A stretch of DNA of 64,000 bases from Candidatus Multivoradales bacterium. GTDB taxonomy: Bacteria > Acidobacteriota > Thermoanaerobaculia > Multivoradales > J023. Positions 1 to 64,000 of this stretch are shown here, piece after piece; position 1 is the stretch's first letter; every line of letters begins with the position of its first letter. The notes under the pieces are model-generated. The model did not search any database. It saw only the letters and a program-made list of their open reading frames with translations, and was not told where the DNA came from. The translations under genes were made by a program, and so were the position numbers. The stretch covers positions 1,536,001-1,600,000 of the forward strand of contig CBDFLE010000005.1 in the NCBI GenBank assembly GCA_965248925.1. Direction: 5' to 3'.

Positions 1-3000
1 CCAGTAAGCTGGATCGGTCGCTTCCTCGGCCTCGATCCAAGTCCCGGTGACATTGGAGACGAAGGGGATGCGCGGCGCTTTGAGCACCATCGAAGCGACC
101 AGCTCTTCCAGATCTCGGGCGATCGGTTCCATCATGCTGGAGTGGAAAGCGTGCGAGGTCTGTAAGCGGTGGCTCTCCAAGCCACGGCCGGCGAGCTGCT
201 GCTCGAACTCTTGCAAGGCCTCTTCGGGTCCGGCGACAACACACAGCGCGGCACCGTTGACCGCCGCCAGAGAGAGCTCGCCGCTCAACCCGGCCTGGCA
301 TTCGTCCTCCGCCAGAGGCACCGCGAGCATGCCGCCGGCAGGCAACTCTTGGATCATCCGCGCCCGCAGGGCGACCAGGCAGAGGGCGTCGTCAAGGCTC
401 ATCACGCCGGCCAGACAGGCGGCGACATATTCGCCAAGACTGTAGCCAATCATCGCCTGTGGCCGTATACCCCACTCCATCCACTGCCGGGCCAACGCGT
501 ACTCGATGACGAAGACCGCTGGTTGCGCCAAATCGGTGCGGAAGATCGGCGAGGCCGCCGCTGAATCTGCCCCGTCACGGCCCAGCAAGGAGCGCAGATC
601 GGGGGCAGCCTCCGGCTCGCCATCGCTCACCGCGGCGCCAGAGAACAGCAGCGAGCGGATGTCGAGTCTGAGATAGGGACGCAGCAGCTCGGCGCACTGG
701 TTAATCGCGGCGCGGAAGGCCGACTCCTGCTGGTACAACCCGGCTCCCATGTCGACGTAGTGATCGCCAAGGCCCGGCAGTAGGAAGGTCACCGGTCGTT
801 CACTCGCTCGACTGATGCTGGTCAGCAATCGGCGCGGGGAGACCTTAGTCAGTACTTCGCGGGCATCTTCACCACTGCGACAGACCAAGATCTGCCGGTG
901 CTCCAGGCGTCGCCTGCCAACCTGCAGAGTGAAGGCGACATCGGCCAGAGGGACTTGCGGGGACTTCCCCAAATAACTTGCCAAATTCGCCGTCGCCGCC
1001 GCTAACGCACTCTCGGTCTTGGCTGACAACAGCAGCAGTTGCCAGGGTCGCGAAAGCCCGGCCTCAGCTACCGCTGGCGCCTCCTCAAGCACAAAATGTA
1101 CGTTGGTGCCACCGAGGCCGAGGGCATTGACCGCGGCCCGCCGCGGCTTACCGTTGGAGCACCATTCGCGCCCCTCGGTCTGTACGTAAAAGGGACTGGA
1201 GTCGAAGTCGATCTGCGGATTCGGGCTCTCGAAATGCAGCATCGGTGGCAGCTGCTGGTGATGGAAAGCGCAGGCCATCTTGATCAAGCTGGCGGCTCCC
1301 GAAGCACGATCCATATGGCCGACATTGGTCTTCAGCGAACCAATGCCACAGAACTGGCGTTCGGCGGTCTCACGGCGGTAGGCACGGGTCAAGGCGGTCA
1401 CCTCGATCGGGTCACCGAGCTCGGTGGCAGTTCCGTGAGCCTCGATGTACTCGATCGACTCAGCCGCCACTCCGGCATCCAGCAGCGCGGCGCTCACCGC
1501 TGCCACCTGGCCCTCGACACTCGGCGCGGTGTAACCCACCTTCAGCGACCCGTCGTTGTTCATCGCCGAGCCCTTGATCACGGTGTAGATCGTGTCGCCA
1601 TCAGCAACGGCATCGCCGAGACGCTTGAGGACCAGAATGGCGACACCATTGCTGCTCAGGGCTCCTTTGGCGCGAGCGTCGAAAGTGCGAGTGTGACCGT
1701 CATCAGACTCGATGCCGCCTTCCTGGAAGAGATAGCCCACCGCATGCGGCACCGCTATGCGGGCTCCTCCGGCCAAGGCGATATCGCACTCACCGTCTAG
1801 CAGACTGCGACGGGCCATGTGGGTAGCCACCGCCGAGGTCGAGCAGAAGGTCTGAACGGTCACACTCGGTCCGGTCAGGTTGAGCTTGTACGACACCCGC
1901 GTGGCCAGCGAGTCGTTGGTGTTGCTGATGCCGGCTTGCAAAACCATCGCCGGATTGGTCTCGGCCTGGGCGGAGCGCACCAAGTTGTTAAACAGATAGG
2001 TACTGCTGTTGGTGCCGCCGAACACGCCGATCAAACCGGCATAGCTGCCAGAGTTGTAACCGGCGTGTTCGAGAGCTTCCCAAGAACACTCGAGAAACAG
2101 CCTTTGCTGGGGATCGAGCACGCTGGCTTCCATCGGCGAGAAGCCAAAGAGCTGGGCATCGAACTGATCGATGTCGTCGATTACCGCGCTAGCCCGCACG
2201 TAGTTGGGATCGGCGAGTTCCGCGGCGCTGACTCCAGCCTGCAAAAGCTCTTCTTCGCTGAGTGCCGAGATCGACTCGACCCCCTGCACCAAGTTGCTCC
2301 AGAACTGATCGACATCGGTGGCTCCCGGGAAGCGCCCGGCCATGCCGATGATGGCGACATCATCACGCTCCACCTGCCGGCGGAGGCACTCGCGGCGGCG
2401 GCGCAGCTCACTTTCGGCGGCCGACTCGCTCTCTAACTCCTCCTCTTCGGCATTCAGCAGTCGAGCCAACGAGCGCACGGTGGGAGCCTCGTAGAGCGCC
2501 ACCGGCGACAGCTCGACATCAAGCGCACTTTTGATCTCGTTGACCACTTGCAATCCGATCAACGAGGTGCCGCCCAAGTCAAAGAAGTTGTCGTCGATGC
2601 CAACACTCTCAAGGTTGAGAACTCGCTGCCAGATGTCGCCGATCTCGCGTTCCAGCTCGCTATCGGCGGCAACGTACTCGACACCGAGAACCGGTCGCGA
2701 ATGGCTCGCCACCTGAGACTGCCGCGATTCGGCGATCGCGTCGAACATCTTGTTCACCGAAAAATCCTGGCTGCCTTCGAGCAGAGTCTGGAACTCAAGG
2801 GTCGACACCACCATGCTCGAGAGGTCTCCCGACAAGATACGCTCCACCGCTTCCATGCCCTCGGTGAAGGAGATGCCAAAGCGGCGACGGCTTTCACGGA
2901 AGAACTCCTGCGCTTCCTGGTGGAAGCCCTCGAGTCCCTGCGACCAACTGTCCCACTGCCACTCACCCCAGGCGATCGCGGCCACTCGCCGATGGCGCGA

Positions 3001-6000
3001 AGGCAGTAGGGCGTAACTGTCGAGAAAGGCGTTGGCGGCGGCGTAGTCCACTTGCCCAGGGCCACCGCCAGTGATTCCCGAGGTCGAGGAGAAGAGCAGC
3101 AGGAAATCCAACGGCGGGGCGGTGGACAAAGCCTCTTCGAGGGCCAAGACGCCCTGCACTTTGGGGGCCAGAATCTCGGCCGATAATTGCCGGGTTTTCA
3201 GCTGCACGAGACCCTGCGGCGGAACTGCCGCGGTGTGAATAACTCCGTGGATCGCGCCAAAGTGCTCCAGCGCCTCTGCCACCGCCGCGCCGATCGCCCG
3301 CTGATCGGCGACATCGGCGCTCAGCGCCAGGACCTCGGCACCGGCCGCTTCGAGCGCCAGCACTCCGCGCAGCTTGCGCGCCAGGTCGGTGTCGGTATCT
3401 GCCGCGGCCACAAGCAGCGGCCATTCCTCCCGCGGCGGCAGGGTCGAACGTCCGAGCAACACCAAACGGGCACCTACGCTCCTAAAGAGATGCTCGGCAA
3501 GCGCCATGGCGATGCCACCGAGACCGCCGGTGATCAAATAGACACCCTCGCGACGCCAGGAAGGGCAACCATCCGTCGGCACCGCGGTCGACTGCCTCTC
3601 GTACCGTCGCAGCCAGCGCTCGGCCGAGCGTATAGCCACGATCTGGTCGGCGGGCTCGCCTGCCCTGATCTCCGCAGCCAGCAGAGCGGCGAGGGCCGGA
3701 ACCGCTGGGGCTGCTGGATCGGCGAAATCCGCCAAGGCCACGTCGATCATCCGACAGCTGATGTTCTCGTGCTCCTGGGGAATCACCTTGCACGGCCCCA
3801 TCAACGCTGCCTTGACCGGCTCGACCAAGTCACCTTCCAGCACTCGGAACTGCCGGTTGGAGACCAGCACCAGATCGACGTTCTCAAAACCACCCCGATC
3901 AGCCAACGTCTGGGTTAACAGGATGACGCCATGGAAACCCAAATCGAGGCCCGCTGCGACCTCGGCAACCTCGGCCGGCTGCTGACTTGCCGCCGTAACA
4001 CTCCACAGATGGATAACCCCGCAAGGCACCTGGTGGCCAGTGAGCAGCCGCTCGTAGTCGGCCCGGCGGCCAGGATTGATGGCGTAGGATCCTTCGGCGT
4101 GGCGGATGAAACGATCGCCGGCCGCGACCGTCACCACCTCCTCGCCGACTTCGCGAAGTTGCTCAGCCAGGGCCAATCCCAGACCTTGACCGTCGATCAT
4201 GACCCACCACGGCCGCCCCTCGCCGGACCCCGCGGCGGGCTCAGGAGACGGCAGGGCAAGGCTGTCAACAGCACCAGCGGAGGTCCGCGGCAGGGCTTTC
4301 AGCAGCACCACGGCAGGCACGCTCTGCTCCTCGGACAGCTGCTCGCGGAGGCCGTTTTCGAGGGCACCGACCAAGGTCGCATCCTCCACCTTGGCGACGG
4401 CACGGAGAAAGGCCCGCCGTTGACGATGGCGAATGCTGGGAGCGGGCTCGGGCAGGTCGCGAATGGCGAACAAATTGTAGAGCACCGAGCCTTTGAGCAG
4501 CGGGTCCTGCTCGATAACCACTTGGAATCCACGCTCCTGTAGCAACCGCTCGATCTGTTCCAAGCGACCCTCCAGGTCGTGCACCTCGATGACGATCTGG
4601 CGGATCAATTTCCAATGCTCCTCACGCAAGCCGGCCAGCACCTCGAGCTCTGCTTTCTGCACGTCGATCTTCAGCAGATCAATACAGCCGACCTCGCACT
4701 CGTCGATCACATCCGAGAGCACCCGCAGGCGACATTCGAAAGTCTCACTACGGAAGCGCTCTTCGAGCAGGCCGTCGGCGAAACCCAACAACTCGCCAAC
4801 CCCCTTGATGCCGGCATCGCGCTCGCGCTCCATCATCAACTTGAGAATCTCTTTCTCTTCTTCCTTGTCGGCGTGAAAGGAGGACATTCCCGAACTTTTG
4901 GGATAGAAAGTGAACTCGGCCATCGCCGCACGATCGGCGATGCCAAAATTGAACAATCGGGCATTCACCTGATTGAGAGCGATATTGAGACGCAGCTTGT
5001 CGAACAACGGCGGCGCCGGCTCAAAGGCATAGATCAGAGGGTCTTTGCAGGCTTGGTGGGCAAAGAGGGTGAAGGAACCAATGTTGGCGCCAACATCAAA
5101 CACGCACGCTCCGTCGCGCAGCTCGATGCCATTGCGGCGGTAGATCTCCTTCTCGAAGATATCCTCATAGAAGTGCTCCGCCTCGGTCTGGCCCTGGCAA
5201 ACCACCTCCATGCCGTTGGGCCAGGTCTGCACCCGCTCCCCTTCGACCACGGCAGCAGGTAGTTCGGTCGGTACCACGTAGGCCACCAGACTCTCGCCGG
5301 CGCCGCGAGGCTCGGTGTGAACCTCACGGACGCCTGACTGGGCGAGCAGCAGCGCCGTCACCTGCTGCTCTCGCTCACCGCTCCCGACCACCACCTCGGC
5401 CGAATCGGCGGCGCTGTCCTCGGCCTCTTCGCGATGCCACACCGGGGCGTAGAACCAGTCGTCATAGGCCTCCTTGTGCAGGTCGGCAAGGTGGCGCTCG
5501 ATCACCGAACTCTGTGGCGCGGCCTTGGCGCTGGTCTGGAGCCAATAGCTCTGGCGCTCGAAGGGGTAGCCAGGCAGCGGTATGCGGCCGCGTTGCAAAC
5601 GGTGGGTCGCTGCCCAGTCGACCGCGACACCGGTCATCCACAGCCGACCCATGCTAGCGAGCAAGAAGGCTCGATCCGGCTGCCGGTTGTACAAGGCCCG
5701 CAGGGTCGATGCGGTCCGCGCGCCGCGCGCCGCATCACACTCGGGATGCTGTTTGGCGAAGGAGATTAGGGATTGGCCTGGTCCGACTTCCACCAGTGTC
5801 GAGTCGCTGCTCAGGAGTTGGCCAAGACCGTCGCTGAATCTCACCGTCTCGCAGAGATGGCGGATCCAGTAGCTCGGGTCGACCGCTTCTTCAGGTCGGA
5901 TCCAGGTGCCGGTGACATTCGACACGTAGGGAATCTGTGGCGCGGCGAGTTCGAAACTCTCGATCAGCTCTCGTAACGGCGTGGCGATCGCCGCCATCAT

Positions 6001-9000
6001 CGGCGAATGGGCGGCGATCGAACCGGCCAGGCGGCGGTAGACCACCCCCCGCTGCTGCAACTCCACCTCGAGCACCACGACCGCCTCGAGCGGTCCGGAA
6101 ACCACCTGCAAGCTGGGACCGTTGACCACCGCGATGACCAGGTCGTCACCGAGCAGCGGCTCGAGCTCCGCGGCAGGCAAGGGTACGGCGACCATGGCGC
6201 CGGGAGGCAGCTCATCGATCAAACGCGCCCGGCGGCAAACCAGGGTCAGGGCATCTTCCAGGGTGATGACTCCGGCCAGGCAGGCGGCCACGTACTCACC
6301 CAAGCTGTAGCCGAGAAGGGCCTGCGGACGCACCCCCCAGTCGAACAGCAGGTGGGCCATCGCATAGTCGATCACGAACACCATCAAGTGAGCAAAGACG
6401 GTGCTCTGCTGCTGGCCATCGCCAAGGTCCGCGCCCCGCACTCGCAACATATTCCGCATGTCGAGCTTGGTGGAGCGCTCACCCTCGGGCTCACTGTCTT
6501 CAGCAACATCGGAAAAGAGCTGATCGCGCAAGTCAGAGCCGAGTTCGTCGCGGAGCAGCTCGCAACACCTATCGACGGTGCGGCGAAAAGCGGGCTCTTG
6601 GCGATAGAGTCCCAAACCCATGTCCGGGTAGTGATCGCCGACCCCAGGCAATAGAAAGCTCACCTGGCGGTCACGACGAACCTCAGCATGGGTTTCCAGC
6701 CGGCTGCCATCTGCCAAACCGGCGACGGCATCTTTGAGATCTAGGGCCACTAAGGCTCGGCGGTGCTCAAAAAGGCGGCGGCCGGCTTGCAAGGTGTAGG
6801 CGAGATCACCGAGCTCGACAGTGGGACGGCTTTCCAGGTATTGGCCTAGGTTGCTGGTGGCCTGTTCGAGAGCGGCCGCGGTGCGGGCCGAAAGCACCAA
6901 CAATTGCCACTCTCTCGAGGGGTTCTCGGCCGCTGGCGGCGCCTCCTCAAGAATCATGTGGACGTTGGTGCCACCGACTCCGAGGCTACTCACCCCGGCC
7001 CGTCGTCTGCCCTTCGCCGGTGCCGGCCAAAGCTGCAACTCAGTGCTGATATAGAACGGGCTACCGTCGAGACCGAGTTTTGGATTGGCTTGCTCGAAGT
7101 GCAGGGTCGGCGGTAGGCATTGGTGCTCGAGGGCCAACACCACCTTGATCAAGCTGGCGACTCCGGCGGCCCGATCCAGGTGCCCGACGTTAGCCTTCAC
7201 CGATCCCAAGGCGCAGAAACTCTGGTCGCTGGTGTGCTGGCGAAAAGCTCGGCTGAGGGCGATCACCTCGATCGGATCACCGAGCGGCGTGGCGGTGCCG
7301 TGGGCCTCGACCAACTGCAAGCTGTCCGCGCTGACCGCCGCTTGGTCCAGCGCCCGCTGCACCACCGCGGTCTGAGCATCGACGCTGGGAGCGGTGTAGC
7401 CGATCTTCAGCGAGCCGTCGTTGTTGATCGCCGAGCCCTTGATCACCGCGCGGATGTTGTCGCCGTCGGCGACAGCGTCTTCGAGACGCTTGAGCACCAG
7501 CAGGCCGACCCCTTCGCCGAACACCGTGCCGGTGCCACGGGCATCAAAACAACGGGTGTGGCCATCGTCGGAGACGTACTCCCCCTGGGTGAAGCTGTAG
7601 CCCGTCTTCTGCGGAACGTGCAGCGAAACACCTCCGGCCAGCGCCATATCGGCTTCGCCGTCGAGCAAGGTGCGCACCGCGAGATGGATCGCCACGGCCG
7701 AGGTGGAACAGAAAGTCTGCACCGTGAAACTCGGCCCCGTGAGGTTCAGCTTGTAAGACACCCGGGTGGCCAGCGAATCTCGGTCATTGGCGATCGAGGC
7801 CTCCAAACCCACCATCCAGCGCAGGATCTCCGGATCCTGGAGGTGGCCCATCAAGTAGGTGCTGATATTCGATCCACCAAAGACCGCCACCCGGCCGTCG
7901 CAGCGCAGCGAGTCATAGCCGGCGTTCTCCAGCGCTTGCCAGGAACACTCCAGAAAGAGCCGGTGCTGCGGATCGGTGTAGGTGGCCTCGCGCGGGCTGA
8001 AACCAAAGAACTCAGCGTCGAACAGATCGGAGTCTTCGAGAATCGGCCGTGCAGCGACGTAGTCTTCGCGACCATAGTCGGCCGGGTCGACACCTGCCTC
8101 GGCCAGTTCTTCCTCAGTAAAGTAGGAGACCGACTCCACCCCATCGCGGAGGTTGCGCCAGAACTCCTCGGCGTCGCGAGCGCCGGGAAAACGACAGCTC
8201 AAGCCGATGATGGCGATGGCACCGCTGCCGCCCCCCGGGGGCGTACGAGGACGCGGCGTGGCTTCTTGCAGCGGCTTGCTGGGGCCGGTTTGGGCAGCCA
8301 AGCGTTTGGCCAGCTCGGTGATTGTCGGCGCTTCGAACAGAAACACCGGCGAGAGCTGCACCTCGAGCTCTTTCTGCAGCTCCGAAACCACCTGGATGGC
8401 GGTCAAAGAGGTGCCCCCGAGATCGAAATAGTTGTCGTCGATACCGATCTTGTCAATGCCCAGACTGCGCTGCCAGACCTCGACGATCTTCGCCTCCAGA
8501 TGGTCGCTCGGCGGCATGTAGGCGCTCTGTAGATTGGGGCGCGAATACACCGCCGTCGGGCGATTCGCCGCCGTCGGGTCGGCGCCCCCGCGGCGCTCGA
8601 CCCAGAGTTCGAGGCGAGCCTGTAGGTCGCCGGTAGAATTGACCACTTGGGGTCCCGGTAGAGCGCTGACCAGGCGCTCGAAAGCCGCCACACCTTCACT
8701 CGGCGACATCTCAAACTCGGCGATGGTCTTGCCGATCACCTGATGCTGGGATGGGCTGAGCTGCCAGGTATCCCAAGCGACCGCCAGCCAAGGCGAGAGA
8801 CCTCCACCGCGCTGACGGCTCAGGCAGAAGGAATCCATGAAGGCATTGGCGGCGGCGTAAGCAACTAACCCAAGGCCGCCCAAGACCGTCGACAACGAAG
8901 ACATCAGCAAACAGAAGTCGAGTTCGCGCCCAGCCAAGATCTCATCCAGGACCCGCAGACCGTCGATCTTGGGGCGGAAATGCCATTCCGCTTGCTGACG

Positions 9001-12000
9001 CGTGATGTCCTGAATCACCCCAAAGGCCGCCGGGTCGGAAATGCCGGCGGCGTGAATGACCCCATGCAACTCGCCAAACTCATCCAGCAGACGAGCCAGG
9101 ACCTCCTCCATGCCCTGTTTGTCGGCAACGTCGGCGGCAAGCACCAGCACCTTGGCACCGCACTCCTCGAGCCGGCGTACCAGGCGGATCTTCTCGCTCA
9201 GCGCGTTGTCTGCTCCATGTTCGCTGAGATACTCGTCCCAATCCCCAACCGGCGGCAGCACCGAGCGCCCGACCAGCACCAGCCGTGCTTGGTAAGTGCT
9301 GGCCAGATGATCGGCCAGCACTCGGGCGACGCCACCGAGACCGCCGGTGATCAGATAGACCCCATGGTGGCGGAGATTGACCTCGCCAGCAGCCGCGGCC
9401 GGTACTTGGAGAGGAGTAAATTCCAAGCGGAAGCGCTGGCCACCGCGCCAGGCCACCCGCCCCTGGCCAACCGCTCCGGCGGCGGTGACCTCGGCGCAGA
9501 ACTCTTGGAGACGCGGCCCGTCGGCGGCTAGCTCGGCGGCTACCACGTCGATGCTGCGGCAGCGCAGGGTCGGAAATTCCTGCGGGATGATCTGGGTCGG
9601 GCCCAGCAACGTCGCCTTGGCCGGCAGCAGCCGGTCGCTGTCGAAGACCCGGTGCAGCCGATCGGAAATCACCATCATGTCGAGCGAGGTGGTCAAATAG
9701 TGGCCACCGAAAGTCTGCGCCAGGTGGATCAAGCTGAAATAGCCAAGTTCTTGCAGAGCCTGCGGCTCGACCGGATTGTCGCCGGTGACCGTCCACAGAT
9801 GCAGCAGCCGGCTCGGCAGCTGATCACGCTCTTTCAGTCCGCGGCACAAGCGCTTGTAGTGGTCGCGACGGCCCGGTTGAAGGGTCCAGGCAGCACCGTC
9901 CTGGCCACTGGAAAAATCATCAGCAGCCTCGACCAAGACCACTTCCCGGCCAGACTCCTGCAAGGCGCCGGCAACCCGTCCCCCGATACCGAGCCGATCG
10001 CAAAAGATCAGCCAACGTTCGCCGCGGGCTGGCGCCGAGAACCTGGGCACACTGGCGGCTTGCCATGCGGGCAGATAGAACCAGTCGGCGATCTGCGACT
10101 TCTTGCCCGCGCCGGTGGACGGCGTGACCGCGGCCGTCGCAGCTGGCGGCACCCAATAGCTGACGTTGTCGAAGGCATAGGTCGGCAATGCCAGCCGGCG
10201 GCGGCGCTCGCCGCCGTAGAATTTGACCCAGTCGACTTCGACCCCGGCCAGCCACAACTTGCCCACCGTGGTCAGCAGGAAGGCCGAGTCGTCGAGCTGC
10301 CGCAACAGGCCATGGGAAACGGTGGCCAACACCACCCGCTCGCCGCTCGCCTCACGATCCGGATGCTGCCGCACGAAGGAGCCCAGGGACTGGCCCGGCC
10401 CGACTTCGAGCAGCACCGCGTTGTCCCGCTGAAGGATCTCGTCCAGACCCTGCGCGAATCGCACCGTCTGGCAGAGGTGACGCCCCCAGTAGGCGGGATC
10501 GGTCGCCTCGTCATCGGTAATCCAGGTACCGGTAGCATTGGCAACGTACGGAACCCGCGGCGGCTTGAGTTCGAAGGTTCCGAGCAGTGCCTCGAGTTCT
10601 TTTGCCACCGGCTTCATCATCGACGAATGAACCGCTCGCGAAGTCTGCAACCGGCGGCAGGCGACCTGCCTATTGTTCAGCAGTGACTCCAGGGCGTTGA
10701 TCGCCGATTCGGGACCCGAAACCACCCCCATCGCCGGACCGTTGATCACCGCCAGACTCAATTCGTCACCCAGCAAGGCCTCGATCTCGGCGGTCGGCAG
10801 CGGCAGCGCAAGCATTGCCCCCGGGGGCTGCTCTTCGATCAACTGTGCCCGACGAACGGTCAAGGCGAGGGCATCTCTCAACTCCAGCACGCCGGCGATG
10901 CAGGCGGCGGCGTATTCGCCCAGGCTGTGGCCGATCAACGCCGTCGGCACCAGCCCCCAACTTTCCAACAAACGGGCCAGGGCAATCTCGACGACGATGA
11001 TCGCCGAGTGGGTGAGGGCCATATTGCCGAAGGTCTCTACCGCCGGCTCGGCCGGGCCATCCCCTCCTCTTGCCAACTGGCGAAAGTCCGGCCGAGCCGG
11101 TGCCTCGGCCCCAGCACTAGGGAACAACACCGGGCGCAGATCCTGGCCCAAGAGGGGGAGCAACAGCTCGGCACACTTGTCGACCTGACGCTGAAACACC
11201 GGTTCGCTAGCGTAGAGGCCGGCGGTCATTCCGGGGAATTGATCACCGACGCCGGGGAAGAGAAAGACCACCTCGCGGTCGCGATGCTCTTGGTACGCAG
11301 TCAGCAGCCGACTCGGCTCCGCCCCACCGAGACAGGCCACCGCATCGCCAAGATCCTGGCACACCGCAATCCGCCGGTGGTTGAAGGCACTGCGGCCGAG
11401 GTGCAGGGTGTGGGCGACATCGGCCAGATCGAACTCGGGATGGGCGCTGAGGTGATCGCGCAGCCGCTGACCCGCTGCGGTGAGAGCGGTATCGGTCTTG
11501 CTCGATAGAGCGACCAGCTGCCAGGGTCGTGGTGAAGGGGTCGCGGGGGTGCGCGGCGGCGCCTCCTCCAACACGACGTGAGCGTTGGTCCCCCCCAAGC
11601 CAAAAGAGTTGACCCCCGCCCGGCGCGGCGCACCGGCAGTGGTCCACGGTTTGGTCGTGGTGTTGACATAGAACGGCGAGGCATCCCAGTCGGCGTCCGG
11701 GTTGGGATTCTCGAAATGCAGACTGGGTGGGATCTCGCGATGATTCAATGCCTGCGCTGCGCAGATCAAGCCGGTGACCCCGGAGGCTCGATCCATATGC
11801 CCGATACTGGTCTTGATCGAAGACAGAGCACACTTCTGCCGGCCCTGCACCTCGCCGAAAGCCCGCATCAGGGCTGCGATCTCGATCGAATCTCCCAGCT
11901 GGGTTCCAGTGCCGTGAGCCTCGATGTAGGAAATGGTCGCCGGATCGACCTCGGCATTGGCCAGTGCTTCGGCGATGACCGCGCTCTGGCCGCGCAGGCC

Positions 12001-12861
12001 CGGAGCGGTGTAACCCACCCGCTCTATCCCGTCGTTGTTGACCGCCGAACCCTTGATCACGGCGTAGATCGAGTCGCTGTCGGCCAGCGCATCTTCCAAC
12101 CGTTTGAGCATCACGATGCCCAAACCCTGGCCCATGACGCTGCCGTTGGCTTGGGCGTCGAAGGCTCGGCAATGGCCGTCCGGAGAGAGGATGCCTCCCT
12201 CTTGGAAGACATAGCCATGACCTTGGGGAAAGCTGATCGCCACTCCACCGGCCAAGGCCCCGTCGCATTCGCCGATAACCAGGCTCTGACAAGCCAGGTG
12301 CACGGCCACCAAAGAGGTCGAGCAGAAGGTCTGAATCGACAAGCTCGGCCCCTTGAGATCGAGCTTGTAGGACACCGTCGAGGCCAACGAGTCGCGCTCG
12401 TTGCCCACCGCCAGCTGTAAGCCGCCGATCAACTCCATCAACTCGGGATGGGTCGCCAGGTTGTTCTGCACGTAACTTTGAAATCCCGAACCGGCAAAGA
12501 CGCCAATCAATCCAGGGAAAGTCTCGGGACAGAGGGCGGCGTCCTCAAGCGCCTCCACCGCACTTTGCAGGAACAGCCGGTGCTGCGGATCCATTACCTC
12601 CGCTTCGCGCGGGGTGTAGCCAAAGAAGGAAGCATCGAAAAGGTCCGCCTGCTCGACCAAGGTCCCAGCCGCCACGTATTGCGGCTGCCGCATCAACTCC
12701 GGATCCACCCCAGCAGCCAACAGCTCGCGCTCGGAGAAATGGCGAATAGACTCCACCCCGGCGCGGATGTTGCGCCACAGCTCGGCTGGGCTGTCCGCGC
12801 CCGGGAATCGCCCCGACATACCGACAATGGCGACTTCCGAACCGTGGTAATCCTCTGACAT
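1..12861 (-). CDS. Modular type I PKS (3' end beyond left edge, >=4287 aa): KS5-AT5-KR5-ACP5 / KS6-AT6-MT(FkbM)-KR6-ACP6 / KS7-AT7...
   Basis: Not in the ORF track (no stop inside the window). Translated by hand from ATG at 12861: MSEDYHGSEVAIVGMSGRFPGA. KS sites QTFCSTS at ~12310-12335, ~7700-7720, ~1833-1855. AT sites GHSLG (~10920), GYSLG (~6300), GYSLG (~435). KR motifs GGLGLVAYAAAN (~8850-8880) and GGGPGQVDYAAAN (~3030-3070). Carriers DNYFDLGGTSL (~8405-8435) and DNFFDLGGTSL (~2560-2595). FkbM motifs VFDVGANIG (~5080-5105) and DLLKIDVQKAE (~4650-4680). Motifs were spot-checked, not every codon. Confidence 0.93.
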   Translation of the reverse strand, partial: MSEDYHGSEVAIVGMSGRFPGADSPAELWRNIRAGVESIRHFSERELLAAGVDPELMRQPQYVAAGTLVEQADLFDASFFGYTPREAEVMDPQHRLFLQSAVEALEDAALCPETFPGLIGVFAGSGFQSYVQNNLATHPELMELIGGLQLAVGNERDSLASTVSYKLDLKGPSLSIQTFCSTSLVAVHLACQSLVIGECDGALAGGVAISFPQGHGYVFQEGGILSPDGHCRAFDAQANGSVMGQGLGIVMLKRLEDALADSDSIYAVIKGSAVNNDGIERVGYTAPGLRGQSAVIAEALANAEVDPATISYIEAHGTGTQLGDSIEIAALMRAFGEVQGRQKCALSSIKTSIGHMDRASGVTGLICAAQALNHREIPPSLHFENPNPDADWDASPFYVNTTTKPWTTAGAPRRAGVNSFGLGGTNAHVVLEEAPPRTPATPSPRPWQLVALSSKTDTALTAAGQRLRDHLSAHPEFDLADVAHTLHLGRSAFNHRRIAVCQDLGDAVACLGGAEPSRLLTAYQEHRDREVVFLFPGVGDQFPGMTAGLYASEPVFQRQVDKCAELLLPLLGQDLRPVLFPSAGAEAPARPDFRQLARGGDGPAEPAVETFGNMALTHSAIIVVEIALARLLESWGLVPTALIGHSLGEYAAACIAGVLELRDALALTVRRAQLIEEQPPGAMLALPLPTAEIEALLGDELSLAVINGPAMGVVSGPESAINALESLLNNRQVACRRLQTSRAVHSSMMKPVAKELEALLGTFELKPPRVPYVANATGTWITDDEATDPAYWGRHLCQTVRFAQGLDEILQRDNAVLLEVGPGQSLGSFVRQHPDREASGERVVLATVSHGLLRQLDDSAFLLTTVGKLWLAGVEVDWVKFYGGERRRRLALPTYAFDNVSYWVPPAATAAVTPSTGAGKKSQIADWFYLPAWQAASVPRFSAPARGERWLIFCDRLGIGGRVAGALQESGREVVLVEAADDFSSGQDGAAWTLQPGRRDHYKRLCRGLKERDQLPSRLLHLWTVTGDNPVEPQALQELGYFSLIHLAQTFGGHYLTTSLDMMVISDRLHRVFDSDRLLPAKATLLGPTQIIPQEFPTLRCRSIDVVAAELAADGPRLQEFCAEVTAAGAVGQGRVAWRGGQRFRLEFTPLQVPAAAAGEVNLRHHGVYLITGGLGGVARVLADHLASTYQARLVLVGRSVLPPVGDWDEYLSEHGADNALSEKIRLVRRLEECGAKVLVLAADVADKQGMEEVLARLLDEFGELHGVIHAAGISDPAAFGVIQDITRQQAEWHFRPKIDGLRVLDEILAGRELDFCLLMSSLSTVLGGLGLVAYAAANAFMDSFCLSRQRGGGLSPWLAVAWDTWQLSPSQHQVIGKTIAEFEMSPSEGVAAFERLVSALPGPQVVNSTGDLQARLELWVERRGGADPTAANRPTAVYSRPNLQSAYMPPSDHLEAKIVEVWQRSLGIDKIGIDDNYFDLGGTSLTAIQVVSELQKELEVQLSPVFLFEAPTITELAKRLAAQTGPSKPLQEATPRPRTPPGGGSGAIAIIGLSCRFPGARDAEEFWRNLRDGVESVSYFTEEELAEAGVDPADYGREDYVAARPILEDSDLFDAEFFGFSPREATYTDPQHRLFLECSWQALENAGYDSLRCDGRVAVFGGSNISTYLMGHLQDPEILRWMVGLEASIANDRDSLATRVSYKLNLTGPSFTVQTFCSTSAVAIHLAVRTLLDGEADMALAGGVSLHVPQKTGYSFTQGEYVSDDGHTRCFDARGTGTVFGEGVGLLVLKRLEDAVADGDNIRAVIKGSAINNDGSLKIGYTAPSVDAQTAVVQRALDQAAVSADSLQLVEAHGTATPLGDPIEVIALSRAFRQHTSDQSFCALGSVKANVGHLDRAAGVASLIKVVLALEHQCLPPTLHFEQANPKLGLDGSPFYISTELQLWPAPAKGRRRAGVSSLGVGGTNVHMILEEAPPAAENPSREWQLLVLSARTAAALEQATSNLGQYLESRPTVELGDLAYTLQAGRRLFEHRRALVALDLKDAVAGLADGSRLETHAEVRRDRQVSFLLPGVGDHYPDMGLGLYRQEPAFRRTVDRCCELLRDELGSDLRDQLFSDVAEDSEPEGERSTKLDMRNMLRVRGADLGDGQQQSTVFAHLMVFVIDYAMAHLLFDWGVRPQALLGYSLGEYVAACLAGVITLEDALTLVCRRARLIDELPPGAMVAVPLPAAELEPLLGDDLVIAVVNGPSLQVVSGPLEAVVVLEVELQQRGVVYRRLAGSIAAHSPMMAAIATPLRELIESFELAAPQIPYVSNVTGTWIRPEEAVDPSYWIRHLCETVRFSDGLGQLLSSDSTLVEVGPGQSLISFAKQHPECDAARGARTASTLRALYNRQPDRAFLLASMGRLWMTGVAVDWAATHRLQRGRIPLPGYPFERQSYWLQTSAKAAPQSSVIERHLADLHKEAYDDWFYAPVWHREEAEDSAADSAEVVVGSGEREQQVTALLLAQSGVREVHTEPRGAGESLVAYVVPTELPAAVVEGERVQTWPNGMEVVCQGQTEAEHFYEDIFEKEIYRRNGIELRDGACVFDVGANIGSFTLFAHQACKDPLIYAFEPAPPLFDKLRLNIALNQVNARLFNFGIADRAAMAEFTFYPKSSGMSSFHADKEEEKEILKLMMERERDAGIKGVGELLGFADGLLEERFRSETFECRLRVLSDVIDECEVGCIDLLKIDVQKAELEVLAGLREEHWKLIRQIVIEVHDLEGRLEQIERLLQERGFQVVIEQDPLLKGSVLYNLFAIRDLPEPAPSIRHRQRRAFLRAVAKVEDATLVGALENGLREQLSEEQSVPAVVLLKALPRTSAGAVDSLALPSPEPAAGSGEGRPWWVMIDGQGLGLALAEQLREVGEEVVTVAAGDRFIRHAEGSYAINPGRRADYERLLTGHQVPCGVIHLWSVTAASQQPAEVAEVAAGLDLGFHGVILLTQTLADRGGFENVDLVLVSNRQFRVLEGDLVEPVKAALMGPCKVIPQEHENISCRMIDVALADFADPAAPAVPALAALLAAEIRAGEPADQIVAIRSAERWLRRYERQSTAVPTDGCPSWRREGVYLITGGLGGIAMALAEHLFRSVGARLVLLGRSTLPPREEWPLLVAAADTDTDLARKLRGVLALEAAGAEVLALSADVADQRAIGAAVAEALEHFGAIHGVIHTAAVPPQGLVQLKTRQLSAEILAPKVQGVLALEEALSTAPPLDFLLLFSSTSGITGGGPGQVDYAAANAFLDSYALLPSRHRRVAAIAWGEWQWDSWSQGLEGFHQEAQEFFRESRRRFGISFTEGMEAVERILSGDLSSMVVSTLEFQTLLEGSQDFSVNKMFDAIAESRQSQVASHSRPVLGVEYVAADSELEREIGDIWQRVLNLESVGIDDNFFDLGGTSLIGLQVVNEIKSALDVELSPVALYEAPTVRSLARLLNAEEEELESESAAESELRRRRECLRRQVERDDVAIIGMAGRFPGATDVDQFWSNLVQGVESISALSEEELLQAGVSAAELADPNYVRASAVIDDIDQFDAQLFGFSPMEASVLDPQQRLFLECSWEALEHAGYNSGSYAGLIGVFGGTNSSTYLFNNLVRSAQAETNPAMVLQAGISNTNDSLATRVSYKLNLTGPSVTVQTFCSTSAVATHMARRSLLDGECDIALAGGARIAVPHAVGYLFQEGGIESDDGHTRTFDARAKGALSSNGVAILVLKRLGDAVADGDTIYTVIKGSAMNNDGSLKVGYTAPSVEGQVAAVSAALLDAGVAAESIEYIEAHGTATELGDPIEVTALTRAYRRETAERQFCGIGSLKTNVGHMDRASGAASLIKMACAFHHQQLPPMLHFESPNPQIDFDSSPFYVQTEGREWCSNGKPRRAAVNALGLGGTNVHFVLEEAPAVAEAGLSRPWQLLLLSAKTESALAAATANLASYLGKSPQVPLADVAFTLQVGRRRLEHRQILVCRSGEDAREVLTKVSPRRLLTSISRASERPVTFLLPGLGDHYVDMGAGLYQQESAFRAAINQCAELLRPYLRLDIRSLLFSGAAVSDGEPEAAPDLRSLLGRDGADSAAASPIFRTDLAQPAVFVIEYALARQWMEWGIRPQAMIGYSLGEYVAACLAGVMSLDDALCLVALRARMIQELPAGGMLAVPLAEDECQAGLSGELSLAAVNGAALCVVAGPEEALQEFEQQLAGRGLESHRLQTSHAFHSSMMEPIARDLEELVASMVLKAPRIPFVSNVTGTWIEAEEATDPAYW

Positions 12862-12883
12862 GCCTCGATCTCCGTGGTTTCGT

Positions 12884-15800
12884 CTAGGCTTGAGGGCCGC
12901 GCTGGGTCCGCCCTCGGCGCCTTTGTTGTTGTGCTCTTTGGCGACGCGACGCTCCGCGCTCACGTCGCTGATCGAGATGCTCAGACTGATCTCCCGACTG
13001 TTCGACAAACTCCGTCATGGCCCGCACGGTCGAGGACTCGTAGAGCGCATACATCGGAATTTCCACTCTGAGCGCATCTTTCATGATGCGGGTCAAATCG
13101 ACTCCGAGCAGCGAGTTGCCGCCGAGTTCGAAGAAACTGTCGTGTACGCCGATTTCTTCGAGGCGTAGCAATTGGCGCCAAATGCCCGCGATCTGCTGCT
13201 CTAACTTGCTCGCTGGCGCCACGAACGAGACCCCTAGCAGCGGCCGCGGATGGAAAGGCCGCTCCCCTTGGTCAGCCCGCACCGCCTCGAGGATGGTGGC
13301 GACATTGAAATGCCGGCTGAGTCGCAACATGACGCGGAAGTCGACGGTCGACACCACCACCCGCGGCACCGGCACCGACAAGGTTCGTTCGATAGCCGTC
13401 ATGCCTTCCTCGAAAGAGACCCCGAACTTGCGCCGGTTTTTCTTGAAGAAGGCCTGGATCAAGGGGTCGAAACCCATCAGTCCTTCCTGCCACGCATCCC
13501 ACTGCCACTCCCCCCAGTCGAGAGCCAGCACCCGCTGGCCGGCCTGGGATCGAGCGACGGCGAAAGCATCAAGAAAGGCATTGGCGGCGCTGTAGTCGAC
13601 CTGGCCCGGACCGCCACCGGTGGCGGAGTTCATCGAGGAGAAAAGCAACATGAAGTCCAGTGGCAGCTGGGCTGTGACCTGTGCCAACACCAGAGTACCC
13701 TGGACTTTAGGGGTCAATACCGCGGCGGCGGCCTCGCGTGTGCTCAGCTGCATCAGCCCAGCGGCTGGCACACCGGCGGTGTGGAATACCCCGTTCAGGG
13801 TGCCGAAAGCCTCTAGGGTCTGGTCGACTGCACGCTGCATCTGCCGCCGGTCGGCGACATCGGCGGTGAGCACCAACACTTCGGCGCCCGCCTCTTCGAG
13901 GGCCATCACCTGGTGGATCTTGTCGGCCACGGAGCCCTCTACTTCTAGTTGCTCGGCCCAAGTCTCGCGGGTGGGTAGTCCGGAGCGGCTGAGCAATGCA
14001 AGGCGGGCACCGCGGGTGGCGAAGAGATGTCTGGCCACCGCCAGGCCGATACCACCGAGCCCGCCGGTGATCAAGTAAACCCCTTCTCGGCGCAGCGGCG
14101 TTTGGCCAACCCCTGCCGGCAGCTCCAGGGGCTCGAATTCTTGCACCCAACGGCGGCCGCCGCGCAGCGCGATCATCGTCTCACCCGCAGAGCCAGCCAA
14201 CTCGGCGAAGAGCTGCTCGAGCAACTCCCCCTCTTGCGGGCTGTCCGCAGGCGGCAGGACGACATCAATGCTGTGACAGGTGGTCTGCGGGTACTCCTGC
14301 GGGATCACCCGGCAGGGCCCGATCAGTGGCGACACCTCGACTCGCAGATTCTCCTCGCCAGTCACTGATTGCAGGCCATCAGAGACCACGGCCAGACGCA
14401 GCGCACGGTCAGCACAGATATCGCCCATCGCCTGGGCCAGGCTGATCAGAGGGTAGAAACCACGATCGAGAGCCGCCTCGATCTCGTCCGCCTGAGCGCC
14501 CGCCTCATCGCTCAAGCTCCACAGGTGAATCACCCTATCCGGCAGCCGTTGATCACTCTTCATCTCGGCGAGTAGCTGGCGGATTTGATCTTGCTGACAC
14601 GGATCGAGGGCATAGGTTCCGCGCCCCAGACGAGTGAACGACTCAGCGAGGGTCACCTGGGTAACCTGGAGACCGCCCTGCACCAAGCGTTCGACCAGCC
14701 GGCTGCCCAGGCCTTTCTCACCCCCCAACACCAAGCAAGAGCCGCCCTCGACCGCCGCGGCGTCGGCGTGCCCCTGGCCACTACTGACGCTGAAAGAGGG
14801 CACGGTCTGATTCCACACCGGAACGAAGAACCACTGCGAAGGCTCCGGGTTCTTGTCGAACTTGTCAAGTGAGACAGCCCCTTCCTCGGCGCTCTCCTCG
14901 GCCCCCGCTAGGGCCGCACCGCCGGCCTGAATCTGACGTAGCGATAGGGGCTCGATCCAGAACCGTTGGCGCTCAAAGGGATAGGTCGGCAGCGGTAGAC
15001 GGTGGCGCTCTTCACCGGCACTAAAACCACTCCAATCGATCCCCACTCCCACCGCCCACAGCCGCCCAACGGTGTCGAGAAGGAAGGCTTGATCTGGCCG
15101 CGTCTCATGTGCTGGACGGAGGGTCGGCGCGATCACCCGCGGATGCCCCCGCCGGCATTCGGGGTGGAGCTTGACGAACGAGCACAGCCCCTGGCCAGGG
15201 CCGACTTCGATCAAAGCTGCCTCGGGTTCTTCGAGCAAGGTCCGCACCCCGTCGGCAAAACGTACGGTCTCGCACATGTGGCGAATCCAATACTCGGGAT
15301 CGGTGGCTTGCGCGGGCTCGATCCAAGTCCCTGTCAAGTTGGAGACGAAGGGAATTTGCGGCGGGGCGAGCTGTGCTTCGCGCAACAATTCACGAACCTC
15401 ATCACCGATCTCCGCCAACAGCGGTGAGTGTATGAGGTGGTTGGCCGCGAGTCGCTGGCAGATCAAGTCGCGACTTTCGAGTTTCTGCTGCAGCGCGTCC
15501 AGCGCTGCTTTCGGCCCCGAGACCAACGACACCGAGGGAGCGTTGACCGCAGCGAGCGAGAGCTCGTCGCTGAGCAGTTCCAGCACCTCTTCCTCAGGCA
15601 AGGGAACCGCCAGAATACCGCCGGCGGGCATCCGCTCCTGCATCAAGCGAGAACGCCTGGCCACCAGTCGCAAAGCCCCTTCCAAACTAAAGACCCCGGC
15701 CAGACAGGCGGCAACATATTCCCCCATGCTGTGTCCGATCAGCGCTTGCGGCAGGATCCCCCAACTCATCAACAGTCGGGCCAAGGCATATTCCACAACA

Positions 15801-18800
15801 AAAGTGGCGGGCTGGGAGAAGCGCAACTCGTTCAGCGGGCCGGCAGCTTCGTCGCGCTCACCACCGCCGCGACCCAACAGGTGGCGCAGACTGGGCGGGC
15901 TCTTGGTGCGTGCCACGGCGTCCGCAGGCATGCCAGAGAACAGCAGCTGCCGCAGGTCGATGCCGTCAAGTTCGTCCTCGAGCAACTCTGCGCAGCGATC
16001 CACTTCTTGCCGAAACACCGCCTCTTGCTGGTAGAGGCCGGCGCTCATATCGAGGTAGTGGTCTCCGGTCGGGAAGAGGAACACTACCCGCGGCGGCATC
16101 TTTCTAGCCCTGCCGCAGGAGACTCCATCGGCATCCGGCGCGGCCAGCTGCGCCACCGCTTCTTCGGCGTCACGGGTCACGGCAAAGCGCCGCTGCTCGA
16201 ACTCACGGCGGCCCATCTGGAGGGTGAAAGCGACATCCGGCAGCGGACTCTTCGCAGTCGAACCCATCGACTCGCGCAACAAGAGCGACGCCAGCGACGA
16301 CGACGCGGTGTCTCGCGCCGCCACCGTGCGGGCCGAAATCGGCAGCAGCTGCCAGGCCCGCGAAACACCACTCGGCTGGCGCTGGGGCGCCTCTTCAAGC
16401 ACCACATGGACATTGGTACCGCCAACCCCGAGGGAGTTGACACCGGCGCGACGTGGCCGGCCATTGCTCTTCCATTCGAGCCGTTTGTTGTTAACAAAGA
16501 ACGGGCTCGCCGCGAGTTCGATCTTGGGATTGGGCTCTTCGAAGTGAAGGGTAGGCGGCAGGACTTCTTCGCGCAGCGCCAAGACCGTCTTGATCAAACC
16601 AGCGACACCGGCCGCCCGGTCGAGATGGCCAAAATTGCTTTTTACCGAGCCGATGGCGCAGAACCCGCATGCCTCGGTGCCGAGACGGAAAGCCTTGGTC
16701 AGGGCCGCCGCTTCCACCGGATCACCGAGGTCGGTCGCCGAGCCGTGGGCCTCGACATAGCCAATGCTCTCGGCCCTAACCCCGGCATGGTCGAGAGCCA
16801 TGGCGATCGCCTCCGCCTGCCCTTCGATACTCGGAGCGGTGTAGCCGATCTTCAACGAGCCATCGTTGTTGATCGCCGAACCCTTGATCACCGCGTGGAT
16901 GGTGTCTCGGTCGGCCAATGCATCAGCCAGCCGCTTCATCACCACCACACCGACGCCGTCGCCAAAGACCGTCCCCTGTGCTTTAGCGTCGAAGGAACGG
17001 GTGTGGCCGTCCGGCGAGTCCTGGCCACCGGGATCGAAGCGATAGCCCACCTTCTGCGGCACGCGGATCGAAACCCCACCGGCCAGGGCGATGTCGCTCT
17101 CGCCGGTGAGTAGACTTTGGGCGCCCAGGTGAGTCGCCACCAAGGAGGTCGAGCAAAAGGTCTGCACCGCCATGCTCGGTCCCCTGAGGTTGAGTTTGTA
17201 GGACACGCGGGTGGTCAGCGAGTCACGATCGTTGGTGATCGCCGTCTCTAACTCGCTGACCGAATCCATAAACTCGGGCGACCCCAACATGCCGAGCAAG
17301 TAGGTGCTGATATTCGAGCCAGCGAAGAGGCTGATCGCCCCAGCGTAGCGCTGGGCGTCGTAACCAGCATGCTCCAGAGCTGTCCAGGCGGTCTCCAAGA
17401 AGACCCGATGTTGAGGATCCATCAACTCGGCTTCGCGAGGGCTGAAACCAAAGAAGGCGCTGTCGAAGAGTTCCACCCCGTCGAGCACCGGCCGCACGCG
17501 GACGTAGTTAGGGTCCTTGAACTCCTCCTCCGGCACCCCGGCAGCCAGCAACTCCTCGTCGCTGAAGATGGAGAGGGTCTCGACCCCTGCCTCGAGATTG
17601 CTCCAGAATTCCTCGACATCCCTGGCGCCGGGAAAACGCCCTGCCATGCCGATGATGGCGATCTCCTGCCGGCCGTCTGTCGACGGCCTCTGGCGGCGAC
17701 GCTCGACCGCCGCCGCTAGCGCCGCGGTGGGCTGCTCGGCAGTCTGCGGCAGCAGTCGCTTGGCGAGCTCGCTGACACTTGGCGCGGCAAAGAGGAGATT
17801 CGGCGAGATCTGGCCACCGAACTCTTCCTGCAACGCCACCGTCACCTGGATAGCGGTCAATGAGGTGCCGCCGAGATCGAAGTAGTTGTCGTGCAGGCCA
17901 ACTTCCTCGACACCCAGGATCCGTTGGAAGATCTCCGCGATACGACGCTCGCCGAAACTTTGCGCCGCCACAAAGGGGGTCTGCAAATTGGGTCGGGCGT
18001 AGAGTGACGGGGACACGGTCTCGACCACCGCCCGGTGCTCGATCCACTGCTCCAGCCGGGTACCGAGATCGCTCGGGGAGTGCACCAGATGCGTCGCCGA
18101 GGAGGCCAGTACTCGACGGAAAGCCTCGATCCCCTGCTCCGCCGTCATCCCTCTGCCTTCTTCGCTCAACATCATTCGGAACTCGCCCAAGTCCGCCTCC
18201 GAACCGTGTTCGCGGAGTTCCCGCAGCTCGTCCCCGTGAACCTCCCAGATATCCCAATTGACGGTGGTCCAACGCCCCGGCGAGCGCCGATTGCGCTGCT
18301 CGGCGAAGGCGTCCATGAAGAGGTTGGCGGAGGCGTAAGCGCCCATGGTCAAGCCGCCGAGAACCGCTGAAGTCGACGAGAACAAGAGACGGAAATCGAG
18401 TTTGCGATCCGCCAGCACTTGCTCCAGCACCCAGAGTCCCTGCACCTTGGGACGAAAATGCGCTACACACTTCTCGCGGCTGATCTCGGCCAGCAAGCCA
18501 AAGGCTTCGGGCCGCACCAGTCCGGCGGCGTGGAGCAAACCATCGATCGTACCGAAGCGCTCCTCCGCCTGCTCGACTACCTGCTGCATGCGCTCCGGGT
18601 CGGCGACATCGGCCGCCAGCACCAACACTTCGGCACCGAGTTCTTCGAGACGCTGGAGTCGGCGGATCTTGTGCGCCAATTCATCGGCTATCCCAGCGTT
18701 GTCGACATACTCAGCCCAACTGTCTCTCGCAGGAAGCTCCGAACGGCCGGTCAAAATCAGCTTGGCGTCGAGTTCACGAGCGAGGTATTCGGCCAAGACG

Positions 18801-21800
18801 AAGCCGATGCCGCCGAGCCCACCGGTGATCAGGTAGACACCCTCTCGGCGCAGCTTGTCGAGGCCCTCGGGCGAGGCCAGCGGCGCCGACTCGAAGTCTT
18901 GCACCCAGCGACCGCTCGCGCGCAAAGCGACCATCCGATCCGGCAGATCCGCGGCCAGCTCGTCTCGCAGCCGCTCGCTGAGTGACTCGGCTTCGGTTAC
19001 TGAGTCCGTCACTTCGAGATCGATGACTCGACAGGCGACCTGGGGATATTCCTGGGGAATGACTTTGCAAGGCCCCAAAAGGGTCGCTTTCTCGGGCCAG
19101 AGCTTCTCCGTTCCGGCAACTGACCACAGACCATTTGCCACCACATCGATCGCCCAGGGCCGGGTCGCAGCGACTTCGCAAAAGGCCCGCACCAAGTGGA
19201 TCAGGCTGTAGAAGCCGCGCTCCTGAGTCTCTTCGAAGGGGCTCGACCGCACCGCCTCGGAGCCGCTTAAGCTCCACAGATCCACCACCCTCGAAGGTAG
19301 TCTGTCCTCGTTATGCAAGGTCTTTAGCAGATCCTGATACTGATCAGCCTGCCCCGGGTCGAGGACGAATTCGCTCGCGCTCTGGCGCTCGAAAGCGGCA
19401 CCCGCGACCACCGTCGTGACCCTGTGGCCCGCGCTCGTCAAGCGCTCGGCCAAGCACCTGCCCACGCTCAGAGCATCGGCCAGCAGCAGCCAGCTGGTCG
19501 CTGCCGCCGGCTCCTCGCCGCTGTTTGAGGGGTCACTCGGCGACAAATCCGTGGGCCGCCAAATCGGTCGGTAGAACCACTCCTCCGGATCTCCCTTGAC
19601 CTCGACCGCAGCCGTCCGCAGCCGCCCCTGCTCGGGGCCAATCCAGAAACGCTGGTCGGCGAACGGGTAGGTCGGCAGCGGCACCCGGCGCCGCTTCTCA
19701 TAGCGGTAGAAGGCCGTCCAGTCGATCCGCACACCGGCTAGCCAGAGCTTGCCCAGAGTGCGCAGCAGAAGATCTTGGTCCGGCTGGCGCAGGAAGGCCG
19801 CCGGCAGGGTAGCGAGCACCGGCTGGGCGGTCTGCGGGCTGTAGGCGGGATGCTGCTTGACCATGGACCCCAGGGACTGGCCGGGCCCCACTTCGACCAA
19901 CACTCGATCGCCGCCGTCGATCAACTTCTGCAAGCAGTCGTGAAAAAGCACCGGCCGGCACAGATGATGTGCCCAATACGCCGGATCCATAGCTTCTTCA
20001 TCAAGGATCCAACGGCCGGTGACATTCGAGACGAAGGGAATGCGCGGTCGCCGCAGCTCGGTCTTTTCGAGCAAGCGGGTGAAGGGCTCGACAATCGGCT
20101 CCATCATGTACGAGTGGAAAGCGTGCGACGTGGCCAGCCGCCGGCAAGCCACTTCCTTCGCCGTCAAGTGCTCCGCCAGCGCCGCGATGGCGGCCTCGGA
20201 CCCGGCCAGCACCGACATTGCCGGCCCATTGACCGCCGCCAACGACAGCTCGGAGCCGAGCAGGGGCTCGACCTCGCGCCGCGACAAAGGCACTGCCAAC
20301 ATCCCCCCCGGCGGTAGCTGATCGATCATTTGCGCCCGCAAGGTCACCAGCTCTAAAGCCGCGTCCAGGCTCAGCACGCCGGACAGGCAGGCCGCGGTGT
20401 ACTCGCCAAGGCTGTAGCCAGCCATCGCTTGCGGCTCACCGACCCATTCGATCAACAACTGTGCGAGGGAGTATTCGACGGCGAAGATCGCCGGATGCAC
20501 GTTGGCGGTGCGATTGAGGAGGCGGCTGGCGTCATCGCTCGGCACGCCGCCCCGGAGCAGGCTGCGCAGATCCGGCTTGGCAGCCTCGCCGCCGCCTTGC
20601 TGCGCCGCCGGAAAAAGGAGTTCGAGCAGCCCGTGGTCAAGCCACGGCACCAGCTTCTCAGCACAGAGATCCAAATGGCGGCGAAAGGTGGGCTCAGAAT
20701 CGTAAAGCCCCTGGGCCATGCCGACGTACTGATCACCCAGCCCCGGAAAAAGGAAAGCTACAGATCTGTTCGTTGACTGGTCGAAATAGCTGAACAGGCG
20801 CTGCGGGTCGCGCTGCGCCAACGCCGAGCCGAGATCCTCGACACTCTTGCCCACCAGCACCCGCCGGTGCGGCAGCAATCGGCGGCCGCGCTGCAGGGTG
20901 TGGGTGAAATCGGCCACCTCGGCCTCGGGATGCTGCTGCAGATGCTCGGCCAGGCGATCGGTCAACTGCTCCAGAGCCGCCTCCGTTTTAGCCGACAACA
21001 CCACCAGCTGGGCAGCCCGAGATGGGCTGGCCGGAGCCGCCGGAGGCGCTTCTTCGAGCACAAAGTGGACATTGGTGCCGCCGATACCGAGGGCGTTGAC
21101 CCCGGCCCGGCGCGGCGCCTCGCCGGCAGGCCAGGGAGTGAGTTCCGTGTTGACACAAAAAGGACTCTCGGCGAGGCGAGTCTCCGGATTGGGGCGCTTG
21201 AAGTGCAGGCTGGCTGGTATCTGGCTGTGGTGAAGGGCCAGCGCGGTTTTGATCAGGCTGGTCGCCCCGGCGGCGCGATCCAGGTGCCCCATGTTGGTCT
21301 TCACTGAACCCAGGGCGCAGGAGAATTCTCTGCCCACGTCGGCGAAGGCTTTGGACAAAGCGGCGACCTCGATCGGATCGCCGAGTTCGGTGCCGGTGCC
21401 GTGGGCTTCGACATAGCTCAGCGTCGCCGGCTCGACGCCGGCCTCCACCATCGCCGCCGCGATGACCTGCGCCTGGGTGTCGACGCTCGGCGCCGTATAG
21501 CCGACCTTCAGCGAACCGTCGTTGTTCATCGCCGTGCCCCTGATGACGGCGTAGATCTGATCGCCATCGGCTTGCGCTTCGTCCAACCGCTTGAGCACCA
21601 GCAACGCCACCGCGTTGCCCACCACCGCCCCCTGCCCCGCCGCATCGAAAGCTCGGGTGTGGCCGTCGGGCGAATCGATGCTGCCTGTCTGCCACTGATA
21701 GCCAACGCGATGGGGCACGGCAATCCGCACGCCGCCCGCCAGCGCGAGGTCACAGTCGCCACGGGCCAGACTGCGACAGGCCAGGTGATTGGCCACCGCC

Positions 21801-24800
21801 GAGGTCGAGCAGAAGGTCTGCACCGCGATACTGGGCCCGGTAAGACCGAGCTTGTAGGACACTTTGGTGGTCAGAGAATCGGCAGAGTTGACGATTCCAG
21901 CCTGCATTGGATCGACTGCGGCGGCGGTCTGCGGATCACTGATGATTTGATTGAGCAGGTAGGTGCTTATATTTGAGCCGCCGAAGACGCCGATCGCTCC
22001 ACCGTACTGCTGCGAATCGTAGCCAGCATTCTCCAGCGCTTCCCAAGCAGCTTCGAGAAAGAAGCGATGCTGCGGATCCATCAACTCCGCCTCCCGCGGC
22101 GAGTAGCCGAACAGCTCGGCGTCGAAGCGGTCGATGTCCTCCAGCACTGCACCGGCCTTGACGTAAGTCGGATCCCGTAACAAGGCCTCTTCGACGCCAG
22201 CGGCCCGTAGCTCTTCGTCGCTGAAGAAAGTCACCGACTCGACCCCCTGCTGCAAGTTGCGCCACAGCTCGGTCGTGTTGCGGGCTCCGGGGAAGCGTCC
22301 TGCCATGCCAATGATAGCAATGTGAGACTCAACTTCCGGCCCGGTTGCCCGCCGTCTGCGGACGGCCAGCCGGGGCTTTGCTCCGCCTGCCGCCACCGCA
22401 GCGGGAGCCAGGGCTCGGGCCAGGGTCGATGCCGTCGGCGCTTCATAGAGTAGAGTTGCCGGCACGTCGCGACCGACGACCTGCTTGAGTTCAGCGGTGA
22501 CCTGCAAACCGAGCAGAGAATTGCCGCCGAGATCGAAGAAGTTGTCGTCGACGCCAACTTGCTCGACCCCGAGCAGGCGCTGCAAGATCTCAGCGACCCG
22601 CCGCTCGAGTTCCTCGACCGACAAATCCGGGGGTGGAGTGTCGCCAGTTCTGGCCGGCGCCGCGACCACGCCGAAACCGCGCAAGAGGTTGTCCAGGGTG
22701 AACTTGCGACCGAGTTCGAAGAGGGTCGGCAGGCGCCGTGGGGTGACGACGATCCTTGCCTCCGCCTGCGCCAAAGCGCGCTCGAAAGCACGGCCCCCGC
22801 GGTCGAAATCGATCCCGAAGCGCTGCCGGCTAGCGGCAAAGAAATTGCGCATCTGCGGCGCAAAGTCGGTCAACCCTTCCTGCCATGCATCCCACTGCCA
22901 CTCATTCCAATCGATGGCGATAGTGCGCTGGCCACGGGCTGAGCGCTGCGCCGCGAAAGCATCGAGGAAAGCATTGGCGGCGCAGTAATCGACCTGTCCA
23001 GGACCACCGCCGGTGAGCGCCACCACCGAGGAGAAGAGAGCCATGAAGTCGAGCTGATGGTCAGCGAAGACCCGGTCGAGCACCCAGGAGCCCTGGATTT
23101 TCGGCGCCAGCACCTGAGCAGCCATTTCCCGGGTCTTGAGCTGCGCTAGTCCAGCGCCGGGTACCCCGGCGGCATGCACCACCCCATCGATCTTGCCGAA
23201 ATGCTCCAGCGCCTGCTCGACGGCCCGGCGCAGCTCTACTTCCACCGTGACATCGGCGACCAGCACCAGAACTTCGGCACCGAGATCTTCGAGTTCTTGC
23301 AGCCTTTCGAGGCGATCCGCCACCTGGCCCGGCCGCGTGCGGCTAACCAAGACCAACTTGGCTGCGAAGTGCCGGACCAGATGCTCAGCAAGTCCGAGAC
23401 CGAGGCCACCGAGGCCGCCGGTGATCAGATAGACCCCGCCTTGACGCAGCGGCGTCACCACCTCCTCAGGCGCTGGTAGCGGGACGAAAGTCTCCACCCA
23501 GCGCTCTCCTTGCCGGTAGGCCGCCACCGTATGCCCACCCTGCTCGGCGGTTTCCAGGGGCTCGGCCATGAGCTCGTCGAGCAAAGCTCGCAACTCACCA
23601 GACTGACTCCAGCTCGCCTCGCCGGCAGCACCATGCAGGTCGAGATCGAGGCTGCGGCAGCGCAGCAGCGGGAGTTCCAGAGGCGCCACCCGGCAAGGAC
23701 CGAGAAGGGTGGCACTTTGCGGGTGCAGTACTTCCTCGCCGGTGATCCGATGGATGCCGCTCGACACCACGGTGAGTTCGATCTCAGTCGCATCGCGGAG
23801 TTCACCGAGTCCCTGAATGCACGCCAGCAGGCTATAAAAGCCATACTCCAGCTGGTCCACCAGACAATCTTCCGGGATGCTGTTCGCGACCTCTTCGACC
23901 GCCAAGCTCCACAGATGTACGATCCGCCGCGGCGCGGCGTCGAGGTCGGCTAGGAGCTGGCGGAAATCTTCCAGCTCAGCGGGGCGTAGAGTCCACGAGC
24001 GATCGTTATGGCGGACGAACTCTGCGCCCACCTCGACCACCCACACCACTTGGCCAAGCTGTTCGAGACGCGCCGCCAGGGCGGCGCCGAGGCCGCCACT
24101 GTCGACCAGCAAGAGCCACGGATCGGCTTTGTCCGACAGCGGGTCAGCAGCCAACAGAGGCAGCGGCTGAGGGCGCCACTGGGGGCTGTAGAGCCAATCG
24201 TCGAAGGCTGCCGGCGCCTCAGCCAGATAGACCTTGAGTTCAGCTGGCACGTCTGGCGCGCTCGGCCCCGCCGAGGATTCCACCCAATAAGATTGGCGTT
24301 CGAAGGGATAGGTCGGTAAGGCTAGACGACGGCGTTGTTGAGCGGCGAAGAACGCGGCGCCGTCGATGTCCACCCCGCGCAGCCAGAGTTCACCGACGGT
24401 GCGCAGCAGGCGAGCTATCTCGTCGAGCTGCTCGCCGCTGCCGGTCGTGGACTCGAAACCCAGCACGGCGAGATTGCATTCGGCCGTCGCCGACAAATCA
24501 GACCCGCCATCGAGTTGCTGTCCGACGCCGATTTCGAGCAGCAGCCGATAGCGGTCGTCCGCCTCCTGCTCAGTAGCGTCAGGGCAGTCCAGCGGCCGAC
24601 TCATCCAGCGGCGCCAATAGGCAGGGTCAGTGACCTCCTGCGCGCTAAGTCTGATGCCACTAGGCGACAGAAGAGGGATCGCTGGAGCCCCCAGACTCTC
24701 CGTCAACGACTCCCCTGGGGCAACCCCATTGGGCGTCACAGAGGCCACCTGCGCCAACTCACGAGCCCGCCGACCCACCAGATCCGCCGCGTCCCCGAGG

Positions 24801-27800
24801 CTCAGAACCCCAGCCAGGCAAGCAGCCGCCGCCTCGCCAAGACCCTGCCCCTGGAGGGCCGACGGACGGATTCCCCAGCTCAGCAATTGGCGCCCTAGGG
24901 CGAGCTGGTTGGCGAACAGCAGTGCCGCAGCCAACCAAGGTGGAGCCGATTCCAGCTCGCGGTCGGGCCCGAGTTCAAAGCCAAAACGCTCAGCACACTG
25001 GTCGACAACCTCGCGGTAGACCTTCTCTCGCCGGTAGCACTCCTCGCCCCAGAGATCCGCCCCAGCTGTCAGATCGGTGAACTGAAAGGTGACGCTGGCG
25101 GGAGCTTCGTCATGATGCCGTGAGCGTATCTGCTCAGAATCGCCTCGGCGCAAGGAGCTAACTGCCTGGCCGGCTTGGTCAGCGACCACTAGCCGGCGAT
25201 GTTCCATAGCCCGCCGGCCCAACATCAGCGTGTAGGCCACATCGGCTAGGCTGCTAGACGGATTCTCCTCAAGATACCCACACAAGTTGTCGCACACCGT
25301 GGCGAGCGCGGAATCGGTACGCGCCGAGACCAGCAACAGTTGCCACTGGCGAGCCGGCCCGGAAGGCGCCTCGGAAGGTGCCTCTTCCAGCACCACATGG
25401 ACGTTGGTGCCACCCATTCCGAGCGAGTTGACCCCAGCCCGGCGCGGCCCACTGACGCTCTCCCATTCCGTCAACTCGCTGACCACGAAGAAAGGTGAAG
25501 CCGACAAGTGGAGCTTCGGATTCGGCCGTTCAAAGTGCAGGGTCGCCGGGATCCGGCGATGGCGCAGAGCCAGCGCGGTCTTGATCAAACCGGTCACACC
25601 GGAAGCCTTGTCGAGATGGCCAAGATTGCTCTTGGCCGAGCCGATGCCGCAGAAGCCTAGTCGCTTGGTGGTCTGGCGGAAGGCCTTGGTCAAGGCAGCG
25701 AACTCGATCGGATCCCCCAGCGGCGTCGCCGTGCCGTGAGCTTCGACGTAGCTCACCGATTCCGCTTCGACCCCAGCCTCGGCAAGGGCCGCAGCCACCA
25801 CCGCGGCTTGACCGTCGACGCTGGGAGCGTGAAAACCAACTTTGAGCGAACCGTCGTTATTGATCGCCGAGCCCTTGATCACCGCGTAAATCTGGTTGCC
25901 GTCACGCCGCGCGTCACTGAGCCGCTTGAGAGCTACCACAGCGACGCCATCACCCAGCGGCGTACCCCGGGCGGCGGCGTCGAAGCTGCGGGTGTGCCCA
26001 TCGGCGGAATCGGTGCCTCCCTCTTGGTAGAGATAACCGACCCGCACCGGCACGCGGATGGCGGAACCGCCGGCCAGAACCAGATCGCTATCACCGCTCA
26101 GCAGACTCTGCCGCGCCATGTGAACCGCCACCAAAGATGTCGAGCAATGAGTTTGGACGCTGACCGCCGGCCCCCTGAGGTCGAGTTTGTAGGCGGTCCG
26201 GGTCGATAGCGAATCTTTGTCGTTGCTGATCACGGTGCTCAACACCGTCGCCATATCCGCCATCTCGGGATCGGCCAGCTGGCTCAGCCAATAGGTGCTG
26301 ATATTGGTGCCTGCGAACACCCCGATCGCGCCGCCAAACTGCTCCGGATCCTGACCCGCGTCCTCCAGGGCTTCCCAGGAACACTCCAGAAACAGCCGCT
26401 GCTGCGGATCGGTCAACCTCGCTTCACTCGGAGTGAAATCAAAGAACGAGGCATCAAAGAGGTCTACATCGTCGAGCACCGGACGCGATTTGACGTAGTT
26501 GTCTTGGGCGATCAGTTCCGGGGCTACGCCGGCAGCCAGCAACTCGGGGTCACTAAAGGTGGAGATCCCTTCCCTCCCCTCGACCAACAGCTGCCACAAC
26601 TGCTGACTGCTCCGGGCGCCGGGAAAGCGACCGGCCATGCCGACAATCGCGATGTCTTCGTGCTGATATCCACCGCGATGGACACCGTCGACATCCTGGG
26701 TCGGCGCCTCTCGTGGCTCGGAACCGCGGCTCAAGACCTGGGCCAAGGTAGCGACCGTCGGCGCTTCATAGAGGCTGACCTCGTCGATCTTCAGACCAAG
26801 GGTCGAGGCCAACTCCAGGGTCAGTTGCTGACCGATTAACGAGTTGCCTCCAAGGTCGAAGAAATTGTCGTTGCGCCCTACTCGGTCCAGCCCTAGCCCG
26901 CGGCGCCAGATCTCACTGATCTGCTGCTCCAGCTCGCTGGCCGGCGGCACATGCCGGGTGCTCAATTCCGGCCGCGGGTGAATACCGGCGGCAAGGCCCG
27001 GTGAGCTTACCGGCTCTGCAGTCAGGCCAAAGAGGTTGGCGGCGGTCGCTCGGCGGCTGTCACGCTGCACGATGGCGAAAGCTCGCGGAGAGACAATCAG
27101 CTGCGGTTCTGGCTGCCCCAAGCACCAAACCAGCGCCCGCATCCCCTGCTCGAAGTCCACCCCATAGCGTGCCCGGCAGGTCTTCAGATAGGTCTGGAAC
27201 TCGGGCCGGAAACCAGCCAATGACTGGTCCCAGAGTCCCCACTGCCACCAGCCCCAGTTGATCGAGAGGACCCGTCCGGGAAGATCAGAGTTGACCGCCA
27301 TGGCGTCGAGAAAGGCATTGGCCGCGCAGTAGTCCAGCTGGCCGATGCCACCACCGGTGACGGCGATAACCGACGAAAACAGGACTACGAAATCCAGTTC
27401 TAAGCTAGCCAGCACTTCTTCCAGCACCCGCGTACCCTGAACCTTGGCCGCCAGCGCTCGCGCCACCATCTGTCGAGTCTTGAATCGCACCAGGCCAGCA
27501 CCGGGAATCCCCGCCGCATGGAACACACCATCGATGCCACCGAAACGTTCTGTAGCCTGCTGGATCGCGCGACCCATGGCCAGCGAATCGGCAACGTCAG
27601 CCTGCAAGATCAGAACTTCGGAGCCCAACTTCTCGATCGCCAAGATCTTGCGAATCCGCTCCTCGGGGCCATCCGCGGCAGCAGCCTCTCGTTCGACAAC
27701 TTCCTGCCAAGTGTCACGTTGCGGCAATGCGGAACGCCCCAGCAGCACGATTCTGGCGGCACAGCTGCGCGCCAACTCCTCGGCCAAACCCAGGCCAACC

Positions 27801-30800
27801 CCACCGAGACCGCCGGTGATCAGATAAACACCACCCTGACGCAAACCTGCCAGCGCCGATTCTGCTGGCTCTACTGCGACCTGCTGGAATCGCTCCACCC
27901 AGCGTTCCTTGGCGCGGTAGGCAACCCTCTCTGGATGCCCGCCAGCTGCCCTGGCGGTGAGTTCCTCCACAGTCGAGTCGACCAGGAGTTGCAGCGCCGC
28001 GGCATCGTCCGGCGGTGGCTCCAGGTCGACGCTATGGCAGCTCAACCACGGCAGCTCCAGGGGAAGCACCCGGCACGGACCGGTCAGCAGCGCCTTCTCT
28101 GGCTGGCTCGCCGGGTCAGCCGGCAACCTGTGCAAGCCGCTCGAAACCACTGTCAGGTCAATATCCGCGGCATCTCGTACTCGGTCCACGGCCTGTGCCA
28201 AGAACAGCAAGCTGTAGAAGCTCAGCTCGATCTGCCTCTCGCGCGCCGCGGAATCCACGCCGCAGTGGTCGAAGTTCCACAGATGGACAATCTGCTGTGG
28301 AACCTGGTCCAGGGCAGCGAGCAACGAGCGATAGTCTTCGACTGCAGTGGGATCGATGGTCCAAACACCGTCGTCCGAGTTCGAAAACGCCGCCCCCGCC
28401 AGCACCCGATACACCCGGTGCCCGTCCCTCTCCAACCGCGCGGCGACGGCCTGGCCAAGACCTGCCCGATCGAGAAAAAACAGCCATGTACGCGCCTCGA
28501 CCTCTCCTCCGTCCGCACCTTCCGACGGACCCAGACACCACTGCGGAACCGTGAACCAATCCTCGAATTCGAGCCGCGGGTCGCTATCGTCAAACTTCTC
28601 CAAGAGCTGTGCTGCCGCGGAATCAGCGGCTCGCGGAGGACCAAACCAGAAGCTCTGGCGCTCAAAGGGGTAAGTCGGTAAGTCGACGAAAGATCGTTGC
28701 TCCCCGCGGTTGAACGCCCGCCAGTCGATTTCCACTCCGGCCAGCCACAGCTGACCGAGATTGTGCAAGAGGGCCGCTTGCGGCGCCAACTGACCGACCA
28801 CCAACGAGCAGAGAACTTGCGACTCGACACTCTGCCCAAGTTTCCGCGCCAGTCCGCTCAGCATGTCGTCCGGACCGATCTCCAACAGCAGCGCACCTTC
28901 CTCACCCGCCGCGTCACGCAGCACTGCGGTGCAGGATTCCACCGATGCCGAGCGGCTCCATAAATCGGAATTCTCCGCCTCCTCGAGATCGACCTGGCGC
29001 CCCGTCGCCAGCGACAGCAGTGGGATGCGGGGCACCAGCAACTCAATCTCAGCAGACTCCGCGAGACTCCTATCCACCAAGGCAGAGCCCACCGCCACTC
29101 GCAACAGAGCCTCTTCGAGAGTGAAAACACCGGCTAAGCAGGCGGCGACATCGAGACCCACTCCTACCCCGATCAACCGTCCTGGCTCGACCCCCCAAGC
29201 CATCCACATTCTGGCCAGTGAGTACTGAATCGAGAATTGCCTTGGCGCCGCCACCTGCGGTTTAGCAGTGGCCTTCAACCAATCAATGAGTTCTAGACCG
29301 GTGTGCGCACGCAGCAGGTCCCGACAATGATCCAGCTGGCGGCGGAAATAACCCTCGACCGAGTAGAGTTCAAGGACGGGTTCGAGCGATGCCAACTTTG
29401 AATCGGCGAACAAGAAGCTCACCGAGGGCTGGTGCGGGCTGACCGTAGAACTCAGAACGCGCTCGGCATCGCCCTCGCGGAGGGCTGCGGCGGCCTCCGC
29501 GGCGCCACGGCACAGCACCATACGTCGGCGGTCGAGAGCCTCGCGACCGAGCTGGGAAGTAAAGGCAACATCGGCAAGTTCGACTTCCGTACTCTCCAGG
29601 AAATCCGCCAGCTCAGCGCTCACCGCTGCCAGCGCGCTGCCGGTCTTTGCCGAACACAACAGCAACTGCCATAGGCGGGATTCCCCAGAGGGCGCCACGG
29701 CCGGCGGTTCCTCGAGGACCACATGGGCATTGGTACCGCCGAAACCGAAGGAGCTCACTCCGGCCAGCGCCGGCGGCGCATCTTCCCTGCCACCTAACTC
29801 CCATTCCTCAAGGCCATCGACCACCCGCAATGCCTGCCCGGCCAGCAAAGCGTTCGCGGTGTCAGGGTGAAAATGCAAGCTCGGCGGCACCCGTCGATGC
29901 TGAAAAGCGAGCACTACTTTGATCAGACCGGCGATGCCCGCCGCGGCCTCGAGATGGCCTAGATTGCTCTTTACCGAGCCGATAGCGCAGGGCTCGGCGT
30001 CCCTCCGATCCACTCCGACTACCGCTCCCAAAGCAGACAACTCGATAGAATCGCCAAGTTCGGTTCCGGTACCGTGAGTCTCAACATAATGCACCGCTGC
30101 TGGCGATACACCGGCCTGATTGTAGGCTTGGCGTAACACCTCCTCTTGAGCAAAACGATTGGGCGCCGTCAGACCATTACTGGCTCCATCCTGATTGACT
30201 GCCACGCCGCGAATCTGGGAGTAAATCCGATTGCCATCGGCGAGCGCACTACTTAGGGGCTTGAGCAGAACCAGGCCAACGCCCTCACTGCGAACGTAGC
30301 CATCGGCAGCCGCGGCGAACACCTTGCACCGGCCGTCGGCAGCCATCAATCCCGCTTTGCTAAAGACCATCGTCGTCTCTGGCAACAGGATCAGGTTGAC
30401 CCCTCCTGCCAGCGCCAGAGTCGACTCTCCGGAACGCAGGCTCTGGCAAGCCGCGTGAACCGCCACTAAAGACGATGAACACGCGGTGTCGAGAGCCAGG
30501 CTCGGCCCTTGAAAGTCAAACGAGTAAGAGATCCGGTTGGCAGCGATCGAGCCGGCGTTACCGGTCCCGACGTAGGCGTCAATCTGCGCTCGGTCGCGAA
30601 TCTGCAGCTGGCCGTAGTCGCTCGTCGCCAGGCCGACAAAGACCCCCGTTTTGGAACCGCGCAGCCGCCCCGGCGCCAACGCAGCATGCTCGAAAGTCTG
30701 CCAAGCGACCTCGAGCAACAACCGCTGCTGTGGATCCATGCGTTCGGCTTCGCGCGGCGAGATGCCGAAGAAGCGCGCGTCGAATAGATCCACGCGGTCG

Positions 30801-31366
30801 AGGAAGCCACCCCAGCAAGTGCTCATTTTGCCGGCGGCGGTCAAATCACGATCGAACAGCTGCTCCACCGGCCAACGATCAGCCGGCACTTCACCAATCG
30901 CGTCAATGCCGTCTCGTAACAGAGGCCAGAACTCGGTCAAATGCCCGGCGCCCGGAAACCTGCAACCCATGCCGATGATCGCTATCGGTTCGTCGGCATC
31001 TAGACTGGAGACCGCGACTCTCGGCGACGGTGCCGGGTCGTCGCTAGTAGCCAGTTGCACCGCCAAGTGTCCTGCCAACGCATCGATCGTCGGATGGTCG
31101 TAGAGCAGCGTCGCCTCCAGCCCCAGTCCCAACCATTCCTCGAGCTCTCCGGAGAGACCCACCGTCTCGCGAGAGGCCAAACCGTAGCTGGAAAAAGGCT
31201 CTCGGACATCGACCTCCTGCGCCGTGCAGCCCAAGATTTCCGCCACACGATGGGCCAGCCAGAGCCGAAGCTCCGAGGCACTCGGAACGCCCCCCTGCCG
31301 GCCCGCGCCAGCGGGCGAATCCACCCCAGCATCAGACTTGGCTCCTCGCTTACCTTTCCTAGCCAT
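12884..31366 (-). CDS. Modular type I PKS, 6160 aa: ACP(load)-KS1-AT0-KR-ACP / KS2-AT0-KR-ACP / KS3-AT-KR-ACP / KS4-AT-KR-ACP
   Basis: N-terminal ACP (YGLASRE). KS1 DTACSSS/HGTGT/GHLEAAAG; KS2 QTHCSTS; KS3 and KS4 QTFCSTS. AT sites GVGVG and GQGLG (no Ser), then GYSLG and GHSMG. Four KRs with ITGGLGG and a catalytic YxxxN. Four carriers with LGG(N/T)SL. No DH or ER motifs seen. Confidence 0.97.
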   Translation of the reverse strand: MARKGKRGAKSDAGVDSPAGAGRQGGVPSASELRLWLAHRVAEILGCTAQEVDVREPFSSYGLASRETVGLSGELEEWLGLGLEATLLYDHPTIDALAGHLAVQLATSDDPAPSPRVAVSSLDADEPIAIIGMGCRFPGAGHLTEFWPLLRDGIDAIGEVPADRWPVEQLFDRDLTAAGKMSTCWGGFLDRVDLFDARFFGISPREAERMDPQQRLLLEVAWQTFEHAALAPGRLRGSKTGVFVGLATSDYGQLQIRDRAQIDAYVGTGNAGSIAANRISYSFDFQGPSLALDTACSSSLVAVHAACQSLRSGESTLALAGGVNLILLPETTMVFSKAGLMAADGRCKVFAAAADGYVRSEGVGLVLLKPLSSALADGNRIYSQIRGVAVNQDGASNGLTAPNRFAQEEVLRQAYNQAGVSPAAVHYVETHGTGTELGDSIELSALGAVVGVDRRDAEPCAIGSVKSNLGHLEAAAGIAGLIKVVLAFQHRRVPPSLHFHPDTANALLAGQALRVVDGLEEWELGGREDAPPALAGVSSFGFGGTNAHVVLEEPPAVAPSGESRLWQLLLCSAKTGSALAAVSAELADFLESTEVELADVAFTSQLGREALDRRRMVLCRGAAEAAAALREGDAERVLSSTVSPHQPSVSFLFADSKLASLEPVLELYSVEGYFRRQLDHCRDLLRAHTGLELIDWLKATAKPQVAAPRQFSIQYSLARMWMAWGVEPGRLIGVGVGLDVAACLAGVFTLEEALLRVAVGSALVDRSLAESAEIELLVPRIPLLSLATGRQVDLEEAENSDLWSRSASVESCTAVLRDAAGEEGALLLEIGPDDMLSGLARKLGQSVESQVLCSLVVGQLAPQAALLHNLGQLWLAGVEIDWRAFNRGEQRSFVDLPTYPFERQSFWFGPPRAADSAAAQLLEKFDDSDPRLEFEDWFTVPQWCLGPSEGADGGEVEARTWLFFLDRAGLGQAVAARLERDGHRVYRVLAGAAFSNSDDGVWTIDPTAVEDYRSLLAALDQVPQQIVHLWNFDHCGVDSAARERQIELSFYSLLFLAQAVDRVRDAADIDLTVVSSGLHRLPADPASQPEKALLTGPCRVLPLELPWLSCHSVDLEPPPDDAAALQLLVDSTVEELTARAAGGHPERVAYRAKERWVERFQQVAVEPAESALAGLRQGGVYLITGGLGGVGLGLAEELARSCAARIVLLGRSALPQRDTWQEVVEREAAAADGPEERIRKILAIEKLGSEVLILQADVADSLAMGRAIQQATERFGGIDGVFHAAGIPGAGLVRFKTRQMVARALAAKVQGTRVLEEVLASLELDFVVLFSSVIAVTGGGIGQLDYCAANAFLDAMAVNSDLPGRVLSINWGWWQWGLWDQSLAGFRPEFQTYLKTCRARYGVDFEQGMRALVWCLGQPEPQLIVSPRAFAIVQRDSRRATAANLFGLTAEPVSSPGLAAGIHPRPELSTRHVPPASELEQQISEIWRRGLGLDRVGRNDNFFDLGGNSLIGQQLTLELASTLGLKIDEVSLYEAPTVATLAQVLSRGSEPREAPTQDVDGVHRGGYQHEDIAIVGMAGRFPGARSSQQLWQLLVEGREGISTFSDPELLAAGVAPELIAQDNYVKSRPVLDDVDLFDASFFDFTPSEARLTDPQQRLFLECSWEALEDAGQDPEQFGGAIGVFAGTNISTYWLSQLADPEMADMATVLSTVISNDKDSLSTRTAYKLDLRGPAVSVQTHCSTSLVAVHMARQSLLSGDSDLVLAGGSAIRVPVRVGYLYQEGGTDSADGHTRSFDAAARGTPLGDGVAVVALKRLSDARRDGNQIYAVIKGSAINNDGSLKVGFHAPSVDGQAAVVAAALAEAGVEAESVSYVEAHGTATPLGDPIEFAALTKAFRQTTKRLGFCGIGSAKSNLGHLDKASGVTGLIKTALALRHRRIPATLHFERPNPKLHLSASPFFVVSELTEWESVSGPRRAGVNSLGMGGTNVHVVLEEAPSEAPSGPARQWQLLLVSARTDSALATVCDNLCGYLEENPSSSLADVAYTLMLGRRAMEHRRLVVADQAGQAVSSLRRGDSEQIRSRHHDEAPASVTFQFTDLTAGADLWGEECYRREKVYREVVDQCAERFGFELGPDRELESAPPWLAAALLFANQLALGRQLLSWGIRPSALQGQGLGEAAAACLAGVLSLGDAADLVGRRARELAQVASVTPNGVAPGESLTESLGAPAIPLLSPSGIRLSAQEVTDPAYWRRWMSRPLDCPDATEQEADDRYRLLLEIGVGQQLDGGSDLSATAECNLAVLGFESTTGSGEQLDEIARLLRTVGELWLRGVDIDGAAFFAAQQRRRLALPTYPFERQSYWVESSAGPSAPDVPAELKVYLAEAPAAFDDWLYSPQWRPQPLPLLAADPLSDKADPWLLLVDSGGLGAALAARLEQLGQVVWVVEVGAEFVRHNDRSWTLRPAELEDFRQLLADLDAAPRRIVHLWSLAVEEVANSIPEDCLVDQLEYGFYSLLACIQGLGELRDATEIELTVVSSGIHRITGEEVLHPQSATLLGPCRVAPLELPLLRCRSLDLDLHGAAGEASWSQSGELRALLDELMAEPLETAEQGGHTVAAYRQGERWVETFVPLPAPEEVVTPLRQGGVYLITGGLGGLGLGLAEHLVRHFAAKLVLVSRTRPGQVADRLERLQELEDLGAEVLVLVADVTVEVELRRAVEQALEHFGKIDGVVHAAGVPGAGLAQLKTREMAAQVLAPKIQGSWVLDRVFADHQLDFMALFSSVVALTGGGPGQVDYCAANAFLDAFAAQRSARGQRTIAIDWNEWQWDAWQEGLTDFAPQMRNFFAASRQRFGIDFDRGGRAFERALAQAEARIVVTPRRLPTLFELGRKFTLDNLLRGFGVVAAPARTGDTPPPDLSVEELERRVAEILQRLLGVEQVGVDDNFFDLGGNSLLGLQVTAELKQVVGRDVPATLLYEAPTASTLARALAPAAVAAGGAKPRLAVRRRRATGPEVESHIAIIGMAGRFPGARNTTELWRNLQQGVESVTFFSDEELRAAGVEEALLRDPTYVKAGAVLEDIDRFDAELFGYSPREAELMDPQHRFFLEAAWEALENAGYDSQQYGGAIGVFGGSNISTYLLNQIISDPQTAAAVDPMQAGIVNSADSLTTKVSYKLGLTGPSIAVQTFCSTSAVANHLACRSLARGDCDLALAGGVRIAVPHRVGYQWQTGSIDSPDGHTRAFDAAGQGAVVGNAVALLVLKRLDEAQADGDQIYAVIRGTAMNNDGSLKVGYTAPSVDTQAQVIAAAMVEAGVEPATLSYVEAHGTGTELGDPIEVAALSKAFADVGREFSCALGSVKTNMGHLDRAAGATSLIKTALALHHSQIPASLHFKRPNPETRLAESPFCVNTELTPWPAGEAPRRAGVNALGIGGTNVHFVLEEAPPAAPASPSRAAQLVVLSAKTEAALEQLTDRLAEHLQQHPEAEVADFTHTLQRGRRLLPHRRVLVGKSVEDLGSALAQRDPQRLFSYFDQSTNRSVAFLFPGLGDQYVGMAQGLYDSEPTFRRHLDLCAEKLVPWLDHGLLELLFPAAQQGGGEAAKPDLRSLLRGGVPSDDASRLLNRTANVHPAIFAVEYSLAQLLIEWVGEPQAMAGYSLGEYTAACLSGVLSLDAALELVTLRAQMIDQLPPGGMLAVPLSRREVEPLLGSELSLAAVNGPAMSVLAGSEAAIAALAEHLTAKEVACRRLATSHAFHSYMMEPIVEPFTRLLEKTELRRPRIPFVSNVTGRWILDEEAMDPAYWAHHLCRPVLFHDCLQKLIDGGDRVLVEVGPGQSLGSMVKQHPAYSPQTAQPVLATLPAAFLRQPDQDLLLRTLGKLWLAGVRIDWTAFYRYEKRRRVPLPTYPFADQRFWIGPEQGRLRTAAVEVKGDPEEWFYRPIWRPTDLSPSDPSNSGEEPAAATSWLLLADALSVGRCLAERLTSAGHRVTTVVAGAAFERQSASEFVLDPGQADQYQDLLKTLHNEDRLPSRVVDLWSLSGSEAVRSSPFEETQERGFYSLIHLVRAFCEVAATRPWAIDVVANGLWSVAGTEKLWPEKATLLGPCKVIPQEYPQVACRVIDLEVTDSVTEAESLSERLRDELAADLPDRMVALRASGRWVQDFESAPLASPEGLDKLRREGVYLITGGLGGIGFVLAEYLARELDAKLILTGRSELPARDSWAEYVDNAGIADELAHKIRRLQRLEELGAEVLVLAADVADPERMQQVVEQAEERFGTIDGLLHAAGLVRPEAFGLLAEISREKCVAHFRPKVQGLWVLEQVLADRKLDFRLLFSSTSAVLGGLTMGAYASANLFMDAFAEQRNRRSPGRWTTVNWDIWEVHGDELRELREHGSEADLGEFRMMLSEEGRGMTAEQGIEAFRRVLASSATHLVHSPSDLGTRLEQWIEHRAVVETVSPSLYARPNLQTPFVAAQSFGERRIAEIFQRILGVEEVGLHDNYFDLGGTSLTAIQVTVALQEEFGGQISPNLLFAAPSVSELAKRLLPQTAEQPTAALAAAVERRRQRPSTDGRQEIAIIGMAGRFPGARDVEEFWSNLEAGVETLSIFSDEELLAAGVPEEEFKDPNYVRVRPVLDGVELFDSAFFGFSPREAELMDPQHRVFLETAWTALEHAGYDAQRYAGAISLFAGSNISTYLLGMLGSPEFMDSVSELETAITNDRDSLTTRVSYKLNLRGPSMAVQTFCSTSLVATHLGAQSLLTGESDIALAGGVSIRVPQKVGYRFDPGGQDSPDGHTRSFDAKAQGTVFGDGVGVVVMKRLADALADRDTIHAVIKGSAINNDGSLKIGYTAPSIEGQAEAIAMALDHAGVRAESIGYVEAHGSATDLGDPVEAAALTKAFRLGTEACGFCAIGSVKSNFGHLDRAAGVAGLIKTVLALREEVLPPTLHFEEPNPKIELAASPFFVNNKRLEWKSNGRPRRAGVNSLGVGGTNVHVVLEEAPQRQPSGVSRAWQLLPISARTVAARDTASSSLASLLLRESMGSTAKSPLPDVAFTLQMGRREFEQRRFAVTRDAEEAVAQLAAPDADGVSCGRARKMPPRVVFLFPTGDHYLDMSAGLYQQEAVFRQEVDRCAELLEDELDGIDLRQLLFSGMPADAVARTKSPPSLRHLLGRGGGERDEAAGPLNELRFSQPATFVVEYALARLLMSWGILPQALIGHSMGEYVAACLAGVFSLEGALRLVARRSRLMQERMPAGGILAVPLPEEEVLELLSDELSLAAVNAPSVSLVSGPKAALDALQQKLESRDLICQRLAANHLIHSPLLAEIGDEVRELLREAQLAPPQIPFVSNLTGTWIEPAQATDPEYWIRHMCETVRFADGVRTLLEEPEAALIEVGPGQGLCSFVKLHPECRRGHPRVIAPTLRPAHETRPDQAFLLDTVGRLWAVGVGIDWSGFSAGEERHRLPLPTYPFERQRFWIEPLSLRQIQAGGAALAGAEESAEEGAVSLDKFDKNPEPSQWFFVPVWNQTVPSFSVSSGQGHADAAAVEGGSCLVLGGEKGLGSRLVERLVQGGLQVTQVTLAESFTRLGRGTYALDPCQQDQIRQLLAEMKSDQRLPDRVIHLWSLSDEAGAQADEIEAALDRGFYPLISLAQAMGDICADRALRLAVVSDGLQSVTGEENLRVEVSPLIGPCRVIPQEYPQTTCHSIDVVLPPADSPQEGELLEQLFAELAGSAGETMIALRGGRRWVQEFEPLELPAGVGQTPLRREGVYLITGGLGGIGLAVARHLFATRGARLALLSRSGLPTRETWAEQLEVEGSVADKIHQVMALEEAGAEVLVLTADVADRRQMQRAVDQTLEAFGTLNGVFHTAGVPAAGLMQLSTREAAAAVLTPKVQGTLVLAQVTAQLPLDFMLLFSSMNSATGGGPGQVDYSAANAFLDAFAVARSQAGQRVLALDWGEWQWDAWQEGLMGFDPLIQAFFKKNRRKFGVSFEEGMTAIERTLSVPVPRVVVSTVDFRVMLRLSRHFNVATILEAVRADQGERPFHPRPLLGVSFVAPASKLEQQIAGIWRQLLRLEEIGVHDSFFELGGNSLLGVDLTRIMKDALRVEIPMYALYESSTVRAMTEFVEQSGDQSEHLDQRRERGASRRQRAQQQRRRGRTQRGPQA

Positions 31367-33149
31367 GAGCTGACCTTCCCTTCCGATCGTTGCCCACAGG
31401 TCCTTGAGACCCAGCGACCGTCGTCACCGTTCCGTCAAGGAACTGGCGGCGGCAGACTTGGCGACAGACTTTGCCACTGGTGGTCTTGGCGAGACCTCTG
31501 GGGGGCAACAGACAAATCCGCTGCACCCGCACACCAAACGCCTCTGACACTGTCCGGCGGATCACGGCGCAAATGGCGTCAGCGTCTACCTCAGATCTTC
31601 GGCCCATCACTTCAGCCATCAGAATTAGCTTCTCCTGACGCCTCTCAGGAATAGAAAACGCGACGCAACAACCAGATCGGACAGAGGGATGGCAGCGCTC
31701 CACCAAGCGTTCAATGTCTTGGGGAAAATGATTGCGTCCATCGATGATGATCAAGTCCTTGATGCGTCCTGTAATGAACAACTCACCTTCCTTGAGGAAG
31801 CCACAATCGCCGGTGCGCAGAAAAGGGCCCGCCGCGGATCCCGCCAGCCGTGCGCCAAAGCTCTCGCGCGTCTCCTGCGGCAAATTCCAATAGCCCTGTG
31901 CAACACTGCCTCCGGCGAGCCAAATCTCACCCGGCCGGTCTTCCGCACAGCGCCTCGAAGCGGCATCGACAATGGCTACCTCGAGCCCAGATCCAAGCCG
32001 CCCACAGGCCACCAAGCGTCGCACCGTGGCAGTCTCCGGAGTAGCCTCGACAATGCGGTCTTGAGCCAAAGCCTCGGCATCAACAGGCAAAAAAACCGGC
32101 TCCGTTCCGCGCTGGCCGCAGGAAACCAGCAACGTCCCTTCCGCCAGCCCGTAGACCGGGCGCAGCGCCCCCCGTTTCAGTCCACACGATGCAAAACGGT
32201 CGCCGAACTCCTCCACGGTTTCGGCGAACACCGGCTCAGCGCCATTGAATGCGGTTCTCCAACTACTAAGATCCAGACCTGAACACCGACCAGCAGTAGC
32301 CTTGCGGCCGCAGAGTTCATAAGCAAAATTCGGCCCACCACTAATGGTTACTCGATAGCGAGAGATACCCTCCAGCCAGCGCAACGGGCGCTGCAAGAAA
32401 GCCAGCGGTGACATCAGATAGGAAGGAAAGCCGCAGAAAACCGGCAAAAGAACGCCCTGAATCAGCCCCATGTCATGCGAGGCCGGCAGCCACGAAAAGC
32501 CGACACCGGACTCATCCTCCTCCGACACCTGCGCCATATAGGAAAGATTGTGAAAGAGATTTCGGTGGCTGACCTTCACTCCCTTGGGCGAGCTGGTGGA
32601 GCCAGAGGTGTATTGTAAGAAAGCGACGGAGTCCAGAGCGATCGGTTCATCGAGGCACGCGGTCGCCGATTCGCGGCCGACCTCGTCAGTCAGCAACCAG
32701 GCGACACCCCGCGCCGCCTCAATCTGCCGTAACAAACGCTCGAGAATCGGCTGTTGTCGAGCCGTCGTCAGGACGATCTTAGGCGCACAATCGGCAAAGA
32801 TCGTTGCCAACCTCGAGAAAGCACTTGCCGGCCTCTTCGGATGAGGCAAGAGACTCGGTACCGCGAACAGCCCAGCACGTAGACAACCAAAGAAAGCCGT
32901 AACAAACTCCAAACCGGGAGGATAGAGTAGCACCGCCCGCTCACCACTCAGTCCCTTCTGCTGCAGCCAAGCACCGATCGACATCGCCCTTTGGTCTAGC
33001 TCACCATAGGTCAACCAGGCGTTTTCTTCTTCGCCATGAGCTAGAAAAGTGTAGGCCCTATCACTTTTCCGCTCGCTCGCTCTGCGTCGAAGAATACTTA
33101 GCAGGTTGTTGCCATCTCCGGTCGAGTCACCAGCCGTCTCAATTCTCAT
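31359..33149 (-). CDS. Fatty acyl-AMP ligase (FAAL), PKS starter loading
   Basis: FLQYTSGSTSSPKGV, SWLPASHDMGLI, GGPNFAYELC, YGLAEGTL, FLRTGDCGF, GRIKDLII and KTTSGK are FAAL-type motifs. Start placed at ATG 33149 (AAGGAG upstream); the ORF track extends to 33245. The stop overlaps the PKS start by 8 bp. Confidence 0.93.
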   Translation of the reverse strand: MRIETAGDSTGDGNNLLSILRRRASERKSDRAYTFLAHGEEENAWLTYGELDQRAMSIGAWLQQKGLSGERAVLLYPPGLEFVTAFFGCLRAGLFAVPSLLPHPKRPASAFSRLATIFADCAPKIVLTTARQQPILERLLRQIEAARGVAWLLTDEVGRESATACLDEPIALDSVAFLQYTSGSTSSPKGVKVSHRNLFHNLSYMAQVSEEDESGVGFSWLPASHDMGLIQGVLLPVFCGFPSYLMSPLAFLQRPLRWLEGISRYRVTISGGPNFAYELCGRKATAGRCSGLDLSSWRTAFNGAEPVFAETVEEFGDRFASCGLKRGALRPVYGLAEGTLLVSCGQRGTEPVFLPVDAEALAQDRIVEATPETATVRRLVACGRLGSGLEVAIVDAASRRCAEDRPGEIWLAGGSVAQGYWNLPQETRESFGARLAGSAAGPFLRTGDCGFLKEGELFITGRIKDLIIIDGRNHFPQDIERLVERCHPSVRSGCCVAFSIPERRQEKLILMAEVMGRRSEVDADAICAVIRRTVSEAFGVRVQRICLLPPRGLAKTTSGKVCRQVCRRQFLDGTVTTVAGSQGPVGNDRKGRSAHG

Positions 33150-33407
33150 TGCAGCCCGAACTCCTTGAAACTCTGTGTGGATTCCATCAAGCAACAGCGC
33201 CATCCGACGCTGGCGATACCACCTACACATACCGTCAGCACACACTCAAGTGCCGCACAGCAGTGAAACGTACTGACGCTTGCTATGTACAGAACTGGCA
33301 AACAAACCATCGTCAAGCCGCGGAAAGACAGCCTTTCGGCAACGCTATCCGGAACTCGAGGTAGCGAGTAGAAATCAGCAGAAACGAAGGGTTATCGGCC
33401 ACAGGAG

Positions 33408-33419
33408 CACGCTGCCGCC
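33408..33419 (-). promoter_or_regulatory. ops-like element (GGCGGCAGCGTG) in the leader of the FAAL-PKS operon
   Basis: 11/12 match to the RfaH ops consensus GGCGGTAGCGTG, on the sense strand ~260 nt upstream of the FAAL start. The mismatch is at the important T6 position. Confidence 0.3.
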
Positions 33420-34085
33420 AGCGGTTGGCTCAAACACTCAGAGCCGCAGACTTCTGACTACCCCTCAGCCAGAACCGAGCATGAATGCCCGTTGTTATAC
33501 GACCAGATTCTAGGGAGGAACTCGGGAGGATGCCTGCTGGCCAAACGTAGCCGAAGGCACGTTCGGTAAAGGCTGATAGTCCGATCGAGGGAGGAACTGG
33601 TTTTCCCGGATGGGCGTTCGGGGAGGAGAAAAGGGCAAATCTTCAAAGGTAAATCTCATGTTGTACGAGCCTCGGTCAATATCCGCTGGGGGATCGTTGT
33701 GTAGTGCTAGGAAACATAACATACCCGCACTTCGGGCCCTCGTCGATCCGCAAAGATCAGTGAAAATCTCTGAATCTGCGTATCGCGTTAGCGATCCCAA
33801 CAGAACCCTAGGTGAACGCCAGTGAAGCTGCGGAGGCTATGAAATCGAGCCAGCAACCTCCTCGACTAGAACAACTCGGGAGCGGCATCCGTAGGCCTAC
33901 TGAGAAGAACCTCTCGCTAGGGCCAGTAGTACTCAACTGGCGGCCGAGTTGTCTGCGGTTGCAGTGCAAGACGACTCATTGATCGGAGAAATTGCTCTCC
34001 ACTCTTACACCATAGACGTCAATCTAGTGTTACACTCTCGCGCGGTTCCTCTGCTCTCACTTGAGTATGCAGGATGCCTGCTGTC

Positions 34086-34134
34086 GACAACTTGTGGACA
34101 ACCTATTGACAACCTAACAGTTACGCAGTAAGAC
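34086..34134 (+). promoter_or_regulatory. Putative sigma70-type promoter with three 11-bp-phased GACAAC direct repeats
   Basis: GACAAC at 34086, 34097 and 34108. Perfect TTGACA at 34106-34111, a 17-nt spacer, then a weak -10 TAAGAC at 34129-34134, upstream of the fkbK-like gene. Confidence 0.4.
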
Positions 34135-34136
34135 AA

Positions 34137-34226
34137 CAAGAGAGCAAGAGAGCAAGAGAGCAAGAGAGCAAGAGAGCAAGAGAGCAAGAGAGCAAGAGAG
34201 CAAGAGAGCAAGAGAGCAAGAGAGCA
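34137..34226 (+). repeat. Perfect octamer tandem repeat (CAAGAGAG)x11 + CA
   Basis: Read directly; ends 4 nt before the GTG start at 34231. Confidence 0.97.
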
Positions 34227-34230
34227 TTTC

Positions 34231-35097
34231 GTGAAAGAGAACAAACCTTTGCAGTTTCCCACCGTGGGCGTGGTTGGTGCCGGCGTCATGGGTATCGGGC
34301 TGGCTCAGAATCTGGCCCAGACCGGACACCAGGTTCTGCTCAATGACCGGACGCAAGAAGACCTCGACAAGGCTCTTCTCTCGATCCGCCAGAATCTCCG
34401 CCTGCACCGCTTCTTTACCGGCGAAGAGCCCGCCTACAGCACCGCCGACGCACTGGCCAAGATTACCTCCACAGTTGACCTCGAGGACTTGGCGCAAGCT
34501 GACTTCGTAGTCGAGAACGTCACCGAGAAGTGGGCCGCCAAAGAGCAGGTCCATGGACGTTTGAATAAGATCTGCCCCAAGTGCGTGGTCGGGGTCAACA
34601 CTTCAGCCCTCTCCATCACCCGAGTCGGTTCCCTATACGACCGCCCCGAACGGATCGTCGGCATGCACTTCATGAATCCAGTGCCACTCAAACCGGTGGT
34701 CGAGGTGATTCGCGGCCACCACACGTCTGCGCAATGTCTGGAGACTACCCACAACTTCTTGGCCGAAATCGGCAAGGAAGGCATAGTCGTCAACGACATG
34801 CCCGGCTTCGTCTCCAATCGAGTGCTCATGTTGACTGTCAACGAGGCGATTTTCCTGGTGCAAGATCAAGTCGCGCCCGCCGCCGACATCGACCGCATCT
34901 TCAAGACCTGCTTCGGACACAAGATGGGCCCTCTGGAAACCGCCGACCTGATCGGTCTCGACACCATTCTCTACTCGCTCGAGGTTCTCTACGAGAGCTA
35001 CTGCGACAGCAAGTACCGTCCGTCGCCGCTGTTGAAGAAGATGGTAGACGCCGGCCTGCATGGTCGAAAAAGCGGAGAGGGCTTTTACAACTACTGA
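34231..35097 (+). CDS. 3-hydroxyacyl-CoA dehydrogenase family protein, FkbK/ZmaG-like (glyceryl-ACP oxidation)
   Basis: Rossmann GVVGAGVMG, VVENVTE, NTSALSIT, GMHFMNP, PGFVSNR, MGPLETADLIGLD. Adjacent to an ACP and FkbH. Confidence 0.92.
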   Translation: MKENKPLQFPTVGVVGAGVMGIGLAQNLAQTGHQVLLNDRTQEDLDKALLSIRQNLRLHRFFTGEEPAYSTADALAKITSTVDLEDLAQADFVVENVTEKWAAKEQVHGRLNKICPKCVVGVNTSALSITRVGSLYDRPERIVGMHFMNPVPLKPVVEVIRGHHTSAQCLETTHNFLAEIGKEGIVVNDMPGFVSNRVLMLTVNEAIFLVQDQVAPAADIDRIFKTCFGHKMGPLETADLIGLDTILYSLEVLYESYCDSKYRPSPLLKKMVDAGLHGRKSGEGFYNY

Positions 35098-35207
35098 GCC
35101 GCCACCGCGAAGCTTCGAACCTGCATAGGGCGGGGTTTTATCAACTCAGCCTCATCGGGATCATGCAGAGTCAACATCAACATCCAGCCATCGCACCGTG
35201 AGGATCA

Positions 35208-35456
35208 ATGGACAGAAAGAACAAGATACGAACTTTCTTGGCCGGCTTTTTTCGCAACGTAGAGGTTGCGGACGACGATGACATCTTCGCCAAGGGGTTC
35301 GTCAACTCCTTGCTCGCCTTACAGCTCGTCGGATTCCTCGAGAAGGAATTCAAGATCACCATCGAGGACGAAGATCTCGATTTCGACAATTTTCGTACAA
35401 TCTGTTCCATCGATAGTTTGATTGCTCGGAAGTTACCGCAGCCGGTGGAAGCCTGA
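35208..35456 (+). CDS. Discrete acyl carrier protein, FkbJ/ZmaD-like (hydroxy-/methoxymalonyl-ACP type)
   Basis: 82 aa, DDDDIFAKGFVNSLLALQLVGFLEKEFKITIEDEDL..DNFRTI; the G.VNSL motif is typical of extender-unit ACPs. Confidence 0.9.
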   Translation: MDRKNKIRTFLAGFFRNVEVADDDDIFAKGFVNSLLALQLVGFLEKEFKITIEDEDLDFDNFRTICSIDSLIARKLPQPVEA

Positions 35457-35516
35457 GGCCTCCTTCGTCTAATTTTTCAATAGTGCCGCTGCCCAATCTT
35501 CGCAATAGGTGAGAGT

Positions 35517-36599
35517 ATGAAAGCCTCCAGCGCCCGACCCGATCGCCCCCAGTCTCGCAACCCGGCCCAGCATCTCCCAGCCTTGAAAGTCCTGGTGTGG
35601 GACCTGGATCACACTCTCTGGGACGGAGTGCTCTCAGAGGGAGACGAGGTTCAACCGCGACCCGGCGTCCGTCAGGCTCTGGAGACTTTGGATGAGCGCG
35701 GCATCCTACTCTCGGTGGCGAGTAAGAATGACTTTGAGCCGACCATGACTCGACTCAAGGAAATCTCACTAGAACACTTCTTCCTCTACCCGCAAATCGG
35801 CTGGGGGCGCAAATCCGCGGCCATCGAACGAATCGCGACGGCGATCAATGTCGGTGTCGACGCGGTGGGCTTCATCGACGATCAGCCCTTCGAGCGCGAG
35901 GAGGTGAGCCATTCCTTGCCGCTGGTGAGAACCTATGATGCGAACCAGATCGAAGCGCTAGTCGCCAAGCCCGAACTCAAACCTCGTTTCATTACCGGCG
36001 ATTCGGCTAAGCGGCGTGGCATGTATCAGGCCGATCAGGTCCGCCAGTCGATAGAAGATGACTTCGACGGACCTACGGAGGAGTTCCTGGCAAGCCTCGA
36101 CATGCGATTTACTCTCGGCGCAGCCCAGCGTGAAGATCTCCAGCGGGCCGAGGAACTCACCGTCCGGACGCACCAGCTCAACACTACCGGCTACACCTAC
36201 GACTACGAGGATCTCGATCGGTTTCGCCAGTCCGACAATCATCTTCTGCTGATTGCCGGATTGGAAGACAAATACGGTACTTACGGCAATATCGGGTTGG
36301 CACTGATCGACCGGACCACCAAAATTTGGAGCCTTCGCCTGCTCTTGATGTCGTGCCGGGTGATGGCGCGAGGAGTAGGGTCGGTGATGATCCAGTACAT
36401 CCTTCGCGCGGCCAAGAGTCACGGCGCTCGCCTGCAAGCTGAATTTCTTCCCACCGACCGCAATCGGCCAATGCTAGTGACCTATAAATTTGCCGGCTTC
36501 CGGGAAGTCGGCGAGCGCGACGGCATGAAGGTCTTCGAGCATCCCCTCGAGAACTTGCAGCCCTACCCCGACTACATCGAGCTGACCACCATTGACTGA
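35517..36599 (+). CDS. fkbH: FkbH-like HAD-IIIC glyceryl transferase/phosphatase
   Basis: KVLVWDLDHTLWDG, SVASKN, FIDDQPFERE, RTHQLN, EDKYGTYG, LLMSCRV. Confidence 0.95.
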   Translation: MKASSARPDRPQSRNPAQHLPALKVLVWDLDHTLWDGVLSEGDEVQPRPGVRQALETLDERGILLSVASKNDFEPTMTRLKEISLEHFFLYPQIGWGRKSAAIERIATAINVGVDAVGFIDDQPFEREEVSHSLPLVRTYDANQIEALVAKPELKPRFITGDSAKRRGMYQADQVRQSIEDDFDGPTEEFLASLDMRFTLGAAQREDLQRAEELTVRTHQLNTTGYTYDYEDLDRFRQSDNHLLLIAGLEDKYGTYGNIGLALIDRTTKIWSLRLLLMSCRVMARGVGSVMIQYILRAAKSHGARLQAEFLPTDRNRPMLVTYKFAGFREVGERDGMKVFEHPLENLQPYPDYIELTTID

Positions 36600-38068
36600 C
36601 CACGGTGGAGCTTGCCATCCAGCGTCGGTCGAACGTCAATCGTAGCATCGCCTGACACTCCTCTCGCGGCCGGCCGGCCTTCAGGGACGGACGCAGAGGG
36701 ATCGGCACTCGCTAGCGGCAGATCGAATATCACTTCCAGCCCCCCACCCGCCGCCCGCCGGGCGCTAACCTCCCCGCCATGGGCGGCGACCGCGCGGCGG
36801 ACGATCATCAAACCCAATCCGCCGGCTCCGGTCTGCCGTGAACGCGAGGGGTCGGCGCGGTAAAAGGGCTCGAAGAGGTGCTCCAGATGCTCCTCCTCGA
36901 CGCCCGAGCCCTGGTCGGCGACACTCAACCACAGACGCTCTGCGCGGCGCTCGCTACGCAGCGTCACCTCGCCTCGGCCGGCATGGCGGAGGGCGTTTTC
37001 GAATAGGTTGCCGAGACTGCGCACCACCAAAGCCCGGTCGACGAGGACCTCGGTGGCGTCTTTGGCAAGTTCTAACTGCAAGCTCATACCCTGGTCGGCG
37101 GCGGCCAACTCGATACGTTGCCAGGCTTCGGCAGCGAGGTCGGACAACTGCTGCGGCTGGAGATCTAGGTGTACTGAGCCGAGCTCGAAACGACTGGCCA
37201 GCAGCAGCTCTTCGACCAACTCATCGAGGTTGTCGATCTCTTTTTCCAAACCCTCGATGCGACTTTGGGGGTCACCGCTCCCGTGCCGACTATCGCGGCG
37301 CAGCAACTCTAGTTGCAGCTTCATTCGCGCCAGCGGTGACCGCAACTCGTGCGAGACCCCCGCCATCAGCTCTTTCTGGCCGGTGAACATGGCGCCGATA
37401 CGGTCGGCCATGGTGTTGAAGCTGCGCCCCATGTCGGCCACCTCGCCGCTGCCCCGAGTCTTGACCCGATACTCCAGCTGGCCGGCGGCGATGCGATCCA
37501 TCGAACGACGCATGCGGCGCAGGGGCGCTGTCAAGTACATCGCCAGGGCGATTACTGAGACCACCGACACCAGGCCGATCTGCCTCAAACCCATCATGAA
37601 AGCACTGTGGATTTGGCGACTGTGCAAGGGATCCTCAATCCGCAGCTGCCGTACCTCAACCCCCTGGTGGAGGATCGGAATCCGCACTTCGAGCACCGGC
37701 GGGCCGTCGATCCAACAATTCCGCCCGGCGACCTCAACCTCGCGACTGGAGCGAGCATGGGGCCAAAACCAAGCCAACTCCCGCGGCGCCGCCCCGGCCG
37801 GTATCAGCCCCAGGTGCAAACCGCTCTTCCCCACCTGGCGACCGACCAGCTCGGCCACGGCTTCGCCCTCAACGGACTGGCCGCTGGCGATCAGACCCTC
37901 GACTTCCTCGGCTATCGCCACTCCTTGATGGGCCATCAGCAGAGCGACCTCGCGCATCGTGTCGCGCCCCGCCACACGCAGAAAGAGCAGCAGGGTCAAC
38001 ACCAGCGCGGTCAGCAGTACGGCGGTGAAAACAGCGGCGATCTTGGCCGCCAGCAGGAATGACTTCAC
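36572..38068 (-). CDS. HAMP-domain sensor histidine kinase (CpxA/BaeS-like)
   Basis: Two TM segments, HAMP, H-box SHELRSPL, N-box NLFENA, DQGSG, F-box, GGLGL. The C-terminal tail overlaps the fkbH stop. Confidence 0.95.
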   Translation of the reverse strand: MKSFLLAAKIAAVFTAVLLTALVLTLLLFLRVAGRDTMREVALLMAHQGVAIAEEVEGLIASGQSVEGEAVAELVGRQVGKSGLHLGLIPAGAAPRELAWFWPHARSSREVEVAGRNCWIDGPPVLEVRIPILHQGVEVRQLRIEDPLHSRQIHSAFMMGLRQIGLVSVVSVIALAMYLTAPLRRMRRSMDRIAAGQLEYRVKTRGSGEVADMGRSFNTMADRIGAMFTGQKELMAGVSHELRSPLARMKLQLELLRRDSRHGSGDPQSRIEGLEKEIDNLDELVEELLLASRFELGSVHLDLQPQQLSDLAAEAWQRIELAAADQGMSLQLELAKDATEVLVDRALVVRSLGNLFENALRHAGRGEVTLRSERRAERLWLSVADQGSGVEEEHLEHLFEPFYRADPSRSRQTGAGGLGLMIVRRAVAAHGGEVSARRAAGGGLEVIFDLPLASADPSASVPEGRPAARGVSGDATIDVRPTLDGKLHRGQSMVVSSM

Positions 38069-38769
38069 TCTGACTCTCCACGGCTCAGCTGATAGCCGAC
38101 GCCGCGCACTGTCTTGAGCAGCTCGGGCTGTTTGGGATCGCGCTCGATCTTGTGCCGCAAGCGGCTGACGTGGACATCGATCGAGCGGTCGTAAGCGGCC
38201 CAGCCGGGACCGTGCAGGTGTTCCAAGATCTGCTCGCGCGACAGCACCCGGCCGGCGCTCTCAGCCAACACCCGAAGGAGGTCGAATTCGGCGCTGGTCA
38301 GTTCCACCGGGCGGCCGTGGGCTTTGACCGAACGGGCTCCGGGATCGATCACCAAAGGTCCAACGGTCAATGCCGCCGGCACCGAAGCCGCAGCCGATGG
38401 TGCCTCCAACCGCCGCAGGATGGCGCGAATCCGGGCCAGTAGCTCGCGCGGGTTGAAGGGCTTCGGCAGATAGTCGTCGGCGCCGATCTCCAGACCAACG
38501 ATGCGGTCGGTTTCGTCGCCGCGCGCGGTCAGCATCAAAATCGGCACCCGGCTGCTGGCACGGATGCGGCGGCAGACCTCCAGCCCGTCAATTCCCGGCA
38601 GCATCAGGTCGAGGATCACCAGATCAGGGGCCGAAGACTCGACCGCTGCCAAGCCCTTGGGACCATCGTGAGCCGCCGCCAAGACGAAGCCCTCCTCACC
38701 CAGATACTCTCGCATCAGGGCAACCAGTTCTTGGTCGTCGTCGATCATCAACAGCTGCATGGTGGGCAT
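38065..38769 (-). CDS. OmpR-family response regulator (CpxR-like)
   Basis: LLMIDDD, VILDLMLPG, LTARG, GADDYLPKPF, winged-helix RSIDVHVSRLRHKIE..KTVRGVGY. Start probably at ATG 38769 or 38760; the ORF-track extension to 38976 overlaps the upstream gene. Confidence 0.95.
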   Translation of the reverse strand: MPTMQLLMIDDDQELVALMREYLGEEGFVLAAAHDGPKGLAAVESSAPDLVILDLMLPGIDGLEVCRRIRASSRVPILMLTARGDETDRIVGLEIGADDYLPKPFNPRELLARIRAILRRLEAPSAAASVPAALTVGPLVIDPGARSVKAHGRPVELTSAEFDLLRVLAESAGRVLSREQILEHLHGPGWAAYDRSIDVHVSRLRHKIERDPKQPELLKTVRGVGYQLSRGESE

Positions 38770-38780
38770 TCTCGCACGCA

Positions 38781-38812
38781 CCCTGGCGCCGCCCGGCGAG
38801 GCGGCGCCAGGG
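38781..38812. other. Perfect 13-bp GC-rich hairpin between the cpxP-like gene and the response regulator
   Basis: CCCTGGCGCCGCC-cggcga-GGCGGCGCCAGGG; no U-tract. Confidence 0.7.
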
Positions 38813-38842
38813 AAGCTGAGGGGCCCCCTGCTCGGAGCGGCC

Positions 38843-39406
38843 TCAAGGGTGCGAGCCGCGGCCCCCATGCCGGTGGTGCTCGCCCGATGCCTGGCCGCCG
38901 TCCCGGCCGAGCAACATCTGATGCGCCTCGCGCAGGGTGTCGAAATGCTCGACCAGCAGCGCCCGTTGCTGCTCATCGAGGCTATTCATCAGCGCCGCCA
39001 AGTCGTCGCTGATCTGGTAGCCCGCCGTGCGTAGATGCTCGATGTGCTGATCGACCATGGCGCGCCCCTCGGCCGGATCCAGGTCACCAGCGGTGATCCG
39101 TTGCAGCACCTGGTGCAGGTGCTCAGGGCCGTGCTCGGCGCGGGCATGGTGCAGGCTGCTCAGGGTTTCGTGCAATGAGTCGACGAAAACCTGCTGGTCG
39201 TGGCGCAAATCCAGCTTGGCGATCAAGTTGGCGGCCATCGCGTGAATATCGTGGCCGCCACCGCGGCCATGGCCGGCAAACCAACCACCGCCGCCTGCTC
39301 CGGCGGCAACGCTGAAGCCGATCAGGGTCAAAGCCAGCAGTGCCAAGCCCAGCAGGGCGGCCTTCAGCCCGCCCCTCTTCGAGTTGTTGTCGTTGTTCTG
39401 GATCAT
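38843..39406 (-). CDS. Periplasmic Spy/CpxP/ZraP-like, His-rich helical protein
   Basis: Signal peptide, KLDLRHDQQ and SLDEQQRALL (LTxxQ-like motifs), GAGGAG RBS; first gene of the regulator-kinase unit. Confidence 0.7.
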   Translation of the reverse strand: MIQNNDNNSKRGGLKAALLGLALLALTLIGFSVAAGAGGGGWFAGHGRGGGHDIHAMAANLIAKLDLRHDQQVFVDSLHETLSSLHHARAEHGPEHLHQVLQRITAGDLDPAEGRAMVDQHIEHLRTAGYQISDDLAALMNSLDEQQRALLVEHFDTLREAHQMLLGRDGGQASGEHHRHGGRGSHP

Positions 39407-39514
39407 CAGGATTCTCCTCGTCGCGGCAGACGACCGTCAAATCGATCGTCGCTCGAGGAGAAGAATCCCCTGGTGGTCTTGCCAGCTGATGTGGGAACTG
39501 TTGGCGCCGATGAA

Positions 39515-39539
39515 GAGATGTTGCGAGATGTTGCGAGAT
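39515..39539 (-). promoter_or_regulatory. 10-bp tandem direct repeat (GAGATGTTGC)x2.5, candidate OmpR/CpxR-type box
   Basis: The minus strand reads GCAAC-N5-GCAAC, ~110 nt upstream of the cpxP-like start. Confidence 0.45.
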
Positions 39540-39574
39540 CACGGTCAGCTATCGTCGCTGCCGACCCGATGCGG

Positions 39575-41203
39575 TCAGGGGGCGGCGGGATCTGCCTGGC
39601 CGGTCACCTGGATCTGGCCGGCGACGGGGTTCTCGAAGGACTCCACCGTGCCGTCGAGGTAGGTCACCTCAAGCTTGGCGGCCGCCCCGGCAGGACCCAG
39701 GCCGAAGGTCAGCAGCGGCGCGGAATCGCTGCCCAGGCCCTCGCCCACCACGTAGAGGTCCGTGAGAATCTCACCGCTCAGCGTGGTGAGCTCGGCGCGG
39801 GCGCCGGCAAAGTGAGCACGCTCAGGAAATCGCACCTGGATGGAATGTTGCCCACCGCCGCGGCTGAGGAATGCCTTGGGCCGGCCACCGAGATTGGTAT
39901 ACACCAGATCCGGGTAGCCATCGGCGTTGAAATCGGCGGTGATCGGTGCAATCGCGAAGCTCTCGTTGACCACCCCGGCCTGCTCCTCGACCGCGGCAAA
40001 GGTACCGTCGGGCCGCTGCACCAGGAAGCGACAAGGAAGTCTGAAGAGCTGGTGTGCCGGAAAAGCGATGTAGTTCTCAGCCACTACCAGATCCTGCCGG
40101 CCATCGAGGCTGAAGTCTTCGAGCAGCGCACCCCAGCCGAACTCAAAATGCGCCACCTTGGTCTCTCTCGCGGTGTTGGAGAAGCGGAAATCCCCGCGAC
40201 TGTTCAGCAAGATCCAGTCGGTCACCAGCTGCTGCCCCGGGCGCAGATCACCCTTGGCCAGGAACCGTGGCACGGTGCTGCCGGTGTTGCTGAAGAAAAG
40301 ATCGACCCGGCGATCATTGTCGTAGTCGCCAACCGCGATCCCCATCGGATAAGCGAACTGACCGCTCAGCGGATTGACCTCGACGCTGAACCTTTCGCCA
40401 CGATGATTCTGATAGATACGCGGCTCGCCGGTGTCGTAGGCCACCACCAAGTCTAGCCAACCATCAGCATCTAGATCGACAAAAACACCTTGGAAGGTGT
40501 TGTGGGTGTACTGCAATCCGACTTCTTGAGTGACATCGGTAAAGTGCAGCGCACCATCGTTTCTGAGCAGTAGGCTGTTCGAGCCATAGCCCTGCTGATT
40601 GAAGATCGTCTGCCCCTCCATCAGCTCCTGCTTGAGGTAGGTAGCGAGGAATATGTCGCCGTCGCCATCGCGGTCGTAGTCACCAACGGTCAGGGTGGCT
40701 GGGCTCGACTTGTCGTCTGGCTCGATGGGCAAGCGCAGCGACTCGAAGTGGCCACCGAGATTGTGCAGCAAGAAAACCCCATCGCGGCGAGTCACCAGCA
40801 AGTCGGTGGGGCCATCCTCATCGAGATCGAAGGAAACCGCTCCAATAGAGGGCGCTGCCACCTTGCCGCCAATCCCCACCAGCTGGGAGATATCCTCGAA
40901 ACCACCATCGATATACCGGAAGAGGGCATCCGCCTGGCCGGCACCACCGCCAAAGAACAGCTCATCGAGTCCATCGCCATCGATATCGATCACCGCTCCG
41001 GCCATCATTGGCAAGTCGCGGGTGGCGTCGAAGAAGTGCTCGAAGGCGATGTCGACCTCGGTGAATAGCGGAATCTCCTCAGCCGGCACCGTGTAGTCGC
41101 AATCCTCGACATAGGGATCGCGGGTGTCATCGTAGGCCAGCCAGAGCAAGAAACCGATGATCGCGGCCAAGCCGATCACCGCAACAGCCACCAGTCTCTT
41201 CAT
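39575..41203 (-). CDS. CRTAC1/ASPIC-UnbV family FG-GAP repeat protein, membrane-anchored or exported
   Basis: N-terminal TM, repeated DxDxDG motifs (DIDGDGLDEL, DYDRDGDGDI, DLDADGWLDL, DFNADGYPDL), C-terminal LTFGLG ASPIC/UnbV-like segment. Start at 41203 preferred over 41272. Confidence 0.85.
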   Translation of the reverse strand: MKRLVAVAVIGLAAIIGFLLWLAYDDTRDPYVEDCDYTVPAEEIPLFTEVDIAFEHFFDATRDLPMMAGAVIDIDGDGLDELFFGGGAGQADALFRYIDGGFEDISQLVGIGGKVAAPSIGAVSFDLDEDGPTDLLVTRRDGVFLLHNLGGHFESLRLPIEPDDKSSPATLTVGDYDRDGDGDIFLATYLKQELMEGQTIFNQQGYGSNSLLLRNDGALHFTDVTQEVGLQYTHNTFQGVFVDLDADGWLDLVVAYDTGEPRIYQNHRGERFSVEVNPLSGQFAYPMGIAVGDYDNDRRVDLFFSNTGSTVPRFLAKGDLRPGQQLVTDWILLNSRGDFRFSNTARETKVAHFEFGWGALLEDFSLDGRQDLVVAENYIAFPAHQLFRLPCRFLVQRPDGTFAAVEEQAGVVNESFAIAPITADFNADGYPDLVYTNLGGRPKAFLSRGGGQHSIQVRFPERAHFAGARAELTTLSGEILTDLYVVGEGLGSDSAPLLTFGLGPAGAAAKLEVTYLDGTVESFENPVAGQIQVTGQADPAAP

Positions 41204-41635
41204 CGGACAAGATACCTCGAGAAATTCATTGTGAGCGCTGGATAGCCTATACGAAAGTCCACCGCTGACCATCTCCGAGCCAGGGTCGCCGCACTCGCCC
41301 GGGTGCAGCCGGACCCGCGCCTCACTGAGCCAAGACTCGTTGGTTTACAGAAGAGCCTACGCGAGTCTCACCGCACCGGATCACTCGAGGGTCCTCTCCA
41401 TCGGCAACAGTGTAACACTCCGGCTTGGCGATCGCGGCCTGCTCGAAAGAGCTGCCCGCTGACCACAGTAGATCGATCAGGTTGCAAGCCATTCGCCGCG
41501 TCGGACCGCCGGCCGGCGGAGCGTTCTGGCGATGCTCGAAGGTAGCCCACAGCCACTGCGGCGCTCAAAAAGTCTTGTGGATCACATGCTGTGCGGGTGC
41601 CAGCTCGGTTTTATCGAGGACTGCTCGAGACTTAC

Positions 41636-43039
41636 CTACGACTCCGAGGCTTGGTCGAGGAAGATCTTGCCCGGATTCATCAGTCCGGCGGGATCGAGGG
41701 CCTGCTTGAGCGAGCGCATCACCGCCAGCGCTTCACCGTGCTCGGCGGCCAAGAAACGGCTTTTGCCGATACCAACCCCATGCTCCCCGGTGCAGGTGCC
41801 AGACATCTCTTGGGCGCGCTCCACCAGCCGCTGATTGAAGCTCTGCGCCGCCTTCACCTCGGCCGCATTGGCGGGGTTGATGACGATGATGCAGTGGAAG
41901 TTACCATCGCCGACATGGCCGATGATCGGCGCCACCAGTGCCGCCCGCCCGAGGTCGCGCTTGGTCTCGAGCAAGCACTCGGCGAGCCGCGACAGGGGCA
42001 CGCAAACATCGGTCGACATCGCCCTGCAGCCAGGGCGCAAGGCCAGGGCGGCGAAGTAGGCTTGGTGGCGAGCGTGCCACAGCTGGGCGCGTTCGGCGCC
42101 GTCGTCGGACCAGCGGAAGTCCTCGCCGCCGTGATCGCCAGCTACCTGCCCAGCTTCTTCAGCCTCCTCGGCCACCGACGAGGGACTGCCATGAAGCTCC
42201 AAGAAAAGGGTCGGTCGCAGCGGGTTGTCGAGGCCCGAGTGACGATTCACCGCGTCGACAGCAACCTCGTCGAGCAGCTCGACCCGGGCCACCGGAATAC
42301 CCTGCTGAATCAGCTCGCTAGCGGCCTCGACCGCGTTCTCCAAGCTGGGGAAGGAGACCACCGCCGCCGACATCGCCTCGGGCAGCCCCCACACCTTGAC
42401 GGTGACTTCGGTGATCACCCCCAGAGTGCCTTCCGAACCGATGAACAGACGGGTCAGATCGTAGCCCGCCGAAGACTTGCGCGCTCGCCCACCGGTGTGG
42501 ATCAGGCGGCCATCGGCCAGCACCACCTGCAGGGCCAGCACGTTCTCCCGCAAGGTGCCGTAGCGCACCGCGGTGGTGCCGCTAGCACCGGTCGCCGCCA
42601 TCCCGCCGAAGGTGGCATCGGCGCCCGGATCGACCGGAAAAAACAGCCCGTGGTCTTCCAGCCGCCTACCCAGCTGCCGGCGGGTGACGCCGGCCTCGAC
42701 GGTCGCATCGAGATCTCCGGGCCGGATCGCCAGCACCCGATCCAGCCGCGACATGTCGAGCGACAGGCCACCGTGGACGGCCAGCACATGTCCCTCTAAC
42801 GAGGTGCCGGCACCATAGGGGATGACCGGCAACCGGTGCTCGGCACAGATGCGGACGATCGCTTGCACCTCGTCGGTCGAAGTCGGAAAGGCCACCGCAT
42901 CAGGCGGTTGCTGGGGATACCAGGACTCGTCGCGGCCATGCTCCTCGACGATCGACGGGCCGGTCGACAGGCGGTCGCCGAGCAGCCGGGTCAGCTGTTC
43001 AAGGGCGGACGCTGTCTGGGTAGGCTGAAGTCTCACCAT
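41636..43039 (-). CDS. FAD-linked oxidase, D-lactate dehydrogenase (cytochrome)/GlcD family
   Basis: PYGAGTSLEGH, PVDPGADA, RKSSAGYDL, GSEGTLG, HVGDGNFH, TGEHGVGIGK, MNPGK. Confidence 0.92.
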   Translation of the reverse strand: MVRLQPTQTASALEQLTRLLGDRLSTGPSIVEEHGRDESWYPQQPPDAVAFPTSTDEVQAIVRICAEHRLPVIPYGAGTSLEGHVLAVHGGLSLDMSRLDRVLAIRPGDLDATVEAGVTRRQLGRRLEDHGLFFPVDPGADATFGGMAATGASGTTAVRYGTLRENVLALQVVLADGRLIHTGGRARKSSAGYDLTRLFIGSEGTLGVITEVTVKVWGLPEAMSAAVVSFPSLENAVEAASELIQQGIPVARVELLDEVAVDAVNRHSGLDNPLRPTLFLELHGSPSSVAEEAEEAGQVAGDHGGEDFRWSDDGAERAQLWHARHQAYFAALALRPGCRAMSTDVCVPLSRLAECLLETKRDLGRAALVAPIIGHVGDGNFHCIIVINPANAAEVKAAQSFNQRLVERAQEMSGTCTGEHGVGIGKSRFLAAEHGEALAVMRSLKQALDPAGLMNPGKIFLDQASES

Positions 43040-43102
43040 GCCCTACCCTGACCGATCCAGCGGTGAGCGGTCAACAACCCGACGCCGACAGGACTCTGGA
43101 AC

Positions 43103-43480
43103 CTAGCCAGCCGAGACCTGTAATAACGTCTGCTCGGCGATCCGCGAGAAGATCTTATCCCGCGTCAACAATGGAGCATTGCGATCCAGAGCACACTGTG
43201 CAATATGCGCATCGGGTGTCGAGACCGAGATCCCTACCCCCCTGAGCTGGCGCCGCAGATGGCCGACTCGGATCCAATGTTGCAGTGAGGCCGAATGACA
43301 CGGCAGCCTGGCCAGCAGAGCGAGCAGCTCTGCCCGCAGCCCCTTATTCCTAGCGCCGCTGATCAGCTCGGCAGCAACGACCGGAGTCAGCGTTGCAAGA
43401 CCGAGGCGCAAGGCCTCTTCGAGGCCATCAACCCTCTCCCCGGCGAAGAAGTCTATCCACACAGAGGTATCAACGATCAT
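43103..43480 (-). CDS. vapC: PIN-domain toxin (VapC family)
   Basis: MIVDTSVWIDFF...AELISG...DAHIAQCA...LLTRDKIF; the start overlaps the antitoxin stop. Confidence 0.9.
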   Translation of the reverse strand: MIVDTSVWIDFFAGERVDGLEEALRLGLATLTPVVAAELISGARNKGLRAELLALLARLPCHSASLQHWIRVGHLRRQLRGVGISVSTPDAHIAQCALDRNAPLLTRDKIFSRIAEQTLLQVSAG

Positions 43481-43679
43481 GCCGTTGCCGCGACTGATCG
43501 AGGTCGACATCGAGCTTCAGCCGGCCACGAAGAGCCACCGCTTGCTCGAAGGCACCTCCTCTGCAAACCCTGTCGAGCCCTTGGATCAGGGTCTCGGTAA
43601 TACCCTTGCCAGTGACCTCCATGGCCATCTGCAATCGGTCGCGGGGGATATTCGCGGTAATCCGCTTGATCTCGTTCAT
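43470..43679 (-). CDS. Probable VapB-type antitoxin
   Basis: Small ORF KRITANIPRDRLQMAMEVTGKGITET...LRGRLKLDVDLDQSR directly upstream of and overlapping vapC. Start at 43679 (ORF track 43715). Confidence 0.75.
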   Translation of the reverse strand: MNEIKRITANIPRDRLQMAMEVTGKGITETLIQGLDRVCRGGAFEQAVALRGRLKLDVDLDQSRQRHDR

Positions 43680-43932
43680 ACACTGATATTGACAGTCGTC
43701 CTGATCGCGAGTCAAGCGCGGCGCCTTGCTTCTTCAACTACTCACGACTCCCAGTTCCGTTCGCCGAAGCGGGTTAGTGGGTCTACCGTCTGGAGCAGGG
43801 TGAAGCGCGCTGGTTGGCGCAGATGAACGGCGGTCACGGCGAACGGCTGCTGTGGGCCAAGGACCACAGCCGGCGGCACCTCGACGTCGACGCGGTGAGA
43901 TTCATCCGCCGCTGAGCCTCTCGCTCATTCCA

Positions 43933-43967
43933 GTGAGGGCATCCCCGGCCAGACGGGACGCCCTCAC
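43933..43967 (-). terminator. Stem-loop downstream of the PQQ-propeller gene (possible terminator or stabiliser)
   Basis: GTGAGGGCATCCC-9nt-GGGACGCCCTCAC; the single mismatch becomes a G-U pair on the minus-strand RNA; no U-tract. Confidence 0.4.
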
Positions 43968-44007
43968 CACCGGCGCATCGGCGGCTGCTCTGCTTTCAGC
44001 GTCTCGC

Positions 44008-45450
44008 CTACTGCTCGCTCAGCACGTAGAGCGAGCGCTCGCCGCGCAGGATCAGATCCCCGCCAACCGCCAGCGGCGAGGCTGAGAAAGCGTCGTCTAG
44101 ATGATTGACCGCAAGCACTTCGGGGGTCGCCGCCAGCCGCAACACCACCACCGTGCCAGAGCGGTCGGCGATGTAGATCCGTCCTGCCGCGCCTAACGGC
44201 GAGGCGAAGACCTGGCGCAGGCCGGGAAGGCGAAGGGGCCCCAGGAAAGGCTCTCCAGTTGCCGCCTGCAAGCAGGTCAAGATTCCTTGCAGATGGCGCA
44301 GGAAGCAGAGCTTGCCGTCATAGAGCAGCGGCGAAGGCACGTAGGGGGTCAGCCGATCGATCGACCAGGCGACGGCATCGGTGCCGGTGATCTCGCCGCT
44401 AGCTTGGTCGAGCTTGATCGCCAACAATGCCTGATGGTCGTAGCTGTTACCGACGAAGACCAGGCCGTCCCCGGCCACCGGCGAGGCCACCACGTTGCGC
44501 GACAAGCCGGCCAACTGCCAGACCACCTCGCCAGTGGCCAGGTCATAGGCGCGTACCCGGTCGGTGGCGGCGATAACCACCTGCGCGCCACATGGCCGCG
44601 GCACGATCAGCGGTGTCGACCAGGAGGTGATCTCCTGGCGACTCACCCGCCAGCGCTCCTCGCCAGTATTTTTGTCGAGGGCAACGACGAAAGATTCGCC
44701 TTGATGATCCCAATTGACCACCAGTGCGTCCCCCCACAAAGCTGGCGACGAGCCCTCACCATGGCTGTGGCGAACCAGCATGTCGCCGAAGTCTTTCTGC
44801 CAACGGATCTTGCCCGCCTGATCGAGGGCGTAGAGTCCCTGAGAACCGAAAAAAGCCCACACCATCCGCCCGTCGGTCAGCGGCGAAGCCGAGGCCCAGC
44901 TAGCGGTGGCGTGGGTCGCGTCGTGCGGCTGTTGGTCGCGCACCGTGGTTTGCCACAATACCTTGCCGTCGCCGCGGTCGACAGCCATGACAATGAAACG
45001 CAGCCGGCGATCCGGCGCCAAGTTGTGGTGGGCGCCGTGGGCCTCCTCGGTCGCTACCTCTACGGTACCGCCGTGGGCCACCGCGGCGGTGAGGTAGATC
45101 CGCTGCCCCCACGCCACCGGCGTCGAATGGCCCAGCCCCGGCAGTTTCACTTTCAGTCGAATATGCCGCTCCTCGGACCATTCGACCGGTGGCTCGGCGG
45201 TCGGCGCCACCCCATTGGCAGCCGGGCCGCGCCATTGCGGCCACTGCTCGGCACCAGGAAAGTCTGCCACCGACCGACTCTCACAAGGAGACTTGGCCGC
45301 TGCCTCAGACGAACGCGGAGTGGCGGGCTGAGCTTCAGCTCGACCCACTGCCAACAGCAGCAAACAGCCAAGCAGGAGGGGCGAGCCGCGCTCCATGCTG
45401 CACTTGCTCACTGACCAACGCCGGCTGGCCAGGCTAATTTTTCCCTTCAT
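44008..45450 (-). CDS. Exported PQQ-binding-like beta-propeller protein (BamB-like repeats)
   Basis: Signal peptide, WPQWRGP, GHSTPV, ASPL, SWSTPL, YVPSPL, FSASP repeats; GAGG RBS before ATG 45450. Confidence 0.88.
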   Translation of the reverse strand: MKGKISLASRRWSVSKCSMERGSPLLLGCLLLLAVGRAEAQPATPRSSEAAAKSPCESRSVADFPGAEQWPQWRGPAANGVAPTAEPPVEWSEERHIRLKVKLPGLGHSTPVAWGQRIYLTAAVAHGGTVEVATEEAHGAHHNLAPDRRLRFIVMAVDRGDGKVLWQTTVRDQQPHDATHATASWASASPLTDGRMVWAFFGSQGLYALDQAGKIRWQKDFGDMLVRHSHGEGSSPALWGDALVVNWDHQGESFVVALDKNTGEERWRVSRQEITSWSTPLIVPRPCGAQVVIAATDRVRAYDLATGEVVWQLAGLSRNVVASPVAGDGLVFVGNSYDHQALLAIKLDQASGEITGTDAVAWSIDRLTPYVPSPLLYDGKLCFLRHLQGILTCLQAATGEPFLGPLRLPGLRQVFASPLGAAGRIYIADRSGTVVVLRLAATPEVLAVNHLDDAFSASPLAVGGDLILRGERSLYVLSEQ

Positions 45451-45789
45451 CAGTTACCTCTTGGCTCCCTTGGCATCATTGCAGTCCGAGGGTGGCACGA
45501 ATCGACCCGGAGAGCGCAGCAGGTCCAGGCCCTCGAGCCGCGAACCTATTTTCCTGTTCACCGCATCTTCCAGCAGCCAAATCCGTAGGAGCAAACAACA
45601 GACTTCAGCGAATCTCGGCGTCGCCACGGAAATCGCAGCGAGTAGACTATGCACACGCTACGAATAAGACCTGGCAAAGTCGCGTAACCACTTCTATCCC
45701 CGAGGCTCCCAGCCTTTGGGATCGAGCGAAACAAGCCCTCGGGCGCAGAGCCCCTGGCACAAATCACCAGAAACAGACGAGGAATTCCC

Positions 45790-46566
45790 ATGAGTCGCAA
45801 CTCGCGAGCCTTGCACAAGATCGCCCTAGCCGCTGGCGCCAGCCTGCTCCTGCTGACCCCTTTAGTCGCCGAAGACGCCCTGACTCTCGACCAAATCCTG
45901 GCCAAGAATTACGAGGCTCGCGGCGGCGTCGACCAGCTGCGAGCGCTCAAAAGCATGCGCACCACCGGCACCCTGGCCATGCAGGGCATGGTGATGCCGA
46001 TGACCATCGAAGCCAAGTCGGAGCAGTTCCGCCTTGAGATCAGCGTCCAGGGCAACAGCATCGTACAGGTGATTGATGTTGATAGCGGCTGGATGATCAA
46101 TCCGATGATGGGAAGCTCGGAGCCGCAGAAAATGCCCGACGACATGCTAAATGCGATGAGTGACCAGACCGATCTCTCCGGGCCGCTGGTCGATTGGCAA
46201 GAGAAGGGGCACACCGTCGAGCTGATCGGCCGCGAAGAGGTCGCAGGCACCGACGCCTATCACTTGAGGATCACCCTCAAGAGCGGCAACGTCACCGACC
46301 TCTATCTCGACGCCGAGCACTTCATCGAATTCCAGAGTGTCGGCAAGCGCACGATCAACGGCCAGGAACTCGAGAACACCACCACTCTCGGCGACTACAA
46401 AGAGGTCGACGGTCTGATGGTGGCACACTCGATCGAGGTCAAGACCGCCGGCATACCGGCCTCGCAGAGCATGACGCTGGAGAAGATCGAACTCAATGTC
46501 GATATCGCAGCAGACCGCTTCACCATGCCCGAGCCCACCCCGGCCGCCACTGGCACCGACGGCTAG
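45790..46566 (+). CDS. Exported conserved protein (LolA-like / outer-membrane lipoprotein-sorting fold)
   Basis: Signal peptide, LDQILAKNYEARGG..LRALKS, EEVAGTDAYHL, DYKEVDGLMVAH; GAGG RBS. Confidence 0.7.
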   Translation: MSRNSRALHKIALAAGASLLLLTPLVAEDALTLDQILAKNYEARGGVDQLRALKSMRTTGTLAMQGMVMPMTIEAKSEQFRLEISVQGNSIVQVIDVDSGWMINPMMGSSEPQKMPDDMLNAMSDQTDLSGPLVDWQEKGHTVELIGREEVAGTDAYHLRITLKSGNVTDLYLDAEHFIEFQSVGKRTINGQELENTTTLGDYKEVDGLMVAHSIEVKTAGIPASQSMTLEKIELNVDIAADRFTMPEPTPAATGTDG

Positions 46567-46584
46567 AACGCGGAGCGCGAGACC

Positions 46585-49500
46585 ATGGACCGATCGATCA
46601 GCTGGCTGCGCCCCGCATTCTTGGCGGCAACTCTCTTAACTCCTGCCGTGTTGGCTCCGGTGACGCTCTACGCTACCGCCGGCTTCGATTCCAACACCTT
46701 CGGCGCCTTGCGAGCCCGGCCGATCGGCCCAGCGGTGATGGGTGGCCGGGTGGCATCGCTCGATGCCATTCCCGGCGATCCTCTCACCCTCTATGTTGGC
46801 GCTGCCGGTGGCGGTCTGTGGAAATCCGCCGACGGTGGCATCAGCTTCACCGCCATCTTTGACGATCACAATCAGTCGATTGGCGCCATCAAGGTCGACC
46901 CCTCAGCTAGCGATACTCTGTGGGTAGGTACCGGCGAGTCCTGGACCCGCAACAGCGTGTCGGTCGGCGAAGGGGTGTTCAAAAGCACCGACGGCGGCGA
47001 CAGCTGGAACTTGGTGGGACTCGAGAATAGCGAGCGCATCAGCGAAATCTTGGTCCATCCCGAAGACAGCGCCACGGTTTGGGTGTGCGCCACCGGCCAG
47101 CTGTGGAGCGGTAACGAGGAACGCGGCGTCTTCCGCACCACCGATGGCGGCGAGACTTGGAAGAAAGCCCTCTACGTCGATGCCGACACCGGCTGCGCCG
47201 ACCTCGACATCGATCCCCAAGATCCGTCGATCCTCTACGCCTCCATGTGGCAATTCCGCCGCTCACCCGACTTCTTCAACTCCGGCGGCCCTGGAAGCGG
47301 TCTCTACAAGTCGGTCGATAGCGGCGAATCTTGGCGCCGGCTCGAGCAAGGTTTGCCTAGCGGCGAGTTGGGGCGCATCGCCATCGCAGTCGCCCCCTCG
47401 CGGCCGAATCTGGTCTACGCCACCATCGAGGCCGAGCACAGCGCCCTCTATCGCTCCGACGATCTGGGCGAGAGTTGGAGAATGGTCAACGACTCCACGA
47501 TAGTGACTCTGCGACCGTTCTACTTCGGCCTTCTACGGGTCGACCCCAGCGACTACCGGCGGCTCTACAAACCAGGTTTCTTTCTGGCGGTTAGTACGGA
47601 CAGCGGTGAGAGCTTCAACATGCAGATTGGCGGCACCCACCCCGACCACCACGCCCTGTGGATCGACCCTGGCAACGCCAAACATCTGCTCCTCGGCACC
47701 GATGGCGGAGTCTACGAGTCCTTCGACCACGGCACTGGATGGCGCCATCTCAACCAGTTGCCTATCAGCCAGTTCTACCGTGTTTCCCACGACCTCGAAG
47801 AGCCCTACAACGTCTACGGTGGTCTGCAAGACAACGGTACTTGGACCGCACCCTCACGCGGGGCGGGCGGGATCTTCGCCCGAGATTGGCAGAATATTGG
47901 CTTTGGCGACGGTTTTTGGGCCTTTGCCGATCCCCAGGATCCGCGGATCAACTTTGTCGAATTCCAGGGTGGCCAACTGCTACGGGTAGACCGCGAAACT
48001 CAAGAGACGAAGTGGATCCAGCCCTTTGCCGAAGGCGAGCAGGAGCGCTTGCGCTTCAACTGGAACACCCCGATCCACCTCAGCCCCAACGACCCCAAGA
48101 CTCTCTACTACGGCTCCCAGCACCTCCACCGTTCCCGTGATCGGGGGGATTCGTGGTCGACCATCTCGCCGGATCTGACCACCGACGACCCGGCCAAGCA
48201 GCGTCAGCACGAGTCTGGCGGTTTGTCGATCGACAACTCGACGGCCGAGAATCATTGCTCGATCTACACCATCTCAGAGTCGCCAAAAGACCCCAAGGTT
48301 CTGTGGGTAGGTACCGACGACGGCAACCTCCAGCTCAGCCGCGACGCCGGCCAGAGTTGGACCAACGTCACCCAGGAGATACCCGACCTGCCACCAAACA
48401 CCTGGGTTTCCTTCGTTAGCGCCAGCCCGCACGACGCCGGCACGGCCTTTGTCACCTTCGATGGTCATCGCAGCGGCGACCCAACGCCGCGGCTCTATCG
48501 CACCACCGATTTCGGCGCCACCTGGCACTCGTTGATCGGCCACGATGCGGAGAGCCAATCCCCCGAAGTCAAAGGCTACACCCACGTCATCAAGCAAGAT
48601 CCGGTGAATCCTGACCTGCTCTTCCTGGGCACCGAATTCGGCCTCTACCTAAGCCTCGACGGCGGCCAAGATTGGGCTCGTTTCAAGGAGAACCTGCCGC
48701 CGGTGTCGGTGCGCGATCTGTCGATCCACCCCACCGAGCACGATCTGATTCTCGCCACCCACGGACGCGGCATCTACATCATTGACGACATCACCCCGCT
48801 GCGCGCCCTGCGTCCGGAGATGCTCGACGAAAAGCTAGTCCTGTTGCCATCACGGCCAACCAAGATGCCCCTCGGCGGCGGCCTACAGCTATTCGGCGGC
48901 TCGGGAGAGTTCGTCGGTGAAAACCCACCGGCCGACGCCGCGATTACTTACTACTTAAAGAAACGCCATCTCTTCGGCGATTTCAAGATCGAGATTTTCA
49001 GCCAGGATGGGGAACTCATCACCACCCTGCCAGCGAAAAAGCGACCGGGCCTCAACCGGGTTGGCTGGCCGATGCGGCTGAAACCCCCCAAGCTAGCCCG
49101 CGCCACCAATCTGGTGCCGGTTTTTGGCGGCCCGCGAGTCCCCGAAGGGACCTATCGAGTGAAGTTGATCAAGGGCAAGCAGACCGTCGAGGGCGAAGTG
49201 CAACTGGTCGCCGATCCACGCTCGCCGCACGCGGCCGCAGATCGTGCCCTACAGCAGAGCAAGGCGCTCGAGATCTACCACGCTCTGGCGGATCTGACTT
49301 ACCTGACCGAAAGCCTCGACGAACTCGACCAGGCAATGACGAAGCGCCGAGAAGGCCTGGCTGAGAAAGGCCGCCTGGCCCGCGACCTCGATCAGCTGAG
49401 CGAACACCTGGAGGAAACGCTCGGTCAGCTGGTGTCACGCTCCAAGGCCGGCCGCCTATCGGGCGATGTGCAGCTGCGCGAGAAGCTCGGCGCCCTATTC

Positions 49501-49806
49501 GGCGCGGTCAGCACCTACGATGGCCGGCCCACCGATTCTCAGCTCGGCCGCACAGATACTCTGCTCCGCCAGATGCAGCAGCTCGGCGAGACCGCCGACA
49601 GCTACCTTGCCGAAGCCCTGCCGGCACTCAACAGACAGCTCGAGCGCAAGCAGCTGCAACCCTTGGAACGGCTTTCACGCCGAGCCTGGGAAGAGCGAGA
49701 CGATGGGAGTGGCACCTCGACGGCTGGAAGCACGGCCGGAGTGCTCAATCGTCAGCAACGTAGGCTGCTAGCGGCAGCCACCAAGCTGGCTTGGTTAGCT
49801 TTTTAG
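46585..49806 (+). CDS. VPS10/sortilin-like BNR (Asp-box) repeat beta-propeller protein (often annotated glycosyl hydrolase)
   Basis: Signal peptide, RPIGPAVMGGRV, many SxDxGxxW Asp boxes, YGGLQDNG, RFNWNTP, ATHGRG, helical C-terminus. Confidence 0.9.
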   Translation: MDRSISWLRPAFLAATLLTPAVLAPVTLYATAGFDSNTFGALRARPIGPAVMGGRVASLDAIPGDPLTLYVGAAGGGLWKSADGGISFTAIFDDHNQSIGAIKVDPSASDTLWVGTGESWTRNSVSVGEGVFKSTDGGDSWNLVGLENSERISEILVHPEDSATVWVCATGQLWSGNEERGVFRTTDGGETWKKALYVDADTGCADLDIDPQDPSILYASMWQFRRSPDFFNSGGPGSGLYKSVDSGESWRRLEQGLPSGELGRIAIAVAPSRPNLVYATIEAEHSALYRSDDLGESWRMVNDSTIVTLRPFYFGLLRVDPSDYRRLYKPGFFLAVSTDSGESFNMQIGGTHPDHHALWIDPGNAKHLLLGTDGGVYESFDHGTGWRHLNQLPISQFYRVSHDLEEPYNVYGGLQDNGTWTAPSRGAGGIFARDWQNIGFGDGFWAFADPQDPRINFVEFQGGQLLRVDRETQETKWIQPFAEGEQERLRFNWNTPIHLSPNDPKTLYYGSQHLHRSRDRGDSWSTISPDLTTDDPAKQRQHESGGLSIDNSTAENHCSIYTISESPKDPKVLWVGTDDGNLQLSRDAGQSWTNVTQEIPDLPPNTWVSFVSASPHDAGTAFVTFDGHRSGDPTPRLYRTTDFGATWHSLIGHDAESQSPEVKGYTHVIKQDPVNPDLLFLGTEFGLYLSLDGGQDWARFKENLPPVSVRDLSIHPTEHDLILATHGRGIYIIDDITPLRALRPEMLDEKLVLLPSRPTKMPLGGGLQLFGGSGEFVGENPPADAAITYYLKKRHLFGDFKIEIFSQDGELITTLPAKKRPGLNRVGWPMRLKPPKLARATNLVPVFGGPRVPEGTYRVKLIKGKQTVEGEVQLVADPRSPHAAADRALQQSKALEIYHALADLTYLTESLDELDQAMTKRREGLAEKGRLARDLDQLSEHLEETLGQLVSRSKAGRLSGDVQLREKLGALFGAVSTYDGRPTDSQLGRTDTLLRQMQQLGETADSYLAEALPALNRQLERKQLQPLERLSRRAWEERDDGSGTSTAGSTAGVLNRQQRRLLAAATKLAWLAF

Positions 49807-50090
49807 CAGCCACCGCGGCCATCGAAGCGGGGCGCAGGTTTTGCGCCCCAAAAAAGCCCCCTTCCCACCAAAAAGTGTCAATCATATTTTGGGGAAAGTG
49901 GGTAGTGGGCCTCCAGAGTTCGAAAACCGCTAGTCCATGCATTCCGTGAGGCAATCTGGGAAAATCAACTAGGCCCGATTTGCTGATTTGCGGCCGCGGA
50001 TCCTGAGAGGATTCAAAGTGGCCGCTTTCCGGGCGGTCCGTGGCAACAGTCAACCGCTTGGCATTGGAGCTACCCCGGTTTGGTGGACAG

Positions 50091-50279
50091 TTAATCTCTT
50101 CGAACCTCCGTCGCCTTCGGGGGTGTTTGGAGCTGTGGGAAACGCGTAGCGTTTTCCAAGCAGATGCGGTGATCGCTCAGCGATTTCCGCAGGAGCGGCA
50201 GCATGCGGCCTTGCAAGATACGGCAGGTGGTTTCGACGAGGGTTCCCGGTTCTGCGATGTAGCGAAATCTGCTTGGCAT
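50091..50279 (-). pseudogene. Probable N-terminal remnant of a Y1/REP-associated tyrosine transposase
   Basis: Strong RBS (AAGGAG) then MPSRFRYIAEPGTLVETTCRILQGRML, resembling RAYT-like N-termini. No HUH motif or catalytic Tyr follows. Assignment is by recalled similarity only. Confidence 0.45.
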
Positions 50280-50361
50280 TGGGTGTCTCCTTATTCGAAA
50301 GGAGAGGTGAAACGCTTGGGCAATCTTGTCCTGAGGTTGAAGAAACTTCGGCCGCGCGGCC

Positions 50362-51840
50362 TCAGAAGCCAGCGGTTTCCGGGCGCTGGTAGGTCATCAA
50401 TCGCTGTAGCACCTTGAGTTCCAGCGGCAAGGCGTAGATCCGCGTGTGGTAGCGCCAGCCGGCGGCCGCCTTGAGAATCCATCGCCAAGCTCCAGAGAGG
50501 CGAATATCGGTGGAAGTCGGATAGTAGGCGTTGAGCACTTTCTCGAAGTTGCGAATGCGGCGGTGGATCGGGTCGCGCATCCAGGGCAGGCCCTCCGCGC
50601 GGCGCTGCGAAAACTCCCGCCATTGCGGGTCGACCCAGCCCTCTAAGGTGTCGGGAAAAGCAAAGCCGGACGCCTTGGCCCGGTCATAGAGTTCCCCCGA
50701 CAGTGGCACCGGCGTGTAGAGATAGAAGATGATCTCGGTCGCCGGATTGATCTTCTTCAACCGGCGAATCAGCTTCAAAGTGGCAGCGGCATCGGCTTCT
50801 GGGTCGGGTGGGTTGCCGAGCACGAAAGAGAGTTCTGGAACGATACCGAGACGCTTCATCTTGGCGACGATTTCGAGCGTCTTCGCCACCGACGCGGTGC
50901 CCCCCTTGTCCATTCGCTGCAAGGTAGCGTCGGAGCCGGATTCGGCACCCAAGAAGACCATTCTCAGCCCACTGCGACGCATCAGCTGCCACGACTTGTC
51001 GCTGTATTTGAGCAAGGTGTCGATGCGCGCCTCGCCCCACCACTGGATGCCAAGGTCCATGATGCGCTCGCAGAACTCGGTGGTACGCGCTTGGTGAACG
51101 AAGAAATTATTGTCGAAGAATTCCACCGAGTCGGCGCCAAATTCTTCCACCAAACGGCGAGTCGCTGCGGCGGTGCGCTTGGCCGACTGCGGCAGCCAAC
51201 CACCCTTGACCATGTTTACCACGGCGCAGAAGTTGCACAAGAACGGGCAACCGTAGGACGAGTGGTGCGACATCGTGCGCTCGCCCATGAAAGTGCGGCG
51301 AGCGTAGCGCCTCATCTCTACTCGATGGTAGGGAAAGTCGGGCAGTTCTTCAGGCTCGGGAATCACCGGCATGCCGGTGGTGGTGGGCTCGCCGCTGGTG
51401 GCATCACGGAACGCCAGCCCTTTCAAGTCAATCAGCTCGGCACCTCCATCGAGCCGGCAGAGCAGGTCACGGAAGACGCACTCGCCATGACCGCGCACCA
51501 CGTAGTCGACGTAGCTCGCCCGCAGCACGACCTGCCAATGCTGGGTGGGGAAATAACCGCCCCAGACAATGATCAAGTCTGGGAATAGCGCCTTGAGCTG
51601 GCGGCAGAGCGGGACCGCGTGCTCAAGCTGAGGTCCAGGCATCACGGTGAGCGCCAAGATGCGGACCTCGTCGCGGCGAATCTGCCGGCTGAGTTCCGCC
51701 TCACCGTCGGTAAGCAAATTGCCATCGACTATCCGGTAGGCAACGTCCGAATCCTCCAACAGCGCCCCCAGGGCGAGCAGCGACATCGGCAAAATAGGTT
51801 TCTTGTTGGCTGAACTCGGCGGGTTGTAGAGCAGCAGCAT
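50362..51840 (-). CDS. B12-binding-domain radical SAM protein (class B type)
   Basis: N-terminal B12-binding-like region (PMSLLALGA...VWGGYFPT...DYVVRGHGE), CPFLCNFC (CxxxCxxC), FFDNNF, LGAESGS. Confidence 0.92.
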   Translation of the reverse strand: MLLLYNPPSSANKKPILPMSLLALGALLEDSDVAYRIVDGNLLTDGEAELSRQIRRDEVRILALTVMPGPQLEHAVPLCRQLKALFPDLIIVWGGYFPTQHWQVVLRASYVDYVVRGHGECVFRDLLCRLDGGAELIDLKGLAFRDATSGEPTTTGMPVIPEPEELPDFPYHRVEMRRYARRTFMGERTMSHHSSYGCPFLCNFCAVVNMVKGGWLPQSAKRTAAATRRLVEEFGADSVEFFDNNFFVHQARTTEFCERIMDLGIQWWGEARIDTLLKYSDKSWQLMRRSGLRMVFLGAESGSDATLQRMDKGGTASVAKTLEIVAKMKRLGIVPELSFVLGNPPDPEADAAATLKLIRRLKKINPATEIIFYLYTPVPLSGELYDRAKASGFAFPDTLEGWVDPQWREFSQRRAEGLPWMRDPIHRRIRNFEKVLNAYYPTSTDIRLSGAWRWILKAAAGWRYHTRIYALPLELKVLQRLMTYQRPETAGF

Positions 51841-51852
51841 GGCACCAGGCTA

Positions 51853-51894
51853 AGTTGCGATCAGGTTGCGATCCGAAATTGCGGTCAAGTTGCG
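51853..51894. repeat. Four TTGCG-core direct repeats in the divergent rSAM/GT intergenic region
   Basis: TTGCG at 51855, 51866, 51879 and 51890 (AAGTTGCGATC, AGGTTGCGATC, AAATTGCGGTC, AAGTTGCGCGG). Confidence 0.6.
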
Positions 51895-52022
51895 CGGCGA
51901 CCAGGAGGGCTATCGGCGATCACACCGTGCGATCCTCCTCCGCGCTAGCATAAGTTACCAGGAACCGGTAGATTCGGCGGCGTTTTCTGCTTCTGGACGG
52001 CCGACATGCCGATTGCGACACC

Positions 52023-53642
52023 ATGTTTCTCGATGCCCTAAAAGAGTTCAGCTGGGTACTGCGTGCACGTCTGCGTGATCGCGGCTCCGAGGTCTGCCTG
52101 ACCGACGGCTGGCACGGCCTGGAAGTTGGCCGGGTGGGCTTCTTTCGTTGGTCCTCCAAACTCGCCAAGCTAGAACTCGAGGGACCGCGGCTGGGCCGTG
52201 TCCGCCTCCACCTCTACTCCCAAGTGCCCACCCACTGCACAGTCCGAATCGGCGGCGAACCAGCGGCCGAGGCCGAAGTGGAAGGCTTCGCCAAAGTAGA
52301 ACTCGAGGTCGGTGGCGCCGACCGCGCCGAACTCGAGATCGAAGTCGATCGCACCTGGAGTTCGGGCGACCCCACCGAACGAGAGTTGGGGATCTCGTTG
52401 GTCGAGCTTCGGTTCGACAGCGCCCGCGGCGAGCGTCGGGCCAGCCTGCGGCAAACCCGCACGAGCGTTCGCACCGTCGTCGTTGCGACTTCGCGAGCCC
52501 CGTTCGAAGACAGTGGCGGCAACGTTTATATGGCTGAGACACTGGTCCGCCAACTACGCCTGGCCGGCTTCAGGGCGACGGTGTTCTACACCCCGCAGAA
52601 CGCCCATCACTTATTTTGGCCACTGCTCGGCGGCTACCTCGCCAACGCCGCCACCGACCTGGGTCACTATGACGACATCGACCTAGTGATCAGCCTGCGC
52701 TATCCGAGCTACGCCGTCCGCCATCCCAATCACGTCACCTGGCTGACCCATCGGCAGCGTGAATTCTACGATCTCTGGCAGTCCCGCGAACCCCTTTGGC
52801 CGGCCCGGGCGCGGCTGTTGCGGCGCTTGCAGCGGCCGTTGATCCACGCCCTCGACCGCCATTTGCTGCGCCGACGGCCGCGGCGGGTTTTCGCCCTGTC
52901 GGCCAACGTCCAGGCTCGCTTACAGCGCTGGGGCAAGATCGACTCACGGATCCTGCACATGCCACCGGTCGGAGATCAGCTTTACAGCGGACGCAACGAA
53001 CCCTACATCCTGACGGTCTCCAGATTGGCCGAGCTAAAACGCATCCATCTGCTGATCGCAGCGATGGCCCGACTCAACGACCGCGAGATGCGCTGCATCA
53101 TTGTCGGCACCGGCCCCCAACACCAGCACCTTGCCCGCTTGATCAGCGAGCACCATCTAGATGACCGCGTCGAGTTAGTCGGCTTTGCCGAGGATGCCCA
53201 GCTGACCGAGCTTTACGCCCACTGCCGAGCAGTGTTCTTCGGCCCCTATGACGAGGATTTCGGCTTGGTGACGGTCGAGGCGATGAAGAGCCGCAAGCCA
53301 GTGATCACTTGCACCGACAGCGGCGGCCCCCTCGAGTTGGTGCGCCACCAAGTCAACGGCTTGGTGGTCGAACCCGAGGCCGCCGCCATCGCCGCTGCCA
53401 TCGACCATCTGGCCAGCGAACCCCACAGCGCCCAGGCGCTCGGTGAGCAAGGTTACGAAACGGTCCGCTGTATCACTTGGCAGCGGGTGATCGAGCAGCT
53501 GACCAGCACCGAGAGTGAGGCTTGGGCCACCAGCCCTGCCCAACGCGCCAGCAGTGAGGCCAACAGCGAGGCCAACAGTGAGGCCAACAGTGATTCCGCC
53601 TCCCCCCTAAAGCCAGCGATCCTGAGTCGGAAAGATGCCTGA
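52023..53642 (+). CDS. GT4 glycosyltransferase with an N-terminal beta-rich accessory domain
   Basis: SRLAELKRI, EDFGLVTVEAM..KPVIT..SGGPLELV, VNGLVV; N-terminal DGWHGLE...FFRWS...ELGISL domain. Confidence 0.9.
   Translation: MFLDALKEFSWVLRARLRDRGSEVCLTDGWHGLEVGRVGFFRWSSKLAKLELEGPRLGRVRLHLYSQVPTHCTVRIGGEPAAEAEVEGFAKVELEVGGADRAELEIEVDRTWSSGDPTERELGISLVELRFDSARGERRASLRQTRTSVRTVVVATSRAPFEDSGGNVYMAETLVRQLRLAGFRATVFYTPQNAHHLFWPLLGGYLANAATDLGHYDDIDLVISLRYPSYAVRHPNHVTWLTHRQREFYDLWQSREPLWPARARLLRRLQRPLIHALDRHLLRRRPRRVFALSANVQARLQRWGKIDSRILHMPPVGDQLYSGRNEPYILTVSRLAELKRIHLLIAAMARLNDREMRCIIVGTGPQHQHLARLISEHHLDDRVELVGFAEDAQLTELYAHCRAVFFGPYDEDFGLVTVEAMKSRKPVITCTDSGGPLELVRHQVNGLVVEPEAAAIAAAIDHLASEPHSAQALGEQGYETVRCITWQRVIEQLTSTESEAWATSPAQRASSEANSEANSEANSDSASPLKPAILSRKDA
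53553..53592 (+). repeat. In-frame 12-bp tandem repeat (AGYGAGGCCAAC)x3 encoding SEAN-SEAN-SEAN
   Basis: Read directly in the GT4 C-terminal tail. Confidence 0.85.
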
Positions 53643-55617
53643 GCCCCTCTCACCCTTGATCGACGAGTTGCTGCTCAAAGTAGATCGGGAAGCCGAACAG
53701 CACCGGCGCGACAAGCCGGGAATCGATACCGACGGGCCGCGCGGCCGCACCCGGCCGGTGGACGGCCGGGCGGTGACCGCGGCGCTCAATCGCGCCCTGG
53801 CGACCCGCCTCGGCGTCGAGATTCAAGACCTGCCGCAGCCATTGGGCGCCTGGCCCGACGAAGGCGGCGACATTGAAGCCTACCTCCACGCCGCTTATGC
53901 TCTGCTGGTGGGTCGCGAACCTGATGCGGCCGGTCTGGAGTTCCACAGCCGTGAAATCGCCAGTGGCCGGCGACCCCGAGAGGCGGTGCTCAGCGACCTG
54001 GAAACCTCGGCCGAAGCCGCCGCGATGGCCGCCCGCGCCGCCCCCTGGCCACTCGATTTCCTGGCCCGCCAGGCAGCCGGCGAGGGGCCGACCCGCGAAC
54101 CTTCTCCTCCTCCCCCAGCCACCCTCCGCGTGCCCCGCGCAACCCCCGCCACCGAGCCCCTATCCGCGCCCGGCTCGTCAGTCGCTGCCGGCGAAATACT
54201 ATGCGGTGAGCGCAACGCCTTCGTCCGCCGTGCCTACCGCATGGTGCTCGGGCGCGAAGCGGGGGCAGCAGGCCACAAGCTCTACTACCGCAAGCTGGCG
54301 GCGGGTCGGCTGTCGCGCGGCGAGTTGCTGTGGCACCTCCGCCATTCGCCAGAAGGCGAAGCGCACGGGGTCGAGATCCGCGGCCTGGTCGCCCACCGCT
54401 TCCACGGCCGCTGTGGTCGGCTGCCCGTACTCGGGCCGCTCTATCGCTGGCTGCGGACGCTGATCGAACTACCGCGGCGGCTGCGGCAACTCGAGCACAC
54501 CACCGCTGACTCGCAACAGAGTGAGCAACGCCTAGCCGCCCTCGAGCAAAGCCTGACGGAGCTAGGAACCGAGATCGAACGCTGGACAACTCTCTCTAGC
54601 GAGCATGCCGAAACCTTGAGCACGACCGTGGCCAGCGAAGCGGCCGCCCGTCGGCGCTCGGTAGCCACCCTCTATCGCCGCGCCCTCGAAGCACTGGCCG
54701 TCGAACGCCGCACCGCCGACAACGCCTTGGAACGCGCCACCCAACGTCTACGTCGCGGCGAGTTGACAGCGTTGCGCGGTGCCCTCCAAAGTCTCGACAG
54801 CGAACTCAAGAGTGAATCCCAGAGCCGCGGGACGCTCGCCAGCTTCGCCGACCAGCTGTTCAGCGAGCAACAGGAACAAGCCGCAGCGCTCGCCGACCTA
54901 CGCCAGCAAACCACCCGCCTCGATCCGGCAAGAGTGCTCGCCGACGCGGACAGCAACGACGATTTCTACGTCGCCCTTGAAGAGCGCTTCCGCGGTCCTA
55001 GAGAGGCAATCCGTGAGCATCTGAAGGTCTATCTGCCCCATCTGCACACCGCCCTGAAGGATACCTCGGGCCCCTTGCTCGACCTCGGCTGCGGCCGCGG
55101 CGAGTGGTTACAGCTGCTGCACGATGAGGGTTGGGGGGCTAGCGGCGTCGATCTCAATCGCCGCTTCGTCGAACAGTGCCGCGACCACGATCTCGACGTC
55201 GAGCAGGGCGACGCCCTGCGTGTGCTGGCGGCTCGGCCGGCCGGCTCCCTAGCCGCCGTCACCGCCTTCCACCTGGCCGAGCACCTGCCGACCACCGACT
55301 TGTTGAGCCTGCTCGACCAGGCCCACCGAGTGCTGGCTCCGGGCGGCCTGCTGCTGCTCGAAACACCCAATCCGGAAAATCTCTTGGTGGGAGCCTGCAA
55401 CTTCCATCTCGATCCCACCCACCGTCAACCCCTGCCGCCGCTGCTGCTGGAGTTCTTGCTCCAAGCGCGGGGATTCGAAGAAGTCGAAGTCCTGCGCTTG
55501 CTGACCCAGCCTGAAGGCACTCAGATCGTGCCCAGAATCGACCGTGCCCCCGGCGGGGAGCTGTGGCTGGACTTCTTCGGCGCCATGAACTACGCCGTGC
55601 TGGGGCGCCGTCGATGA
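53635..55617 (+). CDS. Class I SAM methyltransferase with two DUF4214-like repeats and a coiled coil
   Basis: AYALLVGREPDAAG and FVRRAYRMVLGRE repeats, a heptad-rich middle, and YVALEERFRG, LDLGCGRGEWL, ETPNP, HLDPTH. Confidence 0.88.
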   Translation: MPEPLSPLIDELLLKVDREAEQHRRDKPGIDTDGPRGRTRPVDGRAVTAALNRALATRLGVEIQDLPQPLGAWPDEGGDIEAYLHAAYALLVGREPDAAGLEFHSREIASGRRPREAVLSDLETSAEAAAMAARAAPWPLDFLARQAAGEGPTREPSPPPPATLRVPRATPATEPLSAPGSSVAAGEILCGERNAFVRRAYRMVLGREAGAAGHKLYYRKLAAGRLSRGELLWHLRHSPEGEAHGVEIRGLVAHRFHGRCGRLPVLGPLYRWLRTLIELPRRLRQLEHTTADSQQSEQRLAALEQSLTELGTEIERWTTLSSEHAETLSTTVASEAAARRRSVATLYRRALEALAVERRTADNALERATQRLRRGELTALRGALQSLDSELKSESQSRGTLASFADQLFSEQQEQAAALADLRQQTTRLDPARVLADADSNDDFYVALEERFRGPREAIREHLKVYLPHLHTALKDTSGPLLDLGCGRGEWLQLLHDEGWGASGVDLNRRFVEQCRDHDLDVEQGDALRVLAARPAGSLAAVTAFHLAEHLPTTDLLSLLDQAHRVLAPGGLLLLETPNPENLLVGACNFHLDPTHRQPLPPLLLEFLLQARGFEEVEVLRLLTQPEGTQIVPRIDRAPGGELWLDFFGAMNYAVLGRRR

Positions 55618-56672
55618 AGGTCGCGGTCTGCGCGCTGGATCCGCCGACCAGCGGCATCGGCGGCGCCGAGCTGCTCACCCGCGGCTTGTGCCGGGCGCTG
55701 CGGACCGCGGATCACCAGGTCGAACTGATCCGGCGGCCCTTTCACTACCAGCCCCCTGAAGCGGTCAGCAGCAGCATGGCGGCCTGGCAGGGAGCCCTCG
55801 ATGAAGTCGAGGCGGAACGGGTTGTCTGCCTGCAATTCCCGACCTACCTGGCAGCCCACCCGCGGCGCGTGCTGTGGCTCCTGCATCAACACCGCGCGGT
55901 TTACGAACTGTGGGACACCCCGCTCGGTGGCAGCCTGTCGAGCCACCACGCGGGCCGCCAGCTGCGCCGGACCATCCACCAAACAGACCACCGAGTCTTG
56001 CCCCAGATCAACCCACGATTCACCATCGGCGCTCGGGTGTCGGCGCGACTCGAAGAATTCACCCAACTCAGCAGCCAAGTCCTGTGGCACCCACCACCAG
56101 CCGCCGACAAGTTCTACCGCCGACCTGCCGAGCCCTTCATTTTCGCCCCCAGCCGACTGGAAGATCACAAGCGGCAGCATCTGTTGATCGACGCCATGCG
56201 CCATGTGCGTAGCCCGGTAGTGGCCTTGCTGGCCGGCGAAGGAGGGCAGCGCCTGGCTCTCGAGCAGCGGATCGAGCGCTACGGATTGGGCGACCGCGTG
56301 CGGCTGCTCGGCGAGGTCGACTCCGATACCCTGCGGGCCCTCTACTCCCTCTGCCTGGCGGTCTTCTTCGCCCCTTTCGACGAGGACTATGGCTACGTCA
56401 CGCTGGAGGCCATGCTGGCGTCGAAACCGGTTCTGACCACCCTCGACGCCGGCGGGCCGCTAGAATTCGTCGTTGCCAACGAGACCGGCTGGGTGGTCGC
56501 CCCCGAAGCCAAAGCCATCGCCGATCAGATCGATCGCTTGGCCGGCAATCGGCGTTTGTCAGAGGAGCTGGGAAGCGCCGGCCGGCAGCACTACGACTCG
56601 CTAGGGATCTCCTGGCAACGAGTAGTGAGCACCTTGCTGGCGAAGGCGCCACCCGCGGCTGACCTGCGATAG
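55614..56672 (+). CDS. GT4 glycosyltransferase
   Basis: MKVAVC..GGAE, SRLEDHKRQ, EDYGYVTLEAM, GGPLEFV. ATG at 55614 overlaps the upstream TGA (ATGA). Confidence 0.92.
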   Translation: MKVAVCALDPPTSGIGGAELLTRGLCRALRTADHQVELIRRPFHYQPPEAVSSSMAAWQGALDEVEAERVVCLQFPTYLAAHPRRVLWLLHQHRAVYELWDTPLGGSLSSHHAGRQLRRTIHQTDHRVLPQINPRFTIGARVSARLEEFTQLSSQVLWHPPPAADKFYRRPAEPFIFAPSRLEDHKRQHLLIDAMRHVRSPVVALLAGEGGQRLALEQRIERYGLGDRVRLLGEVDSDTLRALYSLCLAVFFAPFDEDYGYVTLEAMLASKPVLTTLDAGGPLEFVVANETGWVVAPEAKAIADQIDRLAGNRRLSEELGSAGRQHYDSLGISWQRVVSTLLAKAPPAADLR

Positions 56673-56703
56673 GTTCGCTAAGATAGGTCTCAGCCTCAAC
56701 ACC

Positions 56704-59187
56704 ATGAAAATCGCCATCCTAGCTCCCAGCCCCGTGCCCTTCACCGTAGGTGGCGCCGAGCGTTTCGTCTGGGGCTTGCTCGACCACTTCAATCGGGCAA
56801 CACCGCACCGCGCCGAGCTGATCAAGCTGCCGCTGCACGAGAGTGGTTTCTGGCAGCTGGTCGGCTCCTATCGGGCGTTCTCGCGCCTCGATCTGGACCA
56901 CTTCGATCTGGTGGTGTCGACCAAGTATCCGAGCTGGATGGTTCATCACCGCCACCATCGGGTGTTGATGCTGCACAAGCTGCGCGGGCTCTACGACACC
57001 TATCCGAACCCTCCAGCAGACCCGGCCGACCTTCACCCGGCGGTCAGCAAGGTCCGCGAACTGCTGCATCAGCCGCCGAATCGCGAGTCGCTGGCGGTGC
57101 TTTTCGACCACCTTGATCGGGCACGTCGCGATCGCTCCCTGCCGCTGGCTGCCCTGCGCTTCCCCGGCCCCTTGGCTCGCGAGGTGGTGCACTTTCTCGA
57201 CGCCGTGGGCCTGGCGCCGCCAGCGATCAGCGGCTACGCGGCGATCTCGCACAACGTGCGCCAGCGGCAGGACTATTTCCCCGCCGGCAGTGAGGTCACA
57301 GTCTGCCATCCACCGCCAGCCCATCGCTGCCCCGATAGCGACGGCGGACAGGGCTACTTCCTCACCCTGGCGCGCTTCGACAACGGCAAGCGAGTTCGCT
57401 TGATGGCTGAAGCCTACCGCTTGGCGAGCACCGAGCTGCCCTTCAAGATCGTCGGCAGTGGACCCCAAGAGGCCGAGTTGCGCGCCATGGCGGCGGCGGA
57501 TCCGCGCCTGGAATTGCTCGGCGCGGTAGCCGAGGCAGCCGTACCAGCCCTCTATGCGGGCGCGCTGGCGGTGCTTTACACCCCTTACGACGAGGACTAT
57601 GGGCTGGTGGCGGCCGAGGCCCTGGCGACCGGCAAACCGGTGATCACCACCGCCGATGCAGGGGGTCCGTTGGAACTGGTCGAGCATGGAGTCAATGGCC
57701 TGGTGGCAGCGCCCGAGGCGACCGCCCTGGCCGCTGAAATCGACCTCCTGGCCAGCACCCCGGAACTGGCCGCCGAACTCGGCGCCGCCGGCCTGAGGGT
57801 CGCCGCCGAACTCACTTGGGAACGTCTGACGGAAGACCTGTTGAGAACTTCGCCAGGCGCCAGCGCCGCCGTCCAGCGCCAGCGACGACCCAAGCTCACC
57901 GTCGCTACCACCTACCCTATTTATCCACCGCGGGGCGGCGGCCAGAGCCGCGTTTTTCACCTCTACCGCCACTTGGCGGAGCACTGGGACATCGAAGTGG
58001 TGAGCTTCACCGACCATGGCGAGGCAGCTTTCGCAGGCCCCATCGCCGCCGGCCTGAGGGAGATCCGATTGCCTAAATCGGCGGTGCATGAGCATCGCGA
58101 GCGGCTGATCGCCGAAACCCTCGGTGGCTTGCCGGCCACTGATCTGCTGATGCCTGAGCTGTGGTCGTTGACCCCTGAATATGGCGAGCGGCTGCGCGCT
58201 TCAGGTCAGGACGCCGAAGCGGTCGTCGCTTGCCAACCCTACTTGTGGCCGGCAATCGACGGCTGTCTGGCCAACAAGCCGCTGTTTTATGACTCACAGA
58301 ACGTCGAAGCGAATCTCAAGGCCGCCGTGCTGCCGGACAACCCGCTCGGCCAACACTGGCTCGCCGAGGTTCGCCGAGTCGAAGGCGAGTGCTGCCGGCA
58401 AGCCCTCCTGACCTTGGTTTGCAGCCTCGACGAAGGCACCGAGATGGCGACCCTCTACGGCCTCGACGCGGACCGTTTTAGACTGGTGGCCAACGGTACC
58501 GACCTCGATTCGGTCACCTACGTCGATCTCGAAGAACGCCTCCTAGCAAGGCTCCGTGGCGGCCTCGAAGACACCTTCTGCGCCCTCTTCATGGGCAGCT
58601 GGCATCCTCCCAATCTGAAAGCACTGGAAGTGATCCTCGCCCTGGCAGAGTCCACGCCCGATATCTGTTTTCTGGTCATGGGCAGTGTTGGTCAAGCGGT
58701 GCGACGTGACGCCCTGCCCGGCAATGTGGCACTGCTCGGAGTGGTCGACAACCCAACCAAAGATCTGCTGCTGGGCATCGCCGATGTGGCGCTAAACCCT
58801 ATGTCCAATGGCGCCGGCACAAATCTGAAAATGCTCGATTATCTGGCCGCCGGCCTGCCGCTGCTGTCGACCCCTTTCGGCGCCCGCGGCCTCGACCTCG
58901 ACCCCGAGCGCCATCTCTGGTTAGCCGATCTCGACGACCTCGGCGAGGCTCTCGCCCAGTTGCGTTCAAGCAGTGACGAGGAACGAGCCAAGCGCGCCGC
59001 CGCCGGCTACCAGCAGGTCCGCCAGCACTACAGCTGGCGCTCCATCGCCGAGCACTATCACCGCGCTTTGCGGCTGGCGCTGGGGCTCGCCGAAGAGTCC
59101 TCCAGCCTTCCCGCCGCGCCGATCCGCACCAACTCCAGTCGCTCCACCGCCAGCGCCAACAGGCGCTCGTCATCGGCGGTCCGCTGA
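56704..59187 (+). CDS. Tandem two-domain GT4 glycosyltransferase
   Basis: First GT-B: GGAE, EDYGLVAAEAL. Second GT-B: YPPRGGGQSR, FMGSWHPPN, GAGTNLKMLDYLAAGLP. Confidence 0.92.
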   Translation: MKIAILAPSPVPFTVGGAERFVWGLLDHFNRATPHRAELIKLPLHESGFWQLVGSYRAFSRLDLDHFDLVVSTKYPSWMVHHRHHRVLMLHKLRGLYDTYPNPPADPADLHPAVSKVRELLHQPPNRESLAVLFDHLDRARRDRSLPLAALRFPGPLAREVVHFLDAVGLAPPAISGYAAISHNVRQRQDYFPAGSEVTVCHPPPAHRCPDSDGGQGYFLTLARFDNGKRVRLMAEAYRLASTELPFKIVGSGPQEAELRAMAAADPRLELLGAVAEAAVPALYAGALAVLYTPYDEDYGLVAAEALATGKPVITTADAGGPLELVEHGVNGLVAAPEATALAAEIDLLASTPELAAELGAAGLRVAAELTWERLTEDLLRTSPGASAAVQRQRRPKLTVATTYPIYPPRGGGQSRVFHLYRHLAEHWDIEVVSFTDHGEAAFAGPIAAGLREIRLPKSAVHEHRERLIAETLGGLPATDLLMPELWSLTPEYGERLRASGQDAEAVVACQPYLWPAIDGCLANKPLFYDSQNVEANLKAAVLPDNPLGQHWLAEVRRVEGECCRQALLTLVCSLDEGTEMATLYGLDADRFRLVANGTDLDSVTYVDLEERLLARLRGGLEDTFCALFMGSWHPPNLKALEVILALAESTPDICFLVMGSVGQAVRRDALPGNVALLGVVDNPTKDLLLGIADVALNPMSNGAGTNLKMLDYLAAGLPLLSTPFGARGLDLDPERHLWLADLDDLGEALAQLRSSSDEERAKRAAAGYQQVRQHYSWRSIAEHYHRALRLALGLAEESSSLPAAPIRTNSSRSTASANRRSSSAVR

Positions 59188-61394
59188 GCATCGGGGAGGT
59201 CGAAGGCAATGATGTTCGGGGTCCGGACGCTGAGTATTGCCGCCGGCACCAGCAAGCTTCGATCACTGGCGTCGAAACCCTCGAACCACAACTCGCCGAG
59301 GTCTTTCCCGTTGATCTGCACCCGCACCCGCTGACTACCGAGAGCGCGGGCACGCAGCTGCAATCGATGGTCCCAGCCTGCCGCGCCCTTAGGCAGCGGA
59401 TAAGCCAGCCGGGAGCGTTCGCCATCGGTCCACCGCCAACCAGCCTCGGCACGGCTAAAGCCATCCAGGAAGTAAGGCTCGGCATCGAAGCCCAGCCCGG
59501 CCCGCGGCGCCTCGAGCGGTGAGATCCACAGCGAACGCAAGGCAATCCCCACTACCCGACCATCTAGGGCGCTGGCCGGAGCCGCACCCGGCACCAGAAC
59601 CTGCAGAGAGTGGCTCGCTGGGGAACCGCCAGCCGCAGCCTCGGCACTGCTCAGGAAGGCTTCTCTGGAGAAGGCAAAACGGCCGATCTGAGGCTCGAAA
59701 CCAGCGTAGACCCAGCGGCCTAGGGTCGTGCCATCCAGGCGCAACTCGACCTCCTGCCGCCCATTCCCGCTGGCTTCCAAATGGAGCACATAGCTCGACC
59801 CGCGCGGCGCCTTCTGCAAGCGAAAATGCAAAGAGGAAGTCCCGTCCGACCACTGCCATTGTCGTTCCGGATGATGCCAGCCATCAAACACCGCCCGCTC
59901 GCCCCCGGGCTCGATCGCTTCGCCAAAGGAGTAGGGCAGCAACTCAAGCCACTGGTGTTTGAGATAGCGCGCCTCCAGATTGCCGAGCCGGGCCAAGAAC
60001 TGCGGGTGACGCCAATCGAAGAGCAGATGTGGGTTGCGCTCCAAATCGGGCATCACGCTCCACAGCCGCGGCGCTGGATTGAACAGCCCCTGCCAGACAT
60101 GGATCCAAATGGCGACAACCCCGAGCAGCAGATAGGCGAAAGCCCACCCGCGAGCCACCGTCGACGATTGGCCAGGGCCGCGCAAGCGCTCCCAAACCAA
60201 AGCCGCCAGCAGCGCGACAGGAGGCATCATTTCGGTCAAGAGCCGCGGCCCAAAAGAGTATCCGCCCCACCAATAGCCCTTGATCGAAGCGCCCAGCAAA
60301 TGACTACCCCACCACACCGCCAGCAGCCAAAAGAGCGGCTGCTGGACCAGCTGCCGCAGCTTGAAAACCACTCCCGCAAGCACCACGATCACAAACGGAC
60401 AGAAGATCAGCAACCCGCGGGACGGACTGATCAGATTGCCCTGCAAGCCGTGCAACAGCGGCGTCCAGGCAGTCAGCCGTCGCGGCGAGTAGTACTCGGG
60501 GATTTGCTCACCCAACAGCCACCATCCAGCGACCGCCGCGAGAGCCACCACCACCGCCGCAGCAGCTGCCCACCAAAGGGCCCGGCGCGTCTGCGACCGG
60601 GCGTAAAGAAGGGCGCCATAAACCACCACGGCGACCACGAAAAATCCCGCCGTCGGCCGACAGGCGTAAGCTGCGACCAGCAAGATCCCGACATAGAGCG
60701 GCCGCGAGCGGGCGCCCGGCAGGCGCCGCGCCCGCACCAACTGGCGCAACGCCAACAACAGGAAAACCAAAACAAAGTCAATGCTCCACAAACCCGTGGC
60801 CAGGGTGCTTATCAGCATGCTGCCGAGGGTGCTCAGCAGAGCGATCACCAAGCCAGCACGGTGGCCTACGAGCAGTCGGCAAATCTGGTAGAGCAGCACG
60901 AAGATCCAAGCCGTCAGCAGCGCCGAGAACACATCCTGCAACGCCGCCTCGTCAGCCAACAACAGCATGTTGAAGCCCAGCCGACGTGCTAGCCATACCG
61001 CCGGCACGGACAGTAGCGGCACGACCGGCGAAAAATAGAAACTGCCTCCATCACGATGCCGAATCCGGTAGTCCCCATCGAGATCATAGGTCAGCAGCGG
61101 ATGGTCGCGGTAGACCTCCAGATCGGGGCTGTGGTGTTCGAGCCAGGCTTGGGAGGCGAGTAACAGCAGGGCCGAGTCGGAGTTCGCGGTCTCGATCGGC
61201 GTACCCCAAGCCAACGCGGCGATCAACAACCCCAAGACAAAGGTACGCAGGGGGTGCTCGGCAAACCAGATCGGAGGTGGTTTGCAAACCACCGGGACTG
61301 CTGTACCATCGGGGCCTGACGAATCAGGGTTCCTGCTGCTCGAATGTGCCTTGTTTGACGTTCGGCCGCTTATTGAAGATGTTTTTGAACTCAT
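59058..61394 (-). CDS. Polytopic membrane protein, GT-C-like, with two C-terminal beta-rich domains
   Basis: About 10 TM segments, NSDS loop, CRPT, SPSRGLLIFCP, WWGGYSFGPRLLTE, two GW/F..E..W.W modules. True start uncertain; the 3' end overlaps the convergent GT4. Confidence 0.75.
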   Translation of the reverse strand: MSSKTSSISGRTSNKAHSSSRNPDSSGPDGTAVPVVCKPPPIWFAEHPLRTFVLGLLIAALAWGTPIETANSDSALLLLASQAWLEHHSPDLEVYRDHPLLTYDLDGDYRIRHRDGGSFYFSPVVPLLSVPAVWLARRLGFNMLLLADEAALQDVFSALLTAWIFVLLYQICRLLVGHRAGLVIALLSTLGSMLISTLATGLWSIDFVLVFLLLALRQLVRARRLPGARSRPLYVGILLVAAYACRPTAGFFVVAVVVYGALLYARSQTRRALWWAAAAAVVVALAAVAGWWLLGEQIPEYYSPRRLTAWTPLLHGLQGNLISPSRGLLIFCPFVIVVLAGVVFKLRQLVQQPLFWLLAVWWGSHLLGASIKGYWWGGYSFGPRLLTEMMPPVALLAALVWERLRGPGQSSTVARGWAFAYLLLGVVAIWIHVWQGLFNPAPRLWSVMPDLERNPHLLFDWRHPQFLARLGNLEARYLKHQWLELLPYSFGEAIEPGGERAVFDGWHHPERQWQWSDGTSSLHFRLQKAPRGSSYVLHLEASGNGRQEVELRLDGTTLGRWVYAGFEPQIGRFAFSREAFLSSAEAAAGGSPASHSLQVLVPGAAPASALDGRVVGIALRSLWISPLEAPRAGLGFDAEPYFLDGFSRAEAGWRWTDGERSRLAYPLPKGAAGWDHRLQLRARALGSQRVRVQINGKDLGELWFEGFDASDRSLLVPAAILSVRTPNIIAFDLPDAQRTADDERLLALAVERLELVRIGAAGRLEDSSASPSASRKAR

Positions 61395-61474
61395 TGGAAA
61401 GTCTATGGCGCGCCGATCCCGAACATCTTACACTCGTTGGCAGCCCACCCCCGGGCAGCCCCACCCGAGCTGAT

Positions 61475-62503
61475 ATGGCACATCCTCACTCGGTCCCGTC
61501 CTTTCTCACGGCGGGGCTGCTGGTGATAGTGCTGTTCGCATTGCTGCCTGGAGTCGAGCCCGAAGCTCAGACCGAGGTCACCGACTCGAACGCTGCCACG
61601 GCCCCTGCGGAAGACCTGCCCGCGGAAAGCTTGCCCGCAGCCTTTTTCCTCGGCCCGCAAGCCTGCTTGCAATGCCACTTCGAGCGCTTTGAAAGCTACG
61701 AGAACAGCCCCCACGGGCTGATCAACGATCCCCGCACTCCGGCGTCGCGTAACGGCTGCGAGACTTGCCACAACCCCGGCAGCAACCACGTCGGAGGGGG
61801 TGGCGGCCGCGGCATCGGCGAAATGCAGAACTTCACCGACGCGACACCGGTGGGGGTGCGCAACGGGGTCTGCCTGCAATGCCACAACCGCGGCTATCCG
61901 GCGCTGTGGATGGGCAGCATGCACGAGACCCGGCAACTCGCCTGCACCGACTGCCACAGCATTCACAAGGGCCATCGCAAACTGCTAGTCGAAGCCAGCC
62001 AACCGCAGGTCTGCACTCGCTGCCACCAGCTGATTCGCGCTCAACTGCTGCGCCCCTCTCGCCATCCAATCCGTGAAGAAAAGCTGGTCTGCACCGACTG
62101 CCACAATCCCCACGGCACCCTCACCGAGCGGCTGATCGACGCCAATACGGTGAACGAGAAGTGCTACGACTGCCATGCCGAAAAGCGTGGCCCGTTCCTC
62201 TGGGACCATCCGCCGGTGCGCGAGAGCTGCCTCAATTGCCATGAGCCCCACGGCTCAACCCACGAGCCGCTGCTCAAGCTCAAACGCCCCTTCCTCTGCC
62301 AGCGTTGTCACGCCGACCCGGACCACGCCAACGTTCTGTGGGCGCTGAGCGAGGAAGAAGCCGCCGCCGGCCTGTCGCCCTACGAACTGCCGGACCGCCG
62401 CAGCGGCCGTCCGGCGGCGCAGCTCTTCAACCGGAGCTGTACCAATTGTCACGTCAACTTCCACGGCAGCAACCACCCCTCCGGGCGTTGGTTCCATCGC
62501 TAG
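61475..62503 (+). CDS. mtrA: Periplasmic decaheme c-type cytochrome, MtrA/DmsE/PioA family
   Basis: Ten CxxCH motifs counted, plus AEKRGPFLWDH.PV.ESC and HGSNHPSG family motifs. Signal peptide from ATG 61475; the ORF-track extension to 60986 is unlikely. Confidence 0.95.
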   Translation: MAHPHSVPSFLTAGLLVIVLFALLPGVEPEAQTEVTDSNAATAPAEDLPAESLPAAFFLGPQACLQCHFERFESYENSPHGLINDPRTPASRNGCETCHNPGSNHVGGGGGRGIGEMQNFTDATPVGVRNGVCLQCHNRGYPALWMGSMHETRQLACTDCHSIHKGHRKLLVEASQPQVCTRCHQLIRAQLLRPSRHPIREEKLVCTDCHNPHGTLTERLIDANTVNEKCYDCHAEKRGPFLWDHPPVRESCLNCHEPHGSTHEPLLKLKRPFLCQRCHADPDHANVLWALSEEEAAAGLSPYELPDRRSGRPAAQLFNRSCTNCHVNFHGSNHPSGRWFHR

Positions 62504-62517
62504 GCGAGGAGGCTAAG

Positions 62518-64000
62518 ATGCTCAAGTCCTTGAATTGCCCGCCGCTCCTAGCCACCCTCTGGCTGCTCGCCGCGGTCTGGCCAGCTTTGATCGTCGCCGA
62601 GGAAGAACACCAGCTAGAGACCGAGGCCCCCAACATCGAGGCCGAGGCCGAAGTCGAGAGTCCGCCCACTGAAGAACAAGTGATCGACATCGAACAACGC
62701 TGGCGGCTAACCCCGCGGCGCGACTTCGAGTTTCGCCTGAGCCCCAACGTTGGCCTGCGCACTCCCCTGTTGAGCCCCCTCTACAGCAAGACCCAACCCG
62801 ACTATCTCGGCACCCCGCGAGAGCGCCCCAATAATTGGGCGTTGGCGGCGTCGCTGACTACTTTGACCGCCTCGGGAGAGCGTGATTCGGGCAAGGCCCA
62901 GGAATTCCGCGACCTCAGCGACGGAGTGGCGGTGGGAGTCGACGCCCAGCTGCGCACCGCCAAGAGCTGGCTGCGGCTCAGCGGTCGCCACTTGCTGCGC
63001 GACGACCACGATGTACGTCTGGAATTGCGCCATTTCGGTGTCTTCAAGACCAGCCTCTACCTCAACGCGATTCCCCACAACTACGTCTTCGACACGCCGT
63101 CGCTCTACCGCGGTGTCGGCAGCGGTCGGCTGACTATCGACGACGCCACCCGCACCAGCTTGCAGGGCTCGACCTCATTGCAAGACGCCGCCCAGCGCGC
63201 CGAGGCGGCGGTGGCGGCGGCACCACGGGTCGATCTCGGCCACACCCGCGACCGCTTGCGCTTCGATCTCGACTTCACTCTGCTGCACCCGCTGACTGTG
63301 CAACTGCGTTTCGATCGCGAATCGCGCCAAGGGACCCGGCCGTGGAGCGGTAGCTTCGGCTTCAGCAACTTCGTCGAGATCCCCTGGCCGGTGGACTACG
63401 ACACCGAGAGCGCCCGCTTGACTGTCGAGTACGCCAACAAGAAATCCTTCTTCAAAGCGAGCTATCGGGCGAGTTCCTTCGACAACAACATCAGCAGCGT
63501 GCAGTTCGACAATCCCTGGCGACTGACCGACCAGAGCGGTTCGCCGCCAGCAATTTTAGCGAGCTATCAGAATGGCCCGGCGAGCGGTCTGATCGACCTC
63601 TATCCGACCAACGAGAGCCACGATCTGAGCTTCACCGGCCTGCTGCGCGAGCTGCCGTGGAAGGGCAATCTGTCGGCCACCGTGGCCTGGGGGCGGATGG
63701 AGCAAGACGACCCCCTGCTGCCCTTCACCACCAACACCACTATCGTGCCGGGGCAGGCGGGCAATCCTCCCTTCGACGCCTCAGACCCGGCCAACCAAGT
63801 GATCGACCGGGTGCGCAGCCAATTCGACACCCGGCTGATTCACCTCCGCTACACCGCCAAGCCGAAGCCCTTCATGCGCTTGAAGTTGCAGTTCCGCGAC
63901 TATCAAGTCAACAACGAGTCCGATCGGGTCCTCTTCCCCGGCTTCGTGGTCGAGGACGCGGCCTACCGGGCACCGGCTACCGGTTCCGACGGCTTTACTA
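62518..64000 (+). CDS. mtrB: MtrB/PioB family outer-membrane beta-barrel (truncated by right edge)
   Basis: GAGGAGG RBS, ATG 62518, signal peptide, then KAQEFRDL, IPHNY, IPWPVDYDT, FDNPW, LYPTNESH. Directly follows mtrA; not in the ORF track (no stop in window). Confidence 0.88.
   Translation, partial: MLKSLNCPPLLATLWLLAAVWPALIVAEEEHQLETEAPNIEAEAEVESPPTEEQVIDIEQRWRLTPRRDFEFRLSPNVGLRTPLLSPLYSKTQPDYLGTPRERPNNWALAASLTTLTASGERDSGKAQEFRDLSDGVAVGVDAQLRTAKSWLRLSGRHLLRDDHDVRLELRHFGVFKTSLYLNAIPHNYVFDTPSLYRGVGSGRLTIDDATRTSLQGSTSLQDAAQRAEAAVAAAPRVDLGHTRDRLRFDLDFTLLHPLTVQLRFDRESRQGTRPWSGSFGFSNFVEIPWPVDYDTESARLTVEYANKKSFFKASYRASSFDNNISSVQFDNPWRLTDQSGSPPAILASYQNGPASGLIDLYPTNESHDLSFTGLLRELPWKGNLSATVAWGRMEQDDPLLPFTTNTTIVPGQAGNPPFDASDPANQVIDRVRSQFDTRLIHLRYTAKPKPFMRLKLQFRDYQVNNESDRVLFPGFVVEDAAYRAPATGSDGFT

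Follow-up and report, generated by a model that had tools for sequence, protein, structure and literature searches.

The left end of the 64,000-nucleotide stretch of contig C5 analysed here (the window), from the genome of a Candidatus Multivoradales bacterium (G000), raises the question of what is made by an assembly line that starts with an FAAL (fatty acyl-AMP ligase), continues with KR-only PKS modules and lies beside genes for hydroxymalonyl-ACP supply. According to the preliminary description of this DNA, a fatty-acyl chain would be elongated to give a dense and partly O-methylated polyol. We examined the domain content, the extender supply and the flanking genes, and compared them with related systems.

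Organization of the PKS

The stand-alone FAAL (31359..33245, minus strand, with the ATG at 33149 as its probable start) had among its top PDB matches the named fatty acyl-AMP ligases FadD23, FadD32, FadD28 and 3PBK. Two PKS genes follow on the same strand. PKS1 (12884-31366, 6160 aa) consists of an N-terminal loading ACP (31052..31285) and four modules, and PKS2 has three modules and, measured from its first in-frame start, 5089 aa; it spans the DNA from about 12858 to a point 2261 bases beyond the left edge of the window (end at G000:C5:1533739). Module 1 (26732..30991) has an ordinary KS, a dead AT, a type I KR and an ACP, and module 2 (22397..26659) combines a polyol-clade KS (GHLDK) with a dead AT, a type I KR and an ACP. 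Modules 3 (17747..22327) and 4 (12992..17668) both have a KS with the motif GHLDR and an ACP; the former carries an AT with GYSLG/HAFH and a type II KR, the latter an AT of the GYS lineage with altered motifs (GHSMG/HLIH) and a type I KR. In module 5 (8293..12840) a GHMDR KS is followed by another AT of the GYS lineage with altered motifs (GHSLG/RAVH), a type II KR and an ACP. Module 6 (2449..8223) contains a GHLDR KS, an AT with GYSLG/IAAH, an inserted FkbM O-methyltransferase, a type I KR and an ACP. The part of module 7 within the window (1..2364) encodes a GHMDR KS and a GYSLG/HAFH AT, and its type II KR and ACP lie beyond the left edge. All modules are on the minus strand.

The module number, earlier given as at least seven after the FAAL and loading ACP, is exactly seven. 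Pfam analysis found KS, AT, KR and ACP families and confirmed the KR-only architecture in all seven modules; DH and ER families were detected in none of them, the part of module 7 beyond the left edge of the window being covered as well. The order of KR types from module 1 to 7 is I, I, II, I, II, I, II. All frames are open, and the catalytic residues of the KS, KR and ACP domains are intact. When the LDD and W motifs were used to type the KRs as A or B, they gave no calls, so the configuration was left unpredicted.

The FkbM methyltransferase noted previously is indeed embedded in module 6 (4219..5346, core 4459-5220, minus strand; PF05050 E 1.7e-15, TIGR01444 over cut-off), where it is flanked by remnants of an NRPS adenylation subdomain. 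The region was 41% identical over 384 aa to the methyltransferase of an interrupted A domain at G000:C5:2256314-2257438, and its core was 48-53% identical to methyltransferases of extender cassettes. A stand-alone O-methyltransferase, as in FK520-type methoxymalonyl supply, was not found within the cassette.

Genes to the left of the window

The preliminary description had suggested looking for a release domain and NRPS modules to the left of the window, and both are there. PKS2 is followed by a six-module NRPS with a TE (C5:1513355-1533742, 6795 aa). It has no E domains, and the broken stub of a C domain, some 40 residues long, stands just before the TE. Its modules 3-5 are 90-95% identical, with a copy number taken from the assembly. 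In a search of sequencing runs, four from one study were listed as containing the DNA, with no RNA run among them. By A-domain specificity codes, on which a literature search yielded no paper, the substrates are presumably unassigned (A1), Dab, small aliphatic, Ile, small aliphatic and Pro. A cyclic-peptide ABC exporter (C5:1511594-1513327; TIGR01194 436 bits, cut-off 286) and an APH-family kinase (C5:1510533-1511579; PF01636 E 2e-27) come next, the kinase being just 23-37% alike to the kinases of related loci. The locus, roughly 62 kb in all, thus holds the set expected of a FAAL-initiated PKS-NRPS lipopeptide, namely FAAL, loading ACP, PKS, NRPS with TE and peptide exporter. Because six NRPS modules follow PKS2, the predicted product is a lipid-polyol-peptide and not a plain lipid-polyol; the polyol part of the earlier proposal, with glycerate-derived units, is supported, as the KS, AT and KR lineages are shared with the polyol modules of butyrolactol.

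Extender unit supply

On the plus strand, divergent from the FAAL, we found the expected cassette of an FkbK/ZmaG-type 3-hydroxyacyl dehydrogenase (34231..35097), an FkbJ/ZmaD-type stand-alone ACP (35208..35456) and an FkbH/ZmaN glyceryl-ACP loading enzyme (35517..36599; TIGR01686 263 bits, cut-off 147). These three genes had been credited with making hydroxymalonyl-ACP. However, the characterised route takes four genes (PMC5355916), and no FkbI was found in or beside the cluster. The three are thus unable to complete hydroxymalonyl-ACP, and an unlinked locus has to provide the fourth. In most relatives FkbI occupies the site between the ACP and FkbH, which is here a 60-bp gap (35457..35516). 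A GlcD-like FAD oxidase (41636-43039), located beyond a two-component system, was set aside as a candidate for FkbI.

The only FkbI-type gene of the genome is on another contig (G000:C6:2106288-2107436; L042:10288-11436, minus strand), and it nests among cassette FkbIs (support 0.97 and 0.99). Of 61 genomes surveyed, 17 had a strong match to stand-alone FkbH, and every one of these also had an FkbI-type gene at 55% or more. We infer that hydroxymalonyl-ACP is made by the FkbH, ACP and FkbK of the cluster together with this unlinked FkbI, so the cluster expressed alone would probably fail. Genes for aminomalonyl supply were not found; the genome has one FkbJ-type ACP and one FkbI-type gene.

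Acyltransferases and ketosynthases

The catalytic Ser is absent from AT1 and AT2, as is most of the small subdomain. The GYS motif is present in three of the five intact ATs (AT3, AT6 and AT7), while AT4 and AT5, although of the GYS lineage, have regained the His (GHSxG) and show unusual specificity loops (HLIH and RAVH). All five intact ATs fell outside the malonyl clade (clade support 1.00). The best PDB match of AT6 was ZmaA-AT, and both ACP-extender ATs of zwittermicin have the GYS motif. GYSLG/HAFH ATs fused to FkbM methyltransferases also occur within FkbK-ACP-FkbI-FkbH cassettes on Streptomyces plasmids. A two-HMM score gave AT7 a neutral value (+0.6), but was used as lineage evidence only, as it misclassified the control, the proven hydroxymalonyl ZmaA-AT, as malonyl-like (-37). 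The RXR/MXW carrier motif failed to separate ATs; its fully hydrophobic MXW form was found in none of the five intact domains. In a published domain table both polyol ATs of butyrolactol are entered as 'AT(m)', just like the malonyl modules of the tail (PMC5932044), and such clusters are therefore easily misread as 1,3-polyols.

Streptomyces cattleya produces butyrolactols A and B (PMC11575545, which gives the cluster as MIBiG BGC0001537), and in another producer labelling has shown that C1-C8 of butyrolactol A are four glycolytic C2 units (PMC5355916). The last four modules in S. cattleya are KS/dead AT/KR I, DR-KS/GYSVG-HAFH/KR II, KS/GYSLG-HAFH/KR I and DR-KS/dead AT/KR II, and FkbK-ACP-FkbI-FkbH comes after them. 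In a tree of 149 KS domains, KS2-7 and three of the four S. cattleya polyol-module KSs formed one clade (support 0.93). Modules 3, 4, 5 and 7 were 40-46% identical to the but bimodule over about 1550 aa, as compared to 33-36% over about 920 aa for the other modules of the but cluster.

KS3-7 all have the signature GH.DR. In 77 loci it was found in the KS after a GYS-AT module in 17 of 18 cases, after a GHS-AT module in none of 13 and after an NRPS module in none of 58, counts that overstate the association since the sets were retrieved with the KSs of this cluster and contain kin. In the protein set a DR KS also followed three of six GHS-AT modules, and GH.DR is missing from one KS of the but cluster that follows a hydroxymalonyl module and from both ZmaA KSs.

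Proposed pathway and alternative readings

Based on these sequence relationships, we favor, with a probability of roughly 60%, a butyrolactol-type line that is started by the FAAL, adds four to six glycolates with modules 2-7 and continues into a six-residue peptide. The FAAL would activate a fatty acid and load it on the N-terminal ACP of PKS1. The unit added by module 1 is probably malonyl that has been loaded in trans, and hydroxymalonyl-ACP would then provide the glycolate units. The GYS-type ATs of modules 3, 6 and 7 may load their own modules; they may also serve the AT-less one, in line with what has been inferred for butyrolactol. Every KR is predicted to leave a hydroxyl, the two KR types probably giving opposite configurations, and the methyltransferase of module 6 would methylate one oxygen, at C4 or C5. 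With six glycolates, C2-C13 would form 12 contiguous oxygenated carbons, with C14 as CH2 and an OH at C15. The chain would pass to six L-residue NRPS modules (presumably X-Dab-aliphatic-Ile-aliphatic-Pro, by the specificity codes), be released by the TE, possibly as a lactam via the Dab side chain, and be exported by the ABC transporter. The most likely role of the APH-like kinase is self-protection through phosphorylation of the polyol. The product would be an amphiphile of three blocks that is secreted and, judged by analogy, most likely acts as a membrane-directed antimicrobial.

A bolder form of the proposal, which we hold only tentatively and at somewhat less than even odds, has glycolate at all of modules 2-7. 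It would place a contiguous 12-carbon mono-O-methylated polyol between fatty acid and cyclic peptide, read the order of KR types as a stereochemical code, let the FkbI encoded elsewhere complete the supply, and make the locus representative of 'polyketide sugar' lipids and lipopeptides, a family spread over several phyla.

The extenders may instead be mixed, with glycolate only at modules 3, 6 and 7, malonyl or another unit at 4 and 5, and malonyl loaded on 1 and 2 by FabD or the other trans-AT of the genome, giving a lipopeptide whose 1,3-polyol is interspersed with short 1,2-diol blocks. The GHS motifs of AT4 and AT5 fit this, as does the genome, which encodes FabD along with a free GHSLG AT (C6:397315) but no free GYS-type trans-AT. 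KS2 also grouped with KSs that follow malonyl-type ATs, and a butyrolactol shunt product has malonyl at the last module (PMC11575545), which is AT-less in our sequence parse. On the other hand, KS3, KS5 and KS6, which receive from modules 2, 4 and 5, have the DR signature and belong to the polyol clade, AT-less modules of that clade add glycolate in butyrolactol, and at 14 positions AT5 has 11 GYS-lineage residues and 1 malonyl-lineage residue, and AT4 has 7 and 3. We therefore consider mixed extenders unlikely.

It is less probable still that the cluster is decaying or stalled without extender supply, or that its cassette gives a half-oxidised glyceryl unit used otherwise. The missing FkbI, whose orphan gene has an ISL3 transposase at a distance of about 3 kb, the two dead ATs and the C-domain stub ahead of the TE could be read as decay. 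However, the line has open frames and intact catalytic residues in its KS, KR and ACP domains, the AT Ser motif is also missing in 44 of 240 related modules and in two of the four polyol modules of the but cluster in S. cattleya, and the relatives G012 and G055 pair a three-gene cassette with an intact solo FkbI too. We give little credence to a prodrug whose lipid or lipid-polyol serves as a throwaway handle for export, an idea put forward for corramycin, or to a phosphate installed by the kinase and kept in the mature product. The corramycin report describes an active FAAL and an isolated compound without lipid (PMC10099666), and two Thermoanaerobaculia clusters, one of them read to its end without an NRPS, have APH-like genes between FAAL and PKS, as a phosphorylated design might. 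Against a prodrug, the annotated ORFs between HtpG and the two-component system yielded neither a hydrolase nor a peptidase, and the exporter (577 aa) is without the peptidase extension of the 1027-aa zwittermicin exporter.

Significance

PKS-made contiguous polyols are rare in print, and the butyrolactol paper of 2017 knew of no structural relatives. A 12-carbon polyol, if true, would be half as long again as that of butyrolactol and would point to a family that standard AT prediction labels malonyl. With three sequence markers, the GYS-type AT, the GH.DR KS and the paired KR types, related arrays can be picked out in Chloroflexota, Acidobacteriota and Actinomycetota. The locus makes testable the loading of AT-less cis-AT PKS modules with an ACP-bound extender, and the relation of KR type to configuration beside an alpha-hydroxyl. 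Butyrolactol A is reported to inhibit Apt1-Cdc50, a fungal flippase, by blocking it, and to restore the activity of echinocandins (PMC11741340), which would make a longer, peptide-capped analogue a sensible antimicrobial target.

Comparison with known systems

Characterised clusters were compared by sequence for but (via S. cattleya) and zma only, and corramycin by paper alone. Zwittermicin A resembles the present system in its hydroxymalonyl-ACP supply genes (43-51% identity; 42% between the orphan FkbI and ZmaE), its GYS AT, its type II KR and its cyclic-peptide exporter. It differs in having a single hydroxymalonyl unit, its own aminomalonyl cassette and free AT (ZmaF), neither found here, and KSs outside the polyol clade. 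Corramycin of Corallococcus is reported to share the FAAL start and a peptide that contains a sugar-like, O-methylated linker of the hydroxy-acyl kind (PMC10099666), as well as an inactivating kinase, ComG (PMC10996006). However, its linker comes from one PKS module and its FkbH is an in-line glycerate-loading domain (PMC10099666), whereas FkbH stands alone here and an in-line FAAL-ACP-C-HAD-T glycerate module of the corramycin/vioprolide type is absent.

Similar KR-only arrays were found in all three phyla named above. An Anaerolineales MAG has a FAAL, one longer module with extra domains, six such modules, the full cassette and one NRPS module. Herpetosiphon aurantiacus has two bimodular PKSs with the same KS, AT and KR signatures; its pks-nrps5, a 16-PKS/7-NRPS cluster with hydroxymalonyl-ACP genes, has a product predicted only, as a 'macrolide' (PMC3368417), and the likeness is that of these two PKSs, which may lie in that cluster. 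KS3 identity was 53-66% in 77 loci and 47-56% for the best 120 proteins. An orthologous cluster was not found in 401 genomes of the class with four candidates scored per genome, the best KS3 identity being 65%, nor was a FAAL-polyol-peptide product found in the literature search, outside which most subscription papers lay.

The closest precedent is butyrolactol, which shares a lipophilic tail and a contiguous polyol from tandem KR-only modules, the KS clade, GYS/HAFH ATs in some modules, AT-less polyol modules, alternating KR types and the order FkbK-ACP-(FkbI)-FkbH. A PKS-built sugar-like head on a lipid tail is therefore not new; butyrolactol A, a precedent that the preliminary description overlooked, has eight contiguous oxygenated carbons. 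The earlier view that no characterised cluster matches holds in part: the exact layout of FAAL, seven KR-only modules and six NRPS modules had no counterpart among the characterised clusters that were compared. The butyrolactol tail comes from DH/ER modules on a valine-derived starter and here from a FAAL, and its four glycolate modules compare with six candidates. Its four-gene cassette lies beside the PKS without an O-methyltransferase near the cluster, whereas here three genes, an FkbI on contig C6 and one embedded methyltransferase were found. It is released as a lactone, in contrast to the six NRPS modules and TE here, and with a FAAL start, no DH/ER and an NRPS-TE end the present line has neither the polyene tail nor the lactone end of the butyrolactol family. 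The locus would thus represent a longer, peptide-capped form of butyrolactol-type chain chemistry, which appears to be undescribed.

Organization of the cluster

The genome of Candidatus Multivoradales bacterium (8.0 Mb, six contigs, 97% complete), of which the window spans C5:1536001-1600000, was found to carry a FAAL-initiated PKS-NRPS lipopeptide cluster. On the minus strand lie the FAAL gene (31359-33245), PKS1 (12884-31366) with a loading ACP and four modules, and PKS2 with three modules, its end 2261 bases left of the window; genes for FkbK, an ACP and FkbH (34231-36599) are divergent from the PKS genes. These elements, and an FkbM methyltransferase (MT) within module 6, had all been named in the preliminary description and were recovered, with the modules numbering seven. 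Pfam detected KS, AT, KR and ACP as the only families across the modules; the HMM search for DH and ER that had been suggested found neither in any of the seven, including the part of module 7 left of the window. Cys-His-His is kept in all seven KSs, and the NADPH motif, Lys and Tyr in all seven KRs.

The FAAL/FkbK intergenic region (33246-34230) is divergent, about 1 kb long and lower in GC, with a short simple tandem repeat. No regulator gene was found in the cluster. Genes for a sensor kinase, a response regulator and a small secreted His-rich protein (36572-39406, minus strand), convergent on FkbH, showed no sign of cluster membership. At 50362-59187 a B12-binding radical SAM gene is transcribed away from genes for GT4 glycosyltransferases and for a methyltransferase fused to DUF4214, which looks like a surface-glycan locus.

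Left of the window, the NRPS (C5:1513355-1533742, 6795 aa) has a TubC_N docking domain, six C-A-T modules and a TE, and no E or dual E/C domain was detected in it. The KR-only modules earlier read as a lipid-polyol line stand, but with this six-module NRPS and TE a plain lipid-polyol product does not. Beyond the NRPS come the genes of a cyclic-peptide ABC exporter, an APH-family kinase, an ADOP permease and finally HtpG. GC is 49-59% in FAAL, cassette, exporter, kinase and permease vs 62% for the genome.

Signatures read from an alignment of the A domains were DSEIAGTV (A1), DIWEITADD (A2, which we take to be Dab), DVFFIGGTF (A3 and A5, presumably Val/Ala-like), DAFFLGVTF (A4, presumably Ile) and DVQFFAHVV (A6, taken as Pro); our literature search for these codes returned nothing. 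The best single-domain PDB match of A2 was PvdL, one module of which takes Dab. The TE is separated from the last carrier (residues ~6459-6500) by a stub, the first ~40 residues of a condensation domain, 40% identical to real C starts, which suggests that a seventh module was deleted. NRPS modules 3-5 (~C5:1517900-1527800) share 90-95% nucleotide identity over kilobases, with one A signature common to modules 3 and 5 and another in module 4, which points to a recent module duplication. No such repeats were found in the PKS genes.

Three more large biosynthetic clusters were seen in the genome (C5:2186000-2296000, C6:5111000-5186000 and C6:338000-400000). In two of them a FAAL initiates an NRPS line and a cyclic-peptide exporter is present; one of the two also contains an MT-interrupted A domain. 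The third, which includes a free AT at C6:397315, is apparently a trans-AT PKS-NRPS.

Sequence signatures of the AT, KS and KR domains

AT1 and AT2 lack the catalytic Ser and most of the small subdomain. AT3, AT6 and AT7 carry GYSLG, AT4 GHSMG/HLIH and AT5 GHSLG/RAVH; the only GYS ATs of the genome are those of this cluster. In zwittermicin both ATs for ACP extenders have GYS and those for CoA extenders GHS (PMC4207774, Table 2). The plasmid-borne matches of AT6 that were examined, 2 of 435 records, were AT-ACP-FkbM proteins (GYSLG/HAFH) within FkbK-ACP-FkbI-FkbH cassettes. A GHS malonyl clade (support 1.00; tree of 148 ATs) excludes all five intact ATs. Scores from two HMMs with the H/Y position masked, a measure of lineage and not of specificity because the proven hydroxymalonyl AT of ZmaA gets -37, were +33, +16, +26, +43 and +1 for AT3 to AT7, +60 and +61 for the polyol ATs of Streptomyces cattleya and -16 for its malonyl ATs.

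GH(L/M)DR (DR) was found in KS3-7, with DK at this position in KS2 and DA, DT or EA in ordinary KSs. Among 77 loci retrieved with an alignment of the cluster's own KSs, DR followed a GYS-AT module in 17/18 cases, a GHS-AT module in 0/13, an NRPS module in 0/58 and a module whose AT was dead, missing or unparsed in 5/8, with 5/27 where the upstream part was unseen; in the best 120 proteins the counts were 73/76 after GYS, 3/6 after GHS and 38/38 after no AT motif, both sets being biased towards the cluster's own sequences, motif-parsed and inclusive of kin. The AT Ser motif was absent in 44 of 240 modules of those 120 proteins, and 42 of their 48 adjacent KR pairs were type II then I. In modules 1-7 the KR types are I, I, II, I, II, I, II. 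KS2-7 form one clade with three of the four S. cattleya polyol KSs (support 0.93, 149 KSs), outside which fall KS1 and the ZmaA KSs; KS2 groups with KSs downstream of malonyl-type ATs.

Probable supply of hydroxymalonyl-ACP and methylation

The preliminary description had three genes making hydroxymalonyl-ACP; the characterised route has a fourth, FkbI, which is absent from the cassette, and the genome's only FkbI-type gene lies on contig C6. Among nine acyl-CoA dehydrogenase matches in the genome, the product of C6:2106288-2107436 stands out with 55-62% identity to the eight cassette FkbIs compared, against 29-40% for the rest. A 42-sequence tree places it among cassette FkbIs, together with ZmaE and the butyrolactol enzyme and apart from the housekeeping ones; in the PDB it matches general acyl-CoA dehydrogenases best, with FkbI (1R2J) low-ranked. 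The gene's neighbours are an RPE65-type gene on one side and a porin on the other, with an ISL3 transposase nearby. FkbH matches (E 0.001 or better) occurred in 19 of 61 genomes, strong and stand-alone in 17, one of them partial where its contig stops; each of these 17 genomes had an FkbI-type gene at 55% or higher. An 18th FkbI match (49%) lay in a genome without FkbH, and one 81%-complete genome had an FkbH fragment and no FkbI. Two genomes (G012, G055) combine a three-gene cassette with a solo FkbI as here, and in two others (G017, G019) FkbI is near FkbK on another contig. The only FkbH and the only FkbJ-type ACP of the host are in this cluster.

Another locus on C5 holds an MT-interrupted A domain, with which the module 6 insert aligns over 384 aa (41%), both A-subdomain flanks included. 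The core of the insert shares 48-53% identity with extender-cassette MTs, and the MT most likely adds a single O-methyl, at C4 or C5.

Proposed pathway

From the domains observed, their order, motifs and lineages, and the presence and place of FkbI, we propose that a fatty-acyl starter would first be extended with a malonyl unit in module 1. Glycolate units would then be added from hydroxymalonyl-ACP, for whose synthesis the unlinked FkbI would be used: very probably at modules 3, 6 and 7, by butyrolactol precedent at module 2, and perhaps at modules 4 and 5. After O-methylation in module 6, the chain would be handed to six L-residues, released by the TE and exported; the kinase may give self-protection, by analogy with the corramycin-inactivating kinase ComG (PMC10996006). 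We put the probability that four to six glycolate units are added at roughly 0.6; glycolate at all six candidate modules (2-7) is a tentative reading.

Mixed extenders would fit the GHS motifs of AT4 and AT5 and are an unlikely alternative, both ATs lying outside the malonyl clade and followed by DR-type KSs. A stalled cluster is improbable: the dead ATs and the C-domain stub could be read that way, next to catalytic residues kept in every KS and KR. Least probable is a prodrug or a phosphorylated end product, in the latter of which the kinase would add a phosphate kept in the final compound.

Related loci

No orthologous cluster was found among the best 120 proteins, the 77 loci or 401 genomes of the class (best four candidates each). 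In an Anaerolineales MAG, a FAAL and one longer module, in which extra domains separate AT from KR, are accompanied by six KR-only modules with GYS or dead AT, the four-gene cassette, a single C-A-T-TE module and an ABC gene. FAAL-APH-PKS arrays, candidate sources of membrane lipid-polyols, were seen in two Thermoanaerobaculia MAGs: L132 (G061) and L135-L137 (G062:C105:31917-54816). The latter stops at a KS lacking the catalytic Cys and a dead AT, has no NRPS, and its FkbK-ACP-FkbI-FkbH cassette is on another contig. In actinomycetes including Jatrophihabitans and Amycolatopsis (L053, L057, L058), three polyol modules precede a four-gene cassette, with acyl-hexitol-like candidate products. Four Nonomuraea loci (L059, L095, L109, L112; ~7200-19700) place two polyol-clade modules near an APH-like kinase, where a hydroxylated starter may be extended into a short sugar-like product carrying a phosphate. 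They are compact and conserved, with ABC genes, a distant acyl-CoA dehydrogenase, and DR already in the first KS. Named sources among the best 120 proteins were Herpetosiphon, Dictyobacter, Tengunoibacter and Virgisporangium; for the H. aurantiacus genome a large cluster with hydroxymalonyl genes is described, its product only predicted (PMC3368417). A KS-motif DNA pattern, which also admits Ser codons, matched 57 of 300 genomes of the order (control 0), and only the host had four matches on one contig, many assemblies being fragmented.

Comparison with known systems

Zwittermicin-type and corramycin-type (PMC10099666) were rejected as classes for the cluster. A FAAL-polyol-peptide product was not found in the literature searched, which covered few subscription papers, and the main text of a FAAL review does not contain 'polyol' (PMC11837247). 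The polyol chemistry, put forward in the preliminary description as a candidate new pathway, has a precedent at its core. Butyrolactol A combines a lipophilic tail with eight contiguous oxygenated carbons, C1-C8 being labelled from glucose and not acetate, and four Zma-type genes adjoin its PKS (PMC5355916). Butyrolactols A and B are products of S. cattleya, whose cluster is similar and gives a shunt product that carries malonyl at the last module (PMC11575545); we identified this cluster with the pSCAT one by comparing gene order and sizes with Table 2 of PMC5355916. The final four modules of the pSCAT cluster read dead AT/KR I, GYSVG/KR II, GYSLG/KR I and dead AT/KR II, with DR in two of three KSs after a glycolate module. 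A published table agrees with our parse in showing no AT in the second module of 10-16 or in 10-18, and labels the two GYS ATs 'AT(m)' (PMC5932044). Four modules give four glycolate units, and AT-less modules of the polyol clade would therefore be loaded in trans.

The present cluster would work like the butyrolactol polyol PKS. It is, however, not a butyrolactol cluster, because tail origin, release and an adjacent four-gene cassette all differ. Beyond that precedent it adds a predicted greater length, a peptide cap, an unlinked FkbI and an under-recognised family.
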